Source of the DNA: Candidatus Moraniibacteriota bacterium
Lineage (GTDB): Bacteria; Patescibacteriota; Minisyncoccia; Moranbacterales; UBA1568
Reading direction: 5' to 3'
NCBI GenBank assembly: GCA_903859375.1
Contig: CAIOMK010000059.1
Span: 3,438 to 67,437 of the forward strand
DNA length: 64,000 nt
In this document: piece after piece, positions 1 to 64,000 of the stretch
Layout of the letters: every line of letters starts with the position of its first letter
Numbering within the stretch: the stretch's first letter is position 1
Notes under the pieces: generated by a model
The model's database searches: none
Told to the model about the DNA's origin: nothing
The model's input: the letters and a program-made list of their open reading frames with translations, nothing else
Program-made: the position numbers and the translations under genes

Positions 1-1361
1 ATGTGTGCCCGACTGTTGAAATACACGAGTCTCCCCCGAAACGAATACATCAGCACGTCGTCATTTTCCTCGATCTCCTTTCCTTTCCCGTCCTCGGATT
101 CGGATTCGGATTCGGTCACGACTCCCGCGTCGGAACGGTTCGGTCGCATGTCATAGTGGCCGTGAGACATCTTGTCCACGGAGACAAGCAGGGACAGCAC
201 GACGCCGAGCAGGATGCCCGTTATCGGATCCTCGATAACCGTCACGACCGCGACTATCATCGAGATGAAGAAGATGGTTTTGTCGAAACGGAAAAATCGG
301 AAGAAGTGTTCCGCCTCGACCATCTGCACGGCGACGAATACGAGGATAGCCGCGATGACCGCCATCGGGATGAATTGGAAATATCGGAGCAGGAACAATG
401 ATATGACAGCGACCAGGAGTGAGTTGATGAAAGCGGATGTCTTGTGATTCGCGCCGGTCTTGACGTTGAGTGAGGTACGCGCCAAGGCGGCGGTCGCCGG
501 CATTCCGCCGAACAATCCGGAAACGACATTCGCCAAACCGAGACCGAGCATCTCCTTTCGTTCATCATGCCTCGTTTTCGTCATGCCGTCGGCGATCTTG
601 GCCGAGAGCATCGTCTCAAGTATCGCGATGAGTGCGATCACCAACGACGCCCGCAACAACGCCGCCGAATAAAAAAAGTGCGGCATCGCGAACAGATGGA
701 AATTCATCTCACCGTATTTCATACCGAGCGTCTCGAGTGGCAGTGCGATAGCATGCGTCTGACTGAGAAAACCAAGGTATATGCCGATCGGGGCAAGGAA
801 AATCGCGCCCGGAAGCTTCGGGACGAATCGCTTGAACAGGAAAAGACCGACAAGAAACGCCAGGAAAATGGCAAAGGCAGGCCAAGAAACGTCCGGGATA
901 TGACGGAATGACTCTATCAGGTTATCGGAAAATTTCTCATGGCTCGGAAGGCCTTTCAATCCGAGTGCGAAATTGAATTGATTGAGACCGATGATGAGCG
1001 CGACGCCCAACGTGAACCCGTGGATGACGCTCGACGGGACCAGGAGGAGATATCGCTCGAGTCGGAAAAAATAGGCCGCAAGGATAGCGATGCCGGCGGT
1101 GACCGCTAACATAGGAACACTGTCGACTCCCTGTGCGAAAACAAAGGTGGCGATGATTCCGGATAAGGCGCCTGTCGGTCCGACGATATTGAAATTACTC
1201 CCACCGAACATCGCCGCGACGAGTCCTGCCCAGACGGCGGTCACGATACCGACGAGCGGAGTGACGCCGGACGCGACGGCGAGGGACACGGACAAAGGAA
1301 TCGAGATGAGGGATACGGTCAATCCCGACTTGAGATTGTTTTTGATGTTTTCGATCGGCAT
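1..1361 (-). CDS. SulP-family anion permease with C-terminal STAS domain. The 3' end runs off the window; start ATG at 1361..1359.
   Basis: Manual minus-strand translation gives MPIENIKNNLKSGLTVSLISIPLSVSLAVASGV... with about 10 TM segments, then a soluble STAS-like tail. It is absent from the ORF track because no stop lies inside the window. All plus-strand ORFs in 3..1446 are antisense fragments of it. Confidence 0.75.
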   Translation of the reverse strand, partial: MPIENIKNNLKSGLTVSLISIPLSVSLAVASGVTPLVGIVTAVWAGLVAAMFGGSNFNIVGPTGALSGIIATFVFAQGVDSVPMLAVTAGIAILAAYFFRLERYLLLVPSSVIHGFTLGVALIIGLNQFNFALGLKGLPSHEKFSDNLIESFRHIPDVSWPAFAIFLAFLVGLFLFKRFVPKLPGAIFLAPIGIYLGFLSQTHAIALPLETLGMKYGEMNFHLFAMPHFFYSAALLRASLVIALIAILETMLSAKIADGMTKTRHDERKEMLGLGLANVVSGLFGGMPATAALARTSLNVKTGANHKTSAFINSLLVAVISLFLLRYFQFIPMAVIAAILVFVAVQMVEAEHFFRFFRFDKTIFFISMIVAVVTVIEDPITGILLGVVLSLLVSVDKMSHGHYDMRPNRSDAGVVTESESESEDGKGKEIEENDDVLMYSFRGRLVYFNSRAH

Positions 1362-1916
1362 AGGGCGTGTCGCTATAAATATATTTTGCAAGAAAGGCTT
1401 AGAATGGCCGTATATGATGAAACAGGAAAAAACTTTTCAAAAATAAAAAGACCCCTGACACGGAAATCATCCGACGAGATGATCGATCCGGTCCAAGATG
1501 GTCCTTTCTTCGCTCCATCAAACGACACCACCTTTTTTTCACGCGGAAGTATGACATGTTCCAGGATACCACAAGCATGAAACGGGGTAAAGAAGCTTTA
1601 CATACGGCTCAGACGACCCGACACACGTCATAATTCCTGCCACCATGCATTCTCGGGAGAAAACTCGGGAGAAAAAATTCGACTCAATAACGATTCCCGG
1701 TTTTTCGCCAAAAACACGATGAAACAAGTCGACGTAGCTCAGTCCTCGAGAAGACTGGCAGATCCGCAATCCACAACGCAGAAAAGCATTCGTACACATA
1801 CCGTCGAAGGTTTCGATATGAAAAACCATACGAAGGGAGAACGGTGCGTCGTTCCCCTCTTTTTTCCTTTACATGACACGATTCCCGTGTTAGGCTTGAA
1901 ATGATATTTTCTCCAT

Positions 1917-2447
1917 ATGGAAGGATTGATTTCGCCATCTTCCGCCATTTTGCTCTCACTTGGTGCCGCAGTCCTCGGATTATTCGGATTCGTCGTCTCG
2001 GTAGTGCTTCTTTTGCGCTTGCAAAAGCTCAGAAAAGACCTTTCCGCAGTCTTTGCCGGCAAGACCGGCACTGACCTCGAGGAGGTCATCTTGAAGCAAC
2101 GTGAGGGACTCAAGTCGCTCGATGAGGAAATACGCAAGCTTTATGGCATAGCCGAACAGCTGTATCGGCTTGGGAACGAGAGTATTCACAAAACGGAACT
2201 TCTACGGTTCAACCCGTTCAAGGAGGTGGGTGGAAACCAAAGTTTCGCCCTCGCGCTTCTCAATGGGAAAAACACCGGCTTCGTGATCTCGTCGATCCAT
2301 ACGCGTGAAGGGACACGCGTCTACGCCAAACCGATCGAGGCCGGCGCCGAAGTCAAAGAGTACCCTCTTTCGGAAGAGGAGAAACACGTGGTCGGCACCG
2401 CCGTACGGAAACAATCCACCGCGTTCACCCGCAAAGAGACGGAATAA
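1917..2447 (+). CDS. DUF4446-like small membrane-anchored protein
   Basis: N-terminal TM helix, coiled-coil KLRKDL...EEIRKLYG segment, and a conserved FALALLNGKNTGFVISSIHTREGTRVYAKP motif typical of DUF4446. Confidence 0.55.
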   Translation: MEGLISPSSAILLSLGAAVLGLFGFVVSVVLLLRLQKLRKDLSAVFAGKTGTDLEEVILKQREGLKSLDEEIRKLYGIAEQLYRLGNESIHKTELLRFNPFKEVGGNQSFALALLNGKNTGFVISSIHTREGTRVYAKPIEAGAEVKEYPLSEEEKHVVGTAVRKQSTAFTRKETE

Positions 2448-2465
2448 CGATCTAAGAACATACTC

Positions 2466-4238
2466 ATGGAAGAGCCCATAAAAGATGAAACCCCTCCGCA
2501 AAAGGTTTCTATCACGACAACTATCACGGTCAAAGAATTCTCCGAGCGTCTGGATTTGCCGGTCGGACGTGTCATCATGGAACTCATGAAGAACGGAATC
2601 CTCGCGACCATAAACGAGGAAATCGACTACGAGACGGCGAGTGTCATCGCTTCCGATCTCGGTTTTGAGGCTGTGCCGGCCGAGGAAACGGGCTCAGGAG
2701 ACAAACCGCTCGATCTCGAGGGACTCTTGACACTCTGTGTCAAAGAAAAGGATTCCGATCGCAAGCTCCCGGCGCGGGCACCGATCGTCACCATTTTGGG
2801 ACATGTCGACCACGGCAAGACAACCCTACTCGATACGCTCCGCAAGGCGAGCGTCGCCTCCAGCGAGGCCGGTGGCATCACCCAGCATCTCGGCACCTAT
2901 CAGGTCCGCAAGCGTGGCAAACTCATCACCTTCATCGACACGCCGGGACACGAGGCGTTCTCCGCGATGCGCAAACGAGGTGTCTCGATCGCAGACATCG
3001 CCATCCTGGTCGTCGCGGCGGATGACGGCATCCAGAAACAGACCAAGGAAGTCATTTCATACCTCAAAGAACGCGGCCTCCCGGTCATTGTCGCCATCAA
3101 CAAGATTGACAAACCCGAAGCGAACATCATCCGGGTGAAGCAGGAACTCGCCGAAAACGATATCCTCATCGAGGAATACGGAGGTAAGATCCTCTCCGCA
3201 GAAATCAGCGCCAAACAGAACATCGGCATCGATTCGCTGCTCGAAAATATCATCCTCCTCACCGACGTGGAGGAATTCGTGGCCGATCCGAAGCGCGACG
3301 GACTCGCCGTCGTCCTCGAATCACACCTCGACAAACAGAAAGGCCCAGTCGCGACGGTACTCGTCCGCACCGGGACACTCAAGGTGGGACAGGATGTCAT
3401 TGCCGGGTCCGCATTCGGACGCATCCGTCGTATGGAAGACTACACCGGGAAAAGTCTGGAGACGGCGTCACCGTCCACTCCGGCCATTATTTACGGTTTT
3501 CATGATGCGCCTCAGACGAACGACGTCGTACAGGTCGCGAGCGGCAAATCTTCCGCACGGGCCCGTTCCCAGGCGGTCGTCACAGCCAAGGGATTCAAAG
3601 CGAAGTCCGAGGGTGAGGACGAGCGAAAGAAACTTTCCTATATTCTCAAGGCTGACGTGCAGGGGTCTCTCGAGGCCATCGGTCAGATTCTCGGAGCCAT
3701 CGGATCCGACGAAGTCGCATTGGAAGAGATCTCATCCGATGTCGGCGCCGTCACGGAGTCCGATGTGAAGATGGCAGCCGGATCAAGCGCAGTCATTTTC
3801 GCTTTCAACGTGGAACCGACACCGGTCGCGAAACGCCTCGCCGAAAAACACGGCGTCTCCATAGAGACCTTCAATATTATCTACAAGCTGGTCGACAAGG
3901 CGAAGGAACGGCTTGCCGATCTTCTTCCTCCCGAAACGGTCCGAACCGACCTCGGCATACTGTCGGTACTTGCCGTTTTCAAGACAGGCAAACGTGACCA
4001 GATCGTCGGCGGACGCGTAAGCGAAGGCAAGATACTCAGGAATTCACTGATTGAAATCCGTCGTGACGGCGAACTGATCGGCCAAGGCAGGCTCCTCAAT
4101 CTTCAACAGAACAAACAGAACGTCGACGAGGTCGGCCACGGCAACGAATGTGGACTCGTATTCGAAGGCGGAGAAAAAGTACAGGCGGGCGACTCGCTCA
4201 CCTGCTACAAGGAAGAGACACGCCGTCGGACGCTCTAA
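2466..4238 (+). CDS. infB: Translation initiation factor IF-2, short form lacking the long N-terminal region
   Basis: GTPase G1 [12 protein letters not shown] and DTPGHEAF motifs, followed by IF2 domains II-IV to the C-terminus. Confidence 0.95.
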
Positions 4239-4347
4239 CCGTTTTCGGACTGCAACGAAGGCAGTTTGGTTCATCGGTCATCATTGTTCCCGGTCACAGA
4301 TCACCCGTTCCCAACAGAGTATTATCTGCCGCCTGTTTTTCTTTCCT

Positions 4348-5871
4348 ATGGACTATTCCGTCATCCCCTCACCCGTTCTCTCCGTGCTCGATGAGCTGAA
4401 GAAACGGAACTATCAGGGACATATCGTCGGTGGTTGCGTGCGGGATATATTTCTCGGACGCGAACCGAAAGATTGGGATGTCACCACGAATGCCAAACCG
4501 GAAGAGGTGTTGGCGATTTTTCCTGACAGCTTCTATGAGAACGATTTCGGGACGGTAGGCGTCAAAGTCGCCCCATTTCACAAAGATGGCCGGCTGGATC
4601 GGGAACACGATGTCATCGAAATCACCACCTATCGGACGGAGTCGGCATATTCCGATCGGAGACGACCGGACCAGGTCTCTTTCGTGATGTCTCTTCCCGA
4701 AGATCTCTCACGCCGGGACTTCACGATGAATGCCATCGCCCTCGAAGTCAGGGAGTCGGATCCGTCGGCGGAAGAAATCAGTCGGGTGGTCGATATCATC
4801 GATCCGTTTCACGGCCAAGAGGATATCCGGCAGAAACTCATCCGGACGGTCGGAAATCCGGAGCAACGATTCGGCGAGGATGCGCTCCGCATGATGCGCG
4901 CGGTCAGACTCTATGCCGAACTTCGCGATGCGAATGACGAAACGCCCTCCAACTGGAAGATAGACGAACCGACCATCGAGGCCGCGCAGAAACACGCCGG
5001 ACTGCTCGCGCATGTCTCCCGTGAACGTGTACGCGACGAATTTTCACGTATCATCCTCTCGCACAGCCCGTCGGAGGGAGTGGAGCTTCTTCGGACGACC
5101 AGACTGCTCGAGGAAATTATTCCGGAGCTCGTCCAAGGGGTCGGCATCGGACAAAACCTGCATCACACCTACACCGTCTACGAGCACAATCTCAGCGCCC
5201 TCAAACATTGCCCTTCACGAAGTCTGGAAGTCCGGCTCGCATCGCTCCTGCACGATATCGGCAAGCCGAAAAGCAAACGGGGTGACGGATACCGTTCGAC
5301 GTTCTACAATCATGACCACATCGGGGCCCGCATGACCAAAGACATTCTTCATCGTCTCCGTTATCCACTTTCGGTCATAGCCAAGGCCACCCTTCTCGTG
5401 GACAATCATCTTTTTTATTACAATGTCGGCGAGGTGACCGAAGCGTCGGTACGTCGACTTATCCGAAGGGTCGGACTCGAAAACATGAAAGACCTCATGG
5501 ACGTCCGCATCGCCGACCGACTCGGTTCAGGCGTTCCGAAAGCGAAGCCCTACAAGCTCCGCCACCTCGAGTATATGATCGAAAAGGTGTCCAAGGACCC
5601 TGTCTCGGTGAAAATGCTCGCCATAAACGGCACAAGCCTCATGAGCGACCTTGGCATGGCACCGGGACCGAAGATCGGAGCCATACTCGACGTACTTCTT
5701 TCCGAGGTGATCGAAGACCCTTCCCAAAACAGCAAAGAGACGTTGCTCGCCCGCGCGCAAGTCCTTTCCCAAGAGGATCTTGCGACGCTCCGTGACAAAG
5801 CCAAGGAAGTCATCGAGGAGAAGAGGGCTGATGACGACCACGGAATCAAGAACAGACACAAGGTGGCGTAG
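4348..5871 (+). CDS. cca: CCA-adding tRNA nucleotidyltransferase with HD domain. The ORF-track start at 4150 is rejected; the true start is the ATG at 4348.
   Basis: Pol-beta nucleotidyltransferase motif GGCVRDIFLGREPKDWDV and HD motif LLHDIGK. The upstream 66 codons overlap the infB 3' end and are low complexity. Confidence 0.85.
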   Translation: MDYSVIPSPVLSVLDELKKRNYQGHIVGGCVRDIFLGREPKDWDVTTNAKPEEVLAIFPDSFYENDFGTVGVKVAPFHKDGRLDREHDVIEITTYRTESAYSDRRRPDQVSFVMSLPEDLSRRDFTMNAIALEVRESDPSAEEISRVVDIIDPFHGQEDIRQKLIRTVGNPEQRFGEDALRMMRAVRLYAELRDANDETPSNWKIDEPTIEAAQKHAGLLAHVSRERVRDEFSRIILSHSPSEGVELLRTTRLLEEIIPELVQGVGIGQNLHHTYTVYEHNLSALKHCPSRSLEVRLASLLHDIGKPKSKRGDGYRSTFYNHDHIGARMTKDILHRLRYPLSVIAKATLLVDNHLFYYNVGEVTEASVRRLIRRVGLENMKDLMDVRIADRLGSGVPKAKPYKLRHLEYMIEKVSKDPVSVKMLAINGTSLMSDLGMAPGPKIGAILDVLLSEVIEDPSQNSKETLLARAQVLSQEDLATLRDKAKEVIEEKRADDDHGIKNRHKVA

Positions 5872-5941
5872 GAATACGAGTCGAAAGTATCAAGTCCAAA
5901 GTCTATACGCCTATGACCCGTCGCGGTTAGGCTGTATAAAC

Positions 5942-5969
5942 TTTACACTTTTCGATAACCTGTTAGAAT
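5942..5969 (+). promoter_or_regulatory. Sigma70-type promoter for tRNA-Pro (TTTACA-N16-TAGAAT)
   Basis: -35 TTTACA at 5942-5947 and -10 TAGAAT at 5964-5969, about 45 nt upstream of the mature tRNA 5' end. Confidence 0.4.
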
Positions 5970-6016
5970 GGGACCTGTTATCGAAAAGGACGGTTTTACG
6001 CTCAAAAAAGGCACAT

Positions 6017-6089
6017 CGGAGTGTGGTATAGTGGTATTACGCACGATTCGGGTTCGTGTAATCCGGGTTCGATTCCCGGCACTCCGACA
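6017..6089 (+). tRNA. tRNA-Pro, anticodon CGG
   Basis: Acceptor stem CGGAGTG/CACTCCG. Anticodon stem CACGA/TCGTG with loop UUCGGGU (anticodon CGG, G37). T-arm CCGGG-TTCGATT-CCCGG. Discriminator A, no encoded CCA. Confidence 0.8.
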
Positions 6090-6249
6090 AAACAAGACTT
6101 GAAAAATGCGCAGGGTTACGGGTTTGCGAAGCATCCGGCGCATGCTGGACGATTCCCGGCACTCCGACAAAACAAGACTTGAAAAATGCGCAGGGTGACG
6201 GGTTTGCGAAGCATCCGGCGCATGCTGGACGATTCCCGGCACTCCGACA
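6071..6249 (+). repeat. Tandem direct repeat, 80-bp unit, 2.2 copies. Each copy starts with the last 19 nt of tRNA-Pro (GATTCCCGGCACTCCGACA).
   Basis: Units at 6071-6150 and 6151-6230 differ by 1 nt, with a partial third copy at 6231-6249. The first copy is the genuine tRNA 3' end. Each unit contains an internal ATGCGC...GCGCAT inverted repeat. Confidence 0.85.
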
Positions 6250-6272
6250 TATTTTGACGGTCACAAACAATT

Positions 6273-6587
6273 ATGAAAATAACCGTACACACGCTTTCAG
6301 CTGATCCCGTGACCGTATTGCGTCGCCTCGGGTATGCCTTCCAAAGGAAAGAAGGTGCCGAGATGAGTTTCATCAGACCGCTTGCGCAAGCTGGGTTTCC
6401 CCGATTCCATTGCTACGCAAAAGTGGAAGGATTCGGTCTGATCATCAGCTTTCATCTCGATCAGAAGAAAGAGACATACGGAGACACGACACGACATCAT
6501 GGAGAATATGAAGCCGAGGGCCCGCTCAAGGAAGAAGCTGACAGGCTGATCGGCCTCCTCGGTCCGAGCGCCCGCATCACAGGCTGA
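6273..6587 (+). CDS. Hypothetical 104-aa protein between the two tRNAs
   Basis: Complete ORF. No recognisable SD and no recognisable domain. Confidence 0.3.
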   Translation: MKITVHTLSADPVTVLRRLGYAFQRKEGAEMSFIRPLAQAGFPRFHCYAKVEGFGLIISFHLDQKKETYGDTTRHHGEYEAEGPLKEEADRLIGLLGPSARITG

Positions 6588-6603
6588 TGGTATCGGTTTA
6601 TCT

Positions 6604-6690
6604 GCCGAAGTGGCGAAATTGGTAGACGCACCAGGTTTAGGGCCTGGCAGGAGCAATCCTATGGGAGTTCGATTCTCCCCTTCGGCACCA
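6604..6690 (+). tRNA. tRNA-Leu, anticodon TAG, long variable arm, CCA encoded
   Basis: Acceptor GCCGAAG/CTTCGGC. Anticodon stem CCAGG/CCTGG with loop UUUAGGG. Long variable arm. T-arm GGAG-TTCGATT-CTCC. Terminal ACCA. Confidence 0.85.
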
Positions 6691-6700
6691 AAGCATGTAT

Positions 6701-6736
6701 AAAAAAACACCACGATCACTCGTGGTGTTTTTTTCT
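6701..6736. terminator. Bidirectional rho-independent terminator between tRNA-Leu and the convergent surface-protein gene
   Basis: Stem ACACCACGA/TCGTGGTGT flanked by an A-run and a T-run. Confidence 0.6.
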
Positions 6737-6751
6737 TTCTCGATAAGTCAC

Positions 6752-9550
6752 TTATTCACGCCGAACGGATTCCGATGCCGTTTCCGGTATGAGGGAGAAC
6801 AGAAATCCGACCGTAAAGAGGAGCAGTCCTCCAGAAAGGAACATACGGAATGCGAACGATACGACCGGCGGTACATACCCCGACAAGGCGGCGTAGAATT
6901 TTTTCGTTCCCGAGTCCGCCGATACCAATGGCCGCACATTCGTCACTTGAACGGATTTGCCTATGGTAATTTCAGCTGTCTGCAACGAGTTTATTCCCCA
7001 GATGTTTCTCAGGGCACTTCTTTTCTCGACCGGCTGTGTCAGCGTGGCCGACAACGCTATGTTGGTCACGTCTCCGACCGCATCCCCTTCGGGAGTGATG
7101 TAATCGATACCGATATAATCGGTTCCGTTGATGTTCCACATCGTTTCGCTCTGGGGAACATCGTTCACCACCCATTGTCGCGTCGAAATCCGTTCCGCGA
7201 AAGTCGGCACGAACCGTGCCCGCAAGTCGATCGGGTTTCCGGGATATTTCTCGAAATAGTTTTCACTGAGATCATCATGTGTCGTCCCGTTGAGATCGAC
7301 ATACTGGCCGACGACACGAGGCCAGAGAGATGACGAGTCGGCCGTTTCCAACACGATGTCCGGAGTCACGATATTGAACATGCGGGTGAGGGTGACCACG
7401 TTTCCGGTCTTGATATCAACCGCATCGAGCTTCACTTTGATGGTCGTCCCAGGCTCTCCCGTCACCGCGATGAAGACTTCCGTCCCGCCCGCACACGCGG
7501 AGTCCGACGATACAAGCGAATTGCAGGGAAGATTTTTCCCATCGACCTTCCAACTGAAATCCGACAATCCGGAGTCGGAACTCAGTTTCAATCCGATAAT
7601 CTCGTTCTTCATGACCCGGCACGAGATACGGTCAAGATTCGTCATGGCATCCTGCGCGGTCTTCGGATCTGCGACATACGTGCTACAGATCTGGCTTCCG
7701 AGAAAGACATTCGAACCCGTATCCGTATCGGCTGCGTTAGCCGTGTACGCAAGAATCTTCTTGTCAGAATTGGAAACCTTGACGACCACGTCGCTTTTCC
7801 CGGTCCGACTGCCACGTGAATTGAAATTCTCAGTAGCAGTGGAAGTGAGTCGCAGGTAGAGAGGGTCCGCCGTTGAAAACCCGCCGAGGACGTCGGCACC
7901 CATGTTGAGCGGGATCGAGATAGTTTTCAGGTCGATGCCCTTGTTGATAGGAAGGAGTCCCTTGCTCTTCAGATCGGCCGTGATATTCCTTGCACCGCTC
8001 ATGCCTATGCTATTGCTCGCTTCCACTTTCCATTCGTATGTGACTTCGGCGTCGGTTTTCCCTGAGTTCGTAATGGACGCGACGGCTGTGAGGGTATCGC
8101 CAGCCTTCTCTCCGGACCGGTCATTGGTCGGATTGTCCGGCGTGGCCGACACGTCGAGTTCTATCTTCTTCGAATTTGCCTGACCGGTATCAAGTGGGTC
8201 GATAAGGTTCGTATATATACCGTTTTTCGTTCCTTCCATGCATCTGTTAAAATCATTCCGCCCCATTCCGGTGGTAGGAAAGTTTACGGAATATCCCTTG
8301 ATCGTCGTATTGTAGCTCCCTTTATTCACGACATCACACCCGTCTCCGGAAAATGCCCACATGACCATCATCGATGAATCGGGGTGCTGCGTATTCACCA
8401 TAGATGTCCCTTCCACGATGAGACCGAGAAGATCGCCGGTCTGATACGTCCACGTGAAGGTATCGAGCCCGAGCCCGACGACATTCGCCTCGTCCTTGCT
8501 ACCGTTGTCGGCAGTATCCGCATCGGCCGGATTCGTCCCCCAGAATCTTTCTTCATCAGCAGTGAACCTCCCATCACCGGTCGTCGCGCCGGTCGCATTC
8601 GGAAAAAGATGTATACAGCTGTCTCCGCCAGGAGACGCACTTGCCGAACAAGTCATGTTGTTCTCCACCACCGGATCATACGCGTAGTTCGGTGTCGCCA
8701 ACAGGGTTATCGGGTCGATGGCATCCGGATAGATCCGACGCTGTACCGTATCCGTCAACTGAAAAGTATTCCCCGCAGCCGGGTTGACACAACGTGGCGA
8801 TTCCAAATCCGGACAAGTGACCGAACCCGAGTCACCGCAGATCGGATCCCCATTGACCTTGTACGTGCCGGTTGAGGCGATTTCCCCACCTGTGCTCATG
8901 ACTTCCTTGATACATTTTGCGGCATAGCCACCCGTACCGCATGCAAAAGACGCGGACAGGGACGATGTCGGGCCGAGTTCATAAAACACGCCGGTTGAGA
9001 CATCTTTGACATAACACCACGACTTGTCGATATTCGTCTTGTCCGATCCTCCGAAGACGTTCCGCACATCATACCCATCGTCGTCATCCGGGCCCGGCAG
9101 GAAGAGGGCCGTGTCCGCCCCATCATTCGCTATGATCTTCATAGCCTCGGTCTTCCAATCTTCCGCGCTGTCCGAGGCATCTTTCCTCTTGAGAAACCAG
9201 GTATAGAACAGTTTGTCGTTGGAATTCGAAAAGTAAAGAGGGAAGGCCTTGGCGGTAATCTTCTGACCTTCCTTCGGATCTGTCGGACTGAAGGAAAGAG
9301 TCGTCCCGGGAGCGTATTTTTTCGTATCGGAAACATTGAAACTATGACCGAAATTCTGAATGGAACTCTTGTCAATATTGAGCGCACTCAGGGTATTGTC
9401 GATCATCGTTCCCTGTATGCCCGAGCTGATACCCCCCAGAGAAATACCCAAAAGCGCGTGCGCATCCCACACAGGGATGGATTGTCCGAGAAGTATGACC
9501 GCGACAAGCAAGACGGAGAACGCTCTCTTCATGAAGGAATTTTTTTTCAT
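6752..9550 (-). CDS. Large (932 aa) secreted surface protein with N-terminal signal peptide and C-terminal TM anchor. Putative adhesin of the T4SS-like island.
   Basis: N-terminal MKKNSFMKRAFSVLLVAVILLG signal sequence. Long T/S/G/D/N-rich beta-type sequence. C-terminal hydrophobic helix GGLLLFTVGFLFSLI followed by PETASESVRRE. Confidence 0.8.
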   Translation of the reverse strand: MKKNSFMKRAFSVLLVAVILLGQSIPVWDAHALLGISLGGISSGIQGTMIDNTLSALNIDKSSIQNFGHSFNVSDTKKYAPGTTLSFSPTDPKEGQKITAKAFPLYFSNSNDKLFYTWFLKRKDASDSAEDWKTEAMKIIANDGADTALFLPGPDDDDGYDVRNVFGGSDKTNIDKSWCYVKDVSTGVFYELGPTSSLSASFACGTGGYAAKCIKEVMSTGGEIASTGTYKVNGDPICGDSGSVTCPDLESPRCVNPAAGNTFQLTDTVQRRIYPDAIDPITLLATPNYAYDPVVENNMTCSASASPGGDSCIHLFPNATGATTGDGRFTADEERFWGTNPADADTADNGSKDEANVVGLGLDTFTWTYQTGDLLGLIVEGTSMVNTQHPDSSMMVMWAFSGDGCDVVNKGSYNTTIKGYSVNFPTTGMGRNDFNRCMEGTKNGIYTNLIDPLDTGQANSKKIELDVSATPDNPTNDRSGEKAGDTLTAVASITNSGKTDAEVTYEWKVEASNSIGMSGARNITADLKSKGLLPINKGIDLKTISIPLNMGADVLGGFSTADPLYLRLTSTATENFNSRGSRTGKSDVVVKVSNSDKKILAYTANAADTDTGSNVFLGSQICSTYVADPKTAQDAMTNLDRISCRVMKNEIIGLKLSSDSGLSDFSWKVDGKNLPCNSLVSSDSACAGGTEVFIAVTGEPGTTIKVKLDAVDIKTGNVVTLTRMFNIVTPDIVLETADSSSLWPRVVGQYVDLNGTTHDDLSENYFEKYPGNPIDLRARFVPTFAERISTRQWVVNDVPQSETMWNINGTDYIGIDYITPEGDAVGDVTNIALSATLTQPVEKRSALRNIWGINSLQTAEITIGKSVQVTNVRPLVSADSGTKKFYAALSGYVPPVVSFAFRMFLSGGLLLFTVGFLFSLIPETASESVRRE

Positions 9551-9563
9551 AGCGTTTTCCGGG

Positions 9564-10229
9564 TTATCGGATGATAAGGATAAGGACGTCGGACAAAAAT
9601 AATATAAGCCATGCCGACAACCACGAATAGGGAACCGATCGGGTATAGAACGCCACGAATCCAGAACCGAGTGACGCGAGTATCAGCGGGGCATCCTGCC
9701 AGGAAAAACCGACGCCGGAAGCTATCAGGAAAAGAGCAAAGAGTGCGGATTGGAAAAATACAGCCCAGATACCGGCTTTCCGAAGCCACAAGATGAGAAC
9801 GAATCCACGAAAGAACACCTCGTACAGGAAGGCTAACGCTCCAATCAGGATAATCTCGTACAAGAGGAAAAATGGAAACGAATCATGGATGATGGCAGGC
9901 AGATAGTATGACTCCGAAACCGGATAGGTTCGAAGAAGAACGTACCACACCAGAATAATCGGGATGACGACAGCCAAAACGGCGATAATCCCGAACCGGT
10001 GTTTACTTCCCTGAAAACCGAGAACCGACAGTGGCTCATGAAGTATGAGCTTCACAAAAAGAATCGGAAGAACAACGAAAAAAACCGTGCTCAGGAGGAT
10101 GGACTGCACAGTCACATCCAATCTCGACTCGGCTGGAAAAAGCACATATACGGCGAGTGTTCCGAATACAAGAATTGCGATCTGAAAAGATCGTTTCCAT
10201 TTGGAAAGAAGAGGCAGGAAAAAATTCAT
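9564..10229 (-). CDS. CPBP (CAAX/Abi) family intramembrane protease-like protein
   Basis: Polytopic membrane protein with YEVFFRGFV resembling CPBP motif 1 (EExxxR). Confidence 0.55.
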   Translation of the reverse strand: MNFFLPLLSKWKRSFQIAILVFGTLAVYVLFPAESRLDVTVQSILLSTVFFVVLPILFVKLILHEPLSVLGFQGSKHRFGIIAVLAVVIPIILVWYVLLRTYPVSESYYLPAIIHDSFPFFLLYEIILIGALAFLYEVFFRGFVLILWLRKAGIWAVFFQSALFALFLIASGVGFSWQDAPLILASLGSGFVAFYTRSVPYSWLSAWLILFLSDVLILIIR

Positions 10230-10292
10230 ATGTTTATTTCAGTATACCAATTTTTCTTTCTTTTTTGAAGACGACCACCGATTCATGTCGCA

Positions 10293-10784
10293 TTAGGTTC
10301 CTTTCATAGGTATTTTCACGATACGAAGCAGGAACATGGCGAGTGCCTCAAAGGGGATAACCTCACCGAGAAACGGTATTCCCTGAAACGCTCCGGCGAG
10401 AAACAATATCAATTCCCGCATCGCGATAACTTTGATCCGCGCTTTGATAGGCAGTTTCCGTGTCGATGGATCGTAATAGACGATAGCGGCCTGGATAGCC
10501 GTAAAGCAGAATGAGATAAGCCATGAAACTCCGGGGATCCACCCGAATATGAAGGCAAGTACCCATCCCAGAGCGCCGACCATAACGCCGAGCAACAGTG
10601 TCGTGGTCGACATTTTCCCGGCGCCTGCTCCGGCGCCGACCGGTACCGATGTGGGTGTCGCGTTCCTTTTCGGAGCGCTTTCACTCAGAACATCGTCATC
10701 GTTTGACTCATCGTCATCGACCGTGTCTTGGATATGTGTCGGCATAGGACGCTTATCGGTATCAGGATTCCCCTTGTTCCTCAT
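10293..10784 (-). CDS. Small membrane protein with an acidic N-terminus and 3 TM segments. Possibly starts at the internal Met MSTTTLL.
   Basis: ORF overlaps the VirB4 stop by 23 nt. Hydrophobic segments GVMVGALGWVLAFIF and LISFCFTAIQAAIVYY. Confidence 0.45.
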   Translation of the reverse strand: MRNKGNPDTDKRPMPTHIQDTVDDDESNDDDVLSESAPKRNATPTSVPVGAGAGAGKMSTTTLLLGVMVGALGWVLAFIFGWIPGVSWLISFCFTAIQAAIVYYDPSTRKLPIKARIKVIAMRELILFLAGAFQGIPFLGEVIPFEALAMFLLRIVKIPMKGT

Positions 10785-13140
10785 CGAACTCCTTCTTCGC
10801 TGCTTCGATCTCGATCATCTGACGGGGATCGGTAGTGATGATCTGGTCCTCACTGTAAGAGGCGATGACCTTGATGGCGACATGCTTGGTCCCGACGAAA
10901 AAGATCCCTTCACCGACGCTCGACTCAAGCAGGAGAAATTTCTCATGATCGGTCAGATAAAACGTTTCGGCGATAAGGTCGATTGACGATGGGGACTGCT
11001 TCAGGAGCAACTGTATGGACGAGTTCGTGATGATAGGCTTGCCGTATCGGGAAGAGAGGAAGTCACCGATGTCCTGTGTGATGGTCGTCAGTCCCGCATA
11101 GTATTTGCGACACCGTTTGGCGATTCCAAACATGAATGCGGCGGCATCCTCGTTCTGCATCATGATCCAAGCCTCATCGACAACGATCATCCGTTTCTTG
11201 GTCTCCGCGCGGATCTCGTTCCAGATGAATTGCAGGATGATGTACATCGCGACCGGCCGGAGTTCGTTCTCGAGATCGCGGATGTTGAAGATGACCATCT
11301 GCTTGTTCATCGAGATGTTGGTCTGATGATTAAGGAATCCTCCGAACACACCTTCGGTATATCGTTCAAGGCGCGCCGCAAGCGATTCCCCTCCTTCGAG
11401 ATTCCGGAGGACGGCATGCAGGTCGGACATCGTCGGGAACGACGATGCGTCGAGAGCGCGCAGGTCCGAGAGCTCTGTGATGTCCCTGATAGCATAGGTC
11501 TCACGGATCGAACGGTCGAGCACGGAATCCTCTTCCGGTGAAACCGCACCGAGCATAAGGTGTAGCAAGCCTATCAGGTTCGCGATATGGCTCCGGAACA
11601 CGCCCTCGTCATCGTCCGTCGTACCGATTTTCGGCAGATCGAACGGATTCAGGTGTGACTCGGACGAAAGAGAGATACCCAAGAACGACCCGCCGACAGT
11701 ATCACACAGATGTTGGTATTCGTTCTCCGGGTCGATGATGATCACAGACGTTCCGAACATCATTGCGCGCAACACCTCGAGCTTGATCGTATAGCTTTTT
11801 CCGGCACCGGACTTGGCAAAGACGACCATGTTCGCATTCTCCATCTTGAACCGGTCGAACAAGACGAGCGAATTATTGTGACGGTTGATGCCGTAGAGCA
11901 CGCCTTCATTCGACGACAGGTCAGATGAGACGAACGGGAACGTCGTCGAAAGCGGTGACGTATTGAGATTGTTTGCGATATCAAGCGTGTCCATGCCGAG
12001 CGGACGGGTCGAAATGAATCCCTGATCCATCCGAAGAATGGCCGGTTTAGAAAACACCATCTGTGCCTCAAGAATGGCCTCTATCCCCTGCGAGATATCC
12101 GAAAGAGTCTTCTCATCCTGAGCATAGACGGTTATATAGATTCCGAATCGGAAAAATTTCTCCGTCCCCTGCTGGAGACTGTCACGAAGTTCCTCGATAT
12201 TCTCGAGTGCGGATTCAAGGACGGGATCGCGTATTTTTCCGTCCTGGGACTCGATGGACATCTGCGACTGCACCTGTGTTGCGGACCGCCTCAGGTCCTT
12301 CATGATTTCCCGTGTGTCTATCGGATGTATGGAAAACGATATGTCCATCGGCGCATCCATGTTTATGATGGGCGAGAACCAGTTCGTTCCGAGATATTTC
12401 GGGTACGCGACGATAAACAATGTTTTTGCGAGCACATCACCCACTTGCATGGATGTAGGCGACAATCTGATCGCCGACGGCGCTATCAGGTCTCTCAATG
12501 TCGCCACGCCCTGGGAGTACAGGTCCCGGTTCGTCGCATCGGCGGTCTTCGCGGGATGTGGCAGACTTGGAAGTCCGAAGTGTCCAGACGACGCCTTGCG
12601 GGCTACGGGAGACACCTCCTTTGGAACGACGAATGCCGCGTTCGAAGCCGGCTTGATCGGCAAGACGGGATCTGTCAAAAGGGCATCTTGTTCAGGCCTC
12701 CACGCTGCTCGCGGTTGGGGAGCCGGCTCTACGGGAGCGACAGGCGCAGTTACTTGAGCCTCTGTATCGATTCCCCACGCCCCATAAACAGGAGCCTTAT
12801 TGACACTCCGCTCCGGAGCATGAAAAGGAAAGGGGGGGTTGCTCTCGACTGGGTGGACTTGTCCTTCACTACCTTGGTACATTCCTTCTTGCGGTACCTC
12901 CGGGAGGAAAAAAGGGTCGACCGGACGGGTCGGCTCGGAGTCACCGACAGTCGGAATATCAGAATACGGTGAAGTATCGGTTTGTGATTGGGACGGGAGT
13001 TGCGTTGACGGTTGGACAGACGGTGCGACCGGACTGCCGGAAGAATCCGCATTCATTCGTGATTGAGGCGTCAGTTTCCACGGATTGGATGAGGAGGTGA
13101 GATTCAGCCCGTCATCTTCGAAAACGATACTTTGTTTCAT
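10762..13140 (-). CDS. VirB4/TcpF/PrgJ-family type IV secretion ATPase with a ~230-aa Pro/Ser-rich disordered N-terminal extension
   Basis: Walker A FAKSGAGKSYT, IIIDPENEY (VirB4 D-P-E-x-E-Y), and Walker B MIVVDEAW. C-terminal TQ region. Confidence 0.8.
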   Translation of the reverse strand: MKQSIVFEDDGLNLTSSSNPWKLTPQSRMNADSSGSPVAPSVQPSTQLPSQSQTDTSPYSDIPTVGDSEPTRPVDPFFLPEVPQEGMYQGSEGQVHPVESNPPFPFHAPERSVNKAPVYGAWGIDTEAQVTAPVAPVEPAPQPRAAWRPEQDALLTDPVLPIKPASNAAFVVPKEVSPVARKASSGHFGLPSLPHPAKTADATNRDLYSQGVATLRDLIAPSAIRLSPTSMQVGDVLAKTLFIVAYPKYLGTNWFSPIINMDAPMDISFSIHPIDTREIMKDLRRSATQVQSQMSIESQDGKIRDPVLESALENIEELRDSLQQGTEKFFRFGIYITVYAQDEKTLSDISQGIEAILEAQMVFSKPAILRMDQGFISTRPLGMDTLDIANNLNTSPLSTTFPFVSSDLSSNEGVLYGINRHNNSLVLFDRFKMENANMVVFAKSGAGKSYTIKLEVLRAMMFGTSVIIIDPENEYQHLCDTVGGSFLGISLSSESHLNPFDLPKIGTTDDDEGVFRSHIANLIGLLHLMLGAVSPEEDSVLDRSIRETYAIRDITELSDLRALDASSFPTMSDLHAVLRNLEGGESLAARLERYTEGVFGGFLNHQTNISMNKQMVIFNIRDLENELRPVAMYIILQFIWNEIRAETKKRMIVVDEAWIMMQNEDAAAFMFGIAKRCRKYYAGLTTITQDIGDFLSSRYGKPIITNSSIQLLLKQSPSSIDLIAETFYLTDHEKFLLLESSVGEGIFFVGTKHVAIKVIASYSEDQIITTDPRQMIEIEAAKKEFDEEQGES

Positions 13141-13144
13141 AGGG

Positions 13145-13438
13145 TCAACGTTTGGAAAGTTCGAGCTGGTCGACGTTCTTGATGATGGTCGTAGCGAAGA
13201 CTGATGGGTTATAGGTGTTATAGAGCAGCTCGATAGTTTCTTCCGTCCCGAGCATCTTCGTCAGCACGCCGGTTCCGGAGAGTGCCGACGCGACCTGATC
13301 GGCACGCTGTAACAGCTGGTTCCGATAGGTTTCAAATGTCTCACTATGAGAAACCGACCCGGAACTCGGCTGAAAAATACCGGACAGTTTCCCGAGAAGT
13401 CCGCCGGACTCCGTTTCCGACGGTGCGAACGGAACCAC
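13145..13438 (-). CDS. Hypothetical 97-aa protein immediately upstream of the VirB4-like gene
   Basis: Complete ORF in operon context. No TM and no known motif. Confidence 0.4.
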   Translation of the reverse strand: MVPFAPSETESGGLLGKLSGIFQPSSGSVSHSETFETYRNQLLQRADQVASALSGTGVLTKMLGTEETIELLYNTYNPSVFATTIIKNVDQLELSKR

Positions 13439-13453
13439 GACATAAAAGAATTT

Positions 13454-13831
13454 CTACATGATATTCGAGACATCGGTCAGATTCCGAACGAAATTCCGAT
13501 ACTCGGAAATTTGAAACCGGAGCAGTTCGTTCTCCTGATGCTTCTCCTCTTCGACAAGCTTCTCAAGATACGGCTCGACTCGGAAACGACGGGAGTGGAC
13601 GATAATCTGCAACGGAAAATCGAGCGAATTCAGGAATCCCTGATATTGACTGATGATCGCATCCTGCTCATCGCTCGATTTCAGGTCGAAGTTAATCGAG
13701 GAAACAAGCAGTATACAACGAATCGAACCGTTTTTGAGCACGATAATACCGTCGCGGACATCTTCGACGTCCACGTACTTCTGCGTACTCGACGCATCCG
13801 ATTCATGTTTTTTTGGGGTAAGAAATTCCAT
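13454..13831 (-). CDS. Hypothetical 126-aa protein. Start taken at the internal Met (13831); the upstream part of the ORF is repeat-derived.
   Basis: The ORF-track N-terminus MKVTSRKRGRERGRK lies in the tandem-repeat array. MEFLTPKK is the first Met outside the repeats. Confidence 0.4.
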   Translation of the reverse strand: MEFLTPKKHESDASSTQKYVDVEDVRDGIIVLKNGSIRCILLVSSINFDLKSSDEQDAIISQYQGFLNSLDFPLQIIVHSRRFRVEPYLEKLVEEEKHQENELLRFQISEYRNFVRNLTDVSNIM

Positions 13832-13849
13832 AGGATCGATTCGTTTTCG

Positions 13850-14465
13850 TTTTTCTCTTTCTGTTCCTTTCCGTCCCCGCTCCCGTCCCCGCTTTCGACT
13901 TGTAACTTTCAACTTGTAACTTTCGACTATTCTTCCCCGTCCCCGTCCCCGCTTTCGACTACTCTCCCCCCGTCCCCGTCCCCGCTTTCAACTTGTAACT
14001 TTCGACTATTCTTCCCCTTCCCCACTTTCGACTTGTAACTTTCGACTTATGACTACTCTCCGACTTGTGACTATTCTCCGCTTTTCGACTTTTCACTTTT
14101 CACTTTCGACTACTCTCCCCCCGTTCCCGTTCCCGTCCCCACTTTCGACTTGTAACTTGTGACTACTCTCCTCCCGTTCCCGTCCCCGCTTTCGACTATT
14201 CTTCCCCGTTCCCGCTTTCGACTTGTGACTTGTGACTTGTGACTTGTGACTGTTCTCCGACTTGTGACTACTCTCCTCCCGTTCCCGTTCCCGTCCCCAC
14301 TTTCGACTATTCTTCCCCGCCCCCGCTTTCGACTTTCGACTATTCTTCCCCGTTCCCACTTTCGACTTGTAACTTTCGACTTATGACTACTCTCCGACTT
14401 ATGACTACTCTCCGACTTATGACTACTCTCCCCCCGTTCCCGTTCCCGCTTTTCATTTCCTATCT
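13850..14465. repeat. Complex ~600-bp microsatellite-like array built from CCCGT(C/T)CCCG, CTTTCGACT, TGTAACTTTCGACT, TGTGACT and ATGACTACTCTCCGACTT (3x) motifs
   Basis: Direct reading of 13861-14460. Intergenic within the T4SS-like operon. Overlapping minus ORFs 14093..14359 and 14110..14778 are repeat artefacts. Confidence 0.8.
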
Positions 14466-14936
14466 CGTATCCATAAGCTTCGCGACCCTTCGTATGTCCT
14501 CGGCACTGACCGTTTTCAAATGAACCGGTTCGTTTCCCGATTTCGCTTTCATCGGCTGATATCCCGGCAAAGAAGATGGCCTTCTCCACATGAGCACTTT
14601 CGGATGCAACATGAAGAAGAAAGCGTGAACCACGTAACTGAGAAGAGGCTGTCCCGCAGGTCGATAAAATGCCAGCAGAACGAACAATACCACGATCGGC
14701 ACAGCGACGACGAAAGTCACCGTACCGGGAAAAATCGCCGCAACCGACAAGACAGTCGCGAACATGCCGATCATCCAAAACAGTTGCTTGACTGTCAGTG
14801 GACCGGCAACCTTGTCCTCGACATCTATGAACTGCGGTACATTGAACATCATAACATGGAATTGAATAGTGAACCTACCGTTGAAAACCGACGGAATACG
14901 CATGGATAGCCGTTCAATTCCCGCACAGGTCATCAA
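14460..14936 (-). CDS. PrgI/VirB3-like small membrane protein (2 TM) of Gram-positive-type T4SS. Start uncertain.
   Basis: Motif KVAGPLTVKQLFWMIGMF followed by two TM helices resembles the PrgI family. Positioned in the T4SS operon. Confidence 0.45.
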   Translation of the reverse strand: MMTCAGIERLSMRIPSVFNGRFTIQFHVMMFNVPQFIDVEDKVAGPLTVKQLFWMIGMFATVLSVAAIFPGTVTFVVAVPIVVLFVLLAFYRPAGQPLLSYVVHAFFFMLHPKVLMWRRPSSLPGYQPMKAKSGNEPVHLKTVSAEDIRRVAKLMDTR

Positions 14937-14955
14937 CCGGCACTCTCGGCCAAGA

Positions 14956-16719
14956 TCATCTGTTCAAAATATTGTCGACATCTTCTTCGAGGCTGGTTGA
15001 TTTAGTTTGGAAACTTACAGGGTGAATACTGAACGGATTTACTCTGACAGCCGGCGTGGTGGTAGCGGGCTTCACAGTCTCCTGAACCAGCACGGGCTGG
15101 AAGGATGGGATCGACGGCACGAGCGGGGCTGGTGTCCCTGAAACATCGGCAATGACGGTCGGCACGGTTTTCGCGACGGGAGGAACCGAAACAGCCGGCG
15201 TGGCGGGCGCGACAGATGCAGGAGTATGAGCTTCGGGCTGTTTTCGACTGACACCGAACGCACTCAATCCGGATGGAAGGGACACAACTTCGTCTTTATG
15301 GATGGAAAAATCTCCCTGACCGTGAGTTTCAAATGGAAGGGAATGGCTTGAGGAAATAGTTATACTACCACCGGCCGACTGTATCGGCGTATCTGCGATT
15401 TCATCATGCCCGGCGGAAGAAAATGTTTCATTTTTTCCGTAAACAGATGGCGCCACATCGGGAGATTCTGCCTTTTGTGCCTTCTCGACAGTACGGGAAG
15501 AGAAACTTATCGAAGCGGTATTATCGATTCCTTTCACTGCACTTCCTTCGACACGAAGACTTTCGACTGGGAGGTTCGAAGGCGGTACGGGTTTGAACGA
15601 TACAGGTTGTCGGAGCGGCGCCTGCGGAGGTACTGCCGGCGTGACCGGAGCCGGTGATTGTGGCCATGCCGGAGCGGATACCGGAGCCGGTGCCGGTGCC
15701 GGTGTCGGTGTCGGTGTCGGAGCTGGTGCGGACGATATCGGCGTTGCAACTGAAACGGGCTTCACTGAGACCGGAGCAACAAACGGCCTGGCAGCGACAG
15801 CTTTCACAGAAGCAGGATTGGACACGTTGGGTGTCGGTGCCGGAGAGGTGACCGATCTCTCATAAAATCCGGTGGCAGGAAGAGGCGCGGTTTGAAACGG
15901 AGCCGTCACCGACACTGGTCGGGCCGAAACGGCATTCGGCGAAACGGGAACAGGCTTCGCTGCGGTCGGCGCGAATGTGGGGAAAACGATTTCGTATTTT
16001 TGTGCGTCGATATCAAGCGCGAAATTCTCCTCGATCGAACGGAGGATGAGATTGACCCGCTCACGTTCTTCCGAAGAAAGACGCTTACCGTTCTCGGAAT
16101 CGAACAGGAACTTGCCACGAATCATCGGCTCATGATAGCCGACACCGAGCTCGTCACGATATACCCGCATCCAGTTCATGAGACTCGGTCGGACAGACTC
16201 GGGCTGATTCCTTACGCGGATACGCTCCTTCGTGATCTGCTGTTCCCCAAGCCTCGGATACTTCCCCAGTGCCTGCACAATCGCAAGATGTTCCAGATTT
16301 GCATCGGTAGGATCGACATCGGCTTTCGGTCGCACAGAAAGTATTTTTCGCTGAAAGTCCCCTATCATGCCTTGTACGACTCCGGCCTCACGACCTTTTT
16401 GTGAAAAGAATTGGTAAATATTGTTTCCACATTCCTGAATGGACCATTCATGAAAATAGAATTTTCTGACAGCCTGACTTATGAAGGCGATTTCCCCATC
16501 ACCAAGATGTTGATTCTGTCCGAATGTGTAAATCGCCTCCGGAAGCTCTCTCGCGGTAAGGATATCCCGAATGTCAGTAGAAAGCGAATCATATTTCGCC
16601 CATAAAATACTATCTTCTTCCAAAGTAGTCTTATATTTCCCGTCGCCTTCGGTTATCGAAGCAAACATCGGGAAATAGCACCACTTCTTTTCATATTCTT
16701 TTTTATTTGTTCCATCCAT
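14956..16719 (-). CDS. Hypothetical 587-aa protein: folded ~240-aa N-terminal domain plus ~340-aa Pro/Ala/Val/Ser-rich disordered tail
   Basis: Complete ORF with repetitive PAPTPTPTPAPAPAPVSAP-type sequence. No catalytic motif. Confidence 0.6.
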   Translation of the reverse strand: MDGTNKKEYEKKWCYFPMFASITEGDGKYKTTLEEDSILWAKYDSLSTDIRDILTARELPEAIYTFGQNQHLGDGEIAFISQAVRKFYFHEWSIQECGNNIYQFFSQKGREAGVVQGMIGDFQRKILSVRPKADVDPTDANLEHLAIVQALGKYPRLGEQQITKERIRVRNQPESVRPSLMNWMRVYRDELGVGYHEPMIRGKFLFDSENGKRLSSEERERVNLILRSIEENFALDIDAQKYEIVFPTFAPTAAKPVPVSPNAVSARPVSVTAPFQTAPLPATGFYERSVTSPAPTPNVSNPASVKAVAARPFVAPVSVKPVSVATPISSAPAPTPTPTPAPAPAPVSAPAWPQSPAPVTPAVPPQAPLRQPVSFKPVPPSNLPVESLRVEGSAVKGIDNTASISFSSRTVEKAQKAESPDVAPSVYGKNETFSSAGHDEIADTPIQSAGGSITISSSHSLPFETHGQGDFSIHKDEVVSLPSGLSAFGVSRKQPEAHTPASVAPATPAVSVPPVAKTVPTVIADVSGTPAPLVPSIPSFQPVLVQETVKPATTTPAVRVNPFSIHPVSFQTKSTSLEEDVDNILNR

Positions 16720-16771
16720 AGGAAAATATTACCAATCTATTTGACGACGACTCAGTCTAATCCCTGAATTT

Positions 16772-19129
16772 CTATGGGACCAGGCCTTCTACTTTCCACG
16801 AATTCTTCTGATTTCCATCCAAGTGTTTATACGCTTCCTGCATATCTTGAATCGTCCAGACTCCGGCAGTATATTTGTCCTCAACAAATGTCTTCAAATG
16901 TGTGTTCATGCTTCCAGGTGTCCCATCTCCATGCATATCCTTCAGTTTGCCGATATCACCAGCTGTCATCTTTGCAAAATGATCGGTATACACTTGAGCA
17001 TCAGATGTCCCAGGGGGAGCAATGGAGATTTCATGCTGAATAATCGGTTCGATTCGGCCTTCCTTTCTCAGCCTGCCGTCAAATTTCTTCTTCAGCTCCG
17101 GATTGGCGGTAAAAGCGGGATTGTTCACCAGAGACTGATACTGGGCAAGATTCATCTTCATCGCATCGCCATCGACCTTGTCGAGAAGTGTAGCAATCGA
17201 TTTGAAATCATCCCCAAGATGCCCGATGGAGGCGATCATCCCTGCCGCATCTTGCATGACCTTCTTATCGACCTTACGGACGATATCAGCTTTCCCTTCA
17301 GGGCTCGCTACGGCATTGATAGCATTATCAAGATCGGACTGGTTCCGGATAGCATCCTTTTTGACAAGCATTCTGGCGGCGGCTTCCCTTTCTGCGACCG
17401 TCGCCTTCAAGTTACTGGGGTCGATATACTCGCGAAGCTTCGCATCATCATGCTTCTTTTCCTCAAATTGCTTTTCTGCATCCGTGACATTCCGTTTGTG
17501 AATCTCTGCGGATGCCGACTGAGTTCCCTTCGCCCATCCTTTTTCTGCGACGCTCTTTGCCTGCAATTCACGATCTTTCGCTGTTTCTTCCCTCTTTCCA
17601 ATCTTTTTAAGTTGATTTGCCCCCCATTCTCCACCCACATTCTTTCCGAACAACTGCCCTGTCTTGGTAACATTCTTCACACCCGCGACCGTACCTCTTG
17701 CAGTGGTCCTTGTAAAACTATTTTTGCCACTCTGACCGACCGTCCCAACAAACAAAGCACCTTTTCCGGCTTTTTTCGCCATCGACTTTGAGAATTTCTT
17801 CGCCGCACCGGCGACGGCCGACGCACCGGCGATGCCGGACGAACCCATGACCGAAATCGACATCCAGATAAAGATGACCGGCAACATGGTCGTGACTGCG
17901 GACGCGACATTTATCCCCCCTATATTCTTGGCTATATTGTCCAACTGCGTCCTGGCCGAGGAGCTGTTGAACTCACTCATCACCTTTACCGAAACCAGGA
18001 GCATCAACGCAGAAGTCGGTCCGAAAATGATATATTTCAGAAAATTATCCCACCACTGGCCGGAAAATTTCTGAAGTCCCGGAATAGCCGTCCCCACAAA
18101 TCCTATCGGTGAAAAGATAATCAGCGCCAAGAGAACGAGAATACGGATGAACAAGAGCGCACCGAGCGCGATAAGCGAGAACCCGAAGATAAAAATGAAA
18201 ACGATCGCGATCAGCATGTCTTTGATCTGATCGACTGATCCGTGTTGCACGAATGTGGACTTGTCCGCGTCTGTCAATATGTTGTTGACGATACCCGAAG
18301 TCTTGAATGCGGTCGAGGATATCGCATCGCCGGCACTTTTCGTCTTGTCCGCGGAAAGACTGTTCAGGAAGAAATACATCGGCACATTACCCGCATCGAT
18401 AAGGAATCGAGCTATAGGGAAACTGAAGTTGGTGAGGAGCGCCATCAGAATGAGGTTCCAGAGGAGTTTTTTGTAGTTGTAGGCCTGCACTTGGAATATC
18501 GTCGCAAACGCGATGAAGAGTATCGTCAGTATGAAGAATAGGTTGAAGAAATCCCGTACCATCCGCCACAGGGTGTATACCGCACTCAGATTGAACAGGC
18601 CGGTCACGGCGATCGGGTTCAGTACGAACGAAAGGAGGACTACACCTAAGGTGATAATAAAACTGACCAGACCGAGTACGGCATGTATCAACTTTGCGAG
18701 GGCCCACAGAAACGTTTCCCCAGGCCCTGAGCCTGATTGCTCGTATTTATTCGTTAGGCCAGCTTCCTCCCTCGCGGTTTTATCGTTCGTGAACTCCCCC
18801 CACCTCGCGATCTGAGCGGGTACGTTTCCTGAGCAAAACGTTACGCACGCTGCCAAGTCAGTCGTCGTTTGCGATGATAGCTCATGGAGGCGTGTCGTAT
18901 CAGTCGAGGCATAACATTGACACGTCCCTGCCGCGGATACAGGCGTCGGTGATGCGCTGATAAAAAAGAAAATACTTGCGACGAAAAACGCCGAAAGCAG
19001 GGCAGGGGAAAGACGGAAAAAAATGTTTCTCTTTTGTTTCACACTCAGAACGTCCCCAAAGGGGCGAAAATCCGTACAAAGAATCAACCGACAGAATCCA
19101 GACATATCATCACTGAAAGAATACCACAA
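16772..19129 (-). CDS. VirB6/TcpH-like polytopic membrane protein of the T4SS-like system. Probable true start is the GTG at 19042, which would give a signal peptide.
   Basis: More than 8 TM segments in the central region and a long soluble C-terminal domain. GTG at 19042..19040 is preceded by GGGGA and yields MKQKRNIFFRLSPALLSAFFVASIFFFISASPTPVSAAG. Confidence 0.65.
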   Translation of the reverse strand: MWYSFSDDMSGFCRLILCTDFRPFGDVLSVKQKRNIFFRLSPALLSAFFVASIFFFISASPTPVSAAGTCQCYASTDTTRLHELSSQTTTDLAACVTFCSGNVPAQIARWGEFTNDKTAREEAGLTNKYEQSGSGPGETFLWALAKLIHAVLGLVSFIITLGVVLLSFVLNPIAVTGLFNLSAVYTLWRMVRDFFNLFFILTILFIAFATIFQVQAYNYKKLLWNLILMALLTNFSFPIARFLIDAGNVPMYFFLNSLSADKTKSAGDAISSTAFKTSGIVNNILTDADKSTFVQHGSVDQIKDMLIAIVFIFIFGFSLIALGALLFIRILVLLALIIFSPIGFVGTAIPGLQKFSGQWWDNFLKYIIFGPTSALMLLVSVKVMSEFNSSSARTQLDNIAKNIGGINVASAVTTMLPVIFIWMSISVMGSSGIAGASAVAGAAKKFSKSMAKKAGKGALFVGTVGQSGKNSFTRTTARGTVAGVKNVTKTGQLFGKNVGGEWGANQLKKIGKREETAKDRELQAKSVAEKGWAKGTQSASAEIHKRNVTDAEKQFEEKKHDDAKLREYIDPSNLKATVAEREAAARMLVKKDAIRNQSDLDNAINAVASPEGKADIVRKVDKKVMQDAAGMIASIGHLGDDFKSIATLLDKVDGDAMKMNLAQYQSLVNNPAFTANPELKKKFDGRLRKEGRIEPIIQHEISIAPPGTSDAQVYTDHFAKMTAGDIGKLKDMHGDGTPGSMNTHLKTFVEDKYTAGVWTIQDMQEAYKHLDGNQKNSWKVEGLVP

Positions 19130-19263
19130 AATACGATATAAAAAAACTCCAAAACATCAAACGTTTCGGAGTTCATTCATACCATAACTCTCACGGTTAC
19201 ATTTCGTATTTTTCTCTTCCGTCTCAGTCTCATATTTTACACTTTTCTCTTTGCACTTTTCGC

Positions 19264-20502
19264 TTAATAGATATATCCCTTGATCGCACGACTGGCGATA
19301 GGAAGGACGCGGCGGTTAACCTTTCCCCAACCCTTGTAGTTCATCTCCGAGATGGTGATCGAGTCCCCGGAGACGCTTTCGACGATTGCGACATGCCCGT
19401 AGTATCGGTTCTCAGTCGTCACGATGATAGCTCCGCGAGACGGAACCCTTCCGGTCCGATATCCCATCGAACGTGCGTTAAATATCCATGTTCCAGCATT
19501 CCCACTCCACGGGACATAGCGTTTCTGAGCCACATACCACGTACAATATCCGTATGGGAACCGGTGTCCGTCCCCGGCCTTGCCATCAAGCGTCCTCCCA
19601 CCGCCCGACACGTCCGTCACCTCGCCGGCGGACGTGGCCGACGCATACTGCCTCCTCGCTATGCCTATCGTATCAACCGGTCTCGGTATCTCCTTGAGCC
19701 CGCCAGGGATCATGATGGAGTCACCGACAATCAGGTCACCGTTCGCAGGCAAGCTGTTGTATGACAATATTTTCTCACGGTCAGCCTTGTACTTCCCCGC
19801 AATGGAGTCGATAGTATCTCCGGACGTGACCGTATATGACAGTCCGGCAATCGGCAGGATGAAAATCTGGTCTCCGGGTTTTATGGAATCCACGTTGTCG
19901 AGGTTGTTCGCCCAGAGGATGGTATTCACGGTGATACCTTGATTCGCCGCAATCCCCGACACTGTATCACCTTCGGCCACGGTATAGATGCTCACGCCAC
20001 CTCCTTCTTCCGGATCTTTGGCAATGGAGTTGTCCGCATGAGCGGAAAGAAGCGCGCCTCCTTGGAATGCGATATTGTCCGCCTCGGCCGTATCTTTTGA
20101 GAGATCGACTGCGGTCGTCGCGGTCGAAAGATGGACAAGTGCAAGGCCTGCTTCCGCCTGACCCTTCAACGCGAACCGGTCACGGTATGTCGTCGGTACA
20201 GGCGTTCCGGTATCACGAAAATAACCGAATATAGCGCTCATTCCCTGCTCATGGGAGACATTCGTCAATGAAACGAGTAAAGCACTGGAGACAACCAGGG
20301 AAAACGCGCCGTACGTCCGGAATGATTCCAGCAATCGTCCGCCGAAACCACCCTTCAGTGTGTCGAGGACGAGACGTTGGGCGTGATGCGCCTCCATTTC
20401 AAAAACGGAGAAGCCTTCCCCGATTCGTTCCCACAGTCGGGAAAGTCCATTCTTGATACGTGACAAAACGGAGATAGGGATGGTCCCTTTCCTCAGGAAC
20501 AA
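19264..20502 (-). CDS. Membrane-anchored peptidoglycan hydrolase with two LysM domains and a C-terminal CHAP domain (TcpG/PrgK-like)
   Basis: LysM repeats YTVAEGDTVSGIAANQGITVNTILWANNL and YTVTSGDTIDSIAGKYKADREKILSYNSL. CHAP Cys motif GYCTWYV and His motif GHVAIVE. Confidence 0.85.
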   Translation of the reverse strand: MFLRKGTIPISVLSRIKNGLSRLWERIGEGFSVFEMEAHHAQRLVLDTLKGGFGGRLLESFRTYGAFSLVVSSALLVSLTNVSHEQGMSAIFGYFRDTGTPVPTTYRDRFALKGQAEAGLALVHLSTATTAVDLSKDTAEADNIAFQGGALLSAHADNSIAKDPEEGGGVSIYTVAEGDTVSGIAANQGITVNTILWANNLDNVDSIKPGDQIFILPIAGLSYTVTSGDTIDSIAGKYKADREKILSYNSLPANGDLIVGDSIMIPGGLKEIPRPVDTIGIARRQYASATSAGEVTDVSGGGRTLDGKAGDGHRFPYGYCTWYVAQKRYVPWSGNAGTWIFNARSMGYRTGRVPSRGAIIVTTENRYYGHVAIVESVSGDSITISEMNYKGWGKVNRRVLPIASRAIKGYIY

Positions 20503-20730
20503 GCTGTAGGCAAGACGCTTTTGACCAGAAAAGCCGTCGAAACCATCGACTCATTCCTTGAATATTTATATGGGATAGTGTACTCGAACAATCCGCTCAT
20601 GTCAACGGTTTTATGGCTCAATAAACTCATTTTTTACCTGGACAAAGCCGTTTATTCAAATCGTTTCCCGCGGCTTCATAGCATCTCGGGCCGATTTGGG
20701 GTACTCTTTGGACGAAAAATGCCGTGAGGA

Positions 20731-21714
20731 GTGTATACTAAGGATATGAACGGGATCAAACCGAAACATGAATCAATCGAAACGGACCCGGTCCGTCTTT
20801 TGGCGCGGAAATTCCTCGAACACCTCGAAATCGAACTCAGCCGATCTCCACGAACCATCGACAGTTACGGCCTTTCCCTGAAGAAATTTTTCGTAACGGC
20901 TCATATACGCACACCGGAAGACATCACTCTCGAACGCATCCGTGAGTACCGTCTCCATCTCAACCGAGAGACAACGCCCACCGGCGAACCACTCCGAAAG
21001 ACGACTCAGACCTATCATGTCGTCGTATTGCGTGCATTTCTCAAATATCTCGCCAAAGAGGACATCGTCACCGTGCCTGCGGAGAAAATAGAGGTCGGCA
21101 AGACCCCGACACGTCAGGTCGATTTCCTCGAACTCGAAGAGATCGAGCGGCTTCTCTCGTCCGCATCGGGGGATTCGCTCCGCTCTCTCCGAGACCGCGC
21201 CATCCTCGAGCTCCTGTTCTCGGCCGGACTGCGGGTATCCGAACTCACCTCGCTCGATCGCGACCATGTGAATCTCAATAAGGGCGAATTCAGCATCCGA
21301 GGCAAAGGTGCCAAGCTCCGCATAGTCTTTCTTTCCGACGATGCCGGCGATGCCCTCTTCCGGTACCTCGAAAAACGACGGGATATGGACCCCGCACTCT
21401 TCGTCGCAGTCCCGATCGCAAAAAAAGGCTTCGTCAAAGAGGGGGCTCTCGGGGATATCAGACTCACACAGCGGAGCGTGCAACGGCTGGTCAAGAAATA
21501 CGCAGCCAAGGCCGGCATCGTCAAAGACGTCCATCCGCACACATTGCGCCATTCTTTTGCGACCGACCTCCTCCAAAACGGTGCTGATATCCGATCAGTC
21601 CAAGCCATGCTCGGACACGCATCCATCACGACGACCCAGATATACACCCACGTGACCAATGAACACCTCCGAGAGATCCACGAGGCCTTCCACGCGAAGA
21701 AAAAGAAGAAATAA
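20731..21714 (+). CDS. Tyrosine recombinase, XerC/XerD/phage-integrase family
   Basis: C-terminal catalytic HPHTLRHSFATDLLQNGADIRSVQAMLGHASITTTQIYTHV, and the LRDRAILELLFSAGLRVSEL box. Confidence 0.9.
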   Translation: MYTKDMNGIKPKHESIETDPVRLLARKFLEHLEIELSRSPRTIDSYGLSLKKFFVTAHIRTPEDITLERIREYRLHLNRETTPTGEPLRKTTQTYHVVVLRAFLKYLAKEDIVTVPAEKIEVGKTPTRQVDFLELEEIERLLSSASGDSLRSLRDRAILELLFSAGLRVSELTSLDRDHVNLNKGEFSIRGKGAKLRIVFLSDDAGDALFRYLEKRRDMDPALFVAVPIAKKGFVKEGALGDIRLTQRSVQRLVKKYAAKAGIVKDVHPHTLRHSFATDLLQNGADIRSVQAMLGHASITTTQIYTHVTNEHLREIHEAFHAKKKKK

Positions 21715-21740
21715 AAAAACCCGACCGATATCGGGTTTTC
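21713..21740. terminator. Bidirectional terminator between the recombinase and convergent nrtR
   Basis: A7-CCCGA-ccgata-TCGGG-T4. Confidence 0.55.
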
Positions 21741-21759
21741 AGGTTCAAACACTCTCAAA

Positions 21760-22449
21760 TTACAACACGTCGACCATTCTCGGCTTACGCTCGGTAAACG
21801 AGTAGAGGCGTGCCGGACGGCTCTGTCCGGATTTCCTGACCTTTCCTGATTCCTTTACCAGGCCGATGTCCTGTATTTTCTTGCGGAAATTCCGCTTGTC
21901 GAGCTCGTGTCCGAGGATGATTTCATAGGCCGTCTGCAGTTCGGTCAGGGTGAATTCCTTCGGCAACAGTCCGTATGCGATATTGGAATACCCGAGCTTG
22001 CTCCGGAGGCGCTCGATGCCGGCTGAGACGATCTTCGTATGATCGAATGCCGTCTTAGGAAGACGCGCCGTATCGTACCAGGCGATATCGGAATAGTATT
22101 CGATCGTTGCCGGCAGACATCGGTCGCTGTTCACAAGCGCGAAATACGCCACCGAAATGCTCCGCCCGCGGATGTCGCGATCAACCCCTCCGAACGTATA
22201 CAATTGTTCGAGATAGATATCGTCGACACCCGCTTTCTCGGACAGCACCCGTTCAGCCGCTTGGTCAAGCGACTCGTCCATACGGACCAGTCCGCCCGGA
22301 AGCGCCCATTTTCCATCATACGGACCGCTTCCGATACGAATCAAAAGCACCTTAAGAGTACCGCCGATTACCGAAAAAATAACCATATCGACCGCAAGAA
22401 GCGGCGATGCGTTCAAAGACGGTGCGATGGTCGTTTTCCGGTCGGACAT
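21760..22449 (-). CDS. nrtR: NrtR-type Nudix-related transcriptional regulator. The ORF-track start at 22713 is rejected; start at 22449.
   Basis: Nudix box GKWALPGGLVRMDESLDQAAERVLSEKAG plus C-terminal winged-helix region. The longer ORF would overlap nadR by 218 nt. Confidence 0.7.
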   Translation of the reverse strand: MSDRKTTIAPSLNASPLLAVDMVIFSVIGGTLKVLLIRIGSGPYDGKWALPGGLVRMDESLDQAAERVLSEKAGVDDIYLEQLYTFGGVDRDIRGRSISVAYFALVNSDRCLPATIEYYSDIAWYDTARLPKTAFDHTKIVSAGIERLRSKLGYSNIAYGLLPKEFTLTELQTAYEIILGHELDKRNFRKKIQDIGLVKESGKVRKSGQSRPARLYSFTERKPRMVDVL

Positions 22450-22495
22450 AAGATGAGTGTTACTTCTACAGCATACCCCGGCGGTCCGAACCGCG

Positions 22496-23506
22496 TCAAT
22501 CATATCTTCTCGTCCTGTCGGGAAACGATTCGAAGAATCCGGCGCCATTATCCGAAAGCAACTCCGAACATTCTTGAATCGCCATTTGCAACCGGACATC
22601 ATGATCGCCAGACAGGACAATGAACGGTTTTTGTTCCTTCTCAAGAACTTCACGGAATCGCGCGTGCATGGCATGCCGTATCGATTCCCCGTCACGGATT
22701 CCGTCTTGGACAAACGGGATATCCACGTCGGTCAGAAGATACAAATCGTCGCTCTTTCCTGCATTCCGCTTCGCGACGGAAACGGACCTGGCGCCGAGAT
22801 ACCGTTCATGCCAAAGATCCGTCGCCCACGAATCGGTATCGCAGAACATCAGCTTATCGGCATATCCTATCAGAGCGTCTTCCATCCGGTTCTGTTCATC
22901 GGCGATGAATTCGAATTCGCCCGTAGCCCACGGTGTTCCGGAAGAAATCTTCCCTTCGGTATAGGTCCGACCGAATTCCGGAACCCATGTCGTCTTGAAA
23001 TACTCCGCCAAAGCCTTCGACATGGTCGTGGTTCCCGTCGATTCCGCCCCGACCACAACGACGCGCCTGACGAAATATGAACGGACGATCGGATGCAGAT
23101 ATTCCCAGTTCGCATACAGGTCTCCACGTATCATCGTGGCTGAAACAGGAATATGTTCCCGCTTCAAGTCAACCAAGACGTGTTCGGCTCCGAGAAGGCG
23201 CGCATATGTCTCGCCGTATGTTTCGGAAGTGAACACCTTGTCCGGACGGTATCCGAGAAACTGCACCGTATACTTCGCCCATGCCGCGGAATCGTCATCT
23301 TGCATAATATCGGCGACGACCAACACGGTGACGGATGGATGAATCGCTTTGATCCACCGGGCTCGGGTCTCCCCCGAGATACCTTGATCGGAGCGCTCAC
23401 AGACCGCGACTGTCACCGCGTCGGACTGTCGCAGCGCCTCCTCAATAAGGAACGAGTGCCCCTTATGGAGCGGATAAAACTTTCCTACGACGAATCCCCG
23501 TGTCAT
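22496..23506 (-). CDS. nadR: NadR-like bifunctional NMN adenylyltransferase / ribosylnicotinamide kinase, with no HTH domain
   Basis: NMNAT motif GKFYPLHKGH and RNK P-loop VVGAESTGTTT. Start is at the internal Met (MTRGFVVGKF), in an ATGA overlap with pnuC. Confidence 0.8.
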   Translation of the reverse strand: MTRGFVVGKFYPLHKGHSFLIEEALRQSDAVTVAVCERSDQGISGETRARWIKAIHPSVTVLVVADIMQDDDSAAWAKYTVQFLGYRPDKVFTSETYGETYARLLGAEHVLVDLKREHIPVSATMIRGDLYANWEYLHPIVRSYFVRRVVVVGAESTGTTTMSKALAEYFKTTWVPEFGRTYTEGKISSGTPWATGEFEFIADEQNRMEDALIGYADKLMFCDTDSWATDLWHERYLGARSVSVAKRNAGKSDDLYLLTDVDIPFVQDGIRDGESIRHAMHARFREVLEKEQKPFIVLSGDHDVRLQMAIQECSELLSDNGAGFFESFPDRTRRYD

Positions 23507-24210
23507 ATGGAAGACATCTCCTTTCTTGTAGGAATGACCGGTTCGGACACCGGCGCCCCCTTCTTCCGCGTTTCCCGTTTCCACTCGACCAGCCCCAAAG
23601 TGGCGAGTACGAGGAAGACGAGATACAGCATGGACACAAATCGGACTTCCTTCGCCGCATAGAGCCATATCCCGATGACATCCACTACGATCCACAAGTA
23701 CCAGTTATCAACGATCCGGAAGATCATGAGCATCTGTGCCGCGAAACTCATCACGGTCGTCACTGCATCGAGATATGGGAACGATGCCGGCTCCTGGAAA
23801 ATTGATGGCCACCATTCGTTCACGTGACCCATGAACCATCCGAGAGCAAGCGTACCGACAACGATGAATACCGTGGTGAACACCCGTTCCTTCAGTGTAC
23901 CGAAGCGGACGAGCGCCTCGCTGGATGAGACATCGCCGCCCTTCTCCACCTTGGCCCAGACCCACCATCCATAGAAACCAGACAGGAGATAGTAGATCTG
24001 TTCCACGAAATCGGAGTACAGACGGATCTGGAAGAAAAGTGCGCCGTACAGTATGACTGCGACAATCCCGATCGGCCAGTTCAGGATATGCTTTCTCGCC
24101 ACCAGCCAGACCGCGGCGATATTGAGAACCGTCCCAAAAAATTCCAGATAGCTCATCGGATATCCGAGAACCGAGAAGAGCACGTTGTCGATGCTGAAGA
24201 ATGAAATCAT
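23503..24210 (-). CDS. pnuC: PnuC nicotinamide riboside transporter
   Basis: 7-8 TM protein with the PnuC-type Trp-rich motifs SGFYGWWVW and VDNWYLWIVVD. Confidence 0.8.
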   Translation of the reverse strand: MISFFSIDNVLFSVLGYPMSYLEFFGTVLNIAAVWLVARKHILNWPIGIVAVILYGALFFQIRLYSDFVEQIYYLLSGFYGWWVWAKVEKGGDVSSSEALVRFGTLKERVFTTVFIVVGTLALGWFMGHVNEWWPSIFQEPASFPYLDAVTTVMSFAAQMLMIFRIVDNWYLWIVVDVIGIWLYAAKEVRFVSMLYLVFLVLATLGLVEWKRETRKKGAPVSEPVIPTRKEMSSI

Positions 24211-24307
24211 ACGGGCGTTCGATTAGACTGATGAATACTGTTCGGAACGGACTCTTCACTCTGTGCATATGCCGACTCGACCCTCGGCATACTTCTCCGT
24301 CCCTTTG

Positions 24308-24328
24308 TTAGTGTATTATACACACTAA
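24308..24328. promoter_or_regulatory. Candidate NrtR operator 1 (perfect 7-N7-7 palindrome TTAGTGTATTATACACACTAA) overlapping the -10 of the minus-strand pnuC promoter (TTGACA 24342..24337, N16, TATAAT 24320..24315)
   Basis: Inverted repeat read directly from the sequence. Near-identical to site 2. Located between divergent NAD-salvage operons next to nrtR. Confidence 0.5.
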
Positions 24329-24539
24329 ATAATTCCTGTCAATGATCCGTCGGGAAAAAACGCGCCTGACGATAGTCTTTCCACGTAACGGCGACGAGTG
24401 ATCCCGCGAGCGGCTCCCGATCGGGACCAACGCGACAGCATGTCAAAAAACGGCCCACAGAGCGATATTTCCGCATGTACGGAATCGATACGCCTCCGTA
24501 CCGGTCACCGTAGCCAGACTTTTCTTGACAACGATTATA

Positions 24540-24558
24540 TAGTGTGTATAATACACTT
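24540..24558. promoter_or_regulatory. Candidate NrtR operator 2 (TAGTGTGTATAATACACTT) overlapping the -10 of the plus-strand nadM promoter (TTGACA 24525-24530, N15, TATAAT 24546-24551)
   Basis: Shares the 17-mer core AGTGTGTATAATACACT with operator 1 read on the opposite strand. Confidence 0.5.
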
Positions 24559-24766
24559 AGTAAGGACAGGAAAGGAATACGGAAAGACAGATCGGAAAAA
24601 CGGCTCACGACAACCGACGGGACCCATATCAGTTCCCGGCATCGCTGCCACAAGCCTCATCGAAGATCTTCCCCCGATGCCACAGGCATCGGCACTCCGT
24701 TCCCTACTTAGTGTACTTACTACAATATTAGTATCTTCACAACCGAAAAATCATAAGGAGAACAGC

Positions 24767-25678
24767 ATGGGACAGAAACGACTCGCCGTCATCATCGGCC
24801 GATTTCAGGTCGCAAGGCTGCATGGGGGACATCGCCACCTCATCGAAACGGCACGTGCGGAAGCCGACATGGTGCTCATCCTTCTCGGAAGCACCTCCGG
24901 ATTCCCATCGTCGCGCAATCCGCTTCCGTATCTCGTACGGAAAGCGATGATCGAAACGGAATTTCCGGACATCATCGTCGCAGAGCTTCCAGATCGCCAC
25001 ACAAACAGACTGTGGTCGGACAGTATCGATCATATCGTCACGACGACCTTTCCCGGATATGAGGCCCGCCTTTACGGGTCCCGGGACAGTTTTATCCCCT
25101 GTTATGACGGACTCCTGCCATGCGTCCTCATCCGGCCGGCGATAGCGCCGTCCGGGACGGAGCTCCGAGCGGGAATTTCCTCTTCGGACTACGGGAAAAG
25201 CGATTTCCGGGCAGGCATCATCCATGCACAGACCCTCCGTGAACCGATTTCCTATCAGGCAGTCGACATCGCGGTCATCCGGTACCCGGGAAACGAGGTC
25301 TTGCTCGGAAAAAAGAACTGCGACGGAGGAAAACTCCGCTTCATCGGAGGATTCACTGATCCTTCGGATGCATCACTCGAGACGGCCGCCCTCCGGGAAT
25401 TGAACGAGGAGGCTGGTTGCATCGATTGCCATGCGGTCGATTACCTCGGTTCGTTCCGTGTACCGGATCATCGGTATCTCGGAGCGGAAGACCAGGTCAT
25501 GACGGCATTCTTCGCCGCTTATCACCTCTCCGGGCTTCCGAAAGCCGGCGACGACATCGACGAGGTCGCCTGGATCCTGATCGGGGACATCTCATCGTGC
25601 ATCGTGCAGAATCATCTGCCTCTCGCAAAGAGACTCATCACCTTCATCAACGAAACAAAAACAGGAGTCCCCGCATGA
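24767..25678 (+). CDS. nadM: NadM-like NMN adenylyltransferase fused to a Nudix (ADP-ribose pyrophosphatase) domain. Start at ATG 24767 after AAGGAG; the ORF-track start at 24398 is rejected.
   Basis: GRFQVARLHGGH nucleotidyltransferase motif and Nudix box GGFTDPSDASLETAALRELNEEAG. Confidence 0.7.
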   Translation: MGQKRLAVIIGRFQVARLHGGHRHLIETARAEADMVLILLGSTSGFPSSRNPLPYLVRKAMIETEFPDIIVAELPDRHTNRLWSDSIDHIVTTTFPGYEARLYGSRDSFIPCYDGLLPCVLIRPAIAPSGTELRAGISSSDYGKSDFRAGIIHAQTLREPISYQAVDIAVIRYPGNEVLLGKKNCDGGKLRFIGGFTDPSDASLETAALRELNEEAGCIDCHAVDYLGSFRVPDHRYLGAEDQVMTAFFAAYHLSGLPKAGDDIDEVAWILIGDISSCIVQNHLPLAKRLITFINETKTGVPA

Positions 25679-27063
25679 ACACCGACGAAAACATCATCCT
25701 CCTGACCGACAGCTACAAACCGTCACATTGGAGACAATACCCCGACAAGACGACCGGTATCTACGGTTTTCTCGAAAGCCGTGGCGGAGTTTTTCCGGAA
25801 ATACTGTTCTTCGGTCTCCAGTATTTCCTCAAGAAATATCTCTCCGGCTCGGTCGTCAGCAAGGAGAATATCATCGAGGCGCGCGAGCTCCTCGGTGAGC
25901 ATTTCGGAAACAGCTCGATTTTCAACGAAGCGGGCTGGACCAGGATCCTCGAACATCACGGCGGCCGTCTGCCTGTTCGGATCAAGGCGGTACCCGAAGG
26001 GACCGTCGTGCCGAACTCGAACGTCCTTCTGACTATGGAGAGCACCGATCCCGGACTGGCATGGCTCCCGAACTACCTTGATCCGCTCCTGACAGAGCTC
26101 TGGTACCCCTGTACTGCGGCGACCCAAAGCCGTGCGATGAAAGATATCATCCTCGAATACCTCGAGGAAACCGGAGATACTGGACTGATTGATTTCAAAC
26201 TGCACGACTTCGGATTCCGCGGATCGACCAGTCCCGAATCAGCCGGCATCGGAGGAGCCGCACACCTGGTGAACTTCAAGGGAAGCGACAACCTCACCGC
26301 GATCCGAATGCTCCGCCGGCTCTATTCCGAACCGATGGCGGGATTTTCCATCCCGGCGGCGGAACACAGCACGATAACGTCTTGGGGAAAGCAACACGAG
26401 GTGGACGCGTTTCGCAACATGCTCGAGCAATTCCCCGAAGGTCTGGCCGCTGTCGTTTCCGACAGCTACGACATATTCCATGCCTGTCGGACACTTTGGG
26501 GCAAGGAACTCAGGGAAAAAGTCCTCGGCAGGAACGGCACGCTCGTCGTCCGTCCGGACAGCGGCGACCCTGCTACGGTCGTCGTCGAAGTATTGAACAT
26601 CCTCGGTGAGGCCTTCGGTACGGAAATGAACGCGAAAGGTTACAAGGTGCTCGACCCGCATGTCCGAGTCATCCAAGGAGACGGCATCGACCTCCACTCG
26701 CTTCCACTAATCTTGTCTCATATGAAGAGACACGGGTGGTCGGCTGACAACGTCGCCTTCGGTTCCGGAGGCGGACTGCTCCAGAAAATGAACCGCGACA
26801 CGAACCGTTTCGCATTCAAATGCTCGGCAGCCGAAATCGACGGGGCTTGGAAAGATGACATCATGAAAGACCCGGTCACCGACCCCGGCAAACGTTCCAA
26901 AGCCGGCAGGATGAAACTCATCCAAGAAAACGGCACACTCCGGACGGTATGCGAAAGCGCACCCGGAGAAGACCGACTCGTAACGGTATTCGAGAACGGC
27001 CGGTTACTCCAAGACTGGTCGCTCGCGGAAATACGCGATCGGGCAAACGACAAGAACGAATAA
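25675..27063 (+). CDS. nadV: Nicotinamide phosphoribosyltransferase (NAMPT/NadV). Start in ATGA overlap with nadM; the ORF-track start at 25417 is rejected.
   Basis: [24 protein letters not shown]-terminus and full-length NAPRTase-family similarity (GTSPESAG, DSYD). Confidence 0.85.
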   Translation: MNTDENIILLTDSYKPSHWRQYPDKTTGIYGFLESRGGVFPEILFFGLQYFLKKYLSGSVVSKENIIEARELLGEHFGNSSIFNEAGWTRILEHHGGRLPVRIKAVPEGTVVPNSNVLLTMESTDPGLAWLPNYLDPLLTELWYPCTAATQSRAMKDIILEYLEETGDTGLIDFKLHDFGFRGSTSPESAGIGGAAHLVNFKGSDNLTAIRMLRRLYSEPMAGFSIPAAEHSTITSWGKQHEVDAFRNMLEQFPEGLAAVVSDSYDIFHACRTLWGKELREKVLGRNGTLVVRPDSGDPATVVVEVLNILGEAFGTEMNAKGYKVLDPHVRVIQGDGIDLHSLPLILSHMKRHGWSADNVAFGSGGGLLQKMNRDTNRFAFKCSAAEIDGAWKDDIMKDPVTDPGKRSKAGRMKLIQENGTLRTVCESAPGEDRLVTVFENGRLLQDWSLAEIRDRANDKNE

Positions 27064-27065
27064 AA

Positions 27066-27100
27066 AAAGCGTTCCGAAAACCATCGGAGCGCTTTTTCTT
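27066..27100. terminator. Bidirectional terminator between nadV and convergent uvrD
   Basis: Imperfect hairpin GCGTTCCGA/TCGGAGCGC with T-run, flanked by an A-run. Confidence 0.5.
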
Positions 27101-27113
27101 TTTCATCCGGTAT

Positions 27114-29405
27114 TTACACTTTCTTCAAAGGAGCCGTTCCGAGCATCAGTTTCTTCACACCGACCCGGCGGAAGGCGACCGTAGCAATCGTGCCGGCAAT
27201 CGCGACGACGATACCGCTACCGAAATCCGGATGTTCGACATTGTCACCCGGTCGGAGATTCGTTTCCTTGGTCGCCGGAGGCCCTCCGGATTTTGCCTTG
27301 GAATCGGGAGATTTCGGCAAATCCAACGAGTCGGAAATTTTGCGGTTCACCCCGCCCCTGTTCGCGAACAACGCGGAACTTCCGTACCGGGGCCGCTTCG
27401 ATTTCGGCATTGCCGACAAGAGGGACGGGCGTTCATCCTCAACCACTTCTTCCAAAAGATGCACCGGTATTTCCGCGACGAAACGGGACGCCGGATTCAC
27501 GCTTGTCGAGCCGAACAACATCCGTGACTCCGCCGAAAGCAGATACAGTTTCTCTTTGGCTCTGGTGAGTCCGACATACATGAGACGTCGTTCTTCCTCA
27601 AGGTCTTCTTCTGAAAATGCGCTCCTTGAATGAGGGAAGACGCCCTCTTCGAGTCCGACGAGGAAAACGATCGGAAACTCGAGCCCCTTTGAACTGTGGA
27701 GTGTCATGAGATGCACCGAATCGGCGGATTTGTCGATCGTATCCGTATCGGACGAGAGCGCGACATCCTCAAGAAATGCCTGAAGCGCTTCCCTGAGAGG
27801 CCGACCGTCGAATTTCTTGGCGACACTGAAAAGCTCGCGGACATTCTGTTCATGGTCTTCCCCTTCGGGAGTCCCATCACGGAGAGAAAGCAAATATCCG
27901 GAGTCGGTGGCAAGCCTCTCGACGAGAGCTGAGAACATGGGATCCGGTTGCTCCCGTTCGGTTTCTTCCCTCAACTCGCCCAAAAACGAGGCGAAATTCC
28001 GAATGATGATAATTTTCTTTTCCGGTATGCCGCTTTCCGACGTCGTGAGCGAACGTGCCGCGACGAATGGGTTCTCACCACGCGATTCGGCGAAGGTGAT
28101 CCACTTGGCAAGCGTCACGGAACCGATCGTCCTCTTCGGTTCGTTGATGACGCGTTCGAGCGCGAGGGAGTCCCACGGATTGAGAAGGAGTCTCGCATAC
28201 GCGATGACATCCTTCACTTCTTTGCGCTGATAAAATTTGAGGCCACCGACGATCCGATACTGTATGGAGTAACGCAAGAATGCCTCTTCGAGTACGCGCG
28301 ATTGGGCGTTCGTGCGGTAAAGCACCGCAAAATCCCCGAAGGCGCGACCATCCTTCACCCGTGCCGCGACCGTCCGTGCGACGAATTCCGCCTCGTCGGA
28401 CTCGTCTCGGAGCGTGCGGGCGGTGATGAGCTCGCCTTCCTTCACGTCGGTCCACAGTTTCTTCTCTCGTTGACTGCGGTTCTTGGCGATGACGCTCCCC
28501 GCCGCATCGAGAATGATCTGTGTCGATCGGTAGTTGCGTTCGAGCATGATGACCTCGGCCTCCGGATAATCCTTTTCGAATTCGAGAATATTGCGGATAT
28601 CCGCCTGTCGCCACCGATAGATGGACTGATAATCGTCGCCGATGACGAACAGGTTCCGCCGCTTCATCGCAAGCAACCTGATAAGCTCGTACTGGAGCGG
28701 GTTCGTATCCTGATATTCGTCCACCATCACGTACTCAAAAAGATCCTGATACCGGGCGAGCGCTTCCTCCGATGTCCGGAACAGTTTCACGACGAGTCTC
28801 AGGAGGTCATCAAAATCAAGGCTTTGCGTCTTGAGCAACTCCGCCTGATAGCGCCGATACACTTTCGCGACGAGCTCCTCATAATATCCGGATGCGCGGA
28901 GAGCATACCCCTCGGCTTCGAGTGAATCGCCCTTCGCACGGGAGATCGCCTCGAGTACGGACCGGGGCTTCACCTGATCGGCATCGATCTCGAGCGCCTT
29001 CATCGCCGTCCGGACGATACTGATCTGATCGTCCGCATCAAGGATGTTGAATCGCGGGTCGAGGCCGAGTATGCCGATATCGTTACGAAGAATCTTGGCC
29101 GAGATGGCATGGAAGGTCCCGATATGGGGAAATCCGCGAAACGATATCGGGTCGTCACTTTCATCTGCCGCAGTCGCTAACAAGCTTTCTATACGGTCGC
29201 GCATCTCGCCGGCCGCCTTGTTCGTGAACGTGACCGCGAGAATATTTCCCGGTTGCACGTTTTTCGCGGCGATGAGATAGGCGATCCGATGTGTCAGCGT
29301 TTTTGTCTTGCCTGATCCGGCACCAGCGAGGATAAGTACCGGCCCCTCCGTCTTAAGTACGGCCTTTTTTTGCTCGGGATTAAGCCCTTTTTCCCAGAAT
29401 TGCAT
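27114..29405 (-). CDS. uvrD: UvrD/PcrA-family ATP-dependent DNA helicase
   Basis: LNPEQKKAV...LAGAGSGKTKTLTHRIAYL Walker A, and UvrD motifs II-VI. Confidence 0.9.
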   Translation of the reverse strand: MQFWEKGLNPEQKKAVLKTEGPVLILAGAGSGKTKTLTHRIAYLIAAKNVQPGNILAVTFTNKAAGEMRDRIESLLATAADESDDPISFRGFPHIGTFHAISAKILRNDIGILGLDPRFNILDADDQISIVRTAMKALEIDADQVKPRSVLEAISRAKGDSLEAEGYALRASGYYEELVAKVYRRYQAELLKTQSLDFDDLLRLVVKLFRTSEEALARYQDLFEYVMVDEYQDTNPLQYELIRLLAMKRRNLFVIGDDYQSIYRWRQADIRNILEFEKDYPEAEVIMLERNYRSTQIILDAAGSVIAKNRSQREKKLWTDVKEGELITARTLRDESDEAEFVARTVAARVKDGRAFGDFAVLYRTNAQSRVLEEAFLRYSIQYRIVGGLKFYQRKEVKDVIAYARLLLNPWDSLALERVINEPKRTIGSVTLAKWITFAESRGENPFVAARSLTTSESGIPEKKIIIIRNFASFLGELREETEREQPDPMFSALVERLATDSGYLLSLRDGTPEGEDHEQNVRELFSVAKKFDGRPLREALQAFLEDVALSSDTDTIDKSADSVHLMTLHSSKGLEFPIVFLVGLEEGVFPHSRSAFSEEDLEEERRLMYVGLTRAKEKLYLLSAESRMLFGSTSVNPASRFVAEIPVHLLEEVVEDERPSLLSAMPKSKRPRYGSSALFANRGGVNRKISDSLDLPKSPDSKAKSGGPPATKETNLRPGDNVEHPDFGSGIVVAIAGTIATVAFRRVGVKKLMLGTAPLKKV

Positions 29406-29565
29406 ACGATATACGGTTCATTTTTTCGACAGTGGTCCCGTCCAGTGTACCATGCGAGGAAGAGGAGAGAAAGCGTACGTCCGGTCCGGACACACGCCGT
29501 AGAAACGGGTTCTTATAATAAAAGAAAGGTCTCCGTTCGGAAACCTTTCTCAAAAAATATTGTCG

Positions 29566-30342
29566 TTATTTACGACATTCATAAAACGATTGTGCCAAAA
29601 CCTCGGCTTCGATCTGTCGTACGGTCCGGACGATACCGCTGAATTCACCCCGTCTCGCGAACTGCGTGGAGCAAGACCGCATCAACGCGATCGATGACAA
29701 CTCGATGACGTCGAGCCACGCTCTTTGCGCAAGATAGAAAAAAGTCGATATCGCCGCGACATTATCGTCGAATCCCGGGGAATGCGTGCTGAGATACATA
29801 CTGACGTTCGCCCAGAGCTTACCGATACATTCGGGATGTCGCATGTAGAATCTGCGGGCGTCCTCCGAATCGAGATAACTTTCCGGGAACATCATCCGAC
29901 TGGTCGTTTCGATGTCGAAACATACATATTTTTTCGCTATCGGAAAGATATACCCGTAACTCATGCGGATGGAGTAGTTCTGTAGCAGGCCGGGGAAGCC
30001 GGAGGAACAACATATCCAATCGAGATCATACAGGAATGTCCTCATTCCCATCGCATGCTCGTCCCCGATACCGTGTGGCAGGAACGGGACGATGTCGGAC
30101 GGCAGGAGCGGTTCTCCGGAAACGAACCGTTCGGCGATCGGCTGTGAGACTGTCTGTTCACCGCTCTCTTCATCGGCATCATCATCGTTGGAAAAAATAC
30201 CGAGTGAGAGCATAAGCTCCTTATCCAAGAGAGCATCAAGAGCTTCATCTTCGGGGTAAATTGACATAAGATATCTCCATTTTGGGGGATTGGCAATCCT
30301 AATAGTAAAAGGACGGGGCCCGAATATTTCGAGCACCGACAT
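29566..30342 (-). CDS. Hypothetical 258-aa acidic protein
   Basis: Complete ORF divergent from the DUF212 gene. No known motif. Confidence 0.55.
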   Translation of the reverse strand: MSVLEIFGPRPFTIRIANPPKWRYLMSIYPEDEALDALLDKELMLSLGIFSNDDDADEESGEQTVSQPIAERFVSGEPLLPSDIVPFLPHGIGDEHAMGMRTFLYDLDWICCSSGFPGLLQNYSIRMSYGYIFPIAKKYVCFDIETTSRMMFPESYLDSEDARRFYMRHPECIGKLWANVSMYLSTHSPGFDDNVAAISTFFYLAQRAWLDVIELSSIALMRSCSTQFARRGEFSGIVRTVRQIEAEVLAQSFYECRK

Positions 30343-30438
30343 TCTTCCACAAATATCGCGATTATGGCAAGAGCCGGCGGAAAGATGCTATACTGGAATC
30401 GTTCGACGGATCAGTCGTCTAAACCTAAACACAGTGAT

Positions 30439-30876
30439 ATGAACTCGCTTCAACCATATTTCGTCATCCTGGTCCCGATCGCGGTCGGCGTCATAACCCA
30501 GGCCCTCAAATTCATCATCTTTACGGTGAAGCACGGCTGGAAGCCGGAATACATGCTCACACACGGTCATATGCCGTCGGCGCACACCGCGTTCGCCATC
30601 TCACTCGCCGTCAGCGTCGGATGGTACGAGGGGGTCGGTTCCGGATCGTTCGCCGTAGCCGCAGCGCTCGCCTTCATCCTCGTGGACGACGCCGCCCGTA
30701 TCCGTATGTACCTGGGTGATCAGGGCCGCTACCTCAATATGCTCGTCGAACAGCTCGACGTCGATGGGAGCAAGTTTCCCCGTCTCAAGGAACGCGTAGG
30801 GCATCGCGTCAGTGAGGTCATCGTCGGCGGACTCATCGGCCTGTTCGCCACCCTCCTCATAGTCACGACCATATAG
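30439..30876 (+). CDS. DUF212 / divergent PAP2-like membrane protein. Start at internal ATG 30439.
   Basis: HMPSAHTAF motif (DUF212 signature) and 3-4 TM helices. Confidence 0.6.
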   Translation: MNSLQPYFVILVPIAVGVITQALKFIIFTVKHGWKPEYMLTHGHMPSAHTAFAISLAVSVGWYEGVGSGSFAVAAALAFILVDDAARIRMYLGDQGRYLNMLVEQLDVDGSKFPRLKERVGHRVSEVIVGGLIGLFATLLIVTTI

Positions 30877-30898
30877 CCATTCGTACCGAAACAAAAAA

Positions 30899-30932
30899 CG
30901 GACTCCTCACAGGGTCCGTTTTTCATCGGCAA
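30899..30932. terminator. Bidirectional terminator AAAAACGGACTCCTCACAGGGTCCGTTTTT
   Basis: Perfect hairpin flanked by A5 and T5. The same sequence family occurs at 38130-38164. Confidence 0.65.
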
Positions 30933-30989
30933 TTTTCCAAGGTATGAAAATAGCGTAAGAAAGATTTCTCTCTTACGCTCAAACTGCGA

Positions 30990-31442
30990 CTAATACCGAA
31001 ACGAATCCGGAATCGGCGGAGGAGTATTCTCCTCGACGACAAAGTCGTTAAGCTCGATAATCCTGAGCCCGACCTCCTCCCATGCCCCCTCGAACCCAAG
31101 GAACTTCGCATACCGTCCATATAGGGCCGGCTCTTTCTCTCTCCTCTCGCCAGAGAAGAACCAATCGTCGATGCAAGCGGTTCCTCCCTTACGAAAGTAG
31201 GCCGCCAGCATGAGATGGTCATGCGAGTCTGCAAAAGGATCGAGACACATATGGATCTCCATCAGATTGCCCTGATTCACCACGTTTCGACCGTCCCGAT
31301 GGAGTGTGAACGAACCGGCTCTTATGGCATTGCTCGTAAGCACCGTCTCCCACGCCTCGACCACAGTACGTTCCTGCTGATAATTGAACGCGCGCTGGGC
31401 TTCTGCCGCTTCGATGAATTCCTGTAAAGGCTTGCTAATCAT
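30990..31442 (-). CDS. Hypothetical 150-aa cytoplasmic protein (cassette gene A)
   Basis: RBS AAGGGAG 8 nt before ATG. Directly preceded by the two-hairpin repeat element. Confidence 0.6.
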   Translation of the reverse strand: MISKPLQEFIEAAEAQRAFNYQQERTVVEAWETVLTSNAIRAGSFTLHRDGRNVVNQGNLMEIHMCLDPFADSHDHLMLAAYFRKGGTACIDDWFFSGERREKEPALYGRYAKFLGFEGAWEEVGLRIIELNDFVVEENTPPPIPDSFRY

Positions 31443-31571
31443 GGCTCGTCTCCCTTGTATTTAATTGTGAAATGAACTGTTTCCATCTTCAGAAGTACGT
31501 ACGAGACATACCGCTGAAGATGGAGCCGACAAGAATTATTCACGTCGGCACTCCGTAAAGGTTTTTTCGAG
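31443..31571 (-). repeat. Copy A of the conserved intergenic module: leader CAGTTCATTTCACAATTAAATACAAGGGAG, hairpin 2 (CCATCTTCAG...CTGAAGATGG), hairpin 1 (GCCGAC...GTCGGC), then AGGTTTTTTCGAGG
   Basis: Near-identical copies at 32507-32636 and 33009-33113. Divergent copy with compensatory changes at 34731-34794. Confidence 0.85.
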
Positions 31572-31663
31572 GCCATCAAATCGTCGATCTCCTTCGGGAA
31601 GATCTCCTTCTTTTCCCTCTCGAAAGGGTTCTTGCGCCAACGGGTGAAGTATTCCCGTCCGAC

Positions 31664-32506
31664 CTACTCCCACTTGACGCGGAAGGTATTGGTCTCCTGC
31701 CAACCCTGTCCCTTGTTACCTACCTCGAAGGCAAATTCAAGGAAGTCCGGGCCGCGATCGGTGATCGCCGTGCTCAGCACCCGCATCCCCACGGAGTAAA
31801 ATTTCCCTCCGGGGTGGCGGAGACCGGTCCAGGACGATCCTGTGGAACAGAACCCTTTGCCTTTTACCCAGACAAAGAGTTTGTACTGATCCACGATAGC
31901 GTCGTAATCCCGGTCGTAATGAACGGCAAGCAGCGCGACGACGTCACTCTCCACGACGGTCTCGGAGTCCTTCGACCACCGATTTCCGAGGCTTTTCTCG
32001 ACATACGAACGGAACGCCTTGATGTCATCAACGACATCACTGAGCAATTTCATTCGCGCCTGAGTCGCCTCATAATCGCGGACGGAGAATACCGACAGGG
32101 TTTCGAGACCCTTCTCCGAGCTGAAGCGGTACGCCTTCACGTTGCCCCCGCCAGTGCGAAGACCGAACGTGACCGCAACCTCCGTCTCCTCGAGAATCGA
32201 GGGTGAACTGAGGCAAAGGTCCCAGTTGTCGATCTCGTGGCTGTACGCTCCGCGGTACTGTCGCATCGGACCCTCGTGTACCCGAGTCCACACATCACCG
32301 TCGCGTTTCTCAACGCAAAGAGCGTGCGAGTATGCCATGCCACCGCCGGACTTCGACACATTCTCACCGCCAATGACGATTCGGAACTGCTCTCCTTCCG
32401 GAACACGCGTTTCCGTATCGAGGTAGCGCTGTACGAGCGCTGGAACCATTGAAAGGTTCTCGCGCGTGGCAAGCGTAGCGGCGGTCTGTAGGCTGACTTC
32501 TTTCAT
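31664..32506 (-). CDS. Hypothetical 280-aa protein (cassette gene B). Start at internal Met MKEVSL; the ORF-track N-terminus METVHFTIQ is repeat-element sequence.
   Basis: RBS CAGGAG before ATG at 32506. Stop immediately followed by the conserved GGACGGG-N9-CCCGTTGGC hairpin (31632-31663). Confidence 0.6.
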   Translation of the reverse strand: MKEVSLQTAATLATRENLSMVPALVQRYLDTETRVPEGEQFRIVIGGENVSKSGGGMAYSHALCVEKRDGDVWTRVHEGPMRQYRGAYSHEIDNWDLCLSSPSILEETEVAVTFGLRTGGGNVKAYRFSSEKGLETLSVFSVRDYEATQARMKLLSDVVDDIKAFRSYVEKSLGNRWSKDSETVVESDVVALLAVHYDRDYDAIVDQYKLFVWVKGKGFCSTGSSWTGLRHPGGKFYSVGMRVLSTAITDRGPDFLEFAFEVGNKGQGWQETNTFRVKWE

Positions 32507-32636
32507 TTTTGTTTCTCCTGTTTGAATTGTGAAATGAACTGTTTCCATCTTCAGGAGTACGTACGAGACATACCGCTGAAGAGAGGGCCGACGGAATTAT
32601 TCACGTCGGCCACCAATCAGGTTTTTTCGAGATCCC
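32507..32636 (-). repeat. Copy B of the two-hairpin intergenic module
   Basis: See copy A. Fills the entire 130-nt spacer between the gene C stop and the gene B start. Confidence 0.85.
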
Positions 32637-33008
32637 TCAACTCGGCCCCTGGTTATTGAACGGGCCCGGAAAATTCCGCCACTCCCGCCTCGGCCAGACC
32701 ATCCAAAGGAAGATCCCTATCATTCCTATGGAGCCTTTACACCAGATCTCCAGCCAGAGAGGCGCCCCCTCTAGATAGGTCGGGTTGGCGATGACAAGAA
32801 TGCCGGCCCAGCACACGAGGCTGGTCATCGCGAACCAGAGGAACCCCATCATCCCCCAGTACCGCAAGAGGACGACGTCCTCACCATTCGCAATGCGCGC
32901 CCGGACAAGCTGGCGCGTTCTAACCGCCACTTTTCCAAACATCATCGCAGCCATAACCATCATGGTTGCTAGAACAGCAACGTCCTGACTAACTGTATTC
33001 ATATTCAT
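32637..33008 (-). CDS. Small (124 aa) membrane protein with 3 TM (cassette gene C). Start at MNMNTVSQ; the upstream in-frame MNNSCRLHLQRYV...METVHFTIQ is repeat-derived.
   Basis: RBS CAGGAG. Hydrophobic segments VAVLATMMVMAAMMF, GMMGFLWFAMTSLVCWAGILVI and IGMIGIFLWMVW. Confidence 0.5.
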   Translation of the reverse strand: MNMNTVSQDVAVLATMMVMAAMMFGKVAVRTRQLVRARIANGEDVVLLRYWGMMGFLWFAMTSLVCWAGILVIANPTYLEGAPLWLEIWCKGSIGMIGIFLWMVWPRREWRNFPGPFNNQGPS

Positions 33009-33113
33009 GTGTATATCTCCTGTTTGAATTGTGAAATGAACTGTTTCCATCTTCAGAAGTACGTCCAAGACATACCGCTGAAGATGGAGCCGACAAGAAT
33101 TATTCAAGTCGGC
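33009..33113 (-). repeat. Copy C of the two-hairpin intergenic module
   Basis: See copy A. The hairpin-2 loop differs slightly (GTCCAAG vs GTACGAG). Confidence 0.85.
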
Positions 33114-33818
33114 TCAAATTTTAACCAATAACAGGGACCGCATAGTTCACGCTACGGTCTACGATGTGCCAGGAGTCGCAACGTATAGTTGCATCTCCAG
33201 ACATATCGCCTTGCTCTGTTATCGGTGTTGGTATCCGGCCGGCATATGAAGAAATGTCGTTGACACTCCTTCATAAGATCCTTAGCCGAGATGCCCTGTG
33301 ATGGGAGAACTCAATCTCCGTATTCGTAGCGGGGCTTGCTCGGAAGACGTCTAGCGTGGACGCTCCACTGTTCGTCGAGACATGAACAAAAATTCATATC
33401 TCAAACGACCACCTCCTACCTACGAACCATCACCTCCTCTAGCAACGAGGCCTGTTCTCTTTGCTTCATTTCCCCTTTCGACTCAACAGAGAGAGAAAGG
33501 GTCTTCTGTTCCTGGCGGGTGAAGCGTCCCCGCCATGGGTATCCGTCTTTATGAGTCGCGCCATTGCGACCGACGGTTTGCCCATAGAATCCATAATGGA
33601 TTCTCCTCTGACTATCAAATTATCGCGCCATGCCGATGAGACAGGTGCAAATGAGTGAGTCCTCATCGCGGCTCAAGAGTACGCGTGTACCATGAGCATG
33701 ATAGCCTTCTGATTGCTACTGTTAACGGCGCACCAGGTTTCCCTGTTCAGAACGCGAATTTTTCAATTCACAGCCTGAATGAGGAGGAGAAGATACTGCG
33801 TTGATATATCTTCTCCGA

Positions 33819-34022
33819 TTACGGGGAGCACTGCCGTATATGTCTGTTATGCTCCTTCAACATCCGCGCCCACTCCTTCATGGACGGGGCCGTACGAAGA
33901 CGGGCTTCGAACATCCGCTCCGCATGAGACGCACGATGAGGACTCCTCTTCGGCGCCTTCTTGCCCCCGTTGGCCAAAATGGCAATCTGAAGCAATGTCG
34001 TCGGTCTTGCTATGTGTTTCAT
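33819..34022 (-). CDS. Hypothetical 67-aa basic protein
   Basis: ATG preceded by AAACAGGAGAAAA, the same leader/RBS context as cassette genes B and D. Conserved stop-adjacent hairpin module lies upstream at 34106-34135. Confidence 0.3.
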   Translation of the reverse strand: MKHIARPTTLLQIAILANGGKKAPKRSPHRASHAERMFEARLRTAPSMKEWARMLKEHNRHIRQCSP

Positions 34023-34171
34023 TTTTCTCCTGTTTATTTTTTGGAAAATTTGTGTGTTCGATCCGTTCGGTCGGATCTCCTTCTGTTTCCTCTTCCGGGG
34101 ATTCTGTTGCCAACGGGAGAAGTGGTCCCGTCCGAGTCTCGCTCATCGCCCTCCGCGGACGGAACAGGAGA

Positions 34172-34527
34172 TTACTTCTCCCGTTCTTTCTGGAGTCGCC
34201 GATAGTCAGCTACCGCCTCTTTGACGGCATCACTGAGTTTCGCGGCTTCCCCATGCCCATGGACTCCCCTGTCTCCGATATAGTCGACACGATATGGAAT
34301 TCTCCCGATATGGTCAGTTACCCTGACTTTCTGGAGGTTCATCCCAAGAGTGTCGACTCCCGCGAAATTCGCAGGATTATTCATCGGAAAGAAGTTGACT
34401 GCCTCATCGGTCCAGCGCAGGACCGAATCAACATCTACTTTCTTCTGCCACAGGACTGTGGCTCCGACGGACAAAATCGCGGTGACGATGACGGAAAGAA
34501 CGATACCTTTTGTATTTTCGATATACA
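34172..34527 (-). CDS. Hypothetical 118-aa N-terminally membrane-anchored protein (cassette gene D). Start at internal Met MYIENTKG.
   Basis: Strong RBS AACAGGAGATAAAC-ATG. TM GIVLSVIVTAILSVGATVLW. The leader shares AGTTCATTACACAAATTAAAACAGGAG with copies A-C. Confidence 0.55.
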
Positions 34528-34730
34528 TGTTTATCTCCTGTTTTAATTTGTGTAATGAACTCACTCTGTAACGGGATAGTATACCCTCTTTTGACCCTGC
34601 TGTCCATAGTATCGATACGTTTTGTAAATATTTATACAACATATTGACTTATTTTAGCCAATATTTGCTGTCGTAAAATACTTTACAAATATATGATATT
34701 CTTGGGTCATATCAGATATATTTCTCAATC

Positions 34731-34794
34731 CCATCTTCAAAGGCACGTAAAGTACCTGTCCTTGAAGATGGAGCCGATAGAATTTTCATATCGG
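34731..34794 (-). repeat. Copy E of the two-hairpin element (CCATCTTCAAAGG...CCTTGAAGATGG plus GCCGAT...ATCGGC). It is separated from gene D by a ~180-nt AT-rich insertion.
   Basis: Stem positions changed in a pairing-preserving way relative to copies A-C (CAG/CTG to CAAAGG/CCTTG; GCCGAC/GTCGGC to GCCGAT/ATCGGC). Confidence 0.75.
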
Positions 34795-34910
34795 CGTGTC
34801 TTGAGGTTTGTCCGAGCCCTCAACTCGTCGATCCGCTTCGGCCGGACCTCCTTCGTTTACTCCTTCCGGAGCTTCTGTTGCCAACGGGTGAAGTAGGCCC
34901 GTCCGGAGTA

Positions 34911-35312
34911 TCACCACGATGAGATTTCTCGAAGTTGCCCAGTATCATAGAGGACGGCTTGACCCCGAAAACGGGTCCAGCAATCGACTTCAACGGTGAC
35001 AATGCCTTCGTGATCGACCATAAACAGGCCGATTTCACAGTCGCACGTACCGTCGTCGTCATCGTCGTCCTCAACAATAATAGAGCACCAATCAAGCTCA
35101 TCCTCTCCAACCCTGCTTACGAGAAACGCGATGATTTTCATCTCATCCGGATCTCGTACGAGAAAGGCGCAAAGCCCTTCGCGGTCCTCTGAAAAAACCA
35201 GAGAACTTGCATGGAGTGTGGCGCCATCCGGCATCGTCTCTCCCATCACAAGCATCACAAGCTTAGAGAGAAATAATGCGCGTTCTTCCCCGACAAGAGC
35301 TTCCATTGCCAT
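34911..35312 (-). CDS. Hypothetical 133-aa acidic protein with a poly-Asp tract (cassette gene E)
   Basis: Strong RBS AGGAGGAAAC-ATG. Stop followed directly by the GGACGGG-N9-CCCGTTGGCAACAGAA hairpin module (34873-34908). Confidence 0.55.
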   Translation of the reverse strand: MAMEALVGEERALFLSKLVMLVMGETMPDGATLHASSLVFSEDREGLCAFLVRDPDEMKIIAFLVSRVGEDELDWCSIIVEDDDDDDGTCDCEIGLFMVDHEGIVTVEVDCWTRFRGQAVLYDTGQLREISSW

Positions 35313-35457
35313 GTTTCCTCCTATTTGAGGGTTGAAAAGAAAAATATTTCTTTGTATCCCGCTCCCCCGCCTGCCTCAACGGGGTCCCTTCGGGAAGGGG
35401 AGCTGTCGAGTCTTCGAGACTCTTGATCCGCGAATGCTGGGTGAGGGGTGGGAGACA

Positions 35458-35628
35458 TCAGGATCCGGCAAGCCGTTTCCTGAGCTCGGCTTTGGACCGT
35501 TTCCGGTCGTAGCCCTTTCCTCCACTCTTCGTAGAATGGGCTCCGCCCTTGTGCCGAAGAAGTTCGACAACCTCCATCGGGATGCGCCACTTCGACGGCT
35601 TCCTGACCTTTTTTATAGTCTTCGCCAT
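35458..35628 (-). CDS. Small (56 aa) highly basic protein MAKTIKKVRKPSKWRIPMEVVELLRHKGGAHSTKSGGKGYDRKRSKAELRKRLAGS
   Basis: AAGGAGG 7 nt upstream of ATG. Hairpins plus T-run terminator downstream. The longer ORF 35458..35748 is rejected. Confidence 0.5.
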   Translation of the reverse strand: MAKTIKKVRKPSKWRIPMEVVELLRHKGGAHSTKSGGKGYDRKRSKAELRKRLAGS

Positions 35629-36071
35629 CTCTACCTCCTTTTTTGTTCTTCGATTGTAAAAGTTCATCACCGGACATCGGCATTCCTTCGGGAACCATGT
35701 GCCAGAAGGCTTCATGGGGGGTATGAATATTTTGAATATTACCCCCATCCGCCAAGGCGCATGGCTCTACCAAGTGACCGACCAATCCTGCCATTCATAT
35801 CAATTCCGTCTGACAGGAGGCGTATAACCCAGTTATCCGAGAGAATACCTATCTTTTGAGGTGCCGGATTCATCAAGCTTTTCAACTTGACTCCACAGTA
35901 TATCGTATGATTCAAATCTTGTCAAGTGTTACTGACTAAATATGTGAGTATATAGTAAATAATGCTTTTGTGAAGCAATATTTTGTATATAATTATGTTC
36001 ATTATTGTTGTCATACAATGGACAATACTACGCCTAAAGAAGCCTTCGAACTGTATTCTGTTTATGACGCT

Positions 36072-36100
36072 TGACAGAACTGTTTTCCGGTGCTACTATA
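36072..36100 (+). promoter_or_regulatory. Consensus sigma70 promoter TTGACA-N17-TACTAT
   Basis: -35 at 36072-36077 and -10 at 36095-36100 within an AT-rich 35.9-36.1 kb region. Confidence 0.55.
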
Positions 36101-36107
36101 CGGGGTA

Positions 36108-36351
36108 ACGTAATTTCAGTTTTTTCACAATTAACCAAGGGAGGAAGTCATGGGGGACTATTGATACGCTCCAAGAAGATGAGCGGCACACAGAAGTGCG
36201 CTCATCTCCAAGAAGGGACCACATCAATTAATCTTCATGAAAGAACCCTCAATCTCCAATAACATCAAAAAAACGACCATGTCTGACTAGTAGAAAAAAT
36301 CATTCGACTGTCTCGTGAAAAACTCACGAATTGATGGTCTCAAAGAAGCGG
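36108..36351 (+). ncRNA. Candidate ~300-nt promoter-to-terminator transcript without a credible ORF (only a 4-codon MGDY and a 17-codon ORF). sRNA or leader-peptide RNA candidate.
   Basis: Begins with leader CAGTTTTTTCACAATTAACCAAGGGAGGAAGTC-ATG, which resembles the cassette-gene leaders. Internal hairpin GATGAGCGGCACACAGAAGTGCGCTCATC. Ends at a strong bidirectional terminator. Confidence 0.3.
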
Positions 36352-36415
36352 AATCGAAAAAAGGGCCCCGGAACAATATACTTTATGTATATCCGGAGGC
36401 CCTTCTTTTTATTTC
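36352..36415. terminator. Bidirectional terminator (GGGCCCCGGA...TCCGGAGGCCC with T-runs on both sides)
   Basis: A6 upstream and TTCTTTTTATTT downstream. Serves the plus-strand transcript and the convergent TrmB gene. Confidence 0.6.
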
Positions 36416-36418
36416 AAT

Positions 36419-37183
36419 CTATTCCTGATATTTTTCCGCTCCCTCCCATGCCAGATCAAGGATTGCCCGCACAGAATCCGCGATTTCCTTATCTTCAATG
36501 ATGATACCGAGTAATCGGTCGCCAAGCGAAGCTATCCGAACCTTATCATCGAGAATAGCGATGTCGCTTTTTATCGGAAACTTATCAAATGGTACTTTTC
36601 TTCGCTCGCCATCAACAGTACTCTCCAAAACACCGTTTTTATAGGTATATATCACCCTCGTCTTGATTTTTTTGTCGAGCCTTTTCGTTTTTGCCCGAGC
36701 CCGTTCCTCTTTCATGAAAACATTATCAACCGCATCAACCGAATACGCCATAGGAACGACGCTTCCGGATGCGACCTTTATCGTCTCTTCGTTCATGGCC
36801 GATATACCTTCCTTTCCCTCGAAATACTTCACGACTGGTCGACCGGACTGCTTGTTGTTTATCGATTGAAGTTGCGGGATAAGCTTTTTCAGCTCTTCCG
36901 ATTTCCGCTCCATTTCCCGCTTCTGTTCATCGAGTATTTCGACGAGCCGATCCGGATCGGTCGCGATAAAAAATTGCTTCTTTCCCTGATGGAAACTGCT
37001 GATAAGCCCTTTGGCCGTGAGTCCCTCGATGATAAAATAGGTCGTCGCGCGGTTCACGCCGGACCTGCTCGAGATTCCCTGTACTGCCGACTGCCCCAAC
37101 TCCAAAGAGGCCAGATAGACCTTCGCTTCCTTTTCATTGAGTCCGATTTCCACCAGTTCCCGTTCGAACATACCGGTTTGCAT
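36419..37183 (-). CDS. TrmB-family transcriptional regulator (254 aa)
   Basis: N-terminal HTH LNEKEAKVYLASLELGQSAVQGISSRSGVNRATTYFIIEGL, TrmB-type. Confidence 0.7.
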   Translation of the reverse strand: MQTGMFERELVEIGLNEKEAKVYLASLELGQSAVQGISSRSGVNRATTYFIIEGLTAKGLISSFHQGKKQFFIATDPDRLVEILDEQKREMERKSEELKKLIPQLQSINNKQSGRPVVKYFEGKEGISAMNEETIKVASGSVVPMAYSVDAVDNVFMKEERARAKTKRLDKKIKTRVIYTYKNGVLESTVDGERRKVPFDKFPIKSDIAILDDKVRIASLGDRLLGIIIEDKEIADSVRAILDLAWEGAEKYQE

Positions 37184-37353
37184 TATTTCGATTGTACGCC
37201 ATTATACCACGGATACAGACCGCATTTCCACGTTCCGCTGTCGAAAGGGCCGATACATCGGGAAAGAATCGACAGATGGACGCCCTGTGCAAAAACAAAT
37301 TCCAGCACCCTTTCGGCATTTTACGGATGTCGTATTTTTTGTCATGATACACC

Positions 37354-38113
37354 TATGATCGAAGAAAAGCTTCAACAACTCGGCTTACGTGAAAATGAGA
37401 CACTCGTGTACTTATGCGTTCTTGAGAATGCGGAAATCGCACCTTCGGAAGTGGCCAAGAAAACCAATCTCAGCCGGCCGACAGTCTATGCCATCGGCAA
37501 GGAGCTTGTGAAGAAAGGCTTGATACTCGAGGAAGACCGCTCCTCGGGGCTCCGATTCCTTGCCACACCACCCGAAACCATTCTCCGCGAAGTCGAAGCC
37601 TCGAAGCGTGAAGCCGAGGCACGGCTCGTCCTCGCAAAATCACTGGTGCCCGAGCTGTCCCTTCTGCCGAAATCGCAGAGCTATTCGGTTCCGAAAGTCC
37701 GCTTCATCGAGGAATCGCAGATGCTGGAGTATATATACAAGAAATCCGATGACTGGGACAAAAGCGCCCTCGGTCGGGATGCGACCTGGTGGGGCGTGCA
37801 GGACAGTTCCCTGGTCAGACAACTCAACGAATGGCTCACATGGTATTGGAAGCGCTCCGACCCGATGATCCAGACGAAAATCATAACGAATGAGAAGGAA
37901 GAAGGTCATTCGTTCGAGGGTCAGGCCAATTTCCGCCGGCAGATGAAATACTGGAACATGGGAGGCAATATCCGGACGACCCAACTGGTCTTCGGTGACT
38001 ACATCCTCATCGTGAATACGCATACCACACCGCACTCCCTCTTTGAGATTCATGACGCCGTCACCGCCGAAGGCCTTCGTCAGGTCTTTCGCGGGATCTG
38101 GGAAACGCTGTAG
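37354..38113 (+). CDS. TrmB-family transcriptional regulator (253 aa), divergent paralogue. The ORF-track start at 36866 is rejected.
   Basis: HTH LRENETLVYLCVLENAEIAPSEVAKKTNLSRPTVYAIGKEL. The upstream part of the long ORF is antisense to the other TrmB gene. Confidence 0.7.
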
Positions 38114-38129
38114 CCACCCGTGCGGGAAC

Positions 38130-38164
38130 AAAAAACGGACCCTCATGAGGGGAGTCCGTTTTTC
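38130..38164. terminator. Bidirectional terminator AAAAACGGACCCTCATGAGGGGAGTCCGTTTTT
   Basis: Hairpin CGGACCCTC/GAGGGGAGTCCG with A5/T5 flanks. Same family as 30899-30932. Confidence 0.6.
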
Positions 38165-38526
38165 GGTTGGAGAATGAACTTATAACAGTCCCATATTCCC
38201 GAACAAAGTGAGGGTGATGACCGGCATCAGGGCCAGAAGAAAAGCGAACGCCATTTCTTCCTGCTCCTGGGCCCGACTGCACCGCTCGCACGGCTGTGAC
38301 CCCGTGGCCTCACTGTGCACGTCACTCGAGGTGACCATAGAGTTTGTACTCATATGTTTGTGTTACGGTTTACTCTTTTGTAGCTCTTCAAAAAGAAAAA
38401 CGGATTCCCTGACAAGAGGGCACCCGTTTCCACTACAAACCTAGTATACACCTTTTATAGGTCCGAGTCAAATGGTGTGGTGGGAATAATCTTTCCCGCC
38501 ACACCATGATTTCATCGGAGCGCTCA

Positions 38527-39165
38527 TCATATGGACCGTTCCGACACTTTGACATTACAGAGCGGGAGAAGTTTCATCGCCACTTCTCTCCAATTCCCTT
38601 CGAAATGAACAGTGCCGTCCTTGACCATCGCGATGTTTTCATCCAGGAAGATGGCGATAGCCGAGCATTCCGATTCCCATGTGGAGCCGTTCCGAAATTG
38701 GATACCGAACGCTCCGAGTGGCAATCCGCTTATCAGCGATGAAAAGCTGACATGTTTCAGGAGATATTCGCCCCATGCGGCAGCCGTTCTCGGAAGAGCG
38801 AACAGTCCGGACAAAAACGGCGGGAGTTCCGAGCCGTCATAGACCAGTATGTTCACCGACGGATGCACGGTTCCGGAGATATATTCGAGTATGCCCTTGT
38901 ACCGGGTCTCAGCCTTGCGAAGGTCGAAGAACAGCATCCGTCCATGGGAAGAGAGTTCCTCATAGGTGAACGGTGAGACATCAAACCCTTTCTGCCTGTA
39001 AAAGTCGCGTATCACATTCGTGATGTCCTTCAGTGAGATGCGGAGATCATCGGTACAGGCAAATTGAAGGCTGAGAGTTTCCCAGTATGGAACTTCCAGA
39101 TAATGTAACTTCGAACGCAGGACCGAAGACAGCCCGTCGGCATCCAATACCATTTTTTTCGCCAT
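38527..39165 (-). CDS. Hypothetical 212-aa protein. Start at internal Met MAKKMVLD after AGGAGCTCAC.
   Basis: RBS-supported start. The upstream 44 codons of the ORF-track model lack an RBS. Confidence 0.55.
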   Translation of the reverse strand: MAKKMVLDADGLSSVLRSKLHYLEVPYWETLSLQFACTDDLRISLKDITNVIRDFYRQKGFDVSPFTYEELSSHGRMLFFDLRKAETRYKGILEYISGTVHPSVNILVYDGSELPPFLSGLFALPRTAAAWGEYLLKHVSFSSLISGLPLGAFGIQFRNGSTWESECSAIAIFLDENIAMVKDGTVHFEGNWREVAMKLLPLCNVKVSERSI

Positions 39166-39350
39166 GTGAGCTCCTGTGTATATCGATTGATGTAAAAGAT
39201 CCGTTCTTATTTTCTGCTTTATTCCTAGCACCAAAAACCGCTTCCTGTCAATCAGGACTGCCGGCTCCCGCCTGGAAAAATCATCGAAAAAAACCACCCC
39301 GGATCAATCGGGGTGGTGTGAACGGACGTCGTAGTTCCTCAAACCGGACC

Positions 39351-40562
39351 TTACTTTTTGTTCTTATTCTTACCCGGCCTCATCGAGTTAAACTTGTCTT
39401 TCAGTTTGCCTAACTGATGTATTGTCGCAGGCATTTTTTTCACCGATTCCTGTTTCGATACGGGCTTCAGCGCAGTACCCTTCTCGGGAAGTATCCGTAT
39501 CTTCGACTCGTCATCCGCTGTCAGACGGATTTTAGGCGGTACGGCGAAGCCTTCCTTCCTTGGGAACAGCAAAGGATACCAACGTCGCGCCTTCTGTTCG
39601 GTATCGTCCTGGAATCTCCTTATTTCCGCGGACAGATACCCGAACGTTTTCATATTATCCTCGTCCAACGCACTGATGGCTCTCGAGAGCATATCATAGT
39701 ATTTCATTCCCTCTTGGGAAAGATATTTTTCCAATTCCATCCTCTGACTTTCCACCCGGTCTGCATTTTCGCCTTCCGATTTCGTATTCCCGGCCTCTTC
39801 CCAGAGCCGTTCGATCACCTCCGAGCCGACGAGGTCTTCCTCTTTCGCCTCGCGGAACCCCCGCTTAAGAGACAGCCGGATTTTCAACTCCCGCATCGCA
39901 TCCCTCGCTTCAGATTCGGCGTCCAAACTCTTTTTTTCTTTTCCCTGATTCCGCAACGAGACGGAACGGTTGAAAGCCACTTCGATTTTCGCCATCATCC
40001 CGTCGAGTGATTCCTTTCGGGTCATCCCTCCGAATTCTTCTTTCCGAGACAGGAACAATCCGGTTTTCTTCATTTTCATGATATGCGAATCCAACGCTTC
40101 CTGTGCCTGCATGCGCCCCTTGCTCGCGTCATCATATTCGTTGACCGCGTCTTGCAACCGCAACAGGGCCTCGTGGTCTATCGTGTCCGCCTGAAGGTCG
40201 AACTCCCGTCTCATTTCCCGGAGAAATTCCTCTTCTTCGGTTCCTTCCAGTATGAAATTCGGTACTATGCCCTCATCCATACCGAGCTCCTTTCCGACAA
40301 GGCGCAGCGCGCCCAACTGCCTCACGGTGAAATCATCCACTGCGGTGACGAGTTCCCGATGCGTCTCAAGAAGGCCGTCCGGATCGACAGCTTCGAAATC
40401 ATCATTCACGGAACCGCTGTTCGGCTCCGACTGACTTCGCTCAGGTGATGGCGTGGCTGGGACCACCTGGTCCCGATCGTCGCCGCTGTTTGGGTATTCT
40501 TCCATATACGTCGTATCTTTGTTTTTATGATCCTTATCGTTCATGCGGTGTGCGCCGGGCAT
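39351..40562 (-). CDS. Hypothetical acidic coiled-coil protein of about 400 aa. Start uncertain: the ORF-track start at 40655 overlaps the Mur ligase gene by 58 nt.
   Basis: E/K/D-rich with predicted coiled coils. No catalytic motif. Confidence 0.5.
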   Translation of the reverse strand: MPGAHRMNDKDHKNKDTTYMEEYPNSGDDRDQVVPATPSPERSQSEPNSGSVNDDFEAVDPDGLLETHRELVTAVDDFTVRQLGALRLVGKELGMDEGIVPNFILEGTEEEEFLREMRREFDLQADTIDHEALLRLQDAVNEYDDASKGRMQAQEALDSHIMKMKKTGLFLSRKEEFGGMTRKESLDGMMAKIEVAFNRSVSLRNQGKEKKSLDAESEARDAMRELKIRLSLKRGFREAKEEDLVGSEVIERLWEEAGNTKSEGENADRVESQRMELEKYLSQEGMKYYDMLSRAISALDEDNMKTFGYLSAEIRRFQDDTEQKARRWYPLLFPRKEGFAVPPKIRLTADDESKIRILPEKGTALKPVSKQESVKKMPATIHQLGKLKDKFNSMRPGKNKNKK

Positions 40563-40597
40563 CCCGTCTTCTTCGTAAGGATAGCATGATTCCACTA

Positions 40598-41869
40598 TCA
40601 AAGCGCGGCGGATATCGAACCGAGCTCCTCGATGATGACGACGCGATCGTTCCACGCGATGCGTCGGTCGCCGACAGCCATCGTTTCTTCGGCTCCCTTT
40701 CCGGTGACGAGCAGTATGTCTCCCGAAGAAAGAAGTGCAAGCCCTTTGCGGATCGCCTCGCGGCGGTCGCGGATACGGAAAAGCGTCGTGTCTGTTTCCT
40801 TGTTCCGGATTCCCGATTCCACCTCATCGAGAATCTGTTCCGGGTCTTCGAAATATGGATCCTCATCGGTCAGGATGATGATATCCGCGCTCGAAGAGAC
40901 AATCTCACCCATGATCGGACGTTTGCCACGGTCACGATCGCCGCACGCCCCGAATACGGAAATGATTTTCGATCCGTCCTTCTTCATGGTCGAGACAAGA
41001 TCGTACAGTTTACCGAGTGAATCCGGCGTCACTGCGTAATCGACGATGATGGTCGCCCCGAGTCCGTTCGGAACGGATTCCATCCTGCCACGGATGAGCG
41101 ATACTTCCGATATCGCCCGGGCGGCCGTTTCTGCCGGCACACCGAGAAGCGATGCGGTGGCCGTCGCCGCAAGAGCATTCTCCACATTGAACGTGCCCGG
41201 CAATCGGAGAATGAAATCGGTTTCCGCAACGGAGAAGGTCGACCCTCCGAGTGTGAGCGTGATGTTTTCTGCGAGAAAATCAGCTTCGGTTTCGACGAGT
41301 GAATACGTCACTTTCCGTTTCGCTTTTTCCAGAAAAAACTCGGGCTCCCACATGTCGAGGTTCACGACGGCGGCATCCGACAAATCGAACAGGCGCCCCT
41401 TCGCCCGGCGATATTCTTCCATGGTCTTGTGATAATCGAGATGCTCGCGTGTCACGTTGGTGATCACTGCGACCGCAAAGCGCACTCCAGCGATACGCCC
41501 CTGATCAAGCGCGTGTGATGACACTTCGAGCACGACATGCGTACATCCGGCATCCGCAGCGGTACGAAGGAATGATTGGAGTTTGTATCCGCCGAGCGTC
41601 GTGAATTTCGATGCGTTTGTTTTTTCGTTTCCCGCGATGCGGAACGAAACGGTCGACGCGAGCGCGACAACGTGCCCGTTTTTCTCAAGGATCCGGGTGA
41701 GCAGATTCGCGGTTGTCGTCTTGCCGTTCGTCCCAGTGATGCCGACGATGGTCAATCCTCTCGCCGGAAACCGGAACCACACAGCGGCCGACAATGCCTC
41801 GACGACATGAGCCGCATTTTTTATCCGTTGCGGGATCACCGCTGAAAGGATGCGCTTTGGATTATCCAT
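40598..41869 (-). CDS. murE: Mur ligase family protein, most like MurE (UDP-MurNAc-L-Ala-D-Glu:meso-DAP/L-Lys ligase) but with a short N-terminal domain
   Basis: P-loop GITGTNGKTTT, central DYAVTPDSL, C-terminal TDEDPYFEDPEQI resembling the MurE DNPR region. Confidence 0.7.
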   Translation of the reverse strand: MDNPKRILSAVIPQRIKNAAHVVEALSAAVWFRFPARGLTIVGITGTNGKTTTANLLTRILEKNGHVVALASTVSFRIAGNEKTNASKFTTLGGYKLQSFLRTAADAGCTHVVLEVSSHALDQGRIAGVRFAVAVITNVTREHLDYHKTMEEYRRAKGRLFDLSDAAVVNLDMWEPEFFLEKAKRKVTYSLVETEADFLAENITLTLGGSTFSVAETDFILRLPGTFNVENALAATATASLLGVPAETAARAISEVSLIRGRMESVPNGLGATIIVDYAVTPDSLGKLYDLVSTMKKDGSKIISVFGACGDRDRGKRPIMGEIVSSSADIIILTDEDPYFEDPEQILDEVESGIRNKETDTTLFRIRDRREAIRKGLALLSSGDILLVTGKGAEETMAVGDRRIAWNDRVVIIEELGSISAAL

Positions 41870-41900
41870 AGATCCTCACTCAGAAAATTATGGGTCCGCC

Positions 41901-42908
41901 TTATCGTTTCCCGAAGGAAGACAACAGGGTCCGGATTCGTTGCAGGAAAAGGTAGGTCGCATATCGTGACGGCGATACGACGATATCGTATGCGCCAGGA
42001 AACACAGTCGATCGCGTATCCGGAGAAAATCCGAATTTGAATCTCGTTATACCGAGCCATTTTCCCTCGGATGCCTCGAACTCGGCCGTGCTCACCCCGC
42101 CGAAATCATACCAGGAACAACCCCGTCGTTTCGCTTCGCGGAGGCCTTCCCACTGGAGCAAAAACGGTGCCATATCGGCCCGGTGACGGTCATCGGATCC
42201 GCCGTGCAGATAGGTCGCCGTATCTCCGAAAAAGGTGAGCAGGTTCGCCGCGACCACCTCACCGTCCTTTTCAGCCGCAAGGATAGTCGCATCGGCACCG
42301 AGCAATGTCTCAAGCATGGCTTCGTAATACAGGACGGGATGTGGCGCGATGCCCTTACGTTCCGCGGTGCCGGTTACGAGACGGATAAACTCGTCCCGAT
42401 ATCTCTTCTCGGTCGAAGAGATGATTTTCACGCCGCGCTTTTCGGCGATACGGATATTATATCGCGTCTTCGACTTCATGCTGGCAAGAAGCTCCTCCTC
42501 CGACAAGGCGAGTGAGACCCGGAATGTCTCACGTGGCTGCATATCATGCGGCGCCTTCACAAGTTTCAAAGAAACGCTGTTCCGTATTTCGGCAAGGACC
42601 TCGTCCGTCTCCGGTTCTATCCGTATCCATCCCGCGTCTTCTTCCTTCGCCTTCGCGGACAGTGATTCCATCATCGACTTCACCAGGCCTCCCTCTTTGA
42701 CTCCCGTCTCCTGACTCCGGATTCTTCCGAGTGGTCCCTTCGGCACGTACAGATATTTCCCGACAAACGGAAGGGAGTGTACGACCCCGTTCGCACTCCA
42801 ATTGTCAGTGAAAAAACGGATGACCTGTTTCCCGGCCGCTTCCTGAAATTTCAACCACTTCTCCGATTGGAGCAACTCATTACCCCGATTGTTTTTTCTG
42901 GATTCCAT
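41901..42908 (-). CDS. FemAB-family peptidoglycan aminoacyl/peptidyl transferase. Start at internal Met MESRKNN.
   Basis: FemAB (PF02388)-like sequence throughout. The ORF-track N-terminus would overlap ruvA. Confidence 0.7.
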   Translation of the reverse strand: MESRKNNRGNELLQSEKWLKFQEAAGKQVIRFFTDNWSANGVVHSLPFVGKYLYVPKGPLGRIRSQETGVKEGGLVKSMMESLSAKAKEEDAGWIRIEPETDEVLAEIRNSVSLKLVKAPHDMQPRETFRVSLALSEEELLASMKSKTRYNIRIAEKRGVKIISSTEKRYRDEFIRLVTGTAERKGIAPHPVLYYEAMLETLLGADATILAAEKDGEVVAANLLTFFGDTATYLHGGSDDRHRADMAPFLLQWEGLREAKRRGCSWYDFGGVSTAEFEASEGKWLGITRFKFGFSPDTRSTVFPGAYDIVVSPSRYATYLFLQRIRTLLSSFGKR

Positions 42909-43035
42909 GAAATTCGATATTACACTTCCTCGTCCCCGGTTCTGATTGTATGGACGACAGACCCTATCCATCCCGGGTATCGGTCGCATGTCATCAATTG
43001 TCGGTTGTATCGACGTTACGCTTTGTGGAGTCTTC

Positions 43036-43611
43036 CTACTTTTTCTTCCCAAGTAGCCTGAGCGCCGCACGGACTTTTTCACCAACGTCCTTCACGCCGT
43101 CCGGCACGGCCTTGAGCGCATCACGCGCCTCGGAAACCTTGTAGCCGAGCGAGAGCAAAGCCTCGATCGCATCCCCGTCAGCCGTAGTGGACCGGGCACC
43201 CATGTTCACCGGTGCAGCGACCTTGTTCTGCAGTTCGACGATGACCCGCTCCGCCGTCTTCTTGCCGACACCGGAAACCTGAGTCAGCAAAGAGGGGTCT
43301 TTATTGACGATTGCGGTCCGGATCGTATCCGTATCCGCGATGGAGAGGATGCCGAGCGCCGCTTTGGGCCCGATGCCGGACACAGAGATAAGCGACTCGA
43401 ATATGGAAAGTTCATCCTCGGAGAGAAAACCGTACAAAGCGAGAATATCCTCACGCACGTGCGTGTGGATATGAAACGATACTTCCTCCGCCCCGGCCAC
43501 TTTGCCGAGCACATAGGCCGACACACTCACCTTATATCCGATACCACCGACCTCTACGATGAAGGAGCCGTTCCTGATACCGAGGTTTTTTCCGGAAAGC
43601 CAGGCTATCAT
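43036..43611 (-). CDS. ruvA: Holliday junction DNA helicase RuvA. Start at MIAWLSGK.
   Basis: N-terminal OB fold MIAWLSGKNLGIRNGSFIVEVGGIGYKV, HhH motifs SVSGIGPKAALGIL and VSGVGKKTAERVI, and a C-terminal domain. Confidence 0.85.
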   Translation of the reverse strand: MIAWLSGKNLGIRNGSFIVEVGGIGYKVSVSAYVLGKVAGAEEVSFHIHTHVREDILALYGFLSEDELSIFESLISVSGIGPKAALGILSIADTDTIRTAIVNKDPSLLTQVSGVGKKTAERVIVELQNKVAAPVNMGARSTTADGDAIEALLSLGYKVSEARDALKAVPDGVKDVGEKVRAALRLLGKKK

Positions 43612-43792
43612 ATTCATTCTCATAACAAGTGAAATCCCCTCTATGATAGCGGAATTCGCCCAAAAACGCCAAAACAGATCAACACCGCTCACCATGTCAT
43701 TCAAAGACGTCATGGCTTGCCAGAATCCCGAAGCCGTGATACAAAAGAGGAGACCTCTTTCGGGTCGTTTTTTCATCATCAAGACAACGGAT

Positions 43793-44062
43793 ATGCCTAT
43801 CAAAGAGAATGCCAAGAAGTACATGCGCGTGACCGAGCACAAGACGGCTCAGAACAAGATCGTCAAAGGTGTGTTCAAGAGCGCTATCAAGGCCACCCGT
43901 GAAGCGGTGACCAACGGCAAGATCGATTCCGCCACAGACCTCTTCAAAAGGGCTCAGAAGGCGATCGACAAAGCGGTCGCGAAGGGAACACTCAAGAAGA
44001 ACACCGCCGCCCGCAAGAAATCCCGCCTCAATGCCTTCATCAAGAAGGCCGCCGGGAAATAA
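43793..44062 (+). CDS. rpsT: 30S ribosomal protein S20. Start at MPIKENAKK; the ORF-track start at 43559 is rejected.
   Basis: Basic 89-aa helical protein whose C-terminal TLKKNTAARKKSRLNAFIKK is typical of S20. Confidence 0.75.
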   Translation: MPIKENAKKYMRVTEHKTAQNKIVKGVFKSAIKATREAVTNGKIDSATDLFKRAQKAIDKAVAKGTLKKNTAARKKSRLNAFIKKAAGK

Positions 44063-44083
44063 TAACATCCAGATTTCCACGAA

Positions 44084-44107
44084 CCCCGCCTCTTGGTGGG
44101 GTTTTTG
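44084..44107 (+). terminator. rpsT terminator CCCCGCC-TCTT-GGTGGGG-T5
   Basis: GC-rich hairpin plus T-run 20 nt after the stop. Confidence 0.65.
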
Positions 44108-44192
44108 TTATCTTGACAATGTAACTACAAAGTGTCACGATATACCCTGTCACGAAATCACAGGACGAATACCCGTCAAGCACCTTTAAAAT

Positions 44193-44504
44193 ATGGACAC
44201 ATTGAAAAACACCGTTTCTATCAAGAACCTCGACAAAGCTGTCGTCTTGGCAGCATTGTACAACGCCGCAAAACCTATCTATGAGTACATGAGAGTGAAA
44301 CCGGAAACGATGTCACCAGAGGAAGCACGGCTTTTCCTCAAGAACAAAACGGTCGTTTTTGGCGAATTTATCGGTCGTATTTTGAAAATCAAACTCGACA
44401 CCGATGTGATTCACACCGAAGGATACGATGCCGCCAACGGCGCTGGCAAGGCGAGACAGGCCATCGAACAGGCGCGTGAACAAATCTTGAATTTCGCGAC
44501 ATAA
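44193..44504 (+). CDS. Hypothetical 103-aa protein
   Basis: Complete ORF downstream of a TTGACA box (44112-44117). No motif. Confidence 0.45.
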   Translation: MDTLKNTVSIKNLDKAVVLAALYNAAKPIYEYMRVKPETMSPEEARLFLKNKTVVFGEFIGRILKIKLDTDVIHTEGYDAANGAGKARQAIEQAREQILNFAT

Positions 44505-44570
44505 CATCTTCAGCAAGACGAACGAGAAACGGTAAAAAAGACCGGGCATAATACCCGGTCTTTTTTCTTT

Positions 44571-45524
44571 TTACCATTTTTCGACGAGAAGCGTCAGCGC
44601 GAGTTCCGGATCGATCTTGCCGACTTTCATATCGGCATCGAGATCGGCGAGGAGTGTGAGTCCGGATTTGAGTCGGGTGAGAGGAAAAGTGCTCATCTTC
44701 GCAAGCAACTTGCCGGCGACGAACGGGTTCATTCCGGTCACACGGGCGATATCGTCTTGGCGCATATTGCCGCGATCATACTCCCCCCGCACTTTGAACA
44801 TTTCCCGCATCTGCCACGCGAGAAGACCGAATAATTTCTGTACACCGCCACTATCGCCACGGGATTCCCGAAGCAAGAGCTCGATAGCCCTCCCTCTATT
44901 GCCGACCACGAGCGCATCAAGCGCGACGAATACTTTCTCTTGCGGGTTCTCATGGATGAACATATCGACATCCGAGAGGGACACCTCCCCCTCTCCCTTG
45001 AACAGCGCCAATTTCACAGCCTCGGAAGAAAGTCTGGCCGAGTCGGTGCCACATGCGACAAGAATTTTAGCAATAGCATTACGGGAAAAAGTTATCCCGG
45101 GAACAACGTCACGCGCTTCGGAAACGACGAAGGCTTCGGCTTCCCTGGGCGTCAGGAAATCGAATTGCTCAGCCCTCCCCGCATGTTTCTTCAGATAGGC
45201 AAAAACGGGATCTTTTGCTTTTGGAGGTTCTGATTCTGAAAATATCATGGAGGATTCCGATCCAAGCCTTTTGATTGCGTCCTTCACGCTTTTGGCGTCG
45301 GCATCTTCGAGAGAGAGCACCTCCCTGATATCAAGCAGGCATTCCGAAGAGAACAAGTCGGCTGAACCGGCCTCAATCATTCGCTGCGCCACAGTAAGAG
45401 GATCCCCTGCCACGTCGACAGTCACCACCGTCCCCGACGGATACTTTGCGAGAAAACCTTTTCTCAATTCCGTTCGACGACGCACGAGCAGGAACCGATC
45501 TTTCCCGAAGAGGAGAACAATCAT
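44571..45524 (-). CDS. holA: DNA polymerase III delta subunit (HolA-like)
   Basis: N-terminal MIVLLFGKDRFLLVRRRTEL and the three-domain architecture typical of delta subunits. Confidence 0.7.
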   Translation of the reverse strand: MIVLLFGKDRFLLVRRRTELRKGFLAKYPSGTVVTVDVAGDPLTVAQRMIEAGSADLFSSECLLDIREVLSLEDADAKSVKDAIKRLGSESSMIFSESEPPKAKDPVFAYLKKHAGRAEQFDFLTPREAEAFVVSEARDVVPGITFSRNAIAKILVACGTDSARLSSEAVKLALFKGEGEVSLSDVDMFIHENPQEKVFVALDALVVGNRGRAIELLLRESRGDSGGVQKLFGLLAWQMREMFKVRGEYDRGNMRQDDIARVTGMNPFVAGKLLAKMSTFPLTRLKSGLTLLADLDADMKVGKIDPELALTLLVEKW

Positions 45525-45638
45525 ATGGACATATAAATCAGAAAAGAGAGTCGCCTGACTCTCTTCAGTATATCAGACTCGACTCGTCCGGAGATTCGGC
45601 TCAAATAAAGCCGTTTTTCTCATTAGAACTACGGGTTG

Positions 45639-46754
45639 TCAGCTTGCCGGCGTCCACCGCAACGTCTGTCCGGGATCGATGATATCGACCCACACCTGAC
45701 CGGGAACGAACTTGATTTCCTGACCGGAGTCATCGGTAAAGAGGAGCTTGCTGTCTATCTTGCTCTTGTCTTTCTTCCACGTTCCCTTGTACTGTTGACC
45801 GTTCATATAGAAATACGCCGCACCGGAATCCGCCTGGTCGAACCACGGGTCCCCTATCTGCACGTTCACATACTGCTCACCGACCTTGATAGGTGCGGCG
45901 TCCGCGATCATCACGACGACGTTTTTCGGTGCGATTTTCTGGCTGTTGTTGCGATCGGTATCGACGACGCCTCCCCACGTCCTGACATAAGAATTGCTTG
46001 CTTTGTCGTAATCATACTCGACATCAAACGGTTTCGCATACGCGACCCGCAGATTGCCTCCGCTCGGACGCTGATCCAAAGCCGCTTCAGACTGATGAGG
46101 ATATCCGAGAAACGTATTTTCCGTCCGGTATCCAAACGCTTTTGCTCCCTCAAGCAGGCTGGTGAATTTTGCATATCCGGTATCGACACCACGCATGTTT
46201 CCGGTCGCGTCCTTGCGGTAACAATATTGCCCGGCTGATTTTCCGGCATCATTATTGCAATTCATATCGTCTATGATGCCACTGTCGAGTACCGACTTGA
46301 ACTGTTCGATGTCGGCCCTTCCCCAATGGACATATATGGCATCGAAGCTTTTCGCGATATGGACGAAATCATGACGGGCGCTTCGAAGCGATCCGACTTC
46401 CTCCGGGATAGTACACCCATAGACACCCATAAGACGGGTGATACTGCCGTACACCGCCACCATCTCGACCACCATGTCAGCCTGGGACAGCCCGGCGAGA
46501 GGACGAGCCGACACGTCGGCCGGCTGCATGACCGCAAAGGAACGCTTGTTCCAATTCTCGCAGGGTAGACCGGAAATAGGACTCACGTTCCCATCGTTAA
46601 GAGGGGCGACCGGCGTCTGGAGCGTCGTATTGTCCATCCGAATACGACTGACGTTGTTTTTCCGAAGCATATCCCTCCCAAACGCAAAAAAGACGACGAC
46701 AAGTGCGACCGCGATCGCTATCGCCGCGACGGTAAACTTCATTCTTTTGTCCAT
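45639..46754 (-). CDS. Secreted or membrane-anchored hypothetical protein (N-terminal TM anchor, 371 aa), possibly DUF3048-like
   Basis: TM FTVAAIAIAVALVVVFFAF followed by a soluble domain. Confidence 0.55.
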   Translation of the reverse strand: MDKRMKFTVAAIAIAVALVVVFFAFGRDMLRKNNVSRIRMDNTTLQTPVAPLNDGNVSPISGLPCENWNKRSFAVMQPADVSARPLAGLSQADMVVEMVAVYGSITRLMGVYGCTIPEEVGSLRSARHDFVHIAKSFDAIYVHWGRADIEQFKSVLDSGIIDDMNCNNDAGKSAGQYCYRKDATGNMRGVDTGYAKFTSLLEGAKAFGYRTENTFLGYPHQSEAALDQRPSGGNLRVAYAKPFDVEYDYDKASNSYVRTWGGVVDTDRNNSQKIAPKNVVVMIADAAPIKVGEQYVNVQIGDPWFDQADSGAAYFYMNGQQYKGTWKKDKSKIDSKLLFTDDSGQEIKFVPGQVWVDIIDPGQTLRWTPAS

Positions 46755-46845
46755 ACGAGGTGATTACGATGATAATGAAATCAGTATACCATATGCCTGA
46801 AATAAAAAAGAAACGGGTCTGTAGGGACCCGTTTCAACGGTTTTG

Positions 46846-47190
46846 TCATCCTGCAAGCCGTATGTACTTCGCATGCGAACGTGCTGGGGAGAAGAAGAGG
46901 ACTTTCTTCCTGTGCGCAAAGGGAACCTTGTCAACGGACGCTATTTTTTTGAAAGAAACCGCGGATATATCGCGATCCTTCCAACGGCCGTTTTCAACCG
47001 ATGCAATAAATGTAATCCCGGCATGTTCATACTGATACTCGACTTTTCCGAACCCTCTGACGGTTTCACCGACCGTTCTTTGGTCCGGGATGACCGATTG
47101 GGAAAAATACTTCCGAAAAAAACGGTTGATGGCCAATGAGACCATCTCGCGTGAAAGCATTGAATCGGTTGGTGTTTCCATTGTATTCAT
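46846..47190 (-). CDS. Hypothetical 114-aa protein. Start at MNTMETPT after AAGGGAGG.
   Basis: Strong RBS 6 nt upstream of the internal ATG. Confidence 0.45.
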   Translation of the reverse strand: MNTMETPTDSMLSREMVSLAINRFFRKYFSQSVIPDQRTVGETVRGFGKVEYQYEHAGITFIASVENGRWKDRDISAVSFKKIASVDKVPFAHRKKVLFFSPARSHAKYIRLAG

Positions 47191-47299
47191 GGGGGGCCTC
47201 CCTTTGTTGTTAATGGATACTACGCTTCGAACATGGGGGGATAGTACATCGTCCATGGAAATAAATCAACTTCTTTCCGATAAGAAAACGGAGCCCTGT

Positions 47300-48808
47300 T
47301 CAGGACTCCGGTTTTATAAGGTTTCTCGATACCCGATCGAAGTGGAACCGGAAAATCCAGTGTTCCACGACCGCGGAGAACGCCGCGGGATTTCTCCTCG
47401 CCGTTTCGATAAAGCTTCTCCAATACCATGAACGCGCCTGGGAAAGTATGCCGATCCGTACGACGGAAAACACAAATGCCCGCATGCTTCCCCACGAGAA
47501 ATGATGTCTCAAAAGCGGATTCGGTCGATACTCGTCAAGAAAGGTGAGGAGTCTCCCATAATACATCTCCGGGGAATAGATCGTCGAAACGACATTTCTG
47601 TAACCGACAGCCAACTCTTCTCTGGTCATTCCCTTCGGCGTGAAGTTGACGGTCCCGTCGGTATTGTCACCGGTCGAGTTTCCGAGAAGTCTCCCTTCCG
47701 CAGACAACCGGTGATACAACCTCGTGCCTGGCAACGCCTGTAGAGGCCCGACCATCGCCGTCAGCACTCCGGTAGTCTGGATAAGATCGATCATTTTTCG
47801 CGGTGTCTCCACGGTATCCTGATCGAATCCGAGCACATACCCTCCTTGTACCTGTATCCCTCTTTGGAACAGGTGTTTCACCGACGCAGGCATATCGACC
47901 CCCGCATTCAGGTGTTTATTGGCACCTTTCAGACTCTCGATTTCCGGTGTCTCGATACCGATGAAGACGCGGAAGAATCCTGCCCGTGCCATCATCGAGA
48001 TAAGTTCATCGTCATCAGCCAGACTGATATCGACCTGGGTATAGAACTGAAAAGGATACCCGTACGTCTGTTGGAAAACGGCTATTTCCGAGAGTACGCC
48101 CTTCGCCTTTTTTTTGTGTCCGATGAAATTGTCATCCGCGAAGAAGACCGACCCACGCCAACCGGCATAATACATGACGGATAATTCCTCGATGACCCGC
48201 GTGGCCGTTTTCAACCGCATGATACGCCCGTTCAATCCCGTCACGTTGCAGAATTCGCAATCATGAGGACAGCCTTTGCCGAACTGCAGGGACACTGATG
48301 AATAGCTTCGCATCGTCCCCTGCAGGAGATCCCAGCGGGGAATCGGGCTTATCATGATATCGCAATACACCTTCGCTTCCGACGCATACACCGGTTTCGC
48401 ATGACCCTGTTTCAGATCCTCCAAAAAATATGGGAGTGACCGCTCGGCTTCCCCGAGGACAAGATGATCGACCAACCCGGAAAATCGATCCGGGTCCGAC
48501 GTAAACATCGCTCCGCCAGCTACCGTATCCCTTCGAAAGAGCCGGCATCGGGCAAGCATCTCAACCGTCGCCTTGCTTTGCGCAAGCATCGCGCTTATGA
48601 ATACCAGGTCGGCCCAAAGGATATCCTCGTCCGAAATCTCACCGATATTCTCATCCAGCAACCGCAGAGTCCACTCTTTCGGGAGCATGGCGGCGATAGT
48701 CAACAGTCCGAGTGGCGGAAAAGCCGCTTTCTTTCCAGTGAATGCAAGCGCGTGCCTAAAGCTCCAGAACGTGTCCGGGTATTTCGGGTATACCAATAAT
48801 ACCTTCAT
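47300..48808 (-). CDS. B12-binding-domain radical SAM protein (class B rSAM)
   Basis: N-terminal B12-binding fold MKVLLVYPKYPDTFWSF... and radical SAM cluster CPHDCEFCNV. Confidence 0.85.
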   Translation of the reverse strand: MKVLLVYPKYPDTFWSFRHALAFTGKKAAFPPLGLLTIAAMLPKEWTLRLLDENIGEISDEDILWADLVFISAMLAQSKATVEMLARCRLFRRDTVAGGAMFTSDPDRFSGLVDHLVLGEAERSLPYFLEDLKQGHAKPVYASEAKVYCDIMISPIPRWDLLQGTMRSYSSVSLQFGKGCPHDCEFCNVTGLNGRIMRLKTATRVIEELSVMYYAGWRGSVFFADDNFIGHKKKAKGVLSEIAVFQQTYGYPFQFYTQVDISLADDDELISMMARAGFFRVFIGIETPEIESLKGANKHLNAGVDMPASVKHLFQRGIQVQGGYVLGFDQDTVETPRKMIDLIQTTGVLTAMVGPLQALPGTRLYHRLSAEGRLLGNSTGDNTDGTVNFTPKGMTREELAVGYRNVVSTIYSPEMYYGRLLTFLDEYRPNPLLRHHFSWGSMRAFVFSVVRIGILSQARSWYWRSFIETARRNPAAFSAVVEHWIFRFHFDRVSRNLIKPES

Positions 48809-48940
48809 GTAAGCCTCCTTTTAAGTGTCGTTGTCTATAAGCTGTTAAGGTTCGAAACGCTTTTCTCCCTGCTTTTCCTTATCTTGTAAGGACATTTCAT
48901 AGTACTCGCATCACCATCCGTTCGCAAGCCGTGCGTTTTT

Positions 48941-51586
48941 CTATAATTCTCCCCAATTTTTCCCGACCGCCGTTTCGACGATAAGCGGCACACGAAGTGC
49001 ATAAGCCGACTCCATGATCCGCTTCACTTCAACCGCGAATGCTTCCGCGATATCTTCCTTCACTTCGAAAATGAGTTCATCGTGTACCTGAAGCAACATC
49101 CGAACGGCATCGCCATACTTCGGAAGCATCGATGCAACATGCAACATCGACAGTTTCATAATATCCGCCGCGAGTCCCTGTATCGGCATATTGATTGCCA
49201 TACGCTCCCCTGACTGCGCAAGATTCCGATTATCACTGTTTATTTCTGGCACGTATCGTCTCCTTCCAAGCTCCGTTTCAACCAGGCCCTTTTCGCGCGC
49301 ACTCACTTTCATCCCTTCCATATAGCCCGTCACGCCTGGAAATTTCTTGAAGTATGTCTCGATGAACTCAGCCGCCTCCGCAGGCGTGATACCGAGGCTC
49401 TGCGAGAGTCCGTACGCACTCATGCCATACATGAGTCCGAAGTTGAACACCTTTGCCTGCCGCCGCATATCACTTGTCACGTCCGTAGGCACGACCCCGT
49501 ATACGGCCGATGCCGTCGCGGTGTGCACGTCTTCCCCGTTTTCAAACGCGGACACGAGTGATTGGTCCCCGCTCACATGCGCCATCACGCGGAGTTCGAT
49601 CTGTGAATAATCGGCACCGACCAACACCCATCCCGGCTCGGCTTCAAACGCTCCTCGGATCGCGGCACTCCATTTTTCACGTGCGGGAATATTCTGCAGA
49701 TTCGGCTCAGTCGAGGAAAGCCGGCCGGTCGCCGTAACTGCCTGCTGGAAAGTCGTATGGATTCTCGATTCCGCATCGACCAGTGAAGGGAATGCATCGA
49801 GATACGTGGTCTTCAGTTTGAATAATTCCCGCTCGTCTTCCACGAGTGCCACGATCGGATATTCCTTCAACTTCGCGAGCTCCGGCGACGCGGTCGAGAT
49901 GCCTGTTTTTGTCCGCTTGATGCCTTTCGTCGGGATACCGAGTTCATCAAACAATATCTCCGAGAGTTGTTTCGGCGAGTTCACATTGAATTCCTTCCCT
50001 GCGAGGACATACATCTCCTTTTCTATGCGCGCTATTTCCAGACCGATCGTGTCGGACAGCGTTCGGAATATATCGGTATTCAGTCGGATACCCTCTTCTT
50101 CCATGCGCGCGAGCACGAATATGAGCGGCATTTCCACCTCGTCGAACAATCGGCTGAGCGTCCACGCCTTTTGTTGCTCTCCGGATATCGTCGCCAGCTT
50201 CTCTCTCAATCGTTTTTCGAGACGATATATCCCTTCCGCGACGGTTCCAAAAGATTCACCGTCACATTCCTCGAGAAGAAGGTGCGACAGTTCGATGCGT
50301 GTTCCGGCTCGAAGCAGATATCCGGCAATCAGTGTATCGAAAGAAAGTCCTTTCAGGGTGATCGTCTCGGCCCGAAGCGTGTGCCATGCGGATTTTGCGT
50401 CATGAAAAACTTTTGGCGCCGCTTCGTTCTCAAGGAAAAGTTTCAGCGACGGCTTCGTTTCATCATTCCACTCTACGGAAACAGTCCCTCCCTCATGTGC
50501 CAATTCGACGGAAACCACACCGGCAGAGCCGAAAAGAGACGCCTCTCCGGAAACGACATTCACCGCGACCGGCGTTCCTTTCGTTCCCGTGAGAAAAGTC
50601 GCCACGTCTTCAGCCGTCTTCAGTACTTTCGTCTTTTTTTTCTTTCCTTCGTTTTTTTGCATCCCTGCTTCTGTCCGGCTTGATTCTTTATTCTCTATTC
50701 TTGATTCCTCTCCACCTGGCACACGCTTCAACAGGCTATAAAATCCCATTTCCCTGAATAATTCAGAAACGATAGCCGTGTCAAAATCACGGGCGACACA
50801 GGCCTCCGGGTCGAATGTGACCGGAGCATCGGTGTCGATGGTTCCCAGCTCCTTGGAGAAAAACGCCATCTCCTTATCGGATACGAGCTTCTTCCGTACC
50901 GATTCTTTCACCGATTCGAGTGAATCATAGATTTTTTCAAGCGACCCGAATTCGCGGAGCAGGTCCGTTGCCGTCTTCACTCCGATACCGGCCACTCCGG
51001 GAATATTGTCCGAGTTGTCCCCTGCGAGTCCTTTGTAGTCCGGAATGGCCGTCGGAGGAAAACCGTATTTTTCCCGCACGGCGATCTCGTCATACAACAC
51101 GATGTCTTTCACCCCTTTGCGCAGAGCGAAAACCTTTACCAACGGGGTCACGAGTTGGAGAGCGTCATTATCCCCCGTCACGATGACCGCGGGGATGCCC
51201 CGCTCGGAAGCCTGTCTCGCCAATGTGCCGACACAATCATCCGCTTCGAATCCCTCCTGTTCATAGATCGGGATATTGAATGCACGGACCAAGTCCTTCA
51301 CCAAAGGTATCTGCGCATACAGATCGTCCGGGGCCTTCACCCGGGTAGCCTTATAGTCCGCGAACTTCTTGTGCCGGAAGGTCGGTGCGGACAGGTCGAA
51401 CGACGCGGCAATGTATTCCGGATGAAACTTTTCCAACACAGACAAAAGCGTCATCGCTACGCCGTATACCGCCCCGACTGTCTGTCCGGCTTTGTTCGTC
51501 AACGGGGGAAGGGCGTGATATGCACGATGAATGAGCGCATTCCCGTCCAGCAACACCAGTATTTTTTCGTCCGTTTTCTTCGCCAT
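48941..51586 (-). CDS. polA: DNA polymerase I
   Basis: 5'-3' exonuclease N-terminus, and polymerase motifs RRQAKVFNFGLMYG and LLQVHDELIFE. Confidence 0.95.
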   Translation of the reverse strand: MAKKTDEKILVLLDGNALIHRAYHALPPLTNKAGQTVGAVYGVAMTLLSVLEKFHPEYIAASFDLSAPTFRHKKFADYKATRVKAPDDLYAQIPLVKDLVRAFNIPIYEQEGFEADDCVGTLARQASERGIPAVIVTGDNDALQLVTPLVKVFALRKGVKDIVLYDEIAVREKYGFPPTAIPDYKGLAGDNSDNIPGVAGIGVKTATDLLREFGSLEKIYDSLESVKESVRKKLVSDKEMAFFSKELGTIDTDAPVTFDPEACVARDFDTAIVSELFREMGFYSLLKRVPGGEESRIENKESSRTEAGMQKNEGKKKKTKVLKTAEDVATFLTGTKGTPVAVNVVSGEASLFGSAGVVSVELAHEGGTVSVEWNDETKPSLKLFLENEAAPKVFHDAKSAWHTLRAETITLKGLSFDTLIAGYLLRAGTRIELSHLLLEECDGESFGTVAEGIYRLEKRLREKLATISGEQQKAWTLSRLFDEVEMPLIFVLARMEEEGIRLNTDIFRTLSDTIGLEIARIEKEMYVLAGKEFNVNSPKQLSEILFDELGIPTKGIKRTKTGISTASPELAKLKEYPIVALVEDERELFKLKTTYLDAFPSLVDAESRIHTTFQQAVTATGRLSSTEPNLQNIPAREKWSAAIRGAFEAEPGWVLVGADYSQIELRVMAHVSGDQSLVSAFENGEDVHTATASAVYGVVPTDVTSDMRRQAKVFNFGLMYGMSAYGLSQSLGITPAEAAEFIETYFKKFPGVTGYMEGMKVSAREKGLVETELGRRRYVPEINSDNRNLAQSGERMAINMPIQGLAADIMKLSMLHVASMLPKYGDAVRMLLQVHDELIFEVKEDIAEAFAVEVKRIMESAYALRVPLIVETAVGKNWGEL

Positions 51587-51693
51587 AAATATTTTCAGGG
51601 TTGATTCCTCCTCTATTAGAGCCTTTTTCCTGAAGAATGTAAACCAGACAAGAACCGAACACGGTTTTGACGACTACGGATAGTGTCGGCGAT

Positions 51694-52137
51694 TCATTCC
51701 GAATCGCATACCGATATCCCGCGTTCCGTCTCTGAAACGGTTTCAATTGAGACGGTCACGATTTTTTTCGGAAGAATACTTTCGACACGCTCCGGCCATT
51801 CAAGTAATACCAGCCCTTCTGGATCCGAAATCCACTCTTCGAAACCGAGTCTGGCGAGATCATCCGAAGCATTGATGCGATAGGCGTCGATATGATAGAT
51901 ACGGCGGATACCCTGCGGGGACGGTAAAGCGAAATCGTAACGATGCATGATGACGAACGTCGGGCTTTGAAACGGCCCGACTGCGCCGAGCGCGGTCAAA
52001 ATTCCGGATGCAAATGCCGTCTTGCCCGCACCGAGATCTCCCCGGAGAGCGACGACACTTCCCGCGGGAAGGCGTGTTACGAGCTCCGCGGCGATACTTT
52101 TTGTCTCCTCTTCCGAACGTGAAATGATTTCAGACAT
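51694..52137 (-). CDS. tsaE: tRNA threonylcarbamoyladenosine biosynthesis protein TsaE
   Basis: P-loop LRGDLGAGKTAFASGIL and TsaE length. Confidence 0.85.
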   Translation of the reverse strand: MSEIISRSEEETKSIAAELVTRLPAGSVVALRGDLGAGKTAFASGILTALGAVGPFQSPTFVIMHRYDFALPSPQGIRRIYHIDAYRINASDDLARLGFEEWISDPEGLVLLEWPERVESILPKKIVTVSIETVSETERGISVCDSE

Positions 52138-52384
52138 AATCTATCGTATAATACTTCGACTTCCATACTATCAGATGCGCGCTCTCTCTTCCACCCGCTC
52201 TTTCTACCGTACGCTTTTGACTTTCGACTTTTGACTTTCGGCTGACCAGCTTCACCGGCCTGATATTTGACACAACCCTTTTTCCTTGCTATTTTACCTC
52301 TTCACAGGCGTTTTCCGGCGCACGCAAAGAGGGGCTCCGGAGATTCTGCGAAACTCCGTTTCCGACTTTTCTGATATTCCGCCT

Positions 52385-53539
52385 ATGTCCCTCTCTCCGG
52401 TCGAGCAGTTCTCCGAACTCGTACGGAAAAGCGTCCACCCGCTCATCCTTCTTCCAGCCCACCCGTCAAAAGATACGGTCGCATCGGCACTCGCGCTCGA
52501 AAGGTTCATCGCCTTATCGGGAAAACCGGTAACCGTCGCCGGAGACGATTTCTCCTCGCACACGCACGAACTCGGATTTTTGGAAATGCCGACAAATCCG
52601 CTCGATTCTCTTTCCGGTACGCGCGAATTCGTCCTTTCTTTCAACACGGAACGCAACCCCATACTCGGCACCAGGAGTGAACAGGTCGGGAATGAATTTC
52701 TTATACATATCACCCCGGAAAAAGGAACGATCGACCCCCGTGACTTTTCATTCATTCCGGCACGGCTTCAGTATGATGTCGCCTTCGTGCTTGGTGCCGC
52801 TGACAAAGAGTCTCTCGGATCCCTGTATGCCGAAAACTCGGACATCTTCTACGAAATCCCCATCGTGAATATCGACACGTCTGCCGGGAACGAGCGGTTC
52901 GGACAGGTAAACTTGGTCGATATGACCGCGTCTTCCATCGCCGAGATTCTTTTTGAGGCGATTCTTTCCATCGATGCGACCAAGGTGGACGAAGCCGTCG
53001 CGGAAGACCTGCTCACGGGAATAATCGCGGCGACCGAGAGCTTCCAACGCAAAAATACGACTCCGAAAGCGTTACAGGCGGCCTCCCGTCTTATCGAGCT
53101 CGGCGCAGATCGGGGAAAAATCGTACTCGCCCTCTATAAAACCCAGCCATTCGGAGTCCTCAAACTATGGGGCCGATTCATGTCCGCGCTTCGCTGGAGC
53201 GAAGAGCTCCGCCTTGCCTATGCGACCCTCTCACTTGATGATTTCATACAGAGTCGGACCCGTCCGGAAGATCTTCCCGAGATTCTCGACAAAGTCCGTG
53301 CCAATTTCTCATCAGGCACGTTGTTCGCGGCGGTTTACCCCGAAACGCCGACTGTGTCCGCGGTCGTTATCCGCGCCACGGATGCCGGTATCGCCGCGTC
53401 ACTCTCGACGAAAATTCCGGGGTCGAATCTGCGCGGAGACATGCTGTCATTTGCCATCCCTCTGCCTGCCGGAGAGGATGCGGAGTCGGGCCTGATTTCC
53501 ATTATTTCTTCCGCTCTCGCCGAGAACCAGCCAATTTGA
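52385..53539 (+). CDS. DHH/DHHA1-family phosphoesterase (NrnA-like nanoRNase/pAp phosphatase). Start at internal ATG 52385.
   Basis: DHH-type N-terminal domain (LLLPAHPSKDTVASALAL, AGDDF) and C-terminal DHHA1-like region. Confidence 0.65.
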   Translation: MSLSPVEQFSELVRKSVHPLILLPAHPSKDTVASALALERFIALSGKPVTVAGDDFSSHTHELGFLEMPTNPLDSLSGTREFVLSFNTERNPILGTRSEQVGNEFLIHITPEKGTIDPRDFSFIPARLQYDVAFVLGAADKESLGSLYAENSDIFYEIPIVNIDTSAGNERFGQVNLVDMTASSIAEILFEAILSIDATKVDEAVAEDLLTGIIAATESFQRKNTTPKALQAASRLIELGADRGKIVLALYKTQPFGVLKLWGRFMSALRWSEELRLAYATLSLDDFIQSRTRPEDLPEILDKVRANFSSGTLFAAVYPETPTVSAVVIRATDAGIAASLSTKIPGSNLRGDMLSFAIPLPAGEDAESGLISIISSALAENQPI

Positions 53540-53631
53540 CTTTTAACCGCACAATTGGTACTCTTTTCTTGAAGTATGGCACGCCATACTTTTTTGTTCT
53601 TTCATAATTCAACCCCTAAACAATGTAACTC

Positions 53632-54312
53632 ATGTCACGACTCCCCAAACACCCTCACGTTCCGATATCAAAGATAGCGGATCGATTGTTCGCTCATTTA
53701 AAAAATATTGCGGATAAACGGTATCACCTCACGCATCCCAGGAAATCAAACCTCTCTTCGTCAAGGCAGAACAAGAATTCCTTCATGTACTTCGACGAGA
53801 TTCTTTTTTTTCAGATCTCCAAGGAAAGCGTGTGGATCGCAATACTCGGACAAGGTCGAAAACTGATCAACTCGGAGCCTCCCACGACGGAACCGCTCGA
53901 CCAATTTCGAATCGCGTTCATGCCGCTCCCCCTTTCTTCGCACAAACTTTGCAATCTGTTCGTGCGGGAAACAAAATCAAGGAAAAAACAAAGTAACACC
54001 GGAGACATCACCATCGAACCTTTTTCTGAAATTTCACGTCTCACACTCGCGAGCGGGACCGAGAAAAAACTTTCCGAGGCACTTGGAGTCACAGACACGG
54101 GAAAAGACATGCTCATACTCAATCTCGAAGAAAAATTTCCGATGTGTTTTTTCTCCGGAAGTCACAGTATGGACGACAAGGCTCACATGTTGAACGGTAT
54201 TTTTAAAGGAGACCCCACCTCCTTGAACGACGCCACCGTTCTCGATATGGCACACCACCTCACTGCAGAGGTTCTCAAAGTCATTCACAGTATCCCCCAG
54301 GAACAACAATGA
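53632..54312 (+). CDS. Hypothetical 226-aa protein
   Basis: Complete ORF. Weak RBS. No motif. Confidence 0.4.
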   Translation: MSRLPKHPHVPISKIADRLFAHLKNIADKRYHLTHPRKSNLSSSRQNKNSFMYFDEILFFQISKESVWIAILGQGRKLINSEPPTTEPLDQFRIAFMPLPLSSHKLCNLFVRETKSRKKQSNTGDITIEPFSEISRLTLASGTEKKLSEALGVTDTGKDMLILNLEEKFPMCFFSGSHSMDDKAHMLNGIFKGDPTSLNDATVLDMAHHLTAEVLKVIHSIPQEQQ

Positions 54313-54448
54313 CATTCTATCGACGAACTGACCCGGCAACGTGACAAACGCGCTACCGGGTTTTTATTATGGGAATCCGTACCGAAACGTTCCATTTTTC
54401 GCCCTTTTCGGTTACAATGATGGAAGAAACTCCTCTTAAGAGGATGTA

Positions 54449-57400
54449 TTGTATCCTCCAAAAAAATCTTTTCCTAAACAGAATCCTATGGTTCAGGTCG
54501 TTTCAAAATCGTCGCAGGACTGGAGAGACGTAAAAACGAAAAAAGCGGCGACCGTTCTTCACGCACTCGAAGGCGCGTCCAAAGAGCAGGAGGCCGCCCA
54601 GAAAGCCGCGTTGCTCGGTGTTCCGTATCTTGACCTCAATATCTTTCCAGCAAACCCGATCGATGTGACTATTATTCCGAAGGAAGACGCGACAAGGCTC
54701 CATATAGCCATATTCGACAAGACAAAAGGCGTCGTCCGGGTAGCGTTCGACGATCCGACAGATTCCGAGGCCACTCAGTTTATCGAAAAACTGGCCAAAG
54801 AAAACGATTGGGTAGTCGAACCGTACGTCGTCTCGATGCAGTCACTTGAGAAGGTCTGGACGATCTATGACACCGCCCCGTTTCTACAGAGTCTCGATCT
54901 GTTCCGCGTTTCCCTCTCCGGAGAAGACCTGCGCCGGTTCGAAGAAAATTTCAGTGAACTTCTCAAACTGAAAAGCTCGTCTTCCATTTCCATTTCCCAA
55001 ACCATCGAAATCATTCTTGCCGGAGCGAACAAACTCCGGGCAAGCGACATCCATATCGAGCCGGAAACCGGTTCCGTGCGTCTCCGTTATCGTATAGACG
55101 GCGTCTTGCAGGATATAGGAGAACTCTCGAAGGACATCTATCGGTTGACGCTTTCGCGGGTGAAAATGCTTGCCGGCATGAAGATAAACATCCGGGACCG
55201 GTCTCAGGACGGCCATTTCGGCATCGAGCTCGACGGAAAAAAAGTCGACCTCCGAGTGAACATCATACCAGGCAGTCACGGTGAAAGCATCAACCTTCGC
55301 ATACTCAACGCCGAAAGTATCCTCTTGGATCTGAAAACGATTGGGCTGGACGGTGAAACCTTGGAAAAGGTTCTCCGCGCCATAGGAAAACCACATGGGA
55401 TGATCCTGAACACCGGGCCGACCGGTTCCGGCAAAACGACGACCCTCTATAGTCTTCTTCACACGCTCAACAAGCCAGAAATCAAGATCATCACTATCGA
55501 GGATCCGGTCGAATATCAGCTCCAGGGTGTTGTTCAGACCGAAGTATCCAAAAATCAGACATATACGTTCGCAGCCGCACTTCGGGCCATCGTCCGGCAA
55601 GATCCGGATGTGATTCTCGTCGGCGAAATCCGAGACGACGAGACCGCAGATATCTCAGTGAATGCCGCGCTCACCGGACACCTCCTCCTCTCGACGATTC
55701 ATGCGAACAGCGCGCCGGGTGCCGTAGGACGACTCATCGAGCTCGGAGTGAAGCCGTCACTCATAGCCTCCGCAACGGATATCATCATCGGACAAAGACT
55801 GGTTCGGATCCTCTGCCCGGATTGCAAGGAATCGTATGAGCCGGCGAAAGAAACCATCAGCTCCATAGAGCGCATCCTTTCAGTCATTTCTCCGAAGGCC
55901 CATATCGAGGTGCCTCACAACGTGAAGGAGCTCTGGAAGCCGGTCGGTTGCGTCAAATGCAATCTTACGGGCTATCATGGCCGAATCGGTATTTTCGAGG
56001 CATTCACGATCACGCCTCCGATAGAGGAGCTCATCGTGAACATGGGCACAGAAAGAGAGATCATGAGAGCCGCCATCGAAGACGGCATGGTGACCATGTT
56101 GCAAGACGGCATGATCAAGGCGCTCCGTGGCACGACGACACTCGAGGAGATATGGCGTGCGACCGGACAAAAGGAGAGCATGCAGGAACTCTACGAGGAG
56201 CTCATGCCGAGTCTTCTTTCGCGGGCATCGGACATCCCCGCCTCAGCATTCATATCGGCGCGGGAGAATATCTCGTCTTTCGAAATATTCGCAAAATACA
56301 CGGCGACACTCAATGATCATGACCTGATTCGCGTAATCTTTGCCGCCGCACTCTTTCTTCGGGCTGGTGATGTCCACTTCGAACCGACAGATGAATCCAT
56401 TCTCGTCCGATTCCGTATCGACGGCATCCTTCAGACCATCCTGTCTTTCCCAAAGAACATCTATCCGTCGATTCTCGGTGAGATCAAGCTTTGGAGCGGC
56501 CTGAAGACCGGGCAACGTTCCGGCGTAACGGATGGCCGGTTCACACTCTCCGTCGAAGAACCGTTCGAGCAGGTAAAGCCGGGGAAAATAGATGTCCGTC
56601 TTTCGATAATCCTGGGCGGATTCGGGGAAACGGCCGTCATGAGAATTTTAGGCGGTTCATCAATCACGTTGTCACTCGACGCGCTCGAGTTTCGAAAAGA
56701 GAATTTGTCCCGCATCGATGCTGCGCTCCGGAAGCCGAACGGGATGATCGTGAACGTCGGTCCGACCGGTTCCGGTAAGACGACAACACTCTATAGCATG
56801 CTTTCCAAACTCAATACCCCCGAAGTGAAGATCATCACAGTCGAGGACCCGATCGAATACCAGCTTCCGGGAGTATTGCAGACACAGGTGAACGAAGCGG
56901 AAGGGTATTCTTTCGCCGAAGCGCTCCGAGCACTTCTCCGTCAGAACCCGGATATCCTTATGCTCGGAGAAATCCGCGACGAGGAGACGGCCCGCATAGC
57001 CGTCCAGGCAGCCGTCACAGGACACCTCGTCCTCTCGACGGTTCACGCGAACAGCGCTGCCGGAGCTGTATCCCGTATTATCGGCATGGGCGTTCCGACC
57101 GACGACCTCGCGAATGCGATAAACTGTTTCATTTCCCAACGTCTCGTCCGAAGACTCTGTCCGAATTGTCGCAAGGAAGAACAGCCCACCCAGGAAGAAA
57201 CAACCCTGATCGAACGCATCCTTGGAAAAGTCGACAACGCGCTCCTCACGGAAGTTCCCCCGACAGACAAGGTATTCCGCACGGTCGGATGTCCGAAATG
57301 TAACGGAGTCGGTTATTCCGGACAGATCGTCTTATCGGAGGTCTTATTGAAAGATCCTGATATCGAAGGACTTATCGCGGGGAACGCACTTTCGTCAGAA

Positions 57401-57514
57401 ATAAACGCGACAGCCGTAAAGAACGGCATGATTCCCCTTTCGGTCGACGGAATACTCGCCGTACTTGAAGGAAGGACGACCATCGATGAGGTTCGCCGCG
57501 TCACAGACGAATAA
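54449..57514 (+). CDS. Tandem-duplicated GspE/PilB-type secretion ATPase: two complete ATPase modules fused in one 1021-aa polypeptide
   Basis: Walker A GPTGSGKTTTLYS at about residue 330 and again at about 770. Asp box and His box present twice. Zn tetracysteine motifs CPDC...CVKC and CPNC...CPKC present twice. GspE_N-like N-terminus. Confidence 0.85.
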   Translation: MYPPKKSFPKQNPMVQVVSKSSQDWRDVKTKKAATVLHALEGASKEQEAAQKAALLGVPYLDLNIFPANPIDVTIIPKEDATRLHIAIFDKTKGVVRVAFDDPTDSEATQFIEKLAKENDWVVEPYVVSMQSLEKVWTIYDTAPFLQSLDLFRVSLSGEDLRRFEENFSELLKLKSSSSISISQTIEIILAGANKLRASDIHIEPETGSVRLRYRIDGVLQDIGELSKDIYRLTLSRVKMLAGMKINIRDRSQDGHFGIELDGKKVDLRVNIIPGSHGESINLRILNAESILLDLKTIGLDGETLEKVLRAIGKPHGMILNTGPTGSGKTTTLYSLLHTLNKPEIKIITIEDPVEYQLQGVVQTEVSKNQTYTFAAALRAIVRQDPDVILVGEIRDDETADISVNAALTGHLLLSTIHANSAPGAVGRLIELGVKPSLIASATDIIIGQRLVRILCPDCKESYEPAKETISSIERILSVISPKAHIEVPHNVKELWKPVGCVKCNLTGYHGRIGIFEAFTITPPIEELIVNMGTEREIMRAAIEDGMVTMLQDGMIKALRGTTTLEEIWRATGQKESMQELYEELMPSLLSRASDIPASAFISARENISSFEIFAKYTATLNDHDLIRVIFAAALFLRAGDVHFEPTDESILVRFRIDGILQTILSFPKNIYPSILGEIKLWSGLKTGQRSGVTDGRFTLSVEEPFEQVKPGKIDVRLSIILGGFGETAVMRILGGSSITLSLDALEFRKENLSRIDAALRKPNGMIVNVGPTGSGKTTTLYSMLSKLNTPEVKIITVEDPIEYQLPGVLQTQVNEAEGYSFAEALRALLRQNPDILMLGEIRDEETARIAVQAAVTGHLVLSTVHANSAAGAVSRIIGMGVPTDDLANAINCFISQRLVRRLCPNCRKEEQPTQEETTLIERILGKVDNALLTEVPPTDKVFRTVGCPKCNGVGYSGQIVLSEVLLKDPDIEGLIAGNALSSEINATAVKNGMIPLSVDGILAVLEGRTTIDEVRRVTDE

Positions 57515-57566
57515 AAAGGCCTCATCTTTGACGATGAAGCCTTATCCAAATCTTGAACATGAAGCA

Positions 57567-58073
57567 TTATCCCATATGGGATGTGGCGTGCTTATGCGTC
57601 TCGGAAAATCTTTTTGTTGTCTCGATAGCCTCTCTCATATCTCCAACATCCGCTACAACCACGACCGTTCCGGTCGCCATCATCTGCTCAATGGGTGACA
57701 AGACCCGGTGGACCACTCCCGGCGGTAGCCAGAACCCGCATCGGTCGGCGCCGGTCTCTGCACAATCCCATCTCATACAACCGACAAGCTTGATCGGATT
57801 TTCGGAGTATCTCACGGCGTACTCCGGAATCTGAAAATTCTTCTCTGCCGAGGAATACAAAGTCACCGGGTCACCGATGAAGATAGGTTTTCCGCACCAC
57901 GCACAACGGATAGCCATTTTTTCGAGACACCCGTGACAGAACGGCGTCTTATTCCCCTTGATCGGTATTTTCGTCTTCGATCTTCCGCCGAACGCCACAA
58001 CCGTTCCGTCTCTCCATGTCTTGTGACCGCAATCGGCGATGATGGGGTACAGTATTCCGCTAAAAATCGACAT
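57567..58073 (-). CDS. Hypothetical Cys-rich 168-aa protein
   Basis: CxxC pairs (CHGC, CAWCGKP, CMRWDC) suggest metal binding. Confidence 0.45.
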   Translation of the reverse strand: MSIFSGILYPIIADCGHKTWRDGTVVAFGGRSKTKIPIKGNKTPFCHGCLEKMAIRCAWCGKPIFIGDPVTLYSSAEKNFQIPEYAVRYSENPIKLVGCMRWDCAETGADRCGFWLPPGVVHRVLSPIEQMMATGTVVVVADVGDMREAIETTKRFSETHKHATSHMG

Positions 58074-58155
58074 TTTCGTCTCCTGTTTTTAAGGATTCAT
58101 GAAACCTTTCTCGTGCAAGAAATATGACAAAAATGACAAATTTCGTCAATATGTA

Positions 58156-58764
58156 TCATCTGTCGGCGCATTTTACACAACGGCATCCGTGCGGACGGAT
58201 AAGCTCATTCACATATTCCGAACCGTAATCGTAAGAGATTTCCTCGCCGACAAGAATACGGCGTCGGGCAACGATAAAGATTCTTCCTCGACGGTTCACT
58301 GCTTCGCAATTCGGTCGACATGAATGATTCACGTATCTTGCGATATTCCACCGCGGGCTCCCATCGATGTCCCAACGTGAATTCACCTGAAAAAGGTACC
58401 GGTTCATGCGATCAGTCGACTTCGTCGATGCGATCCGATTACCGACATATTCGATCACATCCTCTCCTTTTCGAAATTCACGGACAGTGAACAGGCCGAG
58501 TCCGGAGAGAGACCGACGTACGACGACATCCGATGGCGCTGTAAACGGAATGATGACAGCGCTGTCTTCATTGTTTCCCATAGCATTCGACTTACCGATA
58601 AAAACAAAGGCCCCGCGAAGCGGAGCCTTGTATCCCGACGGACAATTCAGCTGCAGGTAATCCGAGACGTCAAGGACATCTCGGGAAGGGACAGTGTCGA
58701 GGAGGAGCGCAGCCGAAACCACCCAACCCATGTCTGGACATCTCGCGCTTGCCACATCCCACAA
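58156..58764 (-). CDS. SET-domain protein (putative protein lysine methyltransferase). N-terminus uncertain; possible start at Met 58581.
   Basis: SET signatures GLGLFTVREF, NHSCRPNC, and EEISYDYG, plus post-SET-like Cys CRCVKC. Confidence 0.65.
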   Translation of the reverse strand: MWDVASARCPDMGWVVSAALLLDTVPSRDVLDVSDYLQLNCPSGYKAPLRGAFVFIGKSNAMGNNEDSAVIIPFTAPSDVVVRRSLSGLGLFTVREFRKGEDVIEYVGNRIASTKSTDRMNRYLFQVNSRWDIDGSPRWNIARYVNHSCRPNCEAVNRRGRIFIVARRRILVGEEISYDYGSEYVNELIRPHGCRCVKCADR

Positions 58765-58986
58765 TGATTGCGGGAAACGGTAAGCGCGAGGGTAAGCCCC
58801 CTGTCTTGAGGATAAAAGATAGGAATCCCCAATTTACCTGCAGGTGAAAGGTCCTTCGTGTGAGCGTCCGTTTTTCAACAGGACTTTTCATATTAGCATA
58901 GCTTTGTATTCCTGTCAAGAAGTGGTAGAATGTCCCTAGAATCACAATGGAACGGCTAAAAAAAGCCATTTTTAAAAGCAATATCC

Positions 58987-60000
58987 ATGCTTACCTCACC
59001 GGAAAAAAGCGAACCCGAAGACATCATACTGGAAACGACATTGCGTCCCGGTTCCTTTTCGGAATACGTCGGACAAGAAAAAATCAAGCGCAATCTCGGT
59101 ATTTTCATCGAGGCGGCCAAACGACGAGGTGAAAGCGTCGATCACGTTCTCCTCTACGGGCCGGCAGGACTCGGTAAAACGACACTCGCCAATATTATCG
59201 CACGCGAAATGGGAGTGAACATCCGCGTCACTTCAGGACCGGCGATAGAGCGCGTCGGGGATCTCGGGTCCATCCTGACAAATCTCGAAGAAGGCGATGT
59301 ATTGTTCATTGACGAGATCCACCGTCTCAATAAGACGATCGAAGAAGTGCTCTACCCCGCCATGGAGGACTACAAACTCGATATCATCATAGGTAAAGGC
59401 CCTTCCGCGAGAACCATCCAGCTCGACCTTCCCAGATTCACACTCGTCGGTGCGACCACCCGGCTCGGATCCATATCGAATCCGCTTCGGAACCGTTTCG
59501 GCACGACGAGCCGTCTCGAGTTCTATGAGCATGACGAGATGAAGAAAATCATCACCAGATCGGCACGGATACTCGGTGTCGAACTCGGTGACGGTGGTGC
59601 CGATGCGATCGCCGCCGCGAGCAGGCAGACACCGCGCGTCGCGAACCGCCTCTTGAAAAGAGTCAGGGACTTCGCGGAGATCAACGAGCGCACGATCATC
59701 ACGAGAGAGGTCGCACGCGAAGCGCTCACATTGTTCGAGGTGGACGAGATCGGTCTCGAGCCGACAGACAGGGCCATCCTGAGGGCTATCGCAAAGAAAT
59801 TCAACGGAGGACCAGCCGGCATCCAGGCCATAGCCGCCGTTACCGGCGAAGAAACCGAAACTATCGAGGACGTCTATGAGCCATACCTCATCCAGCTCGG
59901 CTTCCTGATCCGTACCCCGCGAGGACGGGTCGTCACGCCGGACGGGTTTATCCATATCGGGCTTCCCATTCCGGAAGACCACCAATCAAAACTCCTATGA
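58987..60000 (+). CDS. ruvB: Holliday junction DNA helicase RuvB
   Basis: AAA+ Walker [12 protein letters not shown], Walker B DEIHRL, sensor and winged-helix C-terminus. Confidence 0.95.
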
Positions 60001-60248
60001 TCGGCATCATCAATCTTCTCTATCTCGTCCTTATCATCGGTATCTCCGCTATCGGGTTGTATATCTGCTATCATATTCTCCGGTACTCCCTCTCCAAGCA
60101 GAATGCCGTCATCACTACGTTTGTCTTCGCGACACTTTTTCTTTTTTTCCTCTTCACCAACGTCATTCTTTTTTTCCGGATCGATTGGGACAGGCTATTA
60201 GGCAGCGCCGGATCGTTCACTTCGTTCCCCTCGTCATATTCCCGTTAA
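59997..60248 (+). CDS. Small (83 aa) hydrophobic protein in ATGA overlap with the ruvB stop
   Basis: Two predicted TM helices. Translational coupling context. Confidence 0.35.
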
Positions 60249-60257
60249 CACACTTCT

Positions 60258-60827
60258 ATGCTCAACCTTTCAAAAGTACGCTTTCCCGGCAAACATGATG
60301 AGGAACAGGTCCTTGCGGTGTACCACCGTCATTGGTTCGATCTTTTTATACACCTTTTTCTTTCGGTTTTTCTTTCCGTTCTCCTTCTGGGAGGCTTCCT
60401 CATCATGCCGAGCTTCTTTCCGGAGATTGCAGGCGGCCCGAATGCGGCATTCTTTTTCTTCCTGGAGAATTCCTTCCTGCTGTTTCTGTGGATCACCTTG
60501 TTTCTCATCTGGATCGACATCTATTTCGATGTCTGGATAATCACCAATGAACGCATCGTGAACATCGAACAGAAAGACCTGTTCACGAGACGCGTGAGTG
60601 AACTCCGTTTCCACACGATTCAGGATGTGACGAGCGAGGTCAGCGGTATTATACCGAGCATCCTTGATTTTGGTGACGTACTCGTCCAGACGGCAGGCGA
60701 AAATCCCCGGTTTATCTTTCATAATATTCCCAATCCGGTCGGAGTGAAGGATCTCATCATGAAACTCGCTGAAAGAAGAGGCGGATCAGCCACAAAGACG
60801 CAAAGGGCCGATGCCCGGGTTATTTGA
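60258..60827 (+). CDS. Membrane protein with 2 TM and a bacterial PH (YdbS/YdbT-like) domain
   Basis: N-terminal TM pair followed by a IITNERIVNIEQKDLFTR...ELRFHTIQDV bPH-like fold. Confidence 0.55.
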   Translation: MLNLSKVRFPGKHDEEQVLAVYHRHWFDLFIHLFLSVFLSVLLLGGFLIMPSFFPEIAGGPNAAFFFFLENSFLLFLWITLFLIWIDIYFDVWIITNERIVNIEQKDLFTRRVSELRFHTIQDVTSEVSGIIPSILDFGDVLVQTAGENPRFIFHNIPNPVGVKDLIMKLAERRGGSATKTQRADARVI

Positions 60828-60890
60828 GTTTTCTACCGATACGGGATACCATACGTAGTCGTACGTCGTAAATTATTGGTAGCTCATGTT

Positions 60891-61610
60891 ATGTCAGGAC
60901 ACTCCCATTGGGCAGGCATCCGCCACAAAAAAGCTCTTACCGACACGAAGCGGTCTTCCGTTTTCACGAAGCTCGGCAATATGGTATCCATCGCCGCCCG
61001 CCATGGTGGGGATCCGAACATGAACTTCCGGCTTCGGCTTGCCATCGATCAGGCGCGGGCTGCGAACATGCCCAAAGACCGTATTGAAAAAGCTATCAAG
61101 AAGGGCACCGGAGAGTTGAAAGATGGCACTGATTTCGAGGAACTCATTTATGAGGCGTATGGCCCCGGACAGGTAGCCCTCCTTATTGGAACCGCGACAG
61201 ACAACCGGAATCGGACTTTCGGGGAGATTCGCACACTTCTTACGAAGAATGGTGGGAAAATAGTTCCGGAAGGGTCTGTTTCTTTTCTTTTTCGAGAAGT
61301 GGGTGAGATAGAACTCTCACTCGACAAACATTCTGTCGATGAGGCTGAAATGCTCGCGATAGAATCCGGTGCGGAAGATGTCGAACCGACACCCGACTCA
61401 CTTTTTGTCTACACGAAGCCGGAAGACCTCCAGGCTGTGAAAGAATCCCTCGAAAAGGAAGGCCTCCGCGTCATCTCAGCGACACTCTCCCGACTCCCTC
61501 TTCAAAAAGCGACCCTATCGCAGGAAAATATCGAGATGTTCGAGCGTTTGCTTGAAATTCTTGAAGATCATCAGGACGTCCAGATGATATGGGACAATCT
61601 TGAAGCATGA
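60891..61610 (+). CDS. yebC: YebC/PmpR-family transcriptional regulator
   Basis: MSGHSHWAGIRHKKALTDTKRSSVFTKL N-terminus is diagnostic. Start at the internal Met. Confidence 0.9.
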   Translation: MSGHSHWAGIRHKKALTDTKRSSVFTKLGNMVSIAARHGGDPNMNFRLRLAIDQARAANMPKDRIEKAIKKGTGELKDGTDFEELIYEAYGPGQVALLIGTATDNRNRTFGEIRTLLTKNGGKIVPEGSVSFLFREVGEIELSLDKHSVDEAEMLAIESGAEDVEPTPDSLFVYTKPEDLQAVKESLEKEGLRVISATLSRLPLQKATLSQENIEMFERLLEILEDHQDVQMIWDNLEA

Positions 61611-61691
61611 GGTTTCAAGAGAAAACGGACCATTCTCTGTCCGGAAATTCAGGATTACATCTATTTACGCTTTCTTTTTAGGTTTTTCAGT

Positions 61692-62186
61692 ATGAAAATC
61701 ATCGGCATCGATCCCGGGACGGCGATCATAGGGTGGGGTATCGTCGAGGAGCGGGGTGGGAACCTCACGCCGGTCGCCTACGGACATATCACCACGGCAA
61801 AAGGTACCGATCCAGCGGACCGTCTCTGCACGCTTGCCGATGAGCTTGAAAACATACTCAAGCTTCATATTCCGGATGAAGCCTCCGTCGAGGAGCTTTT
61901 CTTTTCAACGAACGCAAAAACAGCCATTTCCGTCGCTCAGGCTCGTGGCGTTATCCTCTTGACTCTTCGCCGATTTGGTGTTACTATTGCCGGTTACACC
62001 CCGAATCAGGTCAAGCAATCGGTGACCGGCTACGGTGGCGCGGACAAGAAACAGATACAGATGATGACAAAAAACATTCTCCATCTTTCCGAGATTCCTA
62101 AACCGGACGATACGGCGGATGCGCTCGCTATCTCCATCTGTCATGCGTTCTCGCGCAAATCACGTCGAATTCTCGCCGAATCGTAA
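61692..62186 (+). CDS. ruvC: Crossover junction endodeoxyribonuclease RuvC
   Basis: MKIIGIDPGTAIIGWGIV and catalytic acidic residues of the RNase H-like fold. Confidence 0.9.
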   Translation: MKIIGIDPGTAIIGWGIVEERGGNLTPVAYGHITTAKGTDPADRLCTLADELENILKLHIPDEASVEELFFSTNAKTAISVAQARGVILLTLRRFGVTIAGYTPNQVKQSVTGYGGADKKQIQMMTKNILHLSEIPKPDDTADALAISICHAFSRKSRRILAES

Positions 62187-62256
62187 CAGCCTTCTTCTTG
62201 CGGAGTCGCGCTCATACGAGGATAATGAAAGAATGAATATCATATAATGTAATCGT

Positions 62257-62913
62257 ATGGAATACAGTCCGATCACGCAATTTATCGTTGACCAGAATGT
62301 GCCGGCGCAGACGATGGCACTTCTCTTACTGCTTCCGGTCGTCGCGACACTCGCATCTTTCTTCCGCCAAGTCGTCGGCATCAAGGCGTTCGGCATATAC
62401 ACGCCGTCGATCATCACGTTCGCACTCCTCGCCTTCAACCCGAACGGCCTCAAATACGGCATCGCCGTCTTTACGAGCGTCATCTTCATCGGCATGGTCA
62501 CACGGTATATCCTGCGCCGATTCCGTCTCCTGTATCTCCCCCGTGTCGCGATAACACTCTCGGTCATCTCTTTCGCTATGTTGGGCATCCTTATTCTCGG
62601 CGGATCCTTCAACCGGACCGGCCTTGCCGGCGTATCGATTTTCCCCCTCCTTATCATGATCACCATTACCGAGAAATTCGTGGCCGTACAGATTGAGAAA
62701 GGAACACGAGCCGCATTGATTCTCGCCATCGAAACACTCGGCATATCACTGGTCGGCTATTTCCTCATTTCATGGCCATCATTTATCTCATTCATACTCG
62801 CGTACCCATGGACCGTTCTGTTCACCATTCCGCTCAATGTCCTCCTCGGAAAATGGACCGGCCTTCGTCTTACCGAATATCTTCGATTCGCCCGCGTATT
62901 GAGCCAGAAATAG
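62257..62913 (+). CDS. Polytopic (6-7 TM) membrane protein, likely partner of the downstream ATP-grasp/retropepsin protein
   Basis: Highly hydrophobic 218 aa. Stop 2 nt before the next ATG. Confidence 0.6.
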   Translation: MEYSPITQFIVDQNVPAQTMALLLLLPVVATLASFFRQVVGIKAFGIYTPSIITFALLAFNPNGLKYGIAVFTSVIFIGMVTRYILRRFRLLYLPRVAITLSVISFAMLGILILGGSFNRTGLAGVSIFPLLIMITITEKFVAVQIEKGTRAALILAIETLGISLVGYFLISWPSFISFILAYPWTVLFTIPLNVLLGKWTGLRLTEYLRFARVLSQK

Positions 62914-62915
62914 CT

Positions 62916-64000
62916 ATGTTCGCACTGCTCAAAAACAGCCGGGAGCTTCTCGGTATGAACGAACGCAATCTCACATACGTCCGTCCGCTCAACAAACGGC
63001 GTGGTCGTGAGTTTGCCGACAATAAACTTATCGCGAAACGACTTCTCCGAAAAAACGGCCTCCCCGTTCCAGCGCTCATTACTCGTATACGGACACATGC
63101 CGAACTTGAAAATTTCAATTGGGAAACCCTTCCTGAAAGTTTCGCCCTCAAACCGAATCGTGGGTTTGGCGGTGAGGGTATCCTTATCGTATACGGACGC
63201 AAGCGCAACCGGACTGACGCATGGGTCAAGGCGAGTGGATCGATAGTGACCACAGAGGACCTCAAGGCGCACATACGCAACATCCTTGACGGCTCATTCT
63301 CTCTCACCAACACTCCCGATATCGCCTTTTTTGAGGAACGCCTCAAACTTCTCAAGCTTTTCAAACCATACGCGTATCGTGGCATTCCCGATATCCGAGT
63401 CATCGTATTCAATCGCGTTCCCGTCATGGCGATGCTGCGTCTCCCGACCAGGGATTCCGACGGCAAGGCAAATCTCCAACAGGGTGCCATCGGAACCGGT
63501 ATCGACCTCGCGACCGGAACCACCACAAGCGCGGTAGTCGGCAAATCCCACATCATAGAATACGTACCGAAAACGCGCCTTGCCCTGTCGGGTATCCGTA
63601 TTCCGTATTGGAATGAGATTCTCCGTATCGCCGTCGAATCACAGGCTGTTTCCGGTCTTGGGTTTCTTGGGGCGGACATCGCTATCGACCGCGACCGTGG
63701 TCCCGTACTTCTCGAACTCAACGCCCGTCCAGGACTCTCCATACAGATAGCGAACCTCTCCGGCCTCAAAAGCCGACTTAATCGGGTAAAAGGACTGAAG
63801 GTTAAAACGACCGAGCGGGGTATCTTATTGGGGAAGAATCTTTTCGGCGGGGAAATCGAGGAAGAAATTGAGGAATTGTCCGGAAAACGCGTCATCGGAT
63901 CGATAGAAAAGGTCAAACTTATCGGTAAAGACGGAAAAGAAATCATCGTCGATGCCAAAATCGATACCGGTGCAGATTCGACGTCGATCGATACCGAACT
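62916..64000 (+). CDS. RimK-like ATP-grasp ligase fused to a C-terminal retropepsin-like (DTGA) domain. The 3' end runs off the window and it is not in the ORF track.
   Basis: Manual translation gives MFALLKNSRELLGMNERNLTYVRPLNKRRGREFADNKLIAKRLL...FALKPNRGFGGEGILIV...LELNARPG (ATP-grasp), then GKRVIGSIEKVKLIGKDGKEIIVDAKIDTGADSTSID (aspartic-protease-like). Confidence 0.6.
   Translation, partial: MFALLKNSRELLGMNERNLTYVRPLNKRRGREFADNKLIAKRLLRKNGLPVPALITRIRTHAELENFNWETLPESFALKPNRGFGGEGILIVYGRKRNRTDAWVKASGSIVTTEDLKAHIRNILDGSFSLTNTPDIAFFEERLKLLKLFKPYAYRGIPDIRVIVFNRVPVMAMLRLPTRDSDGKANLQQGAIGTGIDLATGTTTSAVVGKSHIIEYVPKTRLALSGIRIPYWNEILRIAVESQAVSGLGFLGADIAIDRDRGPVLLELNARPGLSIQIANLSGLKSRLNRVKGLKVKTTERGILLGKNLFGGEIEEEIEELSGKRVIGSIEKVKLIGKDGKEIIVDAKIDTGADSTSIDTE

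What the first reader, a model, noticed from the sequence alone, without database searches (positions are those of the whole stretch)
6017..21745. Relaxase-less type IV secretion-like gene island bounded by tRNA genes and a tyrosine recombinase
A single minus-strand gene array carries these components:
- VirB4/TcpF-like ATPase (10762-13140).
- VirB6/TcpH-like polytopic protein (16772-19129).
- PrgI/VirB3-like 2-TM protein (14460-14936).
- LysM+CHAP cell-wall hydrolase of the TcpG/PrgK type (19264-20502).
- CPBP protease.
- A 932-aa secreted surface protein.

This is the core parts list of Gram-positive-type T4SS. No VirD4 coupling protein, relaxase or oriT-like feature is seen in the window.

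The array sits between two core-gene blocks (infB-cca and the NAD salvage operons). It is flanked by tRNA-Pro and tRNA-Leu at one end, with the tRNA-Pro 3' end tandemly duplicated, and by a divergent XerC/D-like recombinase at the other end.

Two readings are possible:
- An integrated or decaying mobile element.
- A chromosomal T4SS-like apparatus used for cell-cell or host interaction, as reported for episymbiotic small-genome bacteria.

Either way, this is a compact, atypical secretion system with several genes of unknown function.
Basis: partly seen in the sequence, partly recalled or inferred. Interest (0 to 1): 0.8.

Follow-up and report, generated by a model that had tools for sequence, protein, structure and literature searches.

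The report
Chromosomal Patescibacteria type IV secretion cluster
This is the chromosomal, relaxase-less type IV secretion gene cluster already described for ultrasmall episymbiotic (CPR/Patescibacteria) bacteria, here in a Moranbacteria genome, and it is inherited vertically rather than being a mobile island.

Summary
The gene array is real and its coordinates are right. I confirmed a VirB4 ATPase, a PrgI/VirB3 protein and a LysM+CHAP wall hydrolase. The polytopic protein has a VirB6 fold. A weak, His-less CPBP-like protein and a 932-aa secreted, Ig-rich, C-terminally anchored surface protein are also present.

The "integrated or decaying mobile element" reading is refuted. In 68 of 80 species-level relatives, nearly all Candidatus Moranbacteria, every gene detected keeps the same order and strand. 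This holds from infB-cca, through tRNA-Pro, a small ORF, tRNA-Leu and the T4SS genes, to the Xer recombinase. The tRNAs and Xer are therefore housekeeping neighbours, not island borders. The tRNA-Pro 3' repeat is a local 80-nt tandem unit on one side only.

The second reading, a chromosomal T4SS-like apparatus of episymbionts, is supported. It is already published (Wang 2023; Quiñonero-Coronel 2025). What it transports is unknown.

The modest new points are a Moranbacteria-specific accessory set and the absence of a VirB2-like pilin gene from the window. Verdict: new member of a known kind, low-to-moderate interest.

The parts
6752..9550 (-). 932-aa surface protein: hydrophobic N-terminal signal-like segment, Cys-rich N-terminal half, tandem Ig-like beta-sandwich domains (~465-870), then a conserved KKF-x-AA-x-S-x-Y-x-P-x-S motif, one TM helix (~895-920) and a basic tail.
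   Evidence: No Pfam, NCBIfam or PDB-sequence hit. AlphaFold mean pLDDT 80.6. Foldseek returns only generic multi-Ig adhesion molecules and an S-layer protein. Hydrophobic segments. C-terminal motif. Orthologs found in 64 loci, always after the 221-aa gene.
9564..10229 (-). 221-aa polytopic membrane protein (about 6-7 hydrophobic segments). A degenerate CPBP/Rce1-like protein that keeps a YExxxRG motif but has no conserved histidines.
   Evidence: Window protein has no Pfam hit. 19 of 33 orthologs hit PF02517, best 1.4e-6. NCBIfam CPBP archaeomyxosortase MrtA 1.6e-5, far below cutoff. Invariant and near-invariant columns include no His. Found in 66 loci.
10293..10784 (-). 163-aa small membrane protein of unknown family (the public gene call is 150 aa), with an acidic N-terminus and 3-4 hydrophobic segments. 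It always lies immediately downstream of virB4.
   Evidence: Iterative profile search finds an ortholog in the virB4 to 221-aa-gene gap in 63 loci. The same family is found in the more distant L072-L082 group, immediately after virB4 wherever that gene's position is known. No VirB2/T4SS_pilin or other consistent Pfam hit in 42 members.
10762..13140 (-). VirB4-family ATPase, 792 aa. The first ~205 residues are P/S/A-rich and low-complexity. Walker A (GAGKS) and Walker B (VVDEAW) are intact, read directly from the sequence.
   Evidence: 493 relatives at 66-82% identity in CPR MAGs. Composition of the N-terminal region.
13145..13831 (-). TrsD-like gene, resembling the N-terminal domain of VirB4. 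It is a single 224-230-aa ORF in most relatives. Here it is split by an in-frame TAG at 13454-13456 into a 125-aa piece and a 97-aa piece.
   Evidence: Intact 228-aa form: NCBIfam TrsD 1.4e-7, and it aligns to the N-terminal parts of the VirB4 models. Precomputed PF26593 TraC-like. The window and L001 have TAG where L002 and L003 have TCG. Single ORF in 73 relatives. TAG is an ordinary stop in 8 of 30 window genes.
13832..14459 (.). Repeat-rich ~630-nt noncoding spacer between the PrgI and TrsD-like genes. CTTTCGACT occurs 14 times, with sub-units of 14, 18, 33 and 40 nt.
   Evidence: The spacer is specific to this species. In relatives this intergenic gap is under 190 nt in all but one locus.
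14460..14936 (-). PrgI/VirB3-like protein with a long central hydrophobic stretch (residues ~51-99), enough for two TM helices.
   Evidence: PF12666 1.2e-9, 39 bits against a cutoff of 27. Hydrophobic segment. Found in 73 loci.
14956..16719 (-). 587-aa soluble protein of unknown family. A conserved ~250-aa N-terminal domain is followed by a P/S/A/V-rich tail carrying conserved FSSxHxxPxE and C-terminal NPFxIxPVS motifs.
   Evidence: No TM or signal-like segment. No Pfam, NCBIfam or PDB hit for it, its orthologs or longer family members. The family has 811 cluster representatives at E<=1e-3. Every listed hit that carries a source name is a hypothetical protein of Moranbacteria or the Patescibacteria group. 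Conserved motifs.
16772..19129 (-). Extended VirB6-like channel protein: N-terminal TM or signal helix, T/A/S-rich linker, VirB6-fold helical membrane bundle (~136-457), and a C-terminal all-helical domain (~478-785).
19144..19174 (-). Terminator-like hairpin (14 pairs followed by a T-run) between the CHAP gene and the VirB6-like gene.
   Evidence: This is a consensus pattern match only.
19264..20502 (-). LysM (x2) + CHAP peptidoglycan hydrolase, filling the VirB1/PrgK/TcpG role. The catalytic Cys (GYCTWY) and His (YGHVAIV) are present, read from the sequence.
   Evidence: Conserved next to Xer in 52 loci.
20731..21714 (+). Xer-type tyrosine recombinase. This is a housekeeping neighbour and not part of the secretion system.
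   Evidence: Phage_integrase 7e-43. XerD 4e-74 and XerC 8.5e-72. It exceeds the cutoff of the XerA-type model, 235 against 220. Conserved in place at 58-83% identity in 51 loci.
6017..6690 (+). Conserved context: tRNA-Pro(CGG) 6017-6088, the 80-nt tandem repeat 6070-6249, a conserved 104-aa ORF 6273-6587, and tRNA-Leu(TAG) 6604-6690. Not part of the system.
   Evidence: The same tRNA-Pro, ORF, tRNA-Leu arrangement occurs in 22 of 24 loci checked; the other two show tRNA-Leu only. The small ORF is found in 39 loci.

Best explanation
The region is the chromosomally fixed, vertically inherited type IV secretion cluster of a Candidatus Moranbacteria bacterium (Patescibacteria/CPR). It belongs to the monoderm-type (MPF-FATA-derived), relaxase-less T4SS lineage already described for this phylum.

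**Shown here: the parts**
- An intact VirB4 ATPase.
- A separately encoded protein resembling the VirB4 N-terminal domain (TrsD-like), split by a nonsense codon in this strain.
- A VirB3/PrgI membrane partner.
- An extended VirB6 channel protein.
- A LysM+CHAP wall hydrolase.
- Four conserved accessory proteins: a small membrane protein after virB4, a His-less CPBP-like membrane protein, a 932-aa Ig-rich C-terminally anchored surface protein, and a soluble 587-aa protein with a proline-rich tail.

**Inferred from established T4SS biology: how it works**
- VirB4 docks on the membrane through PrgI and TrsD and powers assembly and transport.
- Transport runs through a VirB6 channel.
- The hydrolase opens the peptidoglycan locally.
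- The Ig-rich protein forms the surface-exposed or contact part.

**Inferred: what it does**
No coupling protein, relaxase or oriT lies nearby, so it is not a conjugation machine. Most likely it moves macromolecules between the episymbiont and its host cell. I slightly favour import of host-derived nucleic acid over export of proteins, but the direction and the substrate are not established.
For: **Identity of the parts:**

**Organism and breadth:** 493 VirB4 relatives at 66-82% identity, nearly all Moranbacteria or Patescibacteria MAGs.

**Vertical, fixed locus**
- In 68 of 80 species-level loci, all detected genes are colinear and on the same strand. 21 loci span the full stretch from Xer to cca.
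- The same tRNA-Pro, ORF, tRNA-Leu arrangement is present in relatives.
- GC is 0.518 against 0.543 in the flanks, and codon usage (RSCU) correlates at r 0.86.
- There is no GC step at the edges.

**No T4CP or relaxase** among the window ORFs scanned.

**Literature**
- PMC12102498 describes a monophyletic Patescibacteria VirB4 clade nested in MPF-FATA. TrsD, PrgI/VirB3, VirB6 and VirB1-like genes lie near virB4. Relaxases are almost absent and the location is chromosomal.
- The T4SS is essential for epibiotic growth of Southlakia, and lacks recognisable coupling and relaxase proteins (PMC10633639; PMC12857230).
- The nutrient or nucleic-acid uptake idea is raised in PMC11665869. A 2026 preprint reports host-RNA uptake and possible T4SS pili in a cultivated member of the phylum.
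Against: - No experiment exists for Moranbacteria, and the substrate and direction are unknown even in Saccharibacteria.
- Wang et al. lean towards protein export.
- The TrsD-like gene carries a nonsense codon in this strain and in one other assembly. Its Southlakia homolog is reported essential. The apparatus could therefore be impaired in this lineage, or the two halves may still work.
- Only 64 kb of the genome was visible. A VirD4-type protein, a relaxase or VirB2-like pilins may be encoded elsewhere. VirD4 homologs far from virB4 are common in the phylum.
- I did not build a VirB4 tree, so clade membership rests on nearest relatives.
Confidence: 0.82

Rival explanations
1. An integrated or decaying conjugative element (ICE remnant) inserted at tRNA-Pro or tRNA-Leu. 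The neighbouring tyrosine recombinase would be its integrase, and it would have lost its relaxase and coupling protein.
For: - The T4SS genes are of the kind usually carried by Gram-positive conjugative elements.
- tRNA genes and a tyrosine recombinase flank the array.
- The 3' end of tRNA-Pro is repeated.
- Codon-usage correlation with the flanks is somewhat lower (r 0.86) than the flank-versus-flank value (0.95).
Against: - The block, both tRNAs, the intervening small ORF and the recombinase are conserved in the same order in 68 of 80 species-level relatives.
- The recombinase scores as XerC/D/A at 58-83% identity across species.
- All three copies of the tRNA-Pro 20-mer lie within 180 nt on one side. 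No copy exists elsewhere in the window on either strand.
- There is no GC step.
- Any acquisition would predate the radiation of the order or phylum, as proposed in PMC12102498.
Confidence: 0.03
2. A working conjugative or DNA-export T4SS whose relaxase, oriT and VirD4-type coupling protein are encoded elsewhere in the genome.
For: - The VirB4 is closest to conjugative families (CD1110).
- PMC12102498 reports VirD4 homologs in most Patescibacteria genomes, mostly far from virB4.
- Only 64 kb was inspected here.
Against: - Relaxases were found in only 103 of ~3,035 Patescibacteria genomes and rarely near virB4.
- The t4cp homolog is not essential in Southlakia, while the T4SS genes are.
- None is present in this window.
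- A conjugation system fixed in one chromosomal site across a whole order has no obvious cargo.
Confidence: 0.06
3. The four lineage-specific genes (163-, 221-, 932- and 587-aa proteins) are not T4SS components. They would form a separate cell-surface or envelope module that merely sits beside the core genes.
For: - None of them matches a known T4SS family.
- The more distant group L076-L082 has the prgI-trsD-virB4 core without detectable 221-, 932-, 587- or 785-aa homologs.
Against: - Same-strand packing is tight, with small gaps or overlaps to virB4, and adjacency is invariant in more than 60 species.
- The 163-aa family follows virB4 even in the distant group.
- The 587-aa gene sits between the VirB6 and PrgI genes.
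Confidence: 0.15

Closest known systems
Patescibacteria-clade T4SS (Quiñonero-Coronel et al. 2025, PMC12102498), with the Southlakia epibionticum SEML1_0006-0019 system (Wang et al. 2023, PMC10633639) as the studied example
   Same: - Chromosomal and relaxase-less, with no coupling protein next to virB4.
- MPF-FATA-like VirB4 with a TrsD-like gene, PrgI/VirB3, VirB6 and a wall hydrolase clustered around it.
- Found in an ultrasmall monoderm episymbiont lineage and conserved within its class.
   Different: - No VirB2-like pilin gene (PF18895) lies in the cluster or anywhere in the 64-kb window. Such genes sit upstream of prgI in more distant relatives and are essential in Southlakia.
- This order carries its own accessory set: the 932-aa Ig-rich anchored protein, the His-less CPBP-like protein and the 587-aa soluble protein.
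- The locus sits between infB-cca and Xer, not next to dnaA (no dnaA or dnaN domain among the window ORFs scanned).
- The TrsD-like gene is interrupted in this strain.
Gram-positive conjugative T4SS of the MPF-FATA class (CTn2/CD1110-type, pCF10 Prg/Pcf, pCW3 Tcp)
   Same: - The VirB4 passes the CD1110-family model.
- PrgI-family VirB3.
- A VirB6-type channel.
- A CHAP-containing hydrolase, as in PrgK/TcpG-type enzymes.
- No outer-membrane core components.
   Different: - No relaxase, T4CP or oriT.
- No detectable VirB8-like (PrgL/TcpC) protein.
- Not on a mobile element.
- The hydrolase pairs LysM with CHAP rather than a lytic transglycosylase with CHAP.
- The score against the TcpF model is far below its cutoff (28 against 1100 bits).
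T4CP-less, VirB4-powered uptake systems: Helicobacter pylori ComB and the archaeal Ced DNA importer
   Same: - A VirB4-type ATPase works without a relaxase or coupling protein.
- They set a precedent for inward transport of nucleic acid.
- The window VirB4 has a weak match to CedB (6.7e-14, far below cutoff).
   Different: There is no specific homology beyond the shared ATPase superfamily. Import by the Patescibacteria system is a hypothesis (PMC11665869; 2026 preprint), not a result.
VirB6-family channel proteins with solved structures: R388 TrwI and Legionella DotA
   Different: - Sequence identity is only 8-13%.
- The window protein adds a ~300-residue all-helical C-terminal domain ('extended VirB6').
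- No VirB5 partner is evident.

Membership tests
Patescibacteria-clade (MPF-FATA-derived) T4SS | VirB4-family ATPase of the monoderm (FATA) type with intact nucleotide-binding motifs | tested here: met
   NCBIfam CD1110-family VirB4, 365 bits against a cutoff of 325. Pfam P-loop_TraG, AAA_10 and DUF87. 4AG5 at 1.7e-49. Walker A and B read from the sequence.
Patescibacteria-clade (MPF-FATA-derived) T4SS | VirB4 falls inside the monophyletic Patescibacteria clade of the VirB4 tree | tested here: inconclusive
   I built no phylogeny. 493 relatives at 66-82% identity are nearly all Moranbacteria or Patescibacteria MAGs. This is consistent with clade membership but is not a tree.
Patescibacteria-clade (MPF-FATA-derived) T4SS | TrsD-like protein (VirB4 N-terminal-domain homolog) encoded next to virB4 | tested here: met
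   The intact 228-aa allele scores TrsD 1.4e-7 (below the curated cutoff) and aligns to the N-terminal parts of the VirB4 models. Precomputed PF26593. Adjacent to virB4 in 76-77 loci. In the window it is split by TAG.
Patescibacteria-clade (MPF-FATA-derived) T4SS | VirB3/PrgI membrane protein near virB4 | tested here: met
   PF12666, 39 bits against a cutoff of 27.
Patescibacteria-clade (MPF-FATA-derived) T4SS | VirB6-type polytopic channel protein | tested here: met
Patescibacteria-clade (MPF-FATA-derived) T4SS | No relaxase or coupling protein associated with virB4; chromosomal location | tested here: met
   No such Pfam family in the window ORFs scanned. Core genes lie on both sides, and synteny is conserved. 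The rest of the genome was not visible.
Patescibacteria-clade (MPF-FATA-derived) T4SS | VirB2-like pilin gene(s) near virB4 (frequent, reported in about half of assemblies, so not universal) | tested here: not met
   An iterative search seeded with the PF18895 pilins of L081 finds them in L068, L069, L072, L073, L077, L078 and L080-L082. It finds none among the window ORFs. The 163-aa family shows no pilin hit.
Integrative conjugative element / genomic island | Present in some close relatives and absent from others at the same site | tested here: not met
   68 of 80 species-level loci are colinear. No empty site was seen.
Integrative conjugative element / genomic island | Direct att repeats at both ends, one in the target tRNA | tested here: not met
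   The 20-mer occurs only at 6070, 6150 and 6230, all on one side. No copy lies near 20.5-21.8 kb or elsewhere on either strand.
Integrative conjugative element / genomic island | Element-specific integrase, relaxase, oriT and T4CP | tested here: not met
   The recombinase is Xer-type and conserved in place. No relaxase or T4CP was found. oriT cannot be tested with these tools.
CPBP / Rce1-like intramembrane protease (221-aa protein) | Match to the family model | tested here: inconclusive
   The window protein has no Pfam hit. 19 of 33 orthologs hit PF02517, best 1.4e-6. NCBIfam MrtA scores 25 bits against a cutoff of 200.
CPBP / Rce1-like intramembrane protease (221-aa protein) | Catalytic motifs EExxxR, FxxxH and HxxxN/D (motif definitions from my own knowledge of the family) | tested here: not met
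   The alignment shows invariant E125, E137 and R141 ('YEVFFRG'). No invariant or near-invariant His exists anywhere in the protein.
   The TcpF model scores 28 bits against a cutoff of 1100, E 4.5e-7. This is only generic VirB4 similarity. TcpH and TcpG models were not available.

The most novel reading that the evidence does not exclude
Moranbacteria may run a distinct architectural variant of the Patescibacteria T4SS. In it, the extracellular part would not be a VirB2-like pilus. It would instead be a ~930-aa Ig-rich protein held by a C-terminal 'motif, TM helix, basic tail' anchor. That anchor would be handled by the adjacent His-less CPBP-like membrane protein, in a sorting-enzyme/substrate-like pairing. 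A family-specific soluble 587-aa protein with a proline-rich tail would stand in for the missing coupling protein or act as the transported substrate.
Probability: 0.15. Interest if true: 0.55.

Novelty: new member of a known kind. Interest (0 to 1): 0.3.

Why it matters
The Patescibacteria T4SS is one of the few machines known to be essential for the epibiotic lifestyle of this huge, mostly uncultivated radiation. Its substrate is an open question. This locus adds no new principle.

It does show three useful things:
- In a whole order (Moranbacteria), the system sits in a fixed chromosomal site and is vertically inherited.
- The minimal core conserved across the relatives examined here appears to be PrgI, TrsD, VirB4 and a small uncharacterised membrane protein.
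- The order-specific partners are unannotated families: an Ig-rich anchored surface protein, a degenerate CPBP-like protein and a soluble proline-rich protein. These are concrete candidates for host contact, anchoring and substrate or adaptor roles.

It is also a cautionary case. tRNA genes, a tyrosine recombinase and T4SS genes together do not make a mobile island.

Tried and rejected
**Mobile-island reading.** Rejected on synteny, composition and att-repeat placement.

**The 163-aa protein as a VirB2-like pilin.** No PF18895 or PF04956 hit in 42 family members. It was not recovered by a search seeded with true pilins from L081.

**The 587-aa protein.** All of the following gave nothing, so its function stays unknown:
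- Pfam on it, on 30 orthologs and on 10 longer family members.
- NCBIfam.
- A PDB profile search.
- A 5.8-billion-protein search: every listed hit that carries a source name is a hypothetical protein, and none has a Pfam domain.
- A 1.84-billion-representative profile search: 811 hits, but only the strong ones are listed, so no remote link emerged.

**The 932-aa protein.** No sequence family. The fold search gives only generic Ig-domain matches. The N-terminal Cys-rich half remains unassigned.

**PDB sequence-profile search for the VirB6-like protein.** This failed. The fold comparison was needed to place it.

**TAG reassignment or readthrough as an explanation for the split TrsD-like gene.** TAG ends 8 of 30 ordinary genes, and other strains have TCG at that codon. 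It is a nonsense polymorphism.

**RNA explanations.**
- An RNA-structure explanation for the 80-nt tRNA-Pro repeat unit found no fold signal (z -0.03 and -1.2).
- An Rfam scan of 5.8-21.9 kb found only the two tRNAs and one sub-threshold hit.

**Wasted look-ups.** Two exact-protein contig look-ups for other window genes returned nothing, probably because my ORF starts differ from the called genes.

Full report
**What is there**

A single minus-strand array runs from 6752 to 20502.

- The 792-aa protein (10762-13140) is a VirB4-family ATPase. Pfam gives P-loop_TraG 4.6e-28, AAA_10 and DUF87. It exceeds the curated cutoff of the NCBIfam model 'VirB4-like conjugal transfer ATPase, CD1110 family', 365 against 325 bits. 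Its closest solved relative is the VirB4 domain of a Gram-positive Thermoanaerobacter (4AG5, 1.7e-49), followed by TrwK of R388. Walker A (GAGKS) and Walker B (VVDEAW) can be read in the sequence.
- The 158-aa protein (14460-14936) passes Pfam PrgI.
- The 412-aa protein (19264-20502) has two LysM domains and a CHAP domain.
- tRNA-Pro(CGG) at 6017-6088 and tRNA-Leu(TAG) at 6604-6690 are present. The last 20 nt of tRNA-Pro occur three times in an 80-nt tandem array, 6070-6249.

The divergent recombinase (20731-21714) is XerC/XerD-like. It passes the cutoff of the XerA-type model.

**The VirB6 call needed structure**

The 785-aa protein has no Pfam, NCBIfam or PDB-sequence hit.
- An AlphaFold model built on 51 homologs has mean pLDDT 79. 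It shows a helical membrane bundle at ~136-457 and an all-helical C-terminal domain.
- Foldseek agrees, with TrwI at probability 1.00 and TM 0.52-0.58 normalised to the target.
- Two sequence homologs, P0088 and P0094, pass the Pfam TrbL/VirB6 threshold. Residues 154-455 of the window protein align with that region of P0088 at 34% identity, E 2e-49.

It is therefore an 'extended VirB6'.

**The remaining members**

*The 221-aa 'CPBP protease'.* This is only loosely a CPBP protein.
- The window protein has no Pfam hit.
- 19 of 33 orthologs hit PF02517, best 1.4e-6.
- The alignment keeps a YExxxRG motif but has no conserved histidine at all. By the standard CPBP motifs (my own knowledge of the family), it is unlikely to be a canonical protease.

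*The 932-aa protein.*
- It has a hydrophobic N-terminal signal-like segment and a C-terminal TM helix.
- The model is beta-rich, with tandem Ig-like domains, mean pLDDT 80.6.
- It resembles only generic multi-Ig adhesion molecules and an archaeal S-layer protein.
- Its C-terminus is a conserved motif (KKF-x-AA-x-S-x-Y-x-P-x-S), then the TM helix, then a basic tail.

1. A TrsD-like gene (13145-13831). It is homologous to the N-terminal part of VirB4 proteins. It is a single 224-230-aa ORF in most of 73 relatives. Here it is split by TAG, where two other assemblies of the same species have TCG. TAG is an ordinary stop in this genome.
2. A 163-aa small membrane protein directly after virB4. It is found at that position in 63 loci. 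The same family is also present in the more distant group, directly after virB4 wherever that gene's position is known. It shows no pilin or other consistent family match.
3. A 587-aa soluble protein (no TM or signal segment). A conserved 250-aa N-terminal domain is followed by a P/S/A/V-rich tail. No family was found by any search.

**Organism and the test of mobility**

VirB4 relatives in a one-genome-per-species collection number 493. The best 80 are 66-82% identical, and nearly all are Candidatus Moranbacteria or Patescibacteria MAGs.

I mapped 21 window proteins onto these 80 loci.
- In 68 loci, every detected gene lies in the same order and on the same strand as in the window. The order is: DUF4446, infB, cca, tRNA-Pro, small ORF, tRNA-Leu, 932-aa, 221-aa, (163-aa), VirB4, TrsD, PrgI, 587-aa, VirB6, CHAP, then the divergent Xer.
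- 21 loci are long enough to show the whole span from Xer to cca.
- The two tRNAs are in the same place in 22 of 24 loci checked.
- Only the sequence beyond Xer varies. It is the NAD-salvage block here and in three of the relatives examined (L006, L010, L063), and a UvrD/PcrA helicase in most others. That helicase lies at 27114-29405 in the window.
- The exceptions are inversions of Xer, alone or together with the CHAP gene, in four loci, differences outside the array at the cca/infB end in two loci, and a more distant group, L076-L082, with a rearranged cluster.

Composition agrees with the flanks. GC is 0.518 against 0.543, GC3 is 0.592 against 0.630, and codon usage correlates at r 0.86. 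There is no GC step.

The tRNAs and the recombinase are conserved housekeeping neighbours, not island borders.

**The tRNA-Pro repeat**

All three copies of the 20-mer lie within 180 nt on one side. A conserved ORF and tRNA-Leu separate them from the array, and no other copy exists in the window on either strand.
- Another assembly of the same species has one unit fewer.
- A different species, L005, has one homologous 91-nt unit. Closer relatives have none.
- The unit has no significant RNA fold.

It looks like a small variable tandem repeat, or the scar of something that once used the tRNA-Pro 3' end. It has nothing to do with the T4SS genes.

**Absences**

No VirD4/TcpA-type coupling protein or relaxase family was found in any of the 49 window ORFs scanned, 97-1021 aa. 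The rest of the window is core: NAD salvage, UvrD/PcrA, Mur ligase, FemAB, RuvA and RuvB, DNA polymerase I, the pol III delta subunit, and type IV pilus ATPases.

No VirB2-like pilin is present either. True PF18895 pilin genes lie just upstream of prgI in the distant group. A search seeded with them recovers pilins in L068, L069, L072, L073, L077, L078 and L080-L082, but nothing in the window.

**Comparison with what is known**

This system is already described.
- Quiñonero-Coronel et al. 2025 (PMC12102498) found VirB4 in 2,417 of 3,035 Patescibacteria genomes.
  - Nearly all form one clade nested within the monoderm MPF-FATA class.
  - TrsD, PrgI/VirB3, VirB6 and VirB1-like hydrolases lie near virB4.
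  - Relaxases occur in only 103 genomes.
  - The location is chromosomal, and transfer between classes is rare.
- Wang et al. 2023 (PMC10633639) showed by Tn-seq that the T4SS cluster of the saccharibacterium Southlakia epibionticum is essential for epibiotic growth. They noted its pilin array and the lack of recognisable coupling and relaxase proteins.
- Reviews call its role 'completely unknown'. They discuss effector delivery or nucleic-acid and nutrient uptake (PMC11665869; PMC12857230).
- A 2026 preprint reports host-RNA uptake, and tubular structures that may be T4SS pili, in a cultivated member of the phylum.

The window locus is a member of this lineage. Its local particulars are:
- the fixed infB-cca to Xer site;
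- the absence of nearby pilin genes;
- an order-specific accessory set;
- a nonsense allele in the TrsD-like gene;
- a species-specific 630-nt repeat spacer inside the cluster.

**How it most likely works**

*Shown:* the parts list and its conservation.

*Inferred from established T4SS biology:*
- The VirB4 hexamer is tethered to the membrane by PrgI/VirB3 and the TrsD-like protein.
- It energises assembly and transport through a VirB6 channel.
- The LysM+CHAP enzyme opens the wall locally.
- The Ig-rich anchored protein provides the exposed, host-facing part.

*Inferred from absences and literature:* this is not conjugation. It moves macromolecules between the episymbiont and its host. I slightly favour uptake of host nucleic acid, by analogy with the T4CP-less ComB and Ced importers and the 2026 preprint. 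Protein export is about as plausible (Wang et al.), and nothing in the sequence decides between them.

*Speculative:* the His-less CPBP-like protein handles or holds the C-terminal anchor of the neighbouring 932-aa protein. The 587-aa soluble protein is an adaptor or a substrate.

**Verdict**

The mobile-element reading is refuted. The chromosomal-apparatus reading is supported, but it is already published. This is a new member of a known kind, with a few unannotated lineage-specific partners worth following up.

Noticed in passing
window 6070-6249: An 80-nt unit is repeated 2.25 times, starting at the last 20 nt of tRNA-Pro(CGG). Another assembly of the same species (L001) has one unit fewer. 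A different species (L005) has one homologous 91-nt unit, and closer relatives have none. No significant RNA fold. It may be a variable tandem repeat or the scar of an element that used the tRNA-Pro 3' end.
   Followed up: partly
window 13832-14459 (related motif copies at 5879-5901 and 52221-52243): A ~630-nt noncoding, repeat-rich spacer lies inside the T4SS cluster, between the PrgI and TrsD-like genes. CTTTCGACT occurs 14 times, with 14/18/33/40-nt sub-units. It is specific to this species; relatives have under 190 nt here in all but one locus. Function unknown; it could be a regulatory array or a simple expansion.
   Followed up: partly
window 13454-13456: An in-frame TAG splits the TrsD-like gene in the window and in assembly L001. 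Assemblies L002 and L003 of the same species have TCG (Ser). This is a nonsense polymorphism in a gene whose Southlakia homolog is reported essential.
   Followed up: partly
window 54449-57514: A 1021-aa ORF carries two separate T2SSE (PilB/PilT-type) ATPase stretches. It is either a fused double ATPase or two adjacent type IV pilus ATPase genes read in one frame.
   Followed up: no
window 6273-6587: A 104-aa ORF between tRNA-Pro and tRNA-Leu is conserved at 51-87% identity. About half of the 38 complete orthologs (of 39 detected) are 103-104 aa. No Pfam family.
   Followed up: partly
L081:7206-8482 and equivalents in L072-L082; L068:15534-16436, L069:15105-15962: VirB2-like T4SS_pilin (PF18895) genes sit upstream of prgI in the more distant relatives. 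In two Moranbacteria loci they lie just after the 932-aa gene. They are absent from the window.
   Followed up: yes
window 10762-13140 (protein residues 1-205) and 14956-16719 (protein residues 250-587): Both the VirB4 N-terminus and the tail of the 587-aa protein are long P/S/A/V-rich low-complexity regions (16-17% Pro). The VirB4 extension is variable among relatives; most matches start near residue 207.
   Followed up: no
window 29566-36400: A stretch of hypothetical ORFs without Pfam hits and with lower GC (down to 0.436 at 36-37 kb) lies between the UvrD/PcrA gene and two TrmB-like regulator genes. Not examined further.
   Followed up: no
window 19144-19174 and 6701-6734: Strong hairpins with T-runs. 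One lies between the CHAP gene and the VirB6-like gene, which suggests the hydrolase is a separate transcription unit. The other is a perfect 15-nt inverted repeat between tRNA-Leu and the end of the 932-aa gene, possibly a two-way terminator.
   Followed up: no

What the first reader, a model, noticed from the sequence alone, without database searches (positions are those of the whole stretch)
6071..6249. Tandem 80-bp repeats that each begin with the 3' end of tRNA-Pro
The last 19 nt of tRNA-Pro(CGG), from the T-loop through the acceptor 3' strand (GATTCCCGGCACTCCGACA), recur three times: at 6071, 6151 and 6231. Each recurrence is fused to the same 61-nt non-tRNA sequence. The first two units are 80 bp and 99% identical.

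tRNA 3' ends are classic targets of tyrosine integrases. This pattern resembles stacked att scars from repeated integration or excision events next to the T4SS-like island. Slippage-driven duplication is the alternative explanation.

The repeats also create three spurious minus-strand ORFs.
Basis: seen in the sequence. Interest (0 to 1): 0.55.

Follow-up and report, generated by a model that had tools for sequence, protein, structure and literature searches.

The report
Tandem tRNA-linked repeats after tRNA-Pro
Downstream of a proline tRNA gene in a Candidate Phyla Radiation bacterium lie two copies of an 80-bp unit, each a leftover tRNA tail carrying a small hairpin insert in its T-loop; this resembles the E. 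coli "tRNA-linked repeats" and is not a scar left by the neighbouring secretion-system genes.

Summary
tRNA-Pro(CGG) lies at 6017-6087, and a 20-nt block (C56 to the discriminator, plus CA) occurs at 6070, 6150 and 6230. Two 60-nt spacers separate the copies; the units are 79/80 identical.

- The "T4SS island" genes next to tRNA-Leu are syntenic in relatives with and without the repeat.
- No tRNA 3' copy bounds that gene cluster, and the only recombinase in the window is Xer-like.
- The 60-nt spacer is an old, orthologous element at this tRNA in at least seven related Moraniibacteriota lineages. Other lineages lack it precisely.
- It holds a T-arm 5' mimic and a GC-rich hairpin module at T-loop position 57/58, followed by the duplicated tRNA tail.
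- Full versions of the module have two hairpins with covarying stems. They occur in partial or full copies of tRNA-Pro, -Leu, -Arg, -Gly and -Thr on other CPR contigs, sometimes in tandem arrays.
- Near-identical strains carry one unit where this window carries two, so the second unit is a recent unequal-recombination or slippage product.

The closest known analogue is the E. coli tRNA-linked repeats. Function is unknown. Two readings remain open for the module: a selfish T-loop-seeking hairpin element, or a co-transcribed small RNA.

The parts
5942..5969 (+). Promoter-like site (TTTACA, 16-nt spacer, TG-TAGAAT) about 48 nt upstream of tRNA-Pro. It is the likely start of a tRNA-Pro / repeat / ORF104 / tRNA-Leu transcript.
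   Evidence: 10 of 12 consensus positions, extended -10. The CCTG(C/T)TAGAAT motif is kept at the same place in relatives (sequences). Its function is inferred.
6017..6087 (+). tRNA-Pro(CGG), intact, with no encoded CCA.
   Evidence: ARAGORN; Rfam RF00005, 62.4 bits. The sequence is identical in L002-L007 and L094-L110.
6070..6089 (+). Direct repeat copy 1, CGATTCCCGGCACTCCGACA. It covers T-loop C56 to discriminator A73 of the real tRNA plus 2 nt of trailer.
6090..6117 (+). Unit 1, A-rich 28-nt leader of the spacer. It shows no detectable similarity to the 5' part of tRNA-Pro.
   Evidence: local alignment no better than shuffles. It is homologous, at 54-71% identity, to the same segment in L004, L006, L007, L097, L099 and L106.
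6118..6126 (+). Unit 1, ACGGGTTTG, a mimic of the T-stem 5' strand plus T-loop 5' half (real tRNA: CCGGGTTCG).
   Evidence: covariance-model alignment.
6125..6133 (+). Unit 1, degenerate hairpin 1 (UGC-GAA-GCA). It is the remnant of the 21-nt hairpin present in relatives.
   Evidence: alignment. L004 has the same short form (91% identical module).
6134..6149 (+). Unit 1, hairpin 2, TCCGGC-GCAT-GCTGGA (6-bp stem with one G-U pair, GCAU loop).
   Evidence: exact matches at 6134 and 6214 only; stem covaries across the family; formed in the MFE of the 53-nt segment.
6150..6169 (+). Direct repeat copy 2. Its first two bases (CG) double as the last two bases of the hairpin module.
   Evidence: model R1 hit at 6117-6169, 54.5 bits.
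6170..6229 (+). Unit 2 spacer, identical to unit 1 except G6197 in place of T6117 (hairpin 2 at 6214-6229). This unit is missing in L001 and L105.
   Evidence: model R1 hit at 6197-6249, 52.7 bits.
6230..6249 (+). Direct repeat copy 3. It is followed by TATTTTGACGG..., the flank that in repeat-free relatives directly follows the tRNA.
   Evidence: L002...CCGACATTTTTTCCGGCGAC....
6273..6587 (+). Conserved 104-aa ORF of unknown function between tRNA-Pro and tRNA-Leu. It is context and is probably co-transcribed.
   Evidence: no Pfam hit; syntenic in 14 relatives; 616 homologues at E<=1e-20.
6604..6690 (+). tRNA-Leu(TAG). In this window it has no pseudo-copy or hairpin module.
6707..6734 (+). Hairpin ACACCACGA / TCGTGGTGT followed by a T-run. 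It is the first terminator-like structure after the promoter. This was read by eye; the scan tool did not list it.
   Evidence: Sequence. The equivalent hairpin in L105 carries compensatory changes. One search found no terminator in 5800-6800, so this is a reading, not a tool result.

Best explanation
The array is a Patescibacteria (Candidatus Moraniibacteriota) counterpart of the E. coli "tRNA-linked repeats".

**What the unit is**
- An old, non-coding cassette of about 60-75 bp sits directly after tRNA-Pro(CGG).
- It contains an A-rich leader, a mimic of the T-arm 5' half (ACGGGTTYG), and a GC-rich hairpin module at T-loop position 57/58.
- It ends with a second copy of the tRNA tail (A58 to the discriminator, plus CA).
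- The cassette is therefore a truncated pseudo-tRNA-Pro 3' end with an expanded T-loop. In this window the module is a degenerate form: hairpin 1 is reduced to 3 bp, while hairpin 2 is intact.

**How the array forms (shown)**
- The cassette creates 20-bp direct repeats 80 bp apart.
- Unequal sister-strand recombination or replication slippage between these repeats adds or removes whole 80-bp units.
- Close relatives carry 0, 1 or 2 units. The second unit here differs from the first by a single base, so it is recent.

**How it is expressed (inferred)**
- No terminator lies between the tRNA-Pro promoter and the hairpin after tRNA-Leu.
- The units are therefore probably transcribed with tRNA-Pro, ORF104 and tRNA-Leu.
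- By analogy with E. coli TLRs, they may be cut out at the repeated tRNA 3' end as by-product RNAs of about 80 nt.

**The hairpin module (inferred, about even odds)**
- The module belongs to a family of structured GC-rich hairpins that are found in the T-loops of spare tRNA copies across CPR bacteria.
- It behaves like a selfish miniature element, comparable to REP sequences or mitochondrial GC clusters.

The array has no connection to the adjacent T4SS-like genes.
For: **Architecture and chance**
- establish the repeat structure and show it is far beyond chance.

**Copy-number variation**
- L001 has flanks 100% identical to the window and exactly one 80-bp unit fewer.
- L105 has a few SNPs in its flanks and carries one unit.
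- A third assembly (ERZ1426720, no DNA available) has the same 401-nt gap between the CCA-enzyme gene and the ORF as the window.

**An old, orthologous cassette**
- The same leader / ACGGGTTYG / hairpins / 3' copy follows the identical tRNA-Pro in L004, L006, L007, L097/98, L099-101 and L106-110.
- It is precisely absent in L002/L094-96, L102-104, L003 and L008.
- The 3' copy matches the tRNA tail at 20/20 positions in the window, L105 and L099, and at 19/20 in L006, although the leaders are only 54-71% identical.

**A structured module**
- Model R1 was used to align the family. On that alignment 94% of cells are paired, versus 84% in shuffles and 37-51% in slid controls.
- 11 of 17 pairs show changes on both sides; 0 of 500 shuffles reach this.
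- Examples: hairpin 2 is TCCGGC/GCCGGA in L006, CCCTGC/GCAGGG in L099 and CCCCGTC/GACGGGG in L069.
- For full modules the MFE fold gives a three-way junction, with z-scores from -1.25 to -2.7.

**The same module in other tRNA contexts**
- It follows tRNA-Arg in L085 and L088 and tRNA-Thr in L084.
- After tRNA-Gly in L087 it forms three tandem 74-nt units.
- It lies inside a pseudo-tRNA-Leu in L098. The sister assembly L097 has one intact tRNA-Leu, which defines a 37-nt insert between positions 57 and 58.
- An identical 37-mer occurs in loci of 56% and 32% GC.

**Generality**
- Among 206 tRNAs in the fetched CPR loci, 24 have a copy of the tRNA tail within 400 nt downstream.
- Beyond 400 nt, 730 kb of downstream sequence holds none, except in L087.

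**Not an island**

**Known analogue**
- E. coli has 22 TLRs at 10 loci, with 1-5 per locus. Each ends with 18-19 nt identical to the 3' end of the upstream tRNA or rRNA, and RrB is processed 3 nt past that repeat (PMC8144298).
Against: - The 28-nt leader has no detectable similarity to tRNA-Pro. Relative to repeat-free relatives, the cassette therefore looks like foreign DNA flanked by an 18-20-bp direct repeat, which also fits an integration remnant.
- One unit versus two could partly reflect assembler collapse of a short tandem repeat. No reads were available to test this.
- The window's own unit is not more stable than shuffled sequence (z = -0.03 for 80 nt and -0.67 for 53 nt).
- In the window the module occurs only at this locus, so mobility is not shown for this genome.
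- Transcription and processing are untested.
- The covariation count was made on an alignment fitted to the model, and that alignment includes one reverse-strand row. The metagenome hits were retrieved using the hairpin 2 sequence, so conservation of hairpin 2 among those hits is circular.
Confidence: 0.65

Rival explanations
1. Integration remnants. A site-specific recombinase element once integrated into the T-loop of tRNA-Pro and carried a replacement tRNA tail. Almost all of the element was later deleted, leaving its right-end recombinase-binding hairpins next to the displaced original tail (a CIME-like attL-attR remnant). Recombination between att copies then made the tandem array.
For: [quoted passage not shown] - The leader is unrelated to the tRNA.
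- The window-type short module is shared with the distant L004 but not with closer relatives.
- In L073 an old tRNA-Pro is split around a new one.
Against: - No integrase lies within or beside any of the roughly 24 short units. The window's only recombinase is Xer-like and 14.5 kb away.
- In 730 kb of sequence downstream of 206 tRNAs there is no kb-scale segment bounded by tRNA-tail repeats, apart from the L087 duplication, which also duplicates the downstream HU gene fragment.
- The same module is joined to at least five different tRNA species. In L098 it sits on the opposite side of the crossover point (5' pseudo-copy then module), and in L087-B it sits alone between both halves of a full-length tRNA. 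One attP layout cannot produce all of these.
- The module is absent from 2.9 million viral contigs.
- Compensatory changes in both hairpins among orthologous copies are not expected for a dead scar.
Confidence: 0.15
2. A host-beneficial small RNA or processing element. Each unit is a functional co-transcribed RNA: a three-way junction of a T-stem mimic plus two hairpins, carrying a tRNA 3' tag. tRNA 3'-end enzymes (RNase Z, CCA-adding enzyme) recognise and release it. It acts as a small RNA, a decoy, or an insulator between the tRNA and the downstream mRNA. This reading is not exclusive of the main explanation.
For: - Orthologous copies kept both hairpins through compensatory changes, and the loops (GCAUUCG, GCAU/GGAU) are conserved.
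- The 3' copy is 19-20/20 identical in four lineages whose leaders have diverged by 30-45%.
- The same architecture follows tRNA-Pro(CGG) in Niyogibacteria (L069, L073).
- There is no terminator before ORF104.
- Some E. coli TLRs (RrA, RrB, RrF) are processed and bind Hfq and CsrA (PMC8144298).
Against: - The cassette has been lost cleanly in several close lineages, and the 3' copy is decayed in others (15-17/20 in L097, L007, L004 and L106).
- In this window hairpin 1 is nearly gone and the fold is not unusually stable.
- The partial copy has no acceptor 5' strand, so it is not an obvious RNase Z or CCA-enzyme substrate.
- Gene conversion from the adjacent tRNA could keep the tail identical without selection.
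- It matches no Rfam family.
Confidence: 0.25
3. Assembly artefact. The tandem array is a mis-expansion, or the 1-unit contigs are collapses, of a short repeat in a short-read metagenome assembly.
For: - The unit (80 bp) is shorter than the typical k-mer or read length.
- Several relatives' contigs break just upstream of this locus (L099-L101, L104).
Against: - The two units differ at one base (T6117/G6197). An artificial expansion would not create that difference.
- The 2-unit spacing recurs in an independent ENA/NCBI contig.
- The 1-unit form recurs in two assemblies, one of them a distinguishable strain.
- The basic tRNA + spacer + 3' copy structure is present in more than 10 independent assemblies of related species.
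Confidence: 0.03
4. An intron-like insert. The hairpin module is an intervening sequence that is removed from T-loop-interrupted tRNAs, and the repeats are functional alternative 3' exons.
For: - L087 carries a full-length tRNA-Gly whose only defect is the 37-nt insert at position 57/58.
- Patescibacteria are known to carry tRNA introns (PMC13011429).
Against: - The known Patescibacteria tRNA introns are self-splicing group I introns in the anticodon loop. A 25-37-nt hairpin pair cannot self-splice, and bacteria are not known to have the archaeal splicing endonuclease (general knowledge).
- In this window and in most loci the interrupted copy lacks the whole 5' half of the tRNA, and an intact gene lies alongside it.
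Confidence: 0.03

Closest known systems
E. coli tRNA-linked repeats (TLRs: RtT at tyrT, RrA/RrB/RrF after 5S rRNA; Egan & Landy 1978 and Rudd 1999, as summarised in PMC8144298)
   Same: - The units lie immediately downstream of a stable-RNA gene in the same transcription unit.
- Each unit ends with about 18-19 nt identical to the 3' end of that upstream RNA.
- There are one to five tandem units per locus.
- No function is known for most of them.
   Different: - The host is a different phylum (Patescibacteria).
- The units are shorter (60-90 nt, versus about 100-180 nt).
- The non-tRNA part is not related in sequence (Rfam RtT and other families give no hit).
- The repeat is preceded by a T-arm 5' mimic and a GC-rich hairpin module at T-loop position 57/58. 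As far as I know, this has not been described for E. coli TLRs.
- Transcription and processing are untested here.
Tandem att scars of integrative elements at tRNA/tmRNA genes (for example Dehalococcoides ssrA genomic islands, PMC3146451; CIME accretion)
   Same: [quoted passage not shown]
- A conserved element-derived motif sits directly upstream of each repeat.
- Several repeats occur in a row.
- Strains differ by presence/absence bounded by the repeats.
   Different: - The Dehalococcoides repeats bound kb-sized islands that carry recombinase modules and cargo genes and that break synteny.
- Here the repeats bound 60 nt with no genes, there is no integrase, and the flanking genes are syntenic.
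Small mobile GC-rich palindromic elements (yeast mitochondrial GC clusters, PMC4478555; also, from general knowledge, fungal mitochondrial double-hairpin elements, Rickettsia palindromic elements, REP/REPIN)
   Same: - The element is a short (25-63 nt) GC-rich hairpin unit with conserved ends and a variable middle.
- Identical copies occur in genomes of very different base composition.
- It shows presence/absence polymorphism between near-identical assemblies (L097 versus L098).
- It nests and merges with other hairpins.
- No transposase is encoded.
   Different: - The target appears to be one specific position (57/58) of tRNA T-loops in spare tRNA copies.
- Mobility is inferred from its distribution and has not been observed.
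- In this window the module is degenerate and occurs at a single locus.
[quoted passage not shown]
   Same: Both are extra sequence inside tRNA genes of the same phylum. One pseudo-tRNA-Thr in L084 has a hairpin insert at anticodon-loop position 35/36, the site reported for those introns.
   Different: Group I introns are ribozymes of more than 200 nt in the anticodon loop of functional genes. The module here is 25-37 nt, lies in the T-loop, and is mostly found in truncated copies.

Membership tests
tRNA-linked repeats (TLR, E. coli sense) | Located immediately downstream of a tRNA or rRNA gene, in the same orientation, with no intervening gene or terminator. | tested here: met
   The units start at the last bases of tRNA-Pro (6070-6249). 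No terminator-like site was found in 5800-6800, and the first hairpin followed by a T-run lies after tRNA-Leu.
tRNA-linked repeats (TLR, E. coli sense) | The 3' end of each unit is identical over about 18-19 nt to the 3' end of the upstream stable RNA. | tested here: met
   18 nt of the tRNA (C56-A73) plus 2 nt of trailer are repeated exactly three times.
tRNA-linked repeats (TLR, E. coli sense) | One to five tandem units per locus. | tested here: met
   The window has 2 units. L001 and L105 have 1. L087 has 3 units after tRNA-Gly.
tRNA-linked repeats (TLR, E. coli sense) | Co-transcribed with the upstream RNA and processed at the repeated 3' end. | not testable with these tools
   No expression data are available. 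Co-transcription is inferred from the promoter-like site and the lack of a terminator.
tRNA-linked repeats (TLR, E. coli sense) | Sequence homology of the non-tRNA part to E. coli TLRs (RtT family). | tested here: not met
   There is no Rfam hit other than tRNA at the gathering threshold, and none to RtT at E<=10 in 5880-6760. This is an analogue, not a homologue.
Integrase att scars / integrative island at a tRNA | Direct repeat of the tRNA 3' segment at both ends of the inserted DNA. | tested here: met
   However, the bounded DNA is only 60 nt.
Integrase att scars / integrative island at a tRNA | A site-specific integrase encoded inside or beside the repeat-bounded segment. | tested here: not met
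   No ORF lies between the repeats. The only recombinase (20731-21714) is XerC/D/XerA-like and lies outside any repeat-bounded segment. None was found next to the modules in L084, L085, L087 or L088.
Integrase att scars / integrative island at a tRNA | The bounded segment carries foreign genes and interrupts synteny relative to relatives. | tested here: not met
   The T4SS-like neighbours (the 932-aa and 221-aa genes) are syntenic in L002-L011 and L023 regardless of the repeat. GC content is flat at about 0.52. No distal tRNA-Leu or tRNA-Pro repeat exists.
Integrase att scars / integrative island at a tRNA | A matching attP on a phage or episome. | tested here: not met
   The 20-mer hits one viral contig, and only inside a phage tRNA gene. 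The module patterns give 0 hits in viral contigs. Plasmids and whole genomes were not searched.
Miniature mobile hairpin element (REP / MITE / GC-cluster type) | Hairpin-forming, conserved ends with structure maintained. | tested here: met
   Covariation in both hairpins. The ends CCCCRGCATTC... and ...GCATGCCGGACG are conserved while the middle varies from 25 to 63 nt.
Miniature mobile hairpin element (REP / MITE / GC-cluster type) | Multiple copies at different loci within one genome. | tested here: inconclusive
   In the window the module occurs only at this locus. The P0002 lineage has it at both the tRNA-Pro and tRNA-Leu loci (L098), and L087 has two loci. Whole genomes could not be scanned.
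Miniature mobile hairpin element (REP / MITE / GC-cluster type) | Empty versus filled sites between close relatives, and near-identical copies in unrelated hosts. | tested here: met
   L097 (intact tRNA-Leu) versus L098 (extra pseudo-copy with a 37-nt insert). An identical 37-mer occurs in loci of 56% and 32% GC. The L097/L098 difference also includes a partial gene duplication, so it is not a clean insertion event.
Miniature mobile hairpin element (REP / MITE / GC-cluster type) | A cognate transposase or recombinase acting in trans. | not tested
   This would need whole-genome co-occurrence analysis.

The most novel reading that the evidence does not exclude
The 80-bp units are the local, degenerate representatives of an undescribed family in Patescibacteria.
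- The family is a structured double-hairpin module that occupies position 57/58 of the T-loop in spare, partial or full tRNA copies.
- It is always fused to a tRNA 3' tag and is often amplified in tandem.
- It is either a T-loop-homing miniature mobile element or a new class of tRNA-tagged small RNA.
- A second family with a core of about 85 nt has the same layout.
- In the loci sampled here, roughly one tRNA gene in ten carries such a tail copy.
Probability: 0.45. Interest if true: 0.7.

Novelty: new variant of a known kind. Interest (0 to 1): 0.5.

Why it matters
- If the reading holds, tRNA-linked repeats are not an E. coli oddity. E. coli TLRs have been known since 1978 and most still have no function. 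The same layout recurs in the reduced genomes of CPR bacteria, where non-coding DNA is scarce and so harder to dismiss.
- The CPR version adds a defined, covarying hairpin module at one T-loop position. That module gives a concrete handle, the covariance model R1, for genome-wide surveys.
- It also allows a clear test of two alternatives: a selfish element that homes to T-loops, or a small RNA that borrows the tRNA 3'-end machinery.
- Practically, these units mimic integrase att sites. They will generate false "island boundary" calls, spurious ORFs and contig breaks in CPR metagenome assemblies.

Tried and rejected
- **Known RNA families.** Rfam gave only tRNAs, at the gathering threshold on the window and on 15 loci, and at E<=10 on 5880-6760.
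- **ICE or att pair for the T4SS-like cluster.** I searched for distal copies of the tRNA-Pro and tRNA-Leu 3' ends and for any long direct repeat in 5.9-24 kb. None was found. The recombinase is Xer-type.
- **Phage attP.** Three viral-contig scans gave one hit, a phage tRNA gene, and two scans with no hit.
- **Spacer as a decayed 5' half of tRNA-Pro.** There is no similarity beyond shuffles.
- **Unusually stable RNA fold in the window's own unit.** Not supported (z = -0.03 and -0.67).
- **Transposase or integrase next to modules on longer contigs** (L084, L085, L087, L088). Pfam found only housekeeping genes or no hit. The 439-aa ORF between the two L087 arrays has no Pfam, PADLOC or PHROGs hit.
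- **Strand test using G-U versus A-C pairs.** Both kinds occur, so it is uninformative.
- **Literature.** Five full-text searches found no description of a T-loop hairpin module or of TLR-like units in CPR. One further query failed on syntax.
- **MAFFT alignment of all module variants.** It misaligned the short forms and was replaced by an alignment made with the covariance model.
Full report
**1. The observation**

The window comes from a Candidatus Moraniibacteriota (Patescibacteria/CPR) genome. The best relatives of its CCA-adding enzyme are all MAGs of that group, at up to 80% amino-acid identity.

ARAGORN and Rfam place tRNA-Pro(CGG) at 6017-6087/88 and tRNA-Leu(TAG) at 6604-6690.

The chance expectation is 0.01.
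- TRF gives period 80, 2.2 copies and 99% match at 6070-6249.
- The 20-mer is T-loop C56 to discriminator A73 (18 nt) plus the first two trailer bases. CCA is not encoded.
- The two full units differ only at T6117/G6197.
- The three minus-strand ORFs are listed. They cross a tRNA gene and an 80-nt unit whose copy number varies, so they are not genes.

**2. The neighbourhood is not an island**

The genes upstream are DUF4446, IF-2 and a CCA-adding enzyme. Downstream lie a 104-aa ORF, tRNA-Leu, and then a minus-strand cluster. That cluster includes a VirB4-like ATPase and ends with a LysM-CHAP protein.

- The block CCA enzyme / tRNA-Pro / ORF104 / tRNA-Leu, together with the 932-aa and 221-aa genes that open the cluster, is syntenic in L002-L011 and L023. 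This holds whether or not those genomes carry a second copy of the tRNA tail.
- GC content is flat.
- No distal copy of either tRNA 3' end exists in the window.
- The one tyrosine recombinase (20731-21714) scores as XerC/XerD and passes the XerA cut-off.
- The viral-contig collection contains the 20-mer only inside a phage tRNA gene, and does not contain the hairpin module at all.

**3. Copy number varies**

- L001 is another assembly with flanks 100% identical to the window. It lacks exactly one 80-bp unit.
- L105 is a distinguishable strain with SNPs in its flanks. It also has one unit, of the T6117 type.
- A third contig has the window's 401-nt spacing between the CCA-enzyme gene and the ORF, which corresponds to two units.

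The second unit is therefore a recent gain or loss by recombination or slippage between the 20-bp repeats. I cannot exclude that some 1-unit contigs are assembler collapses. The T/G difference between units argues that the 2-unit form is real.

**4. The single unit is old and orthologous**

Behind the identical tRNA-Pro, eight sequences from six to seven lineages (window, L105, L099, L097, L006, L007, L004, L106) share the same parts in the same order:
- an A-rich leader;
- ACGGGTTYG;
- one or two GC-rich hairpins;
- a copy of the tRNA tail.

Other lineages go straight from ...CCGACA into the flank that follows the last copy here. These are L002/L094-96, L102-104, L003 and L008.

Leaders are 43-71% identical between lineages. 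The tail copy matches the tRNA at 20/20 positions in the window, L105 and L099, at 19/20 in L006, and at 15-17/20 in the others. The leader is not recognisably derived from tRNA-Pro.

**5. What the spacer contains**

A metagenome scan with hairpin 2 plus the junction returned 11 loci. Five are chance hits in coding DNA. Six (L087 and L089 carry the same sequence) are CPR-like contigs in which the same module sits just after, or inside, other tRNAs:
- Arg(GCG) in L085 and L088;
- Leu(TAA) in L086;
- Thr(TGT) in L084;
- Gly(TCC) in L087, where three tandem 74-nt units follow the intact gene.

The sister assemblies L097 and L098 differ at tRNA-Leu. L097 has one intact tRNA-Leu. L098 has an extra 5' pseudo-copy with a 37-nt insert exactly between T-loop positions 57 and 58: GTTCA[CCCCAGCATTCGCGGGGCGTCCGGCGCATGCCGGACG]AGTCTC. 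The identical 37-mer is present in L087 and L089, which are 32% GC, whereas L098 is 56% GC.

In this window the insert is a 25-nt degenerate form, CGAAGCATCCGGCGCATGCTGGACG. Its last two bases mimic C56 and G57, which is why the repeat measures 20 nt rather than 18.

I built a covariance model from six full modules (R1). It finds the two window units at 54.5 and 52.7 bits. It also finds new members after tRNA-Pro in Niyogibacteria (L069, L073) and nothing else in the window.

On the model-made alignment:
- 94% of cells are paired, versus 84% in shuffles and 37-51% when partners are slid;
- 11 of 17 pairs have changes on both sides;
- no shuffle out of 500 reaches these values.

Caveats: the alignment is fitted to the model, one row is a reverse-strand hit, and the T-stem pairs covary trivially because they come from different tRNAs.

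MFE folds of full modules give a three-way junction of T-stem mimic, hairpin 1 and hairpin 2, with z-scores from -1.25 to -2.7. The window's own unit is not special (z = -0.03 and -0.67).

**6. How general it is**

Among 206 tRNAs in the non-redundant fetched loci:
- 24 have a copy of their last 17 nt (up to 2 mismatches) within 400 nt downstream;
- 6 have a copy of their first 17 nt upstream;
- 1 has the head downstream;
- none has the tail upstream.

Both partial tandem duplication and integration predict this asymmetry, so it does not discriminate between them. Beyond 400 nt, 730 kb of downstream sequence holds no further tail copies except in L087. These loci were selected around one gene, so the 12% figure is not a genome-wide estimate.

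**7. Comparison with known systems**

- **E. coli tRNA-linked repeats.** These have the same defining layout. There are 22 units at ten loci, with one to five per locus. Each ends in 18-19 nt identical to the 3' end of the upstream tRNA or rRNA. Most have no known function, and RrB is processed 3 nt past the repeat (PMC8144298). The CPR units are analogues, not homologues, because Rfam gives no hit.
- **True att scars at Dehalococcoides ssrA.** These share the 20-bp repeat starting mid-T-loop and a conserved motif upstream of each repeat. However, they bound kb-sized islands that carry recombinase modules (PMC3146451).
- **Yeast mitochondrial GC clusters.** These are a precedent for short GC-rich palindromes that multiply, merge and cross species (PMC4478555).
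- **Reported Patescibacteria tRNA introns.** These are group I ribozymes in the anticodon loop (PMC13011429) and are a different thing.

I found no description of a T-loop hairpin module or of TLR-like units in CPR.

**8. Verdict**

Shown:
- the repeat is real;
- its copy number varies;
- the base unit is an old, orthologous cassette;
- the cassette carries a member of a widespread, structured, T-loop-associated hairpin family;
- the T4SS-like genes are unrelated to it.

Inferred:
- the units are co-transcribed and possibly processed;
- the module is mobile;
- the cassette originated either by partial duplication plus hairpin insertion or as an integration remnant.

I file the array as a new variant of the tRNA-linked-repeat kind and rate it as moderately interesting. 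The window's feature itself is a degenerate relic. The family it points to deserves a genome-wide survey.

Noticed in passing
L016:3841-3960, L020:3843-3960 and 7686-7800, L017:5917-6045, L026:5550-5700, L037:6064-6225, L038:2675-2790, L071 (minus strand, downstream of tRNA-Pro at 5746-5818): A second kind of tRNA-linked unit follows tRNA-Arg(CCT), tRNA-Leu(TAG) and tRNA-Pro(CGG). A conserved core of about 85 nt (AAAGGGGUCGG-hairpin-CCG..GAAACCG..GGUUUCAAAGAGCGAAGCGAGUGAGAU) lies between an inverted copy and a direct copy of the local tRNA's T-stem and acceptor 3' strand. RNAalifold finds covarying hairpins, and no Rfam family matches.
   Followed up: partly
L004:6440-6540, L006:6350-6543, L007:6407-6601, L098:1826-1965, L002:6283-6365, L106:1515-1546: Just upstream of the intact tRNA-Leu(TAG) lie 5' pseudo-copies of the same tRNA. 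They carry GC-rich hairpin inserts in the D-loop and the same module in the T-loop, followed by a conserved AGTCTCTTGAGACATCAGTATT. The feature is present in L098 but absent in the sister assembly L097, and only a remnant remains in L106. The window has none of this.
   Followed up: partly
L087:1-2720: Two tRNA-Gly(TCC) arrays flank a 439-aa AT-rich ORF (763-2082) that has no Pfam, PADLOC or PHROGs hit. One array has an intact gene plus three units. The other has a full-length gene interrupted at position 57/58 plus one unit. The duplication also includes the terminator and about 110 nt of the 3' end of an HU gene. This could be a Campbell-type insertion or a segmental duplication at a tRNA array.
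   Followed up: partly
L073:2010-2260 (compare L069:5452-5603): In a Niyogibacteria contig, an older tRNA-Pro appears split. Its first ~25 nt lie upstream, and its variable loop, T-arm (with module) and 3' strand lie downstream, of a different, intact tRNA-Pro(CGG).
   Followed up: no
L084:2700-3030 (minus strand): Downstream of tRNA-Thr(TGT), in a 36% GC contig, is a near-complete pseudo-copy with three GC-rich hairpin inserts. They lie in the D-loop, in the anticodon loop at position 35/36, and in the T-loop. Position 35/36 is the site reported for group I introns in Patescibacteria (PMC13011429).
   Followed up: no
window:13843-14471: About 600 bp of complex, degenerate tandem repeats (CTTTCGACTTGTAA, CCCCGT and 33-40-nt units) lie inside the T4SS-like gene cluster. 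Every frame I translated has stops, so it appears non-coding.
   Followed up: partly
window:4150-6690: The gene for the CCA-adding enzyme lies directly upstream of a tRNA-Pro that lacks an encoded CCA. A conserved 104-aa protein of unknown function (616 homologues at E<=1e-20, no Pfam or NCBIfam hit) is sandwiched between tRNA-Pro and tRNA-Leu throughout Moraniibacteriota. In L102 its ATG starts 5 nt after the tRNA.
   Followed up: partly
L094, L095, L096 (positions 1-1500): Three assemblies encode the same ORF104 variant (P0003). They share about 330 nt upstream of tRNA-Pro, but beyond that they have three different upstream genes (gyrA, the CCA enzyme, YceG). Either the locus is a rearrangement hotspot or the contigs are chimeric at a repeat.
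   Followed up: no
L082:3230-3311 (IMGVR_UViG_3300029288_000128): A 90-kb viral contig carries, within a run of tRNA genes, a tRNA-Pro(TGG)-like gene. Its acceptor stem and last 20 nt are identical to those of the window's tRNA-Pro(CGG).
   Followed up: no
L002:3911-3991: A stand-alone copy of hairpin 1 with an extended stem (GGAGTTCGCCCCGGCATTCGCGGGGCGAACTCC) lies between the IF-2 and CCA-enzyme genes, away from any tRNA. This suggests the hairpins also exist as free REP-like elements.
   Followed up: no

What the first reader, a model, noticed from the sequence alone, without database searches (positions are those of the whole stretch)
13850..14465. 600-bp complex microsatellite array inside the T4SS-like operon
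A dense array of short C/T-rich motifs lies between the PrgI-like gene and the small ORFs that precede the VirB4-like gene. The motifs are CCCGTCCCCG, CTTTCGACT, TGTAACTTTCGACT, and a triplicated ATGACTACTCTCCGACTT.

The array is strand-asymmetric: pyrimidine-rich on the plus strand and purine-rich on the coding minus strand. It generates low-complexity pseudo-ORFs (SHKSESSHKSE..., GTGTGTGGE).

Repeat-number variation here could shift expression of, or translational coupling to, the downstream VirB4 module, which would be a phase-variation-like switch. It could also reflect a recombination hotspot.
Basis: seen in the sequence. Interest (0 to 1): 0.5.

Follow-up and report, generated by a model that had tools for sequence, protein, structure and literature searches.

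The report
Lineage-specific purine-rich minisatellite in T4SS operon
A 585-base patchwork of short repeats sits between two type IV secretion genes of one Candidatus Moranbacteria (Patescibacteria/CPR) species; it is real, but it looks like an ordinary species-specific tandem-repeat expansion of an intergenic spacer, not a demonstrated genetic switch.

Summary
Window 13866-14450 is a dense compound repeat array. It fills the 628-nt gap between the PrgI/VirB3-like gene and a TraC-like gene that precedes VirB4, all on the minus strand. The sense strand is 75% purine, the most skewed stretch in the 64 kb.

The array mixes heptamers (AGTCGAA, AGTTACA, AGTCACA, AGTCATA), G-hexamers (CGGGGA/CGGGAA) and short linkers, copied again as 18-, 33- and ~100-nt blocks. 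It has no inverted repeats, no promoter- or terminator-like sites, no Rfam match and no continuous ORF. Its RNA folds worse than shuffled controls.

Gene order is conserved in 74 other Moranbacteria species, but the array is not: their median gap is 38.5 nt. The closest relatives have 144-183-nt gaps carrying one to three copies of the same words. Those words also occur in unrelated intergenic regions of this small group of related species.

Four independent assemblies carry an identical array. A fifth lacks one 33-nt unit, bounded by 21-nt direct repeats.

Best reading: a slippage-grown minisatellite (variable-number tandem repeat) carried passively inside the operon transcript. A phase-variation switch is not supported. 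Protein-binding or G-quadruplex roles remain untested.

The parts
13866..14450 (-). Compound repeat array of 585 nt. The sense (minus) strand is built from heptamers AGTCGAA/AGTTACA/AGTCACA/AGTCATA, hexamers CGGGGA/CGGGAA and linkers GGAGAGT/AGAAT.
13832..14459 (-). Whole intergenic gap (628 nt) between the PrgI-like stop codon and the TraC-like start codon.
13835..13855 (-). A-rich leader GAAAAACGAAAACGAATCGAT just upstream of the TraC-like ATG. It is shared with the closest relative L089, so it is the ancestral 3' end of the gap.
14377..14431 (-). Perfect 18-nt x3.1 tandem repeat.
14220..14251 (-). Perfect 7-nt x4.6 tandem repeat (sense AGTCACA).
14320..14352 (-). 33-nt unit absent from assemblies L002/L085. 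It is bounded by the 21-nt direct repeat CGGGGAAGAATAGTCGAAAGT (14332-14352 and 14299-14319).
14278..14298 (-). Canonical G-quadruplex motif (four G3+ runs, loops of 2-3 nt) on the sense strand.
14117..14140 (-). Second canonical G-quadruplex motif on the sense strand. These two are the only ones in the 64 kb on either strand.
14460..14933 (-). PrgI/VirB3-like gene (157 aa), upstream flank of the array.
13454..13831 (-). N-terminal 125 codons of the TraC-like gene (PF26593). It ends at a TAG that is TCG in most assemblies.
13145..13438 (-). C-terminal 97-codon remainder of the TraC-like gene.
10762..13140 (-). VirB4-like ATPase (792 aa).
5879..5903 (+). Short run of the same heptamers (AGTCGAAAGTATCAAGTCCAAAGTC), 8 nt after the stop codon of the CCA-adding-enzyme gene, on its sense strand.
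52216..52237 (-). Short run of the same heptamers (AAGTCAAAAGTCGAAAGTCAAA), about 80 nt upstream of tsaE, on its sense strand.

Best explanation
The array is a compound minisatellite (variable-number tandem repeat) specific to one lineage. It grew by repeated replication slippage or unequal recombination from a few short words already present in the ancestral PrgI-to-TraC-like spacer of a small group of related Moranbacteria species (shown).

I infer that it is transcribed as part of the minus-strand T4SS operon and acts as a passive spacer. It is probably tolerated because its purine-only sense strand forms no hairpins or terminators and is C-poor. By general knowledge of Rho, which binds C-rich RNA, that would make it a poor Rho-loading site.

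Its one predictable effect is to separate PrgI/VirB3 translation from TraC-like/VirB4 translation, which are nearly adjacent in relatives. The downstream gene must therefore initiate on its own from the conserved A-rich leader (inferred). Copy number still drifts by whole units.
For: 1. Not conserved. The gene order 587-aa gene, PrgI, TraC-like, VirB4 holds in 74 other species. Their PrgI-to-TraC-like gap has a median of 38.5 nt, a 90th percentile of 121 and a maximum of 448. This lineage has 628.
2. Seeds in the closest relatives.
   - L089/L091 (VirB4 75% identical over full length) has a 144-nt gap with GCAAGTCAAAAGTCGGCAAGTCAC, AACGGGAAAGGG and the same 3' leader.
   - L004 has 183 nt with AGTTGAAAGTC, GAGTCGGAGAGG, CGAAAGTC and ACGGGAACGAAGTCAC.
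3. Hierarchical duplication. Repeats occur at 7-, 18-, 33- and 40-nt periods, with 100 nt at 88% identity at offset 334.
4. A clean 33-nt unit deletion bounded by a 21-nt direct repeat occurs in one of five assemblies that are otherwise 99.8-99.98% identical.
5. No promoter- or terminator-like site inside the gap and no inverted repeat. The RNA folds worse than shuffles, z = +3.6 sense and +4.9 antisense. No Rfam match even at E<=1.
6. All three sense frames are interrupted.
7. The words are generic intergenic vocabulary of this small group of species, not T4SS-specific. They occur after the CCA-adding-enzyme gene, upstream of tsaE, and after recR on a contig from the same JGI sample series as the L089 contigs.
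8. The sense strand of this spacer is purine-rich in 47 of 52 species with gaps of at least 25 nt (p = 1e-9). The array therefore exaggerates a general property of this spacer.
Against: - No expression data exist. Read-through and 'passive spacer' are inferences from absent signals, and the promoter/terminator scans are simple consensus scans.
- Period-7 runs recur in the same spacer in a second lineage with a different word: L093 has TGACAAC x11.6.
- Every short heptamer run seen lies on the sense strand of its neighbouring gene.
- The only two canonical G-quadruplex motifs in 64 kb lie in the array.
- These three points hint at selection on a protein-binding or RNA property rather than pure drift.
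- The array is identical in four assemblies, so it is not hypervariable on this timescale.
- The single length variant comes from a short-read assembly and could in principle be an artefact.
Confidence: 0.6

Rival explanations
1. RNA-level regulatory element. The long, unstructured, G- and GGA-rich sense transcript would form G-quadruplexes or recruit an RNA-binding protein. That would tune translation or stability of the downstream TraC-like/VirB4 message relative to PrgI.
For: - The sense strand has 31 G3+ runs and no C3+ run.
- The only two canonical G-quadruplex motifs of the whole window lie in the array.
- With quadruplex energies allowed, the predicted minimum free energy drops from -84.5 to -123.7 kcal/mol and three quadruplexes appear.
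- All heptamer runs are on the sense strand of adjacent genes.
- The sense strand of this spacer is purine-rich across species.
Against: - Absent from 74 related species that have the same operon.
- No Rfam family matches.
- No conserved structure; the RNA is less folded than shuffles.
- No candidate binding protein is known.
- Only 2 of about 10 G-blocks meet the canonical quadruplex rule.
Confidence: 0.15
2. DNA-level binding array. Contiguous 7-bp direct repeats would serve as operator- or centromere-like sites for a small DNA-binding protein of this group of species. This would resemble the heptad arrays bound by the ribbon-helix-helix protein omega (ParB) of plasmid pSM19035.
For: - Seven runs of 3-5 contiguous heptamers.
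- AGTCACA x4 differs by one base from the omega heptad WATCACW. In that system at least 4 contiguous heptads are the functional minimum (PMC9499535).
- Period-7 runs recur in the same spacer in L093.
- Short runs occur at two other intergenic sites in the window.
Against: - Most heptamers are AGTCGAA or AGTTACA, not WATCACW.
- All are direct repeats; omega sites mix orientations.
- The runs are interrupted by G-blocks.
- No ribbon-helix-helix or partition protein was recognised among the 30 window ORFs scanned against Pfam.
- The locus is chromosomal and inside an operon, not at a promoter.
- Strict sense-strand orientation is not expected for a DNA site.
Confidence: 0.1
3. Phase-variation (contingency) switch. 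Changes in unit number would turn expression of the VirB4 module on or off.
For: A unit-number variant exists in one assembly.
Against: - The tract is neither in a coding frame nor between promoter hexamers.
- The variant is a 33-nt unit about 490 nt upstream of the next start codon.
- Four of five assemblies are identical.
- Translational coupling is not plausible across 628 nt (PMC12548453).
Confidence: 0.05
4. The array encodes small repetitive peptides, or a relay of short ORFs that hands ribosomes from PrgI to the TraC-like gene, as proposed for mycobacterial interspersed repetitive units (MIRUs).
For: - A 38-codon ATG ORF starts 3 nt after the PrgI stop codon.
- ORFs of 88, 45 and 32 codons follow. 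The 88- and 45-codon ORFs overlap by 4 nt (GTGA).
- The TraC-like frame is open 27 codons upstream of its ATG.
Against: - The later ORFs use GTG starts, and reading the sequence shows no obvious Shine-Dalgarno sequence upstream.
- Their products are low-complexity.
- None is conserved in L089, L004 or L093, whose gaps are unrelated in length.
- No ORF ends on the TraC-like start codon.
- Gene callers on four assemblies called nothing here.
Confidence: 0.03

Closest known systems
Bacterial intergenic minisatellites / VNTR loci (the kind used for MLVA typing)
   Same: Head-to-tail short units in a non-coding spacer. Higher-order duplications. Whole-unit copy-number difference between near-identical strains, bounded by direct repeats.
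   Different: It is a compound of at least three unit types (7, 6 and 18/33 nt) rather than one unit. Its strand purine bias is extreme. It sits inside a conserved T4SS operon of a reduced CPR genome.
Mycobacterial interspersed repetitive units (MIRUs; PMC12548453)
   Same: Repeats inside operons, co-oriented with the genes, with related copies at several intergenic loci and variable copy number.
   Different: MIRUs carry an ORF coupled at -4 nt to the downstream start codon. No array ORF ends on the TraC-like start codon. The dispersed copies share words, not a defined unit.
Omega (ParB) heptad arrays of pSM19035, 5'-WATCACW-3' x7-10 (PMC9499535)
   Same: Contiguous 7-bp repeats. One word (AGTCACA) is one base from the consensus. 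Some runs have at least 4 copies.
   Different: Most words differ from the consensus. All are direct repeats. G-blocks interrupt the runs. The array does not overlap a promoter. No ribbon-helix-helix or ParA partner was seen. The locus is chromosomal.
Simple-sequence contingency loci (phase variation in Haemophilus and Neisseria; from general knowledge)
   Same: Slippage-prone tandem repeats next to surface or secretion genes.
   Different: Those tracts lie in a reading frame or in the promoter spacer. This one lies between a stop codon and a start codon and has no promoter-like site.
REP/BIME/ERIC intergenic elements (from general knowledge)
   Same: Intergenic sequence vocabulary dispersed through the genome and specific to a small group of species.
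   Different: Those elements are palindromic. This array has no inverted repeats and folds worse than shuffled sequence. The relatives' hairpin element (CATGCCCCGTGRCCGAG...TTTACGGGG) is absent from the window.

Membership tests
Bacterial minisatellite / VNTR | Head-to-tail tandem copies of short units, more than expected by chance | tested here: met
   TRF finds 19 rows in 13871-14448. Motif counts are 19 against 0.75 expected and 8 against 0.11 expected.
Bacterial minisatellite / VNTR | Copy-number difference between strains by whole units | tested here: met
   L002/L085 lack one 33-nt unit bounded by 21-nt direct repeats. The window, L001, L003 and L096 are identical. The evidence comes from assemblies, not reads.
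Simple-sequence contingency (phase-variation) locus | The tract lies within a reading frame or between the -35 and -10 promoter hexamers | tested here: not met
   The tract lies between the PrgI stop codon (14460) and the TraC-like ATG (13831). There is no promoter-like site in 13832-14459.
Simple-sequence contingency (phase-variation) locus | ON/OFF expression variants within a population | not testable with these tools
   Needs reads, transcriptomes or reporters.
MIRU-like operon repeats | The unit carries an ORF whose end overlaps the downstream start codon (-4 nt coupling) | tested here: not met
   No array ORF ends at 13831. The nearest ORFs end at 13927 and 13959. Feature as described in PMC12548453.
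MIRU-like operon repeats | The same unit is dispersed at many intergenic loci, co-oriented with genes | tested here: inconclusive
   Only short runs of shared heptamers occur at 5879-5903 and 52216-52237, and in L088. All are on the sense strand, but no full unit is shared. Only 64 kb of this genome is available.
REP/BIME/ERIC palindromic elements | Imperfect palindrome able to form a stem-loop | tested here: not met
   0 inverted repeats. Fold z-scores are +3.6 and +4.9 against shuffles.
Omega/ParB-type heptad operator or centromere | At least 4 contiguous 7-bp repeats | tested here: met
   Three runs of 5 heptamers (including AGTCACA x4 plus AGTCGAA), two runs of 4 and two runs of 3.
Omega/ParB-type heptad operator or centromere | Heptad consensus WATCACW, in mixed direct and inverted orientation | tested here: not met
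   The commonest words are AGTCGAA (15), AGTCACA (7) and AGTTACA (6). All are direct repeats. Consensus taken from PMC9499535.
Omega/ParB-type heptad operator or centromere | Overlaps promoters of par/cop genes, with a cognate ribbon-helix-helix protein encoded nearby | tested here: not met
   No promoter-like site. No RHH, ParA or ParB domain in the 30 window ORFs scanned. The rest of the genome was not seen.
G-quadruplex-forming sequence | Four G3+ runs with loops of 1-7 nt | tested here: met
   Two sites, 14278-14298 and 14117-14140, on the sense strand. They are the only ones in 64 kb. Actual folding was not tested.
Known structured RNA family (Rfam), including CsrB/RsmZ-type sponge RNAs | Match to a curated covariance model | tested here: not met
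   0 matches at E<=1 in 13600-14700. Only tRNAs were found in relatives' loci.

The most novel reading that the evidence does not exclude
The heptamer-plus-G-block vocabulary could be a cis-acting signal specific to this small group of species. It always lies on the sense strand and recurs with period 7 in the same T4SS spacer in at least two lineages. It might be read by an unknown RNA- or DNA-binding protein, or through RNA G-quadruplexes. In that case this species would have amplified it about ten-fold to reset the expression ratio of VirB3 to the VirB4 module in a T4SS thought central to the epibiotic lifestyle.
Probability: 0.12. Interest if true: 0.6.

Novelty: new member of a known kind. 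Interest (0 to 1): 0.25.

Why it matters
As it stands, the array matters mainly in practice. It is a strain-typing (VNTR) marker for this Moranbacteria population. It is also a likely cause of contig breaks in short-read assemblies: the PrgI gene is found on contigs shorter than 5 kb in 20 index blocks, against 4 for VirB4.

It also shows that a tightly packed, conserved CPR operon can absorb 0.6 kb of non-coding repeats between VirB3 and the VirB4 module.

If the heptamer and G-block words proved to be a real binding signal, they would give a rare handle on gene regulation in uncultured Patescibacteria.

Tried and rejected
- Known RNA family: no hit at Rfam gathering threshold or at E<=1 on the array, and only tRNAs at E<=0.1 on four relatives' loci.
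- Internal promoter or terminator: none in the gap.
- Palindromic REP-like element: no inverted repeats.
- Coding: the frames are interrupted, gene callers called nothing, and nothing is conserved.
- Mobile or viral origin: the 21-nt core pattern has 0 hits in IMG/VR. It has 2 hits in JGI metagenome contigs, and both are the same recR-adjacent locus of a related organism.
- Conserved operon element: rejected by the gap survey of 74 species.
- Hairpin element of relatives (CCCCGTGRCCGAG): not present in the window above chance.
- Cognate small DNA-binding protein: none recognised among the 30 window ORFs scanned against Pfam.
- More population alleles: the contig look-up collapses places with the same neighbouring proteins, so only five independent assemblies could be compared. 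The window's own 587-aa variant is not in that collection.
- Assembly artefact: rejected, because the identical array occurs in four assemblies from at least three samples.

Full report
**1.

The plus strand of 13850-14465 is a dense C/T-rich repeat field. Tandem Repeats Finder (TRF) lists 19 overlapping rows between 13871 and 14448. Among them are a perfect 18-nt x3.1 repeat (14377-14431), a perfect 7-nt x4.6 repeat (14220-14251) and 33-nt units at 90-91% identity. Direct-repeat families reach 10 copies, and there are no inverted repeats.

AGTCGAAAG occurs 19 times in the window against 0.75 expected, and 15 of these are in the array. CGGGRACGGGRA occurs 8 times against 0.11 expected, all in the array.

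GC skew (-0.41 to -0.56) and AT skew (-0.43 to -0.55) are extreme across 13800-14499. Purine content on the sense (minus) strand is 0.754. This is the most skewed 585-nt stretch of the 64 kb and lies 5.4 sd from the mean.

**2. Anatomy**

Read on the minus strand, which carries the genes, the array is a mosaic of three kinds of word:
- Heptamers: AGTCGAA (15 including the AGTCGAAAG form), AGTCACA (7), AGTTACA (6), AGTCATA (4), AGTGAAA (2).
- G-hexamers: CGGGAA (8) and CGGGGA (6), in blocks of 2-3.
- Linkers: GGAGAGT or AGAAT.

These pieces are copied again at higher levels, with 18-, 33- and 40-nt periods and a 100-nt segment repeated at offset 334 with 88% identity. The core array spans 13866-14450.

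The last 21 nt before the next start codon (13835-13855, GAAAAACGAAAACGAATCGAT) are not repetitive. They are shared with the closest relative.

**3. Context**

The organism is a Candidatus Moranbacteria (Patescibacteria/CPR), judged from the names on VirB4 homologues and on related genome records. The window is chromosomal: it carries IF-2, the CCA-adding enzyme, two tRNAs, DNA polymerase I, TsaE and a tyrosine recombinase (Pfam Phage_integrase).

On the minus strand the order of features is:
- a LysM-CHAP hydrolase
- a 777-aa gene
- a 587-aa gene
- PrgI/VirB3-like (14460-14933, Pfam PrgI)
- the 628-nt gap
- TraC-like (PF26593)
- VirB4-like (10762-13140)
- genes of 150, 221 and 932 aa

In this window and in L001 it is cut by a single TCG->TAG change at 13454-13456. 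Most assemblies have the intact gene.

**4. What the array is not**

- Known RNA: no Rfam family matches, even at E<=1.
- Transcription signal: no sigma-70-like promoter or intrinsic-terminator-like site lies inside 13832-14459.
- Structured RNA: both strands fold worse than dinucleotide shuffles. The sense strand gives -84.5 against -101.9 +/- 4.8 kcal/mol (z = +3.6), and the antisense strand gives z = +4.9.
- Coding: all three sense frames are interrupted. The ORFs present (38, 88, 45 and 32 codons) are low-complexity. Gene callers on four independent assemblies called nothing here.
- Viral: the 21-nt core pattern is absent from IMG/VR.
- Assembly artefact: the exact 628-nt sequence is present in L001, L003 and L096 as well as in the window. 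These come from at least three samples and, judging by record names (k141_ contigs versus METAG scaffolds), possibly different assembly pipelines.

**5. Comparative evidence**

An alignment of VirB4 homologues recovered 80 related loci from one-genome-per-species GTDB representatives. The order 587-aa gene, PrgI, TraC-like, VirB4 is conserved.

In 74 species the PrgI-to-TraC-like gap has a median of 38.5 nt, a 90th percentile of 121 and a maximum of 448. The 448-nt case (L032) looks like unique, non-repetitive sequence. The window lineage, at 628 nt, is the longest and the only one with such an array. The array is therefore not a conserved part of the operon.

The closest relatives carry the raw material:
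- **L089/L091** (VirB4 75% identical over full length) has a 144-nt gap. It begins GCAAGTCAAAAGTCGGCAAGTCAC, contains AACGGGAAAGGG and ends with the same leader as the window.
- **L004** (TraC-like 80% identical) has two paralogous ~180-nt elements, one before and one after PrgI. They contain AGTTGAAAGTC, GAGTCGGAGAGG, ACGGGGTCGAGAGT, ACGGGAACGAAGTCAC and a hairpin CATGCCCCGTGRCCGAG...TTTACGGGG.
- **L093** (VirB4 82% identical over 85% of its length) has TGACAAC x11.6 in the homologous gap.

Runs of three or more AGTNNNA heptamers occur in only three kinds of place:
- the array itself;
- two other intergenic sites of the window, 5879-5899(+) after the CCA-adding-enzyme gene and 52216-52236(-) upstream of tsaE;
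- a recR-adjacent spacer (L087/L088) on contigs from the same JGI sample series (Ga01723xx) as the L089 contigs.

None occurs in about 0.88 Mb of other Moranbacteria loci. All of these runs lie on the sense strand of the adjacent gene.

Across species, the sense strand of this spacer is purine-rich in 47 of 52 gaps of at least 25 nt (p = 1e-9).

**6. Population evidence**

Five independent assemblies are 99.76-99.98% identical over 10-14 kb. Four have the identical array. L002/L085 lacks 33 nt (window 14320-14352). The deleted unit starts with CGGGGAAGAATAGTCGAAAGT, and the same 21 nt follow it immediately, which is the classic footprint of slippage between direct repeats.

Exact repeats in the array are shorter than the assemblers' k of 141, so a trivial collapse is unlikely. 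The evidence still comes from assemblies rather than reads.

**7. Most likely explanation (confidence 0.6)**

The array is a lineage-specific compound minisatellite (variable-number tandem repeat). It grew by successive slippage or unequal recombination from intergenic words that this small group of related species shares.

The shown steps are:
- absence of the array in relatives;
- seeds of its words in the closest relatives;
- nested duplication;
- a whole-unit indel bounded by direct repeats.

The inferred steps are these. The array is read through as part of the operon transcript. It is tolerated because the purine-only sense strand cannot form hairpins or terminators and is C-poor. General knowledge of Rho, which loads on C-rich unstructured RNA, suggests that this also avoids premature termination in 0.6 kb of untranslated RNA. 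Its predictable consequence is to separate PrgI translation from TraC-like/VirB4 translation, which are nearly adjacent in relatives. The downstream gene would then initiate independently at the conserved A-rich leader.

**8. Rival explanations**

- **RNA-level element (0.15).** The array holds 31 G3+ runs and the only two canonical G-quadruplex motifs in 64 kb. Allowing quadruplex energies lowers the predicted energy to -123.7 kcal/mol. The orientation bias also fits. However, the array is not conserved, has no family match and has no known partner.
- **DNA heptad-binding array like omega/ParB of pSM19035 (0.1).** There are runs of at least 4 contiguous heptads, and AGTCACA is one base from WATCACW (PMC9499535). 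However, most words differ, all repeats are direct, there is no promoter overlap, and no ribbon-helix-helix or Par protein was found among the 30 window ORFs scanned.
- **Phase-variation switch (0.05).** The tract is outside any reading frame and any promoter spacer.
- **Peptide coding or MIRU-like ORF relay (0.03).** No ORF ends on the downstream start codon, and nothing is conserved (PMC12548453).

**9. Comparison with known systems, and verdict**

It behaves like an ordinary bacterial intergenic VNTR and meets that family's two defining features. It fails the defining tests for contingency loci, MIRUs, REP-type palindromes, omega heptad sites and any Rfam family.

The study of Patescibacteria T4SS that was searched (PMC12102498) has no occurrence of 'intergenic' or 'operon'. 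I found no prior description of this repeat vocabulary in four literature searches.

Verdict:
- The feature is real and was correctly described.
- The switch interpretation is not supported.
- Novelty: new member of a known kind.
- Interest: 0.25.

The recurrence of period-7 runs on the sense strand in this group of species remains unexplained.

Noticed in passing
window 13454-13456 (minus strand): The TraC-like T4SS gene (228 aa in most assemblies) is cut into 125- and 97-codon ORFs by a single TCG->TAG change. The truncated form is on record in only 3 index blocks of the collection, against 139 for the adjacent VirB4 protein. This may be a strain-level loss-of-function allele.
   Followed up: partly
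window 6070-6249: An 80-bp unit starting with the 3' end of the tRNA at 6017-6087 is tandemly repeated 2.2 times at 99% identity. Assembly L001 has one copy fewer. It could be a second VNTR or the scar of integration at a tRNA.
   Followed up: partly
L004 3166-3448 and 3842-4024; L007 3676-3856; L088 6660-6850; L093 3861-4050: A hairpin element CATGCCCCGTGRCCGAG...TTTACGGGGTCGAAAG recurs in intergenic regions of the closest relatives. L004 has two paralogous copies flanking PrgI. It has no Rfam match and is absent from the window.
   Followed up: partly
L093 4446-4526: The homologous PrgI-to-TraC-like spacer of another lineage carries TGACAAC x11.6. This is an independent period-7 run built from a different word, also on the sense strand.
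   Followed up: partly
L079, L008 and L028 PrgI-to-TraC-like gaps (coordinates): In several more distant species the same spacer appears, by eye, to form a long imperfect hairpin: a purine-rich arm followed by its complement. That is the opposite of the hairpin-free array here and might be an attenuator-like structure.
   Followed up: no
window 33108-33778: A 671-nt stretch has no ORF of at least 90 codons and no Rfam hit at gathering threshold. It may hold a divergent non-coding RNA or a small gene.
   Followed up: no
window 15667-15729: An imperfect 6/12/18-nt repeat lies in a run of (Ala/Thr)-Pro dipeptides (APTPTPTPAPAPAP) in the 587-aa gene upstream of PrgI. That protein differs among assemblies (98.98-99.83% identity).
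   Followed up: no
window 18692-18746 versus L096: Assembly L096 differs from the window in this stretch. There the 777-aa gene is called as 639 aa.
   Followed up: no
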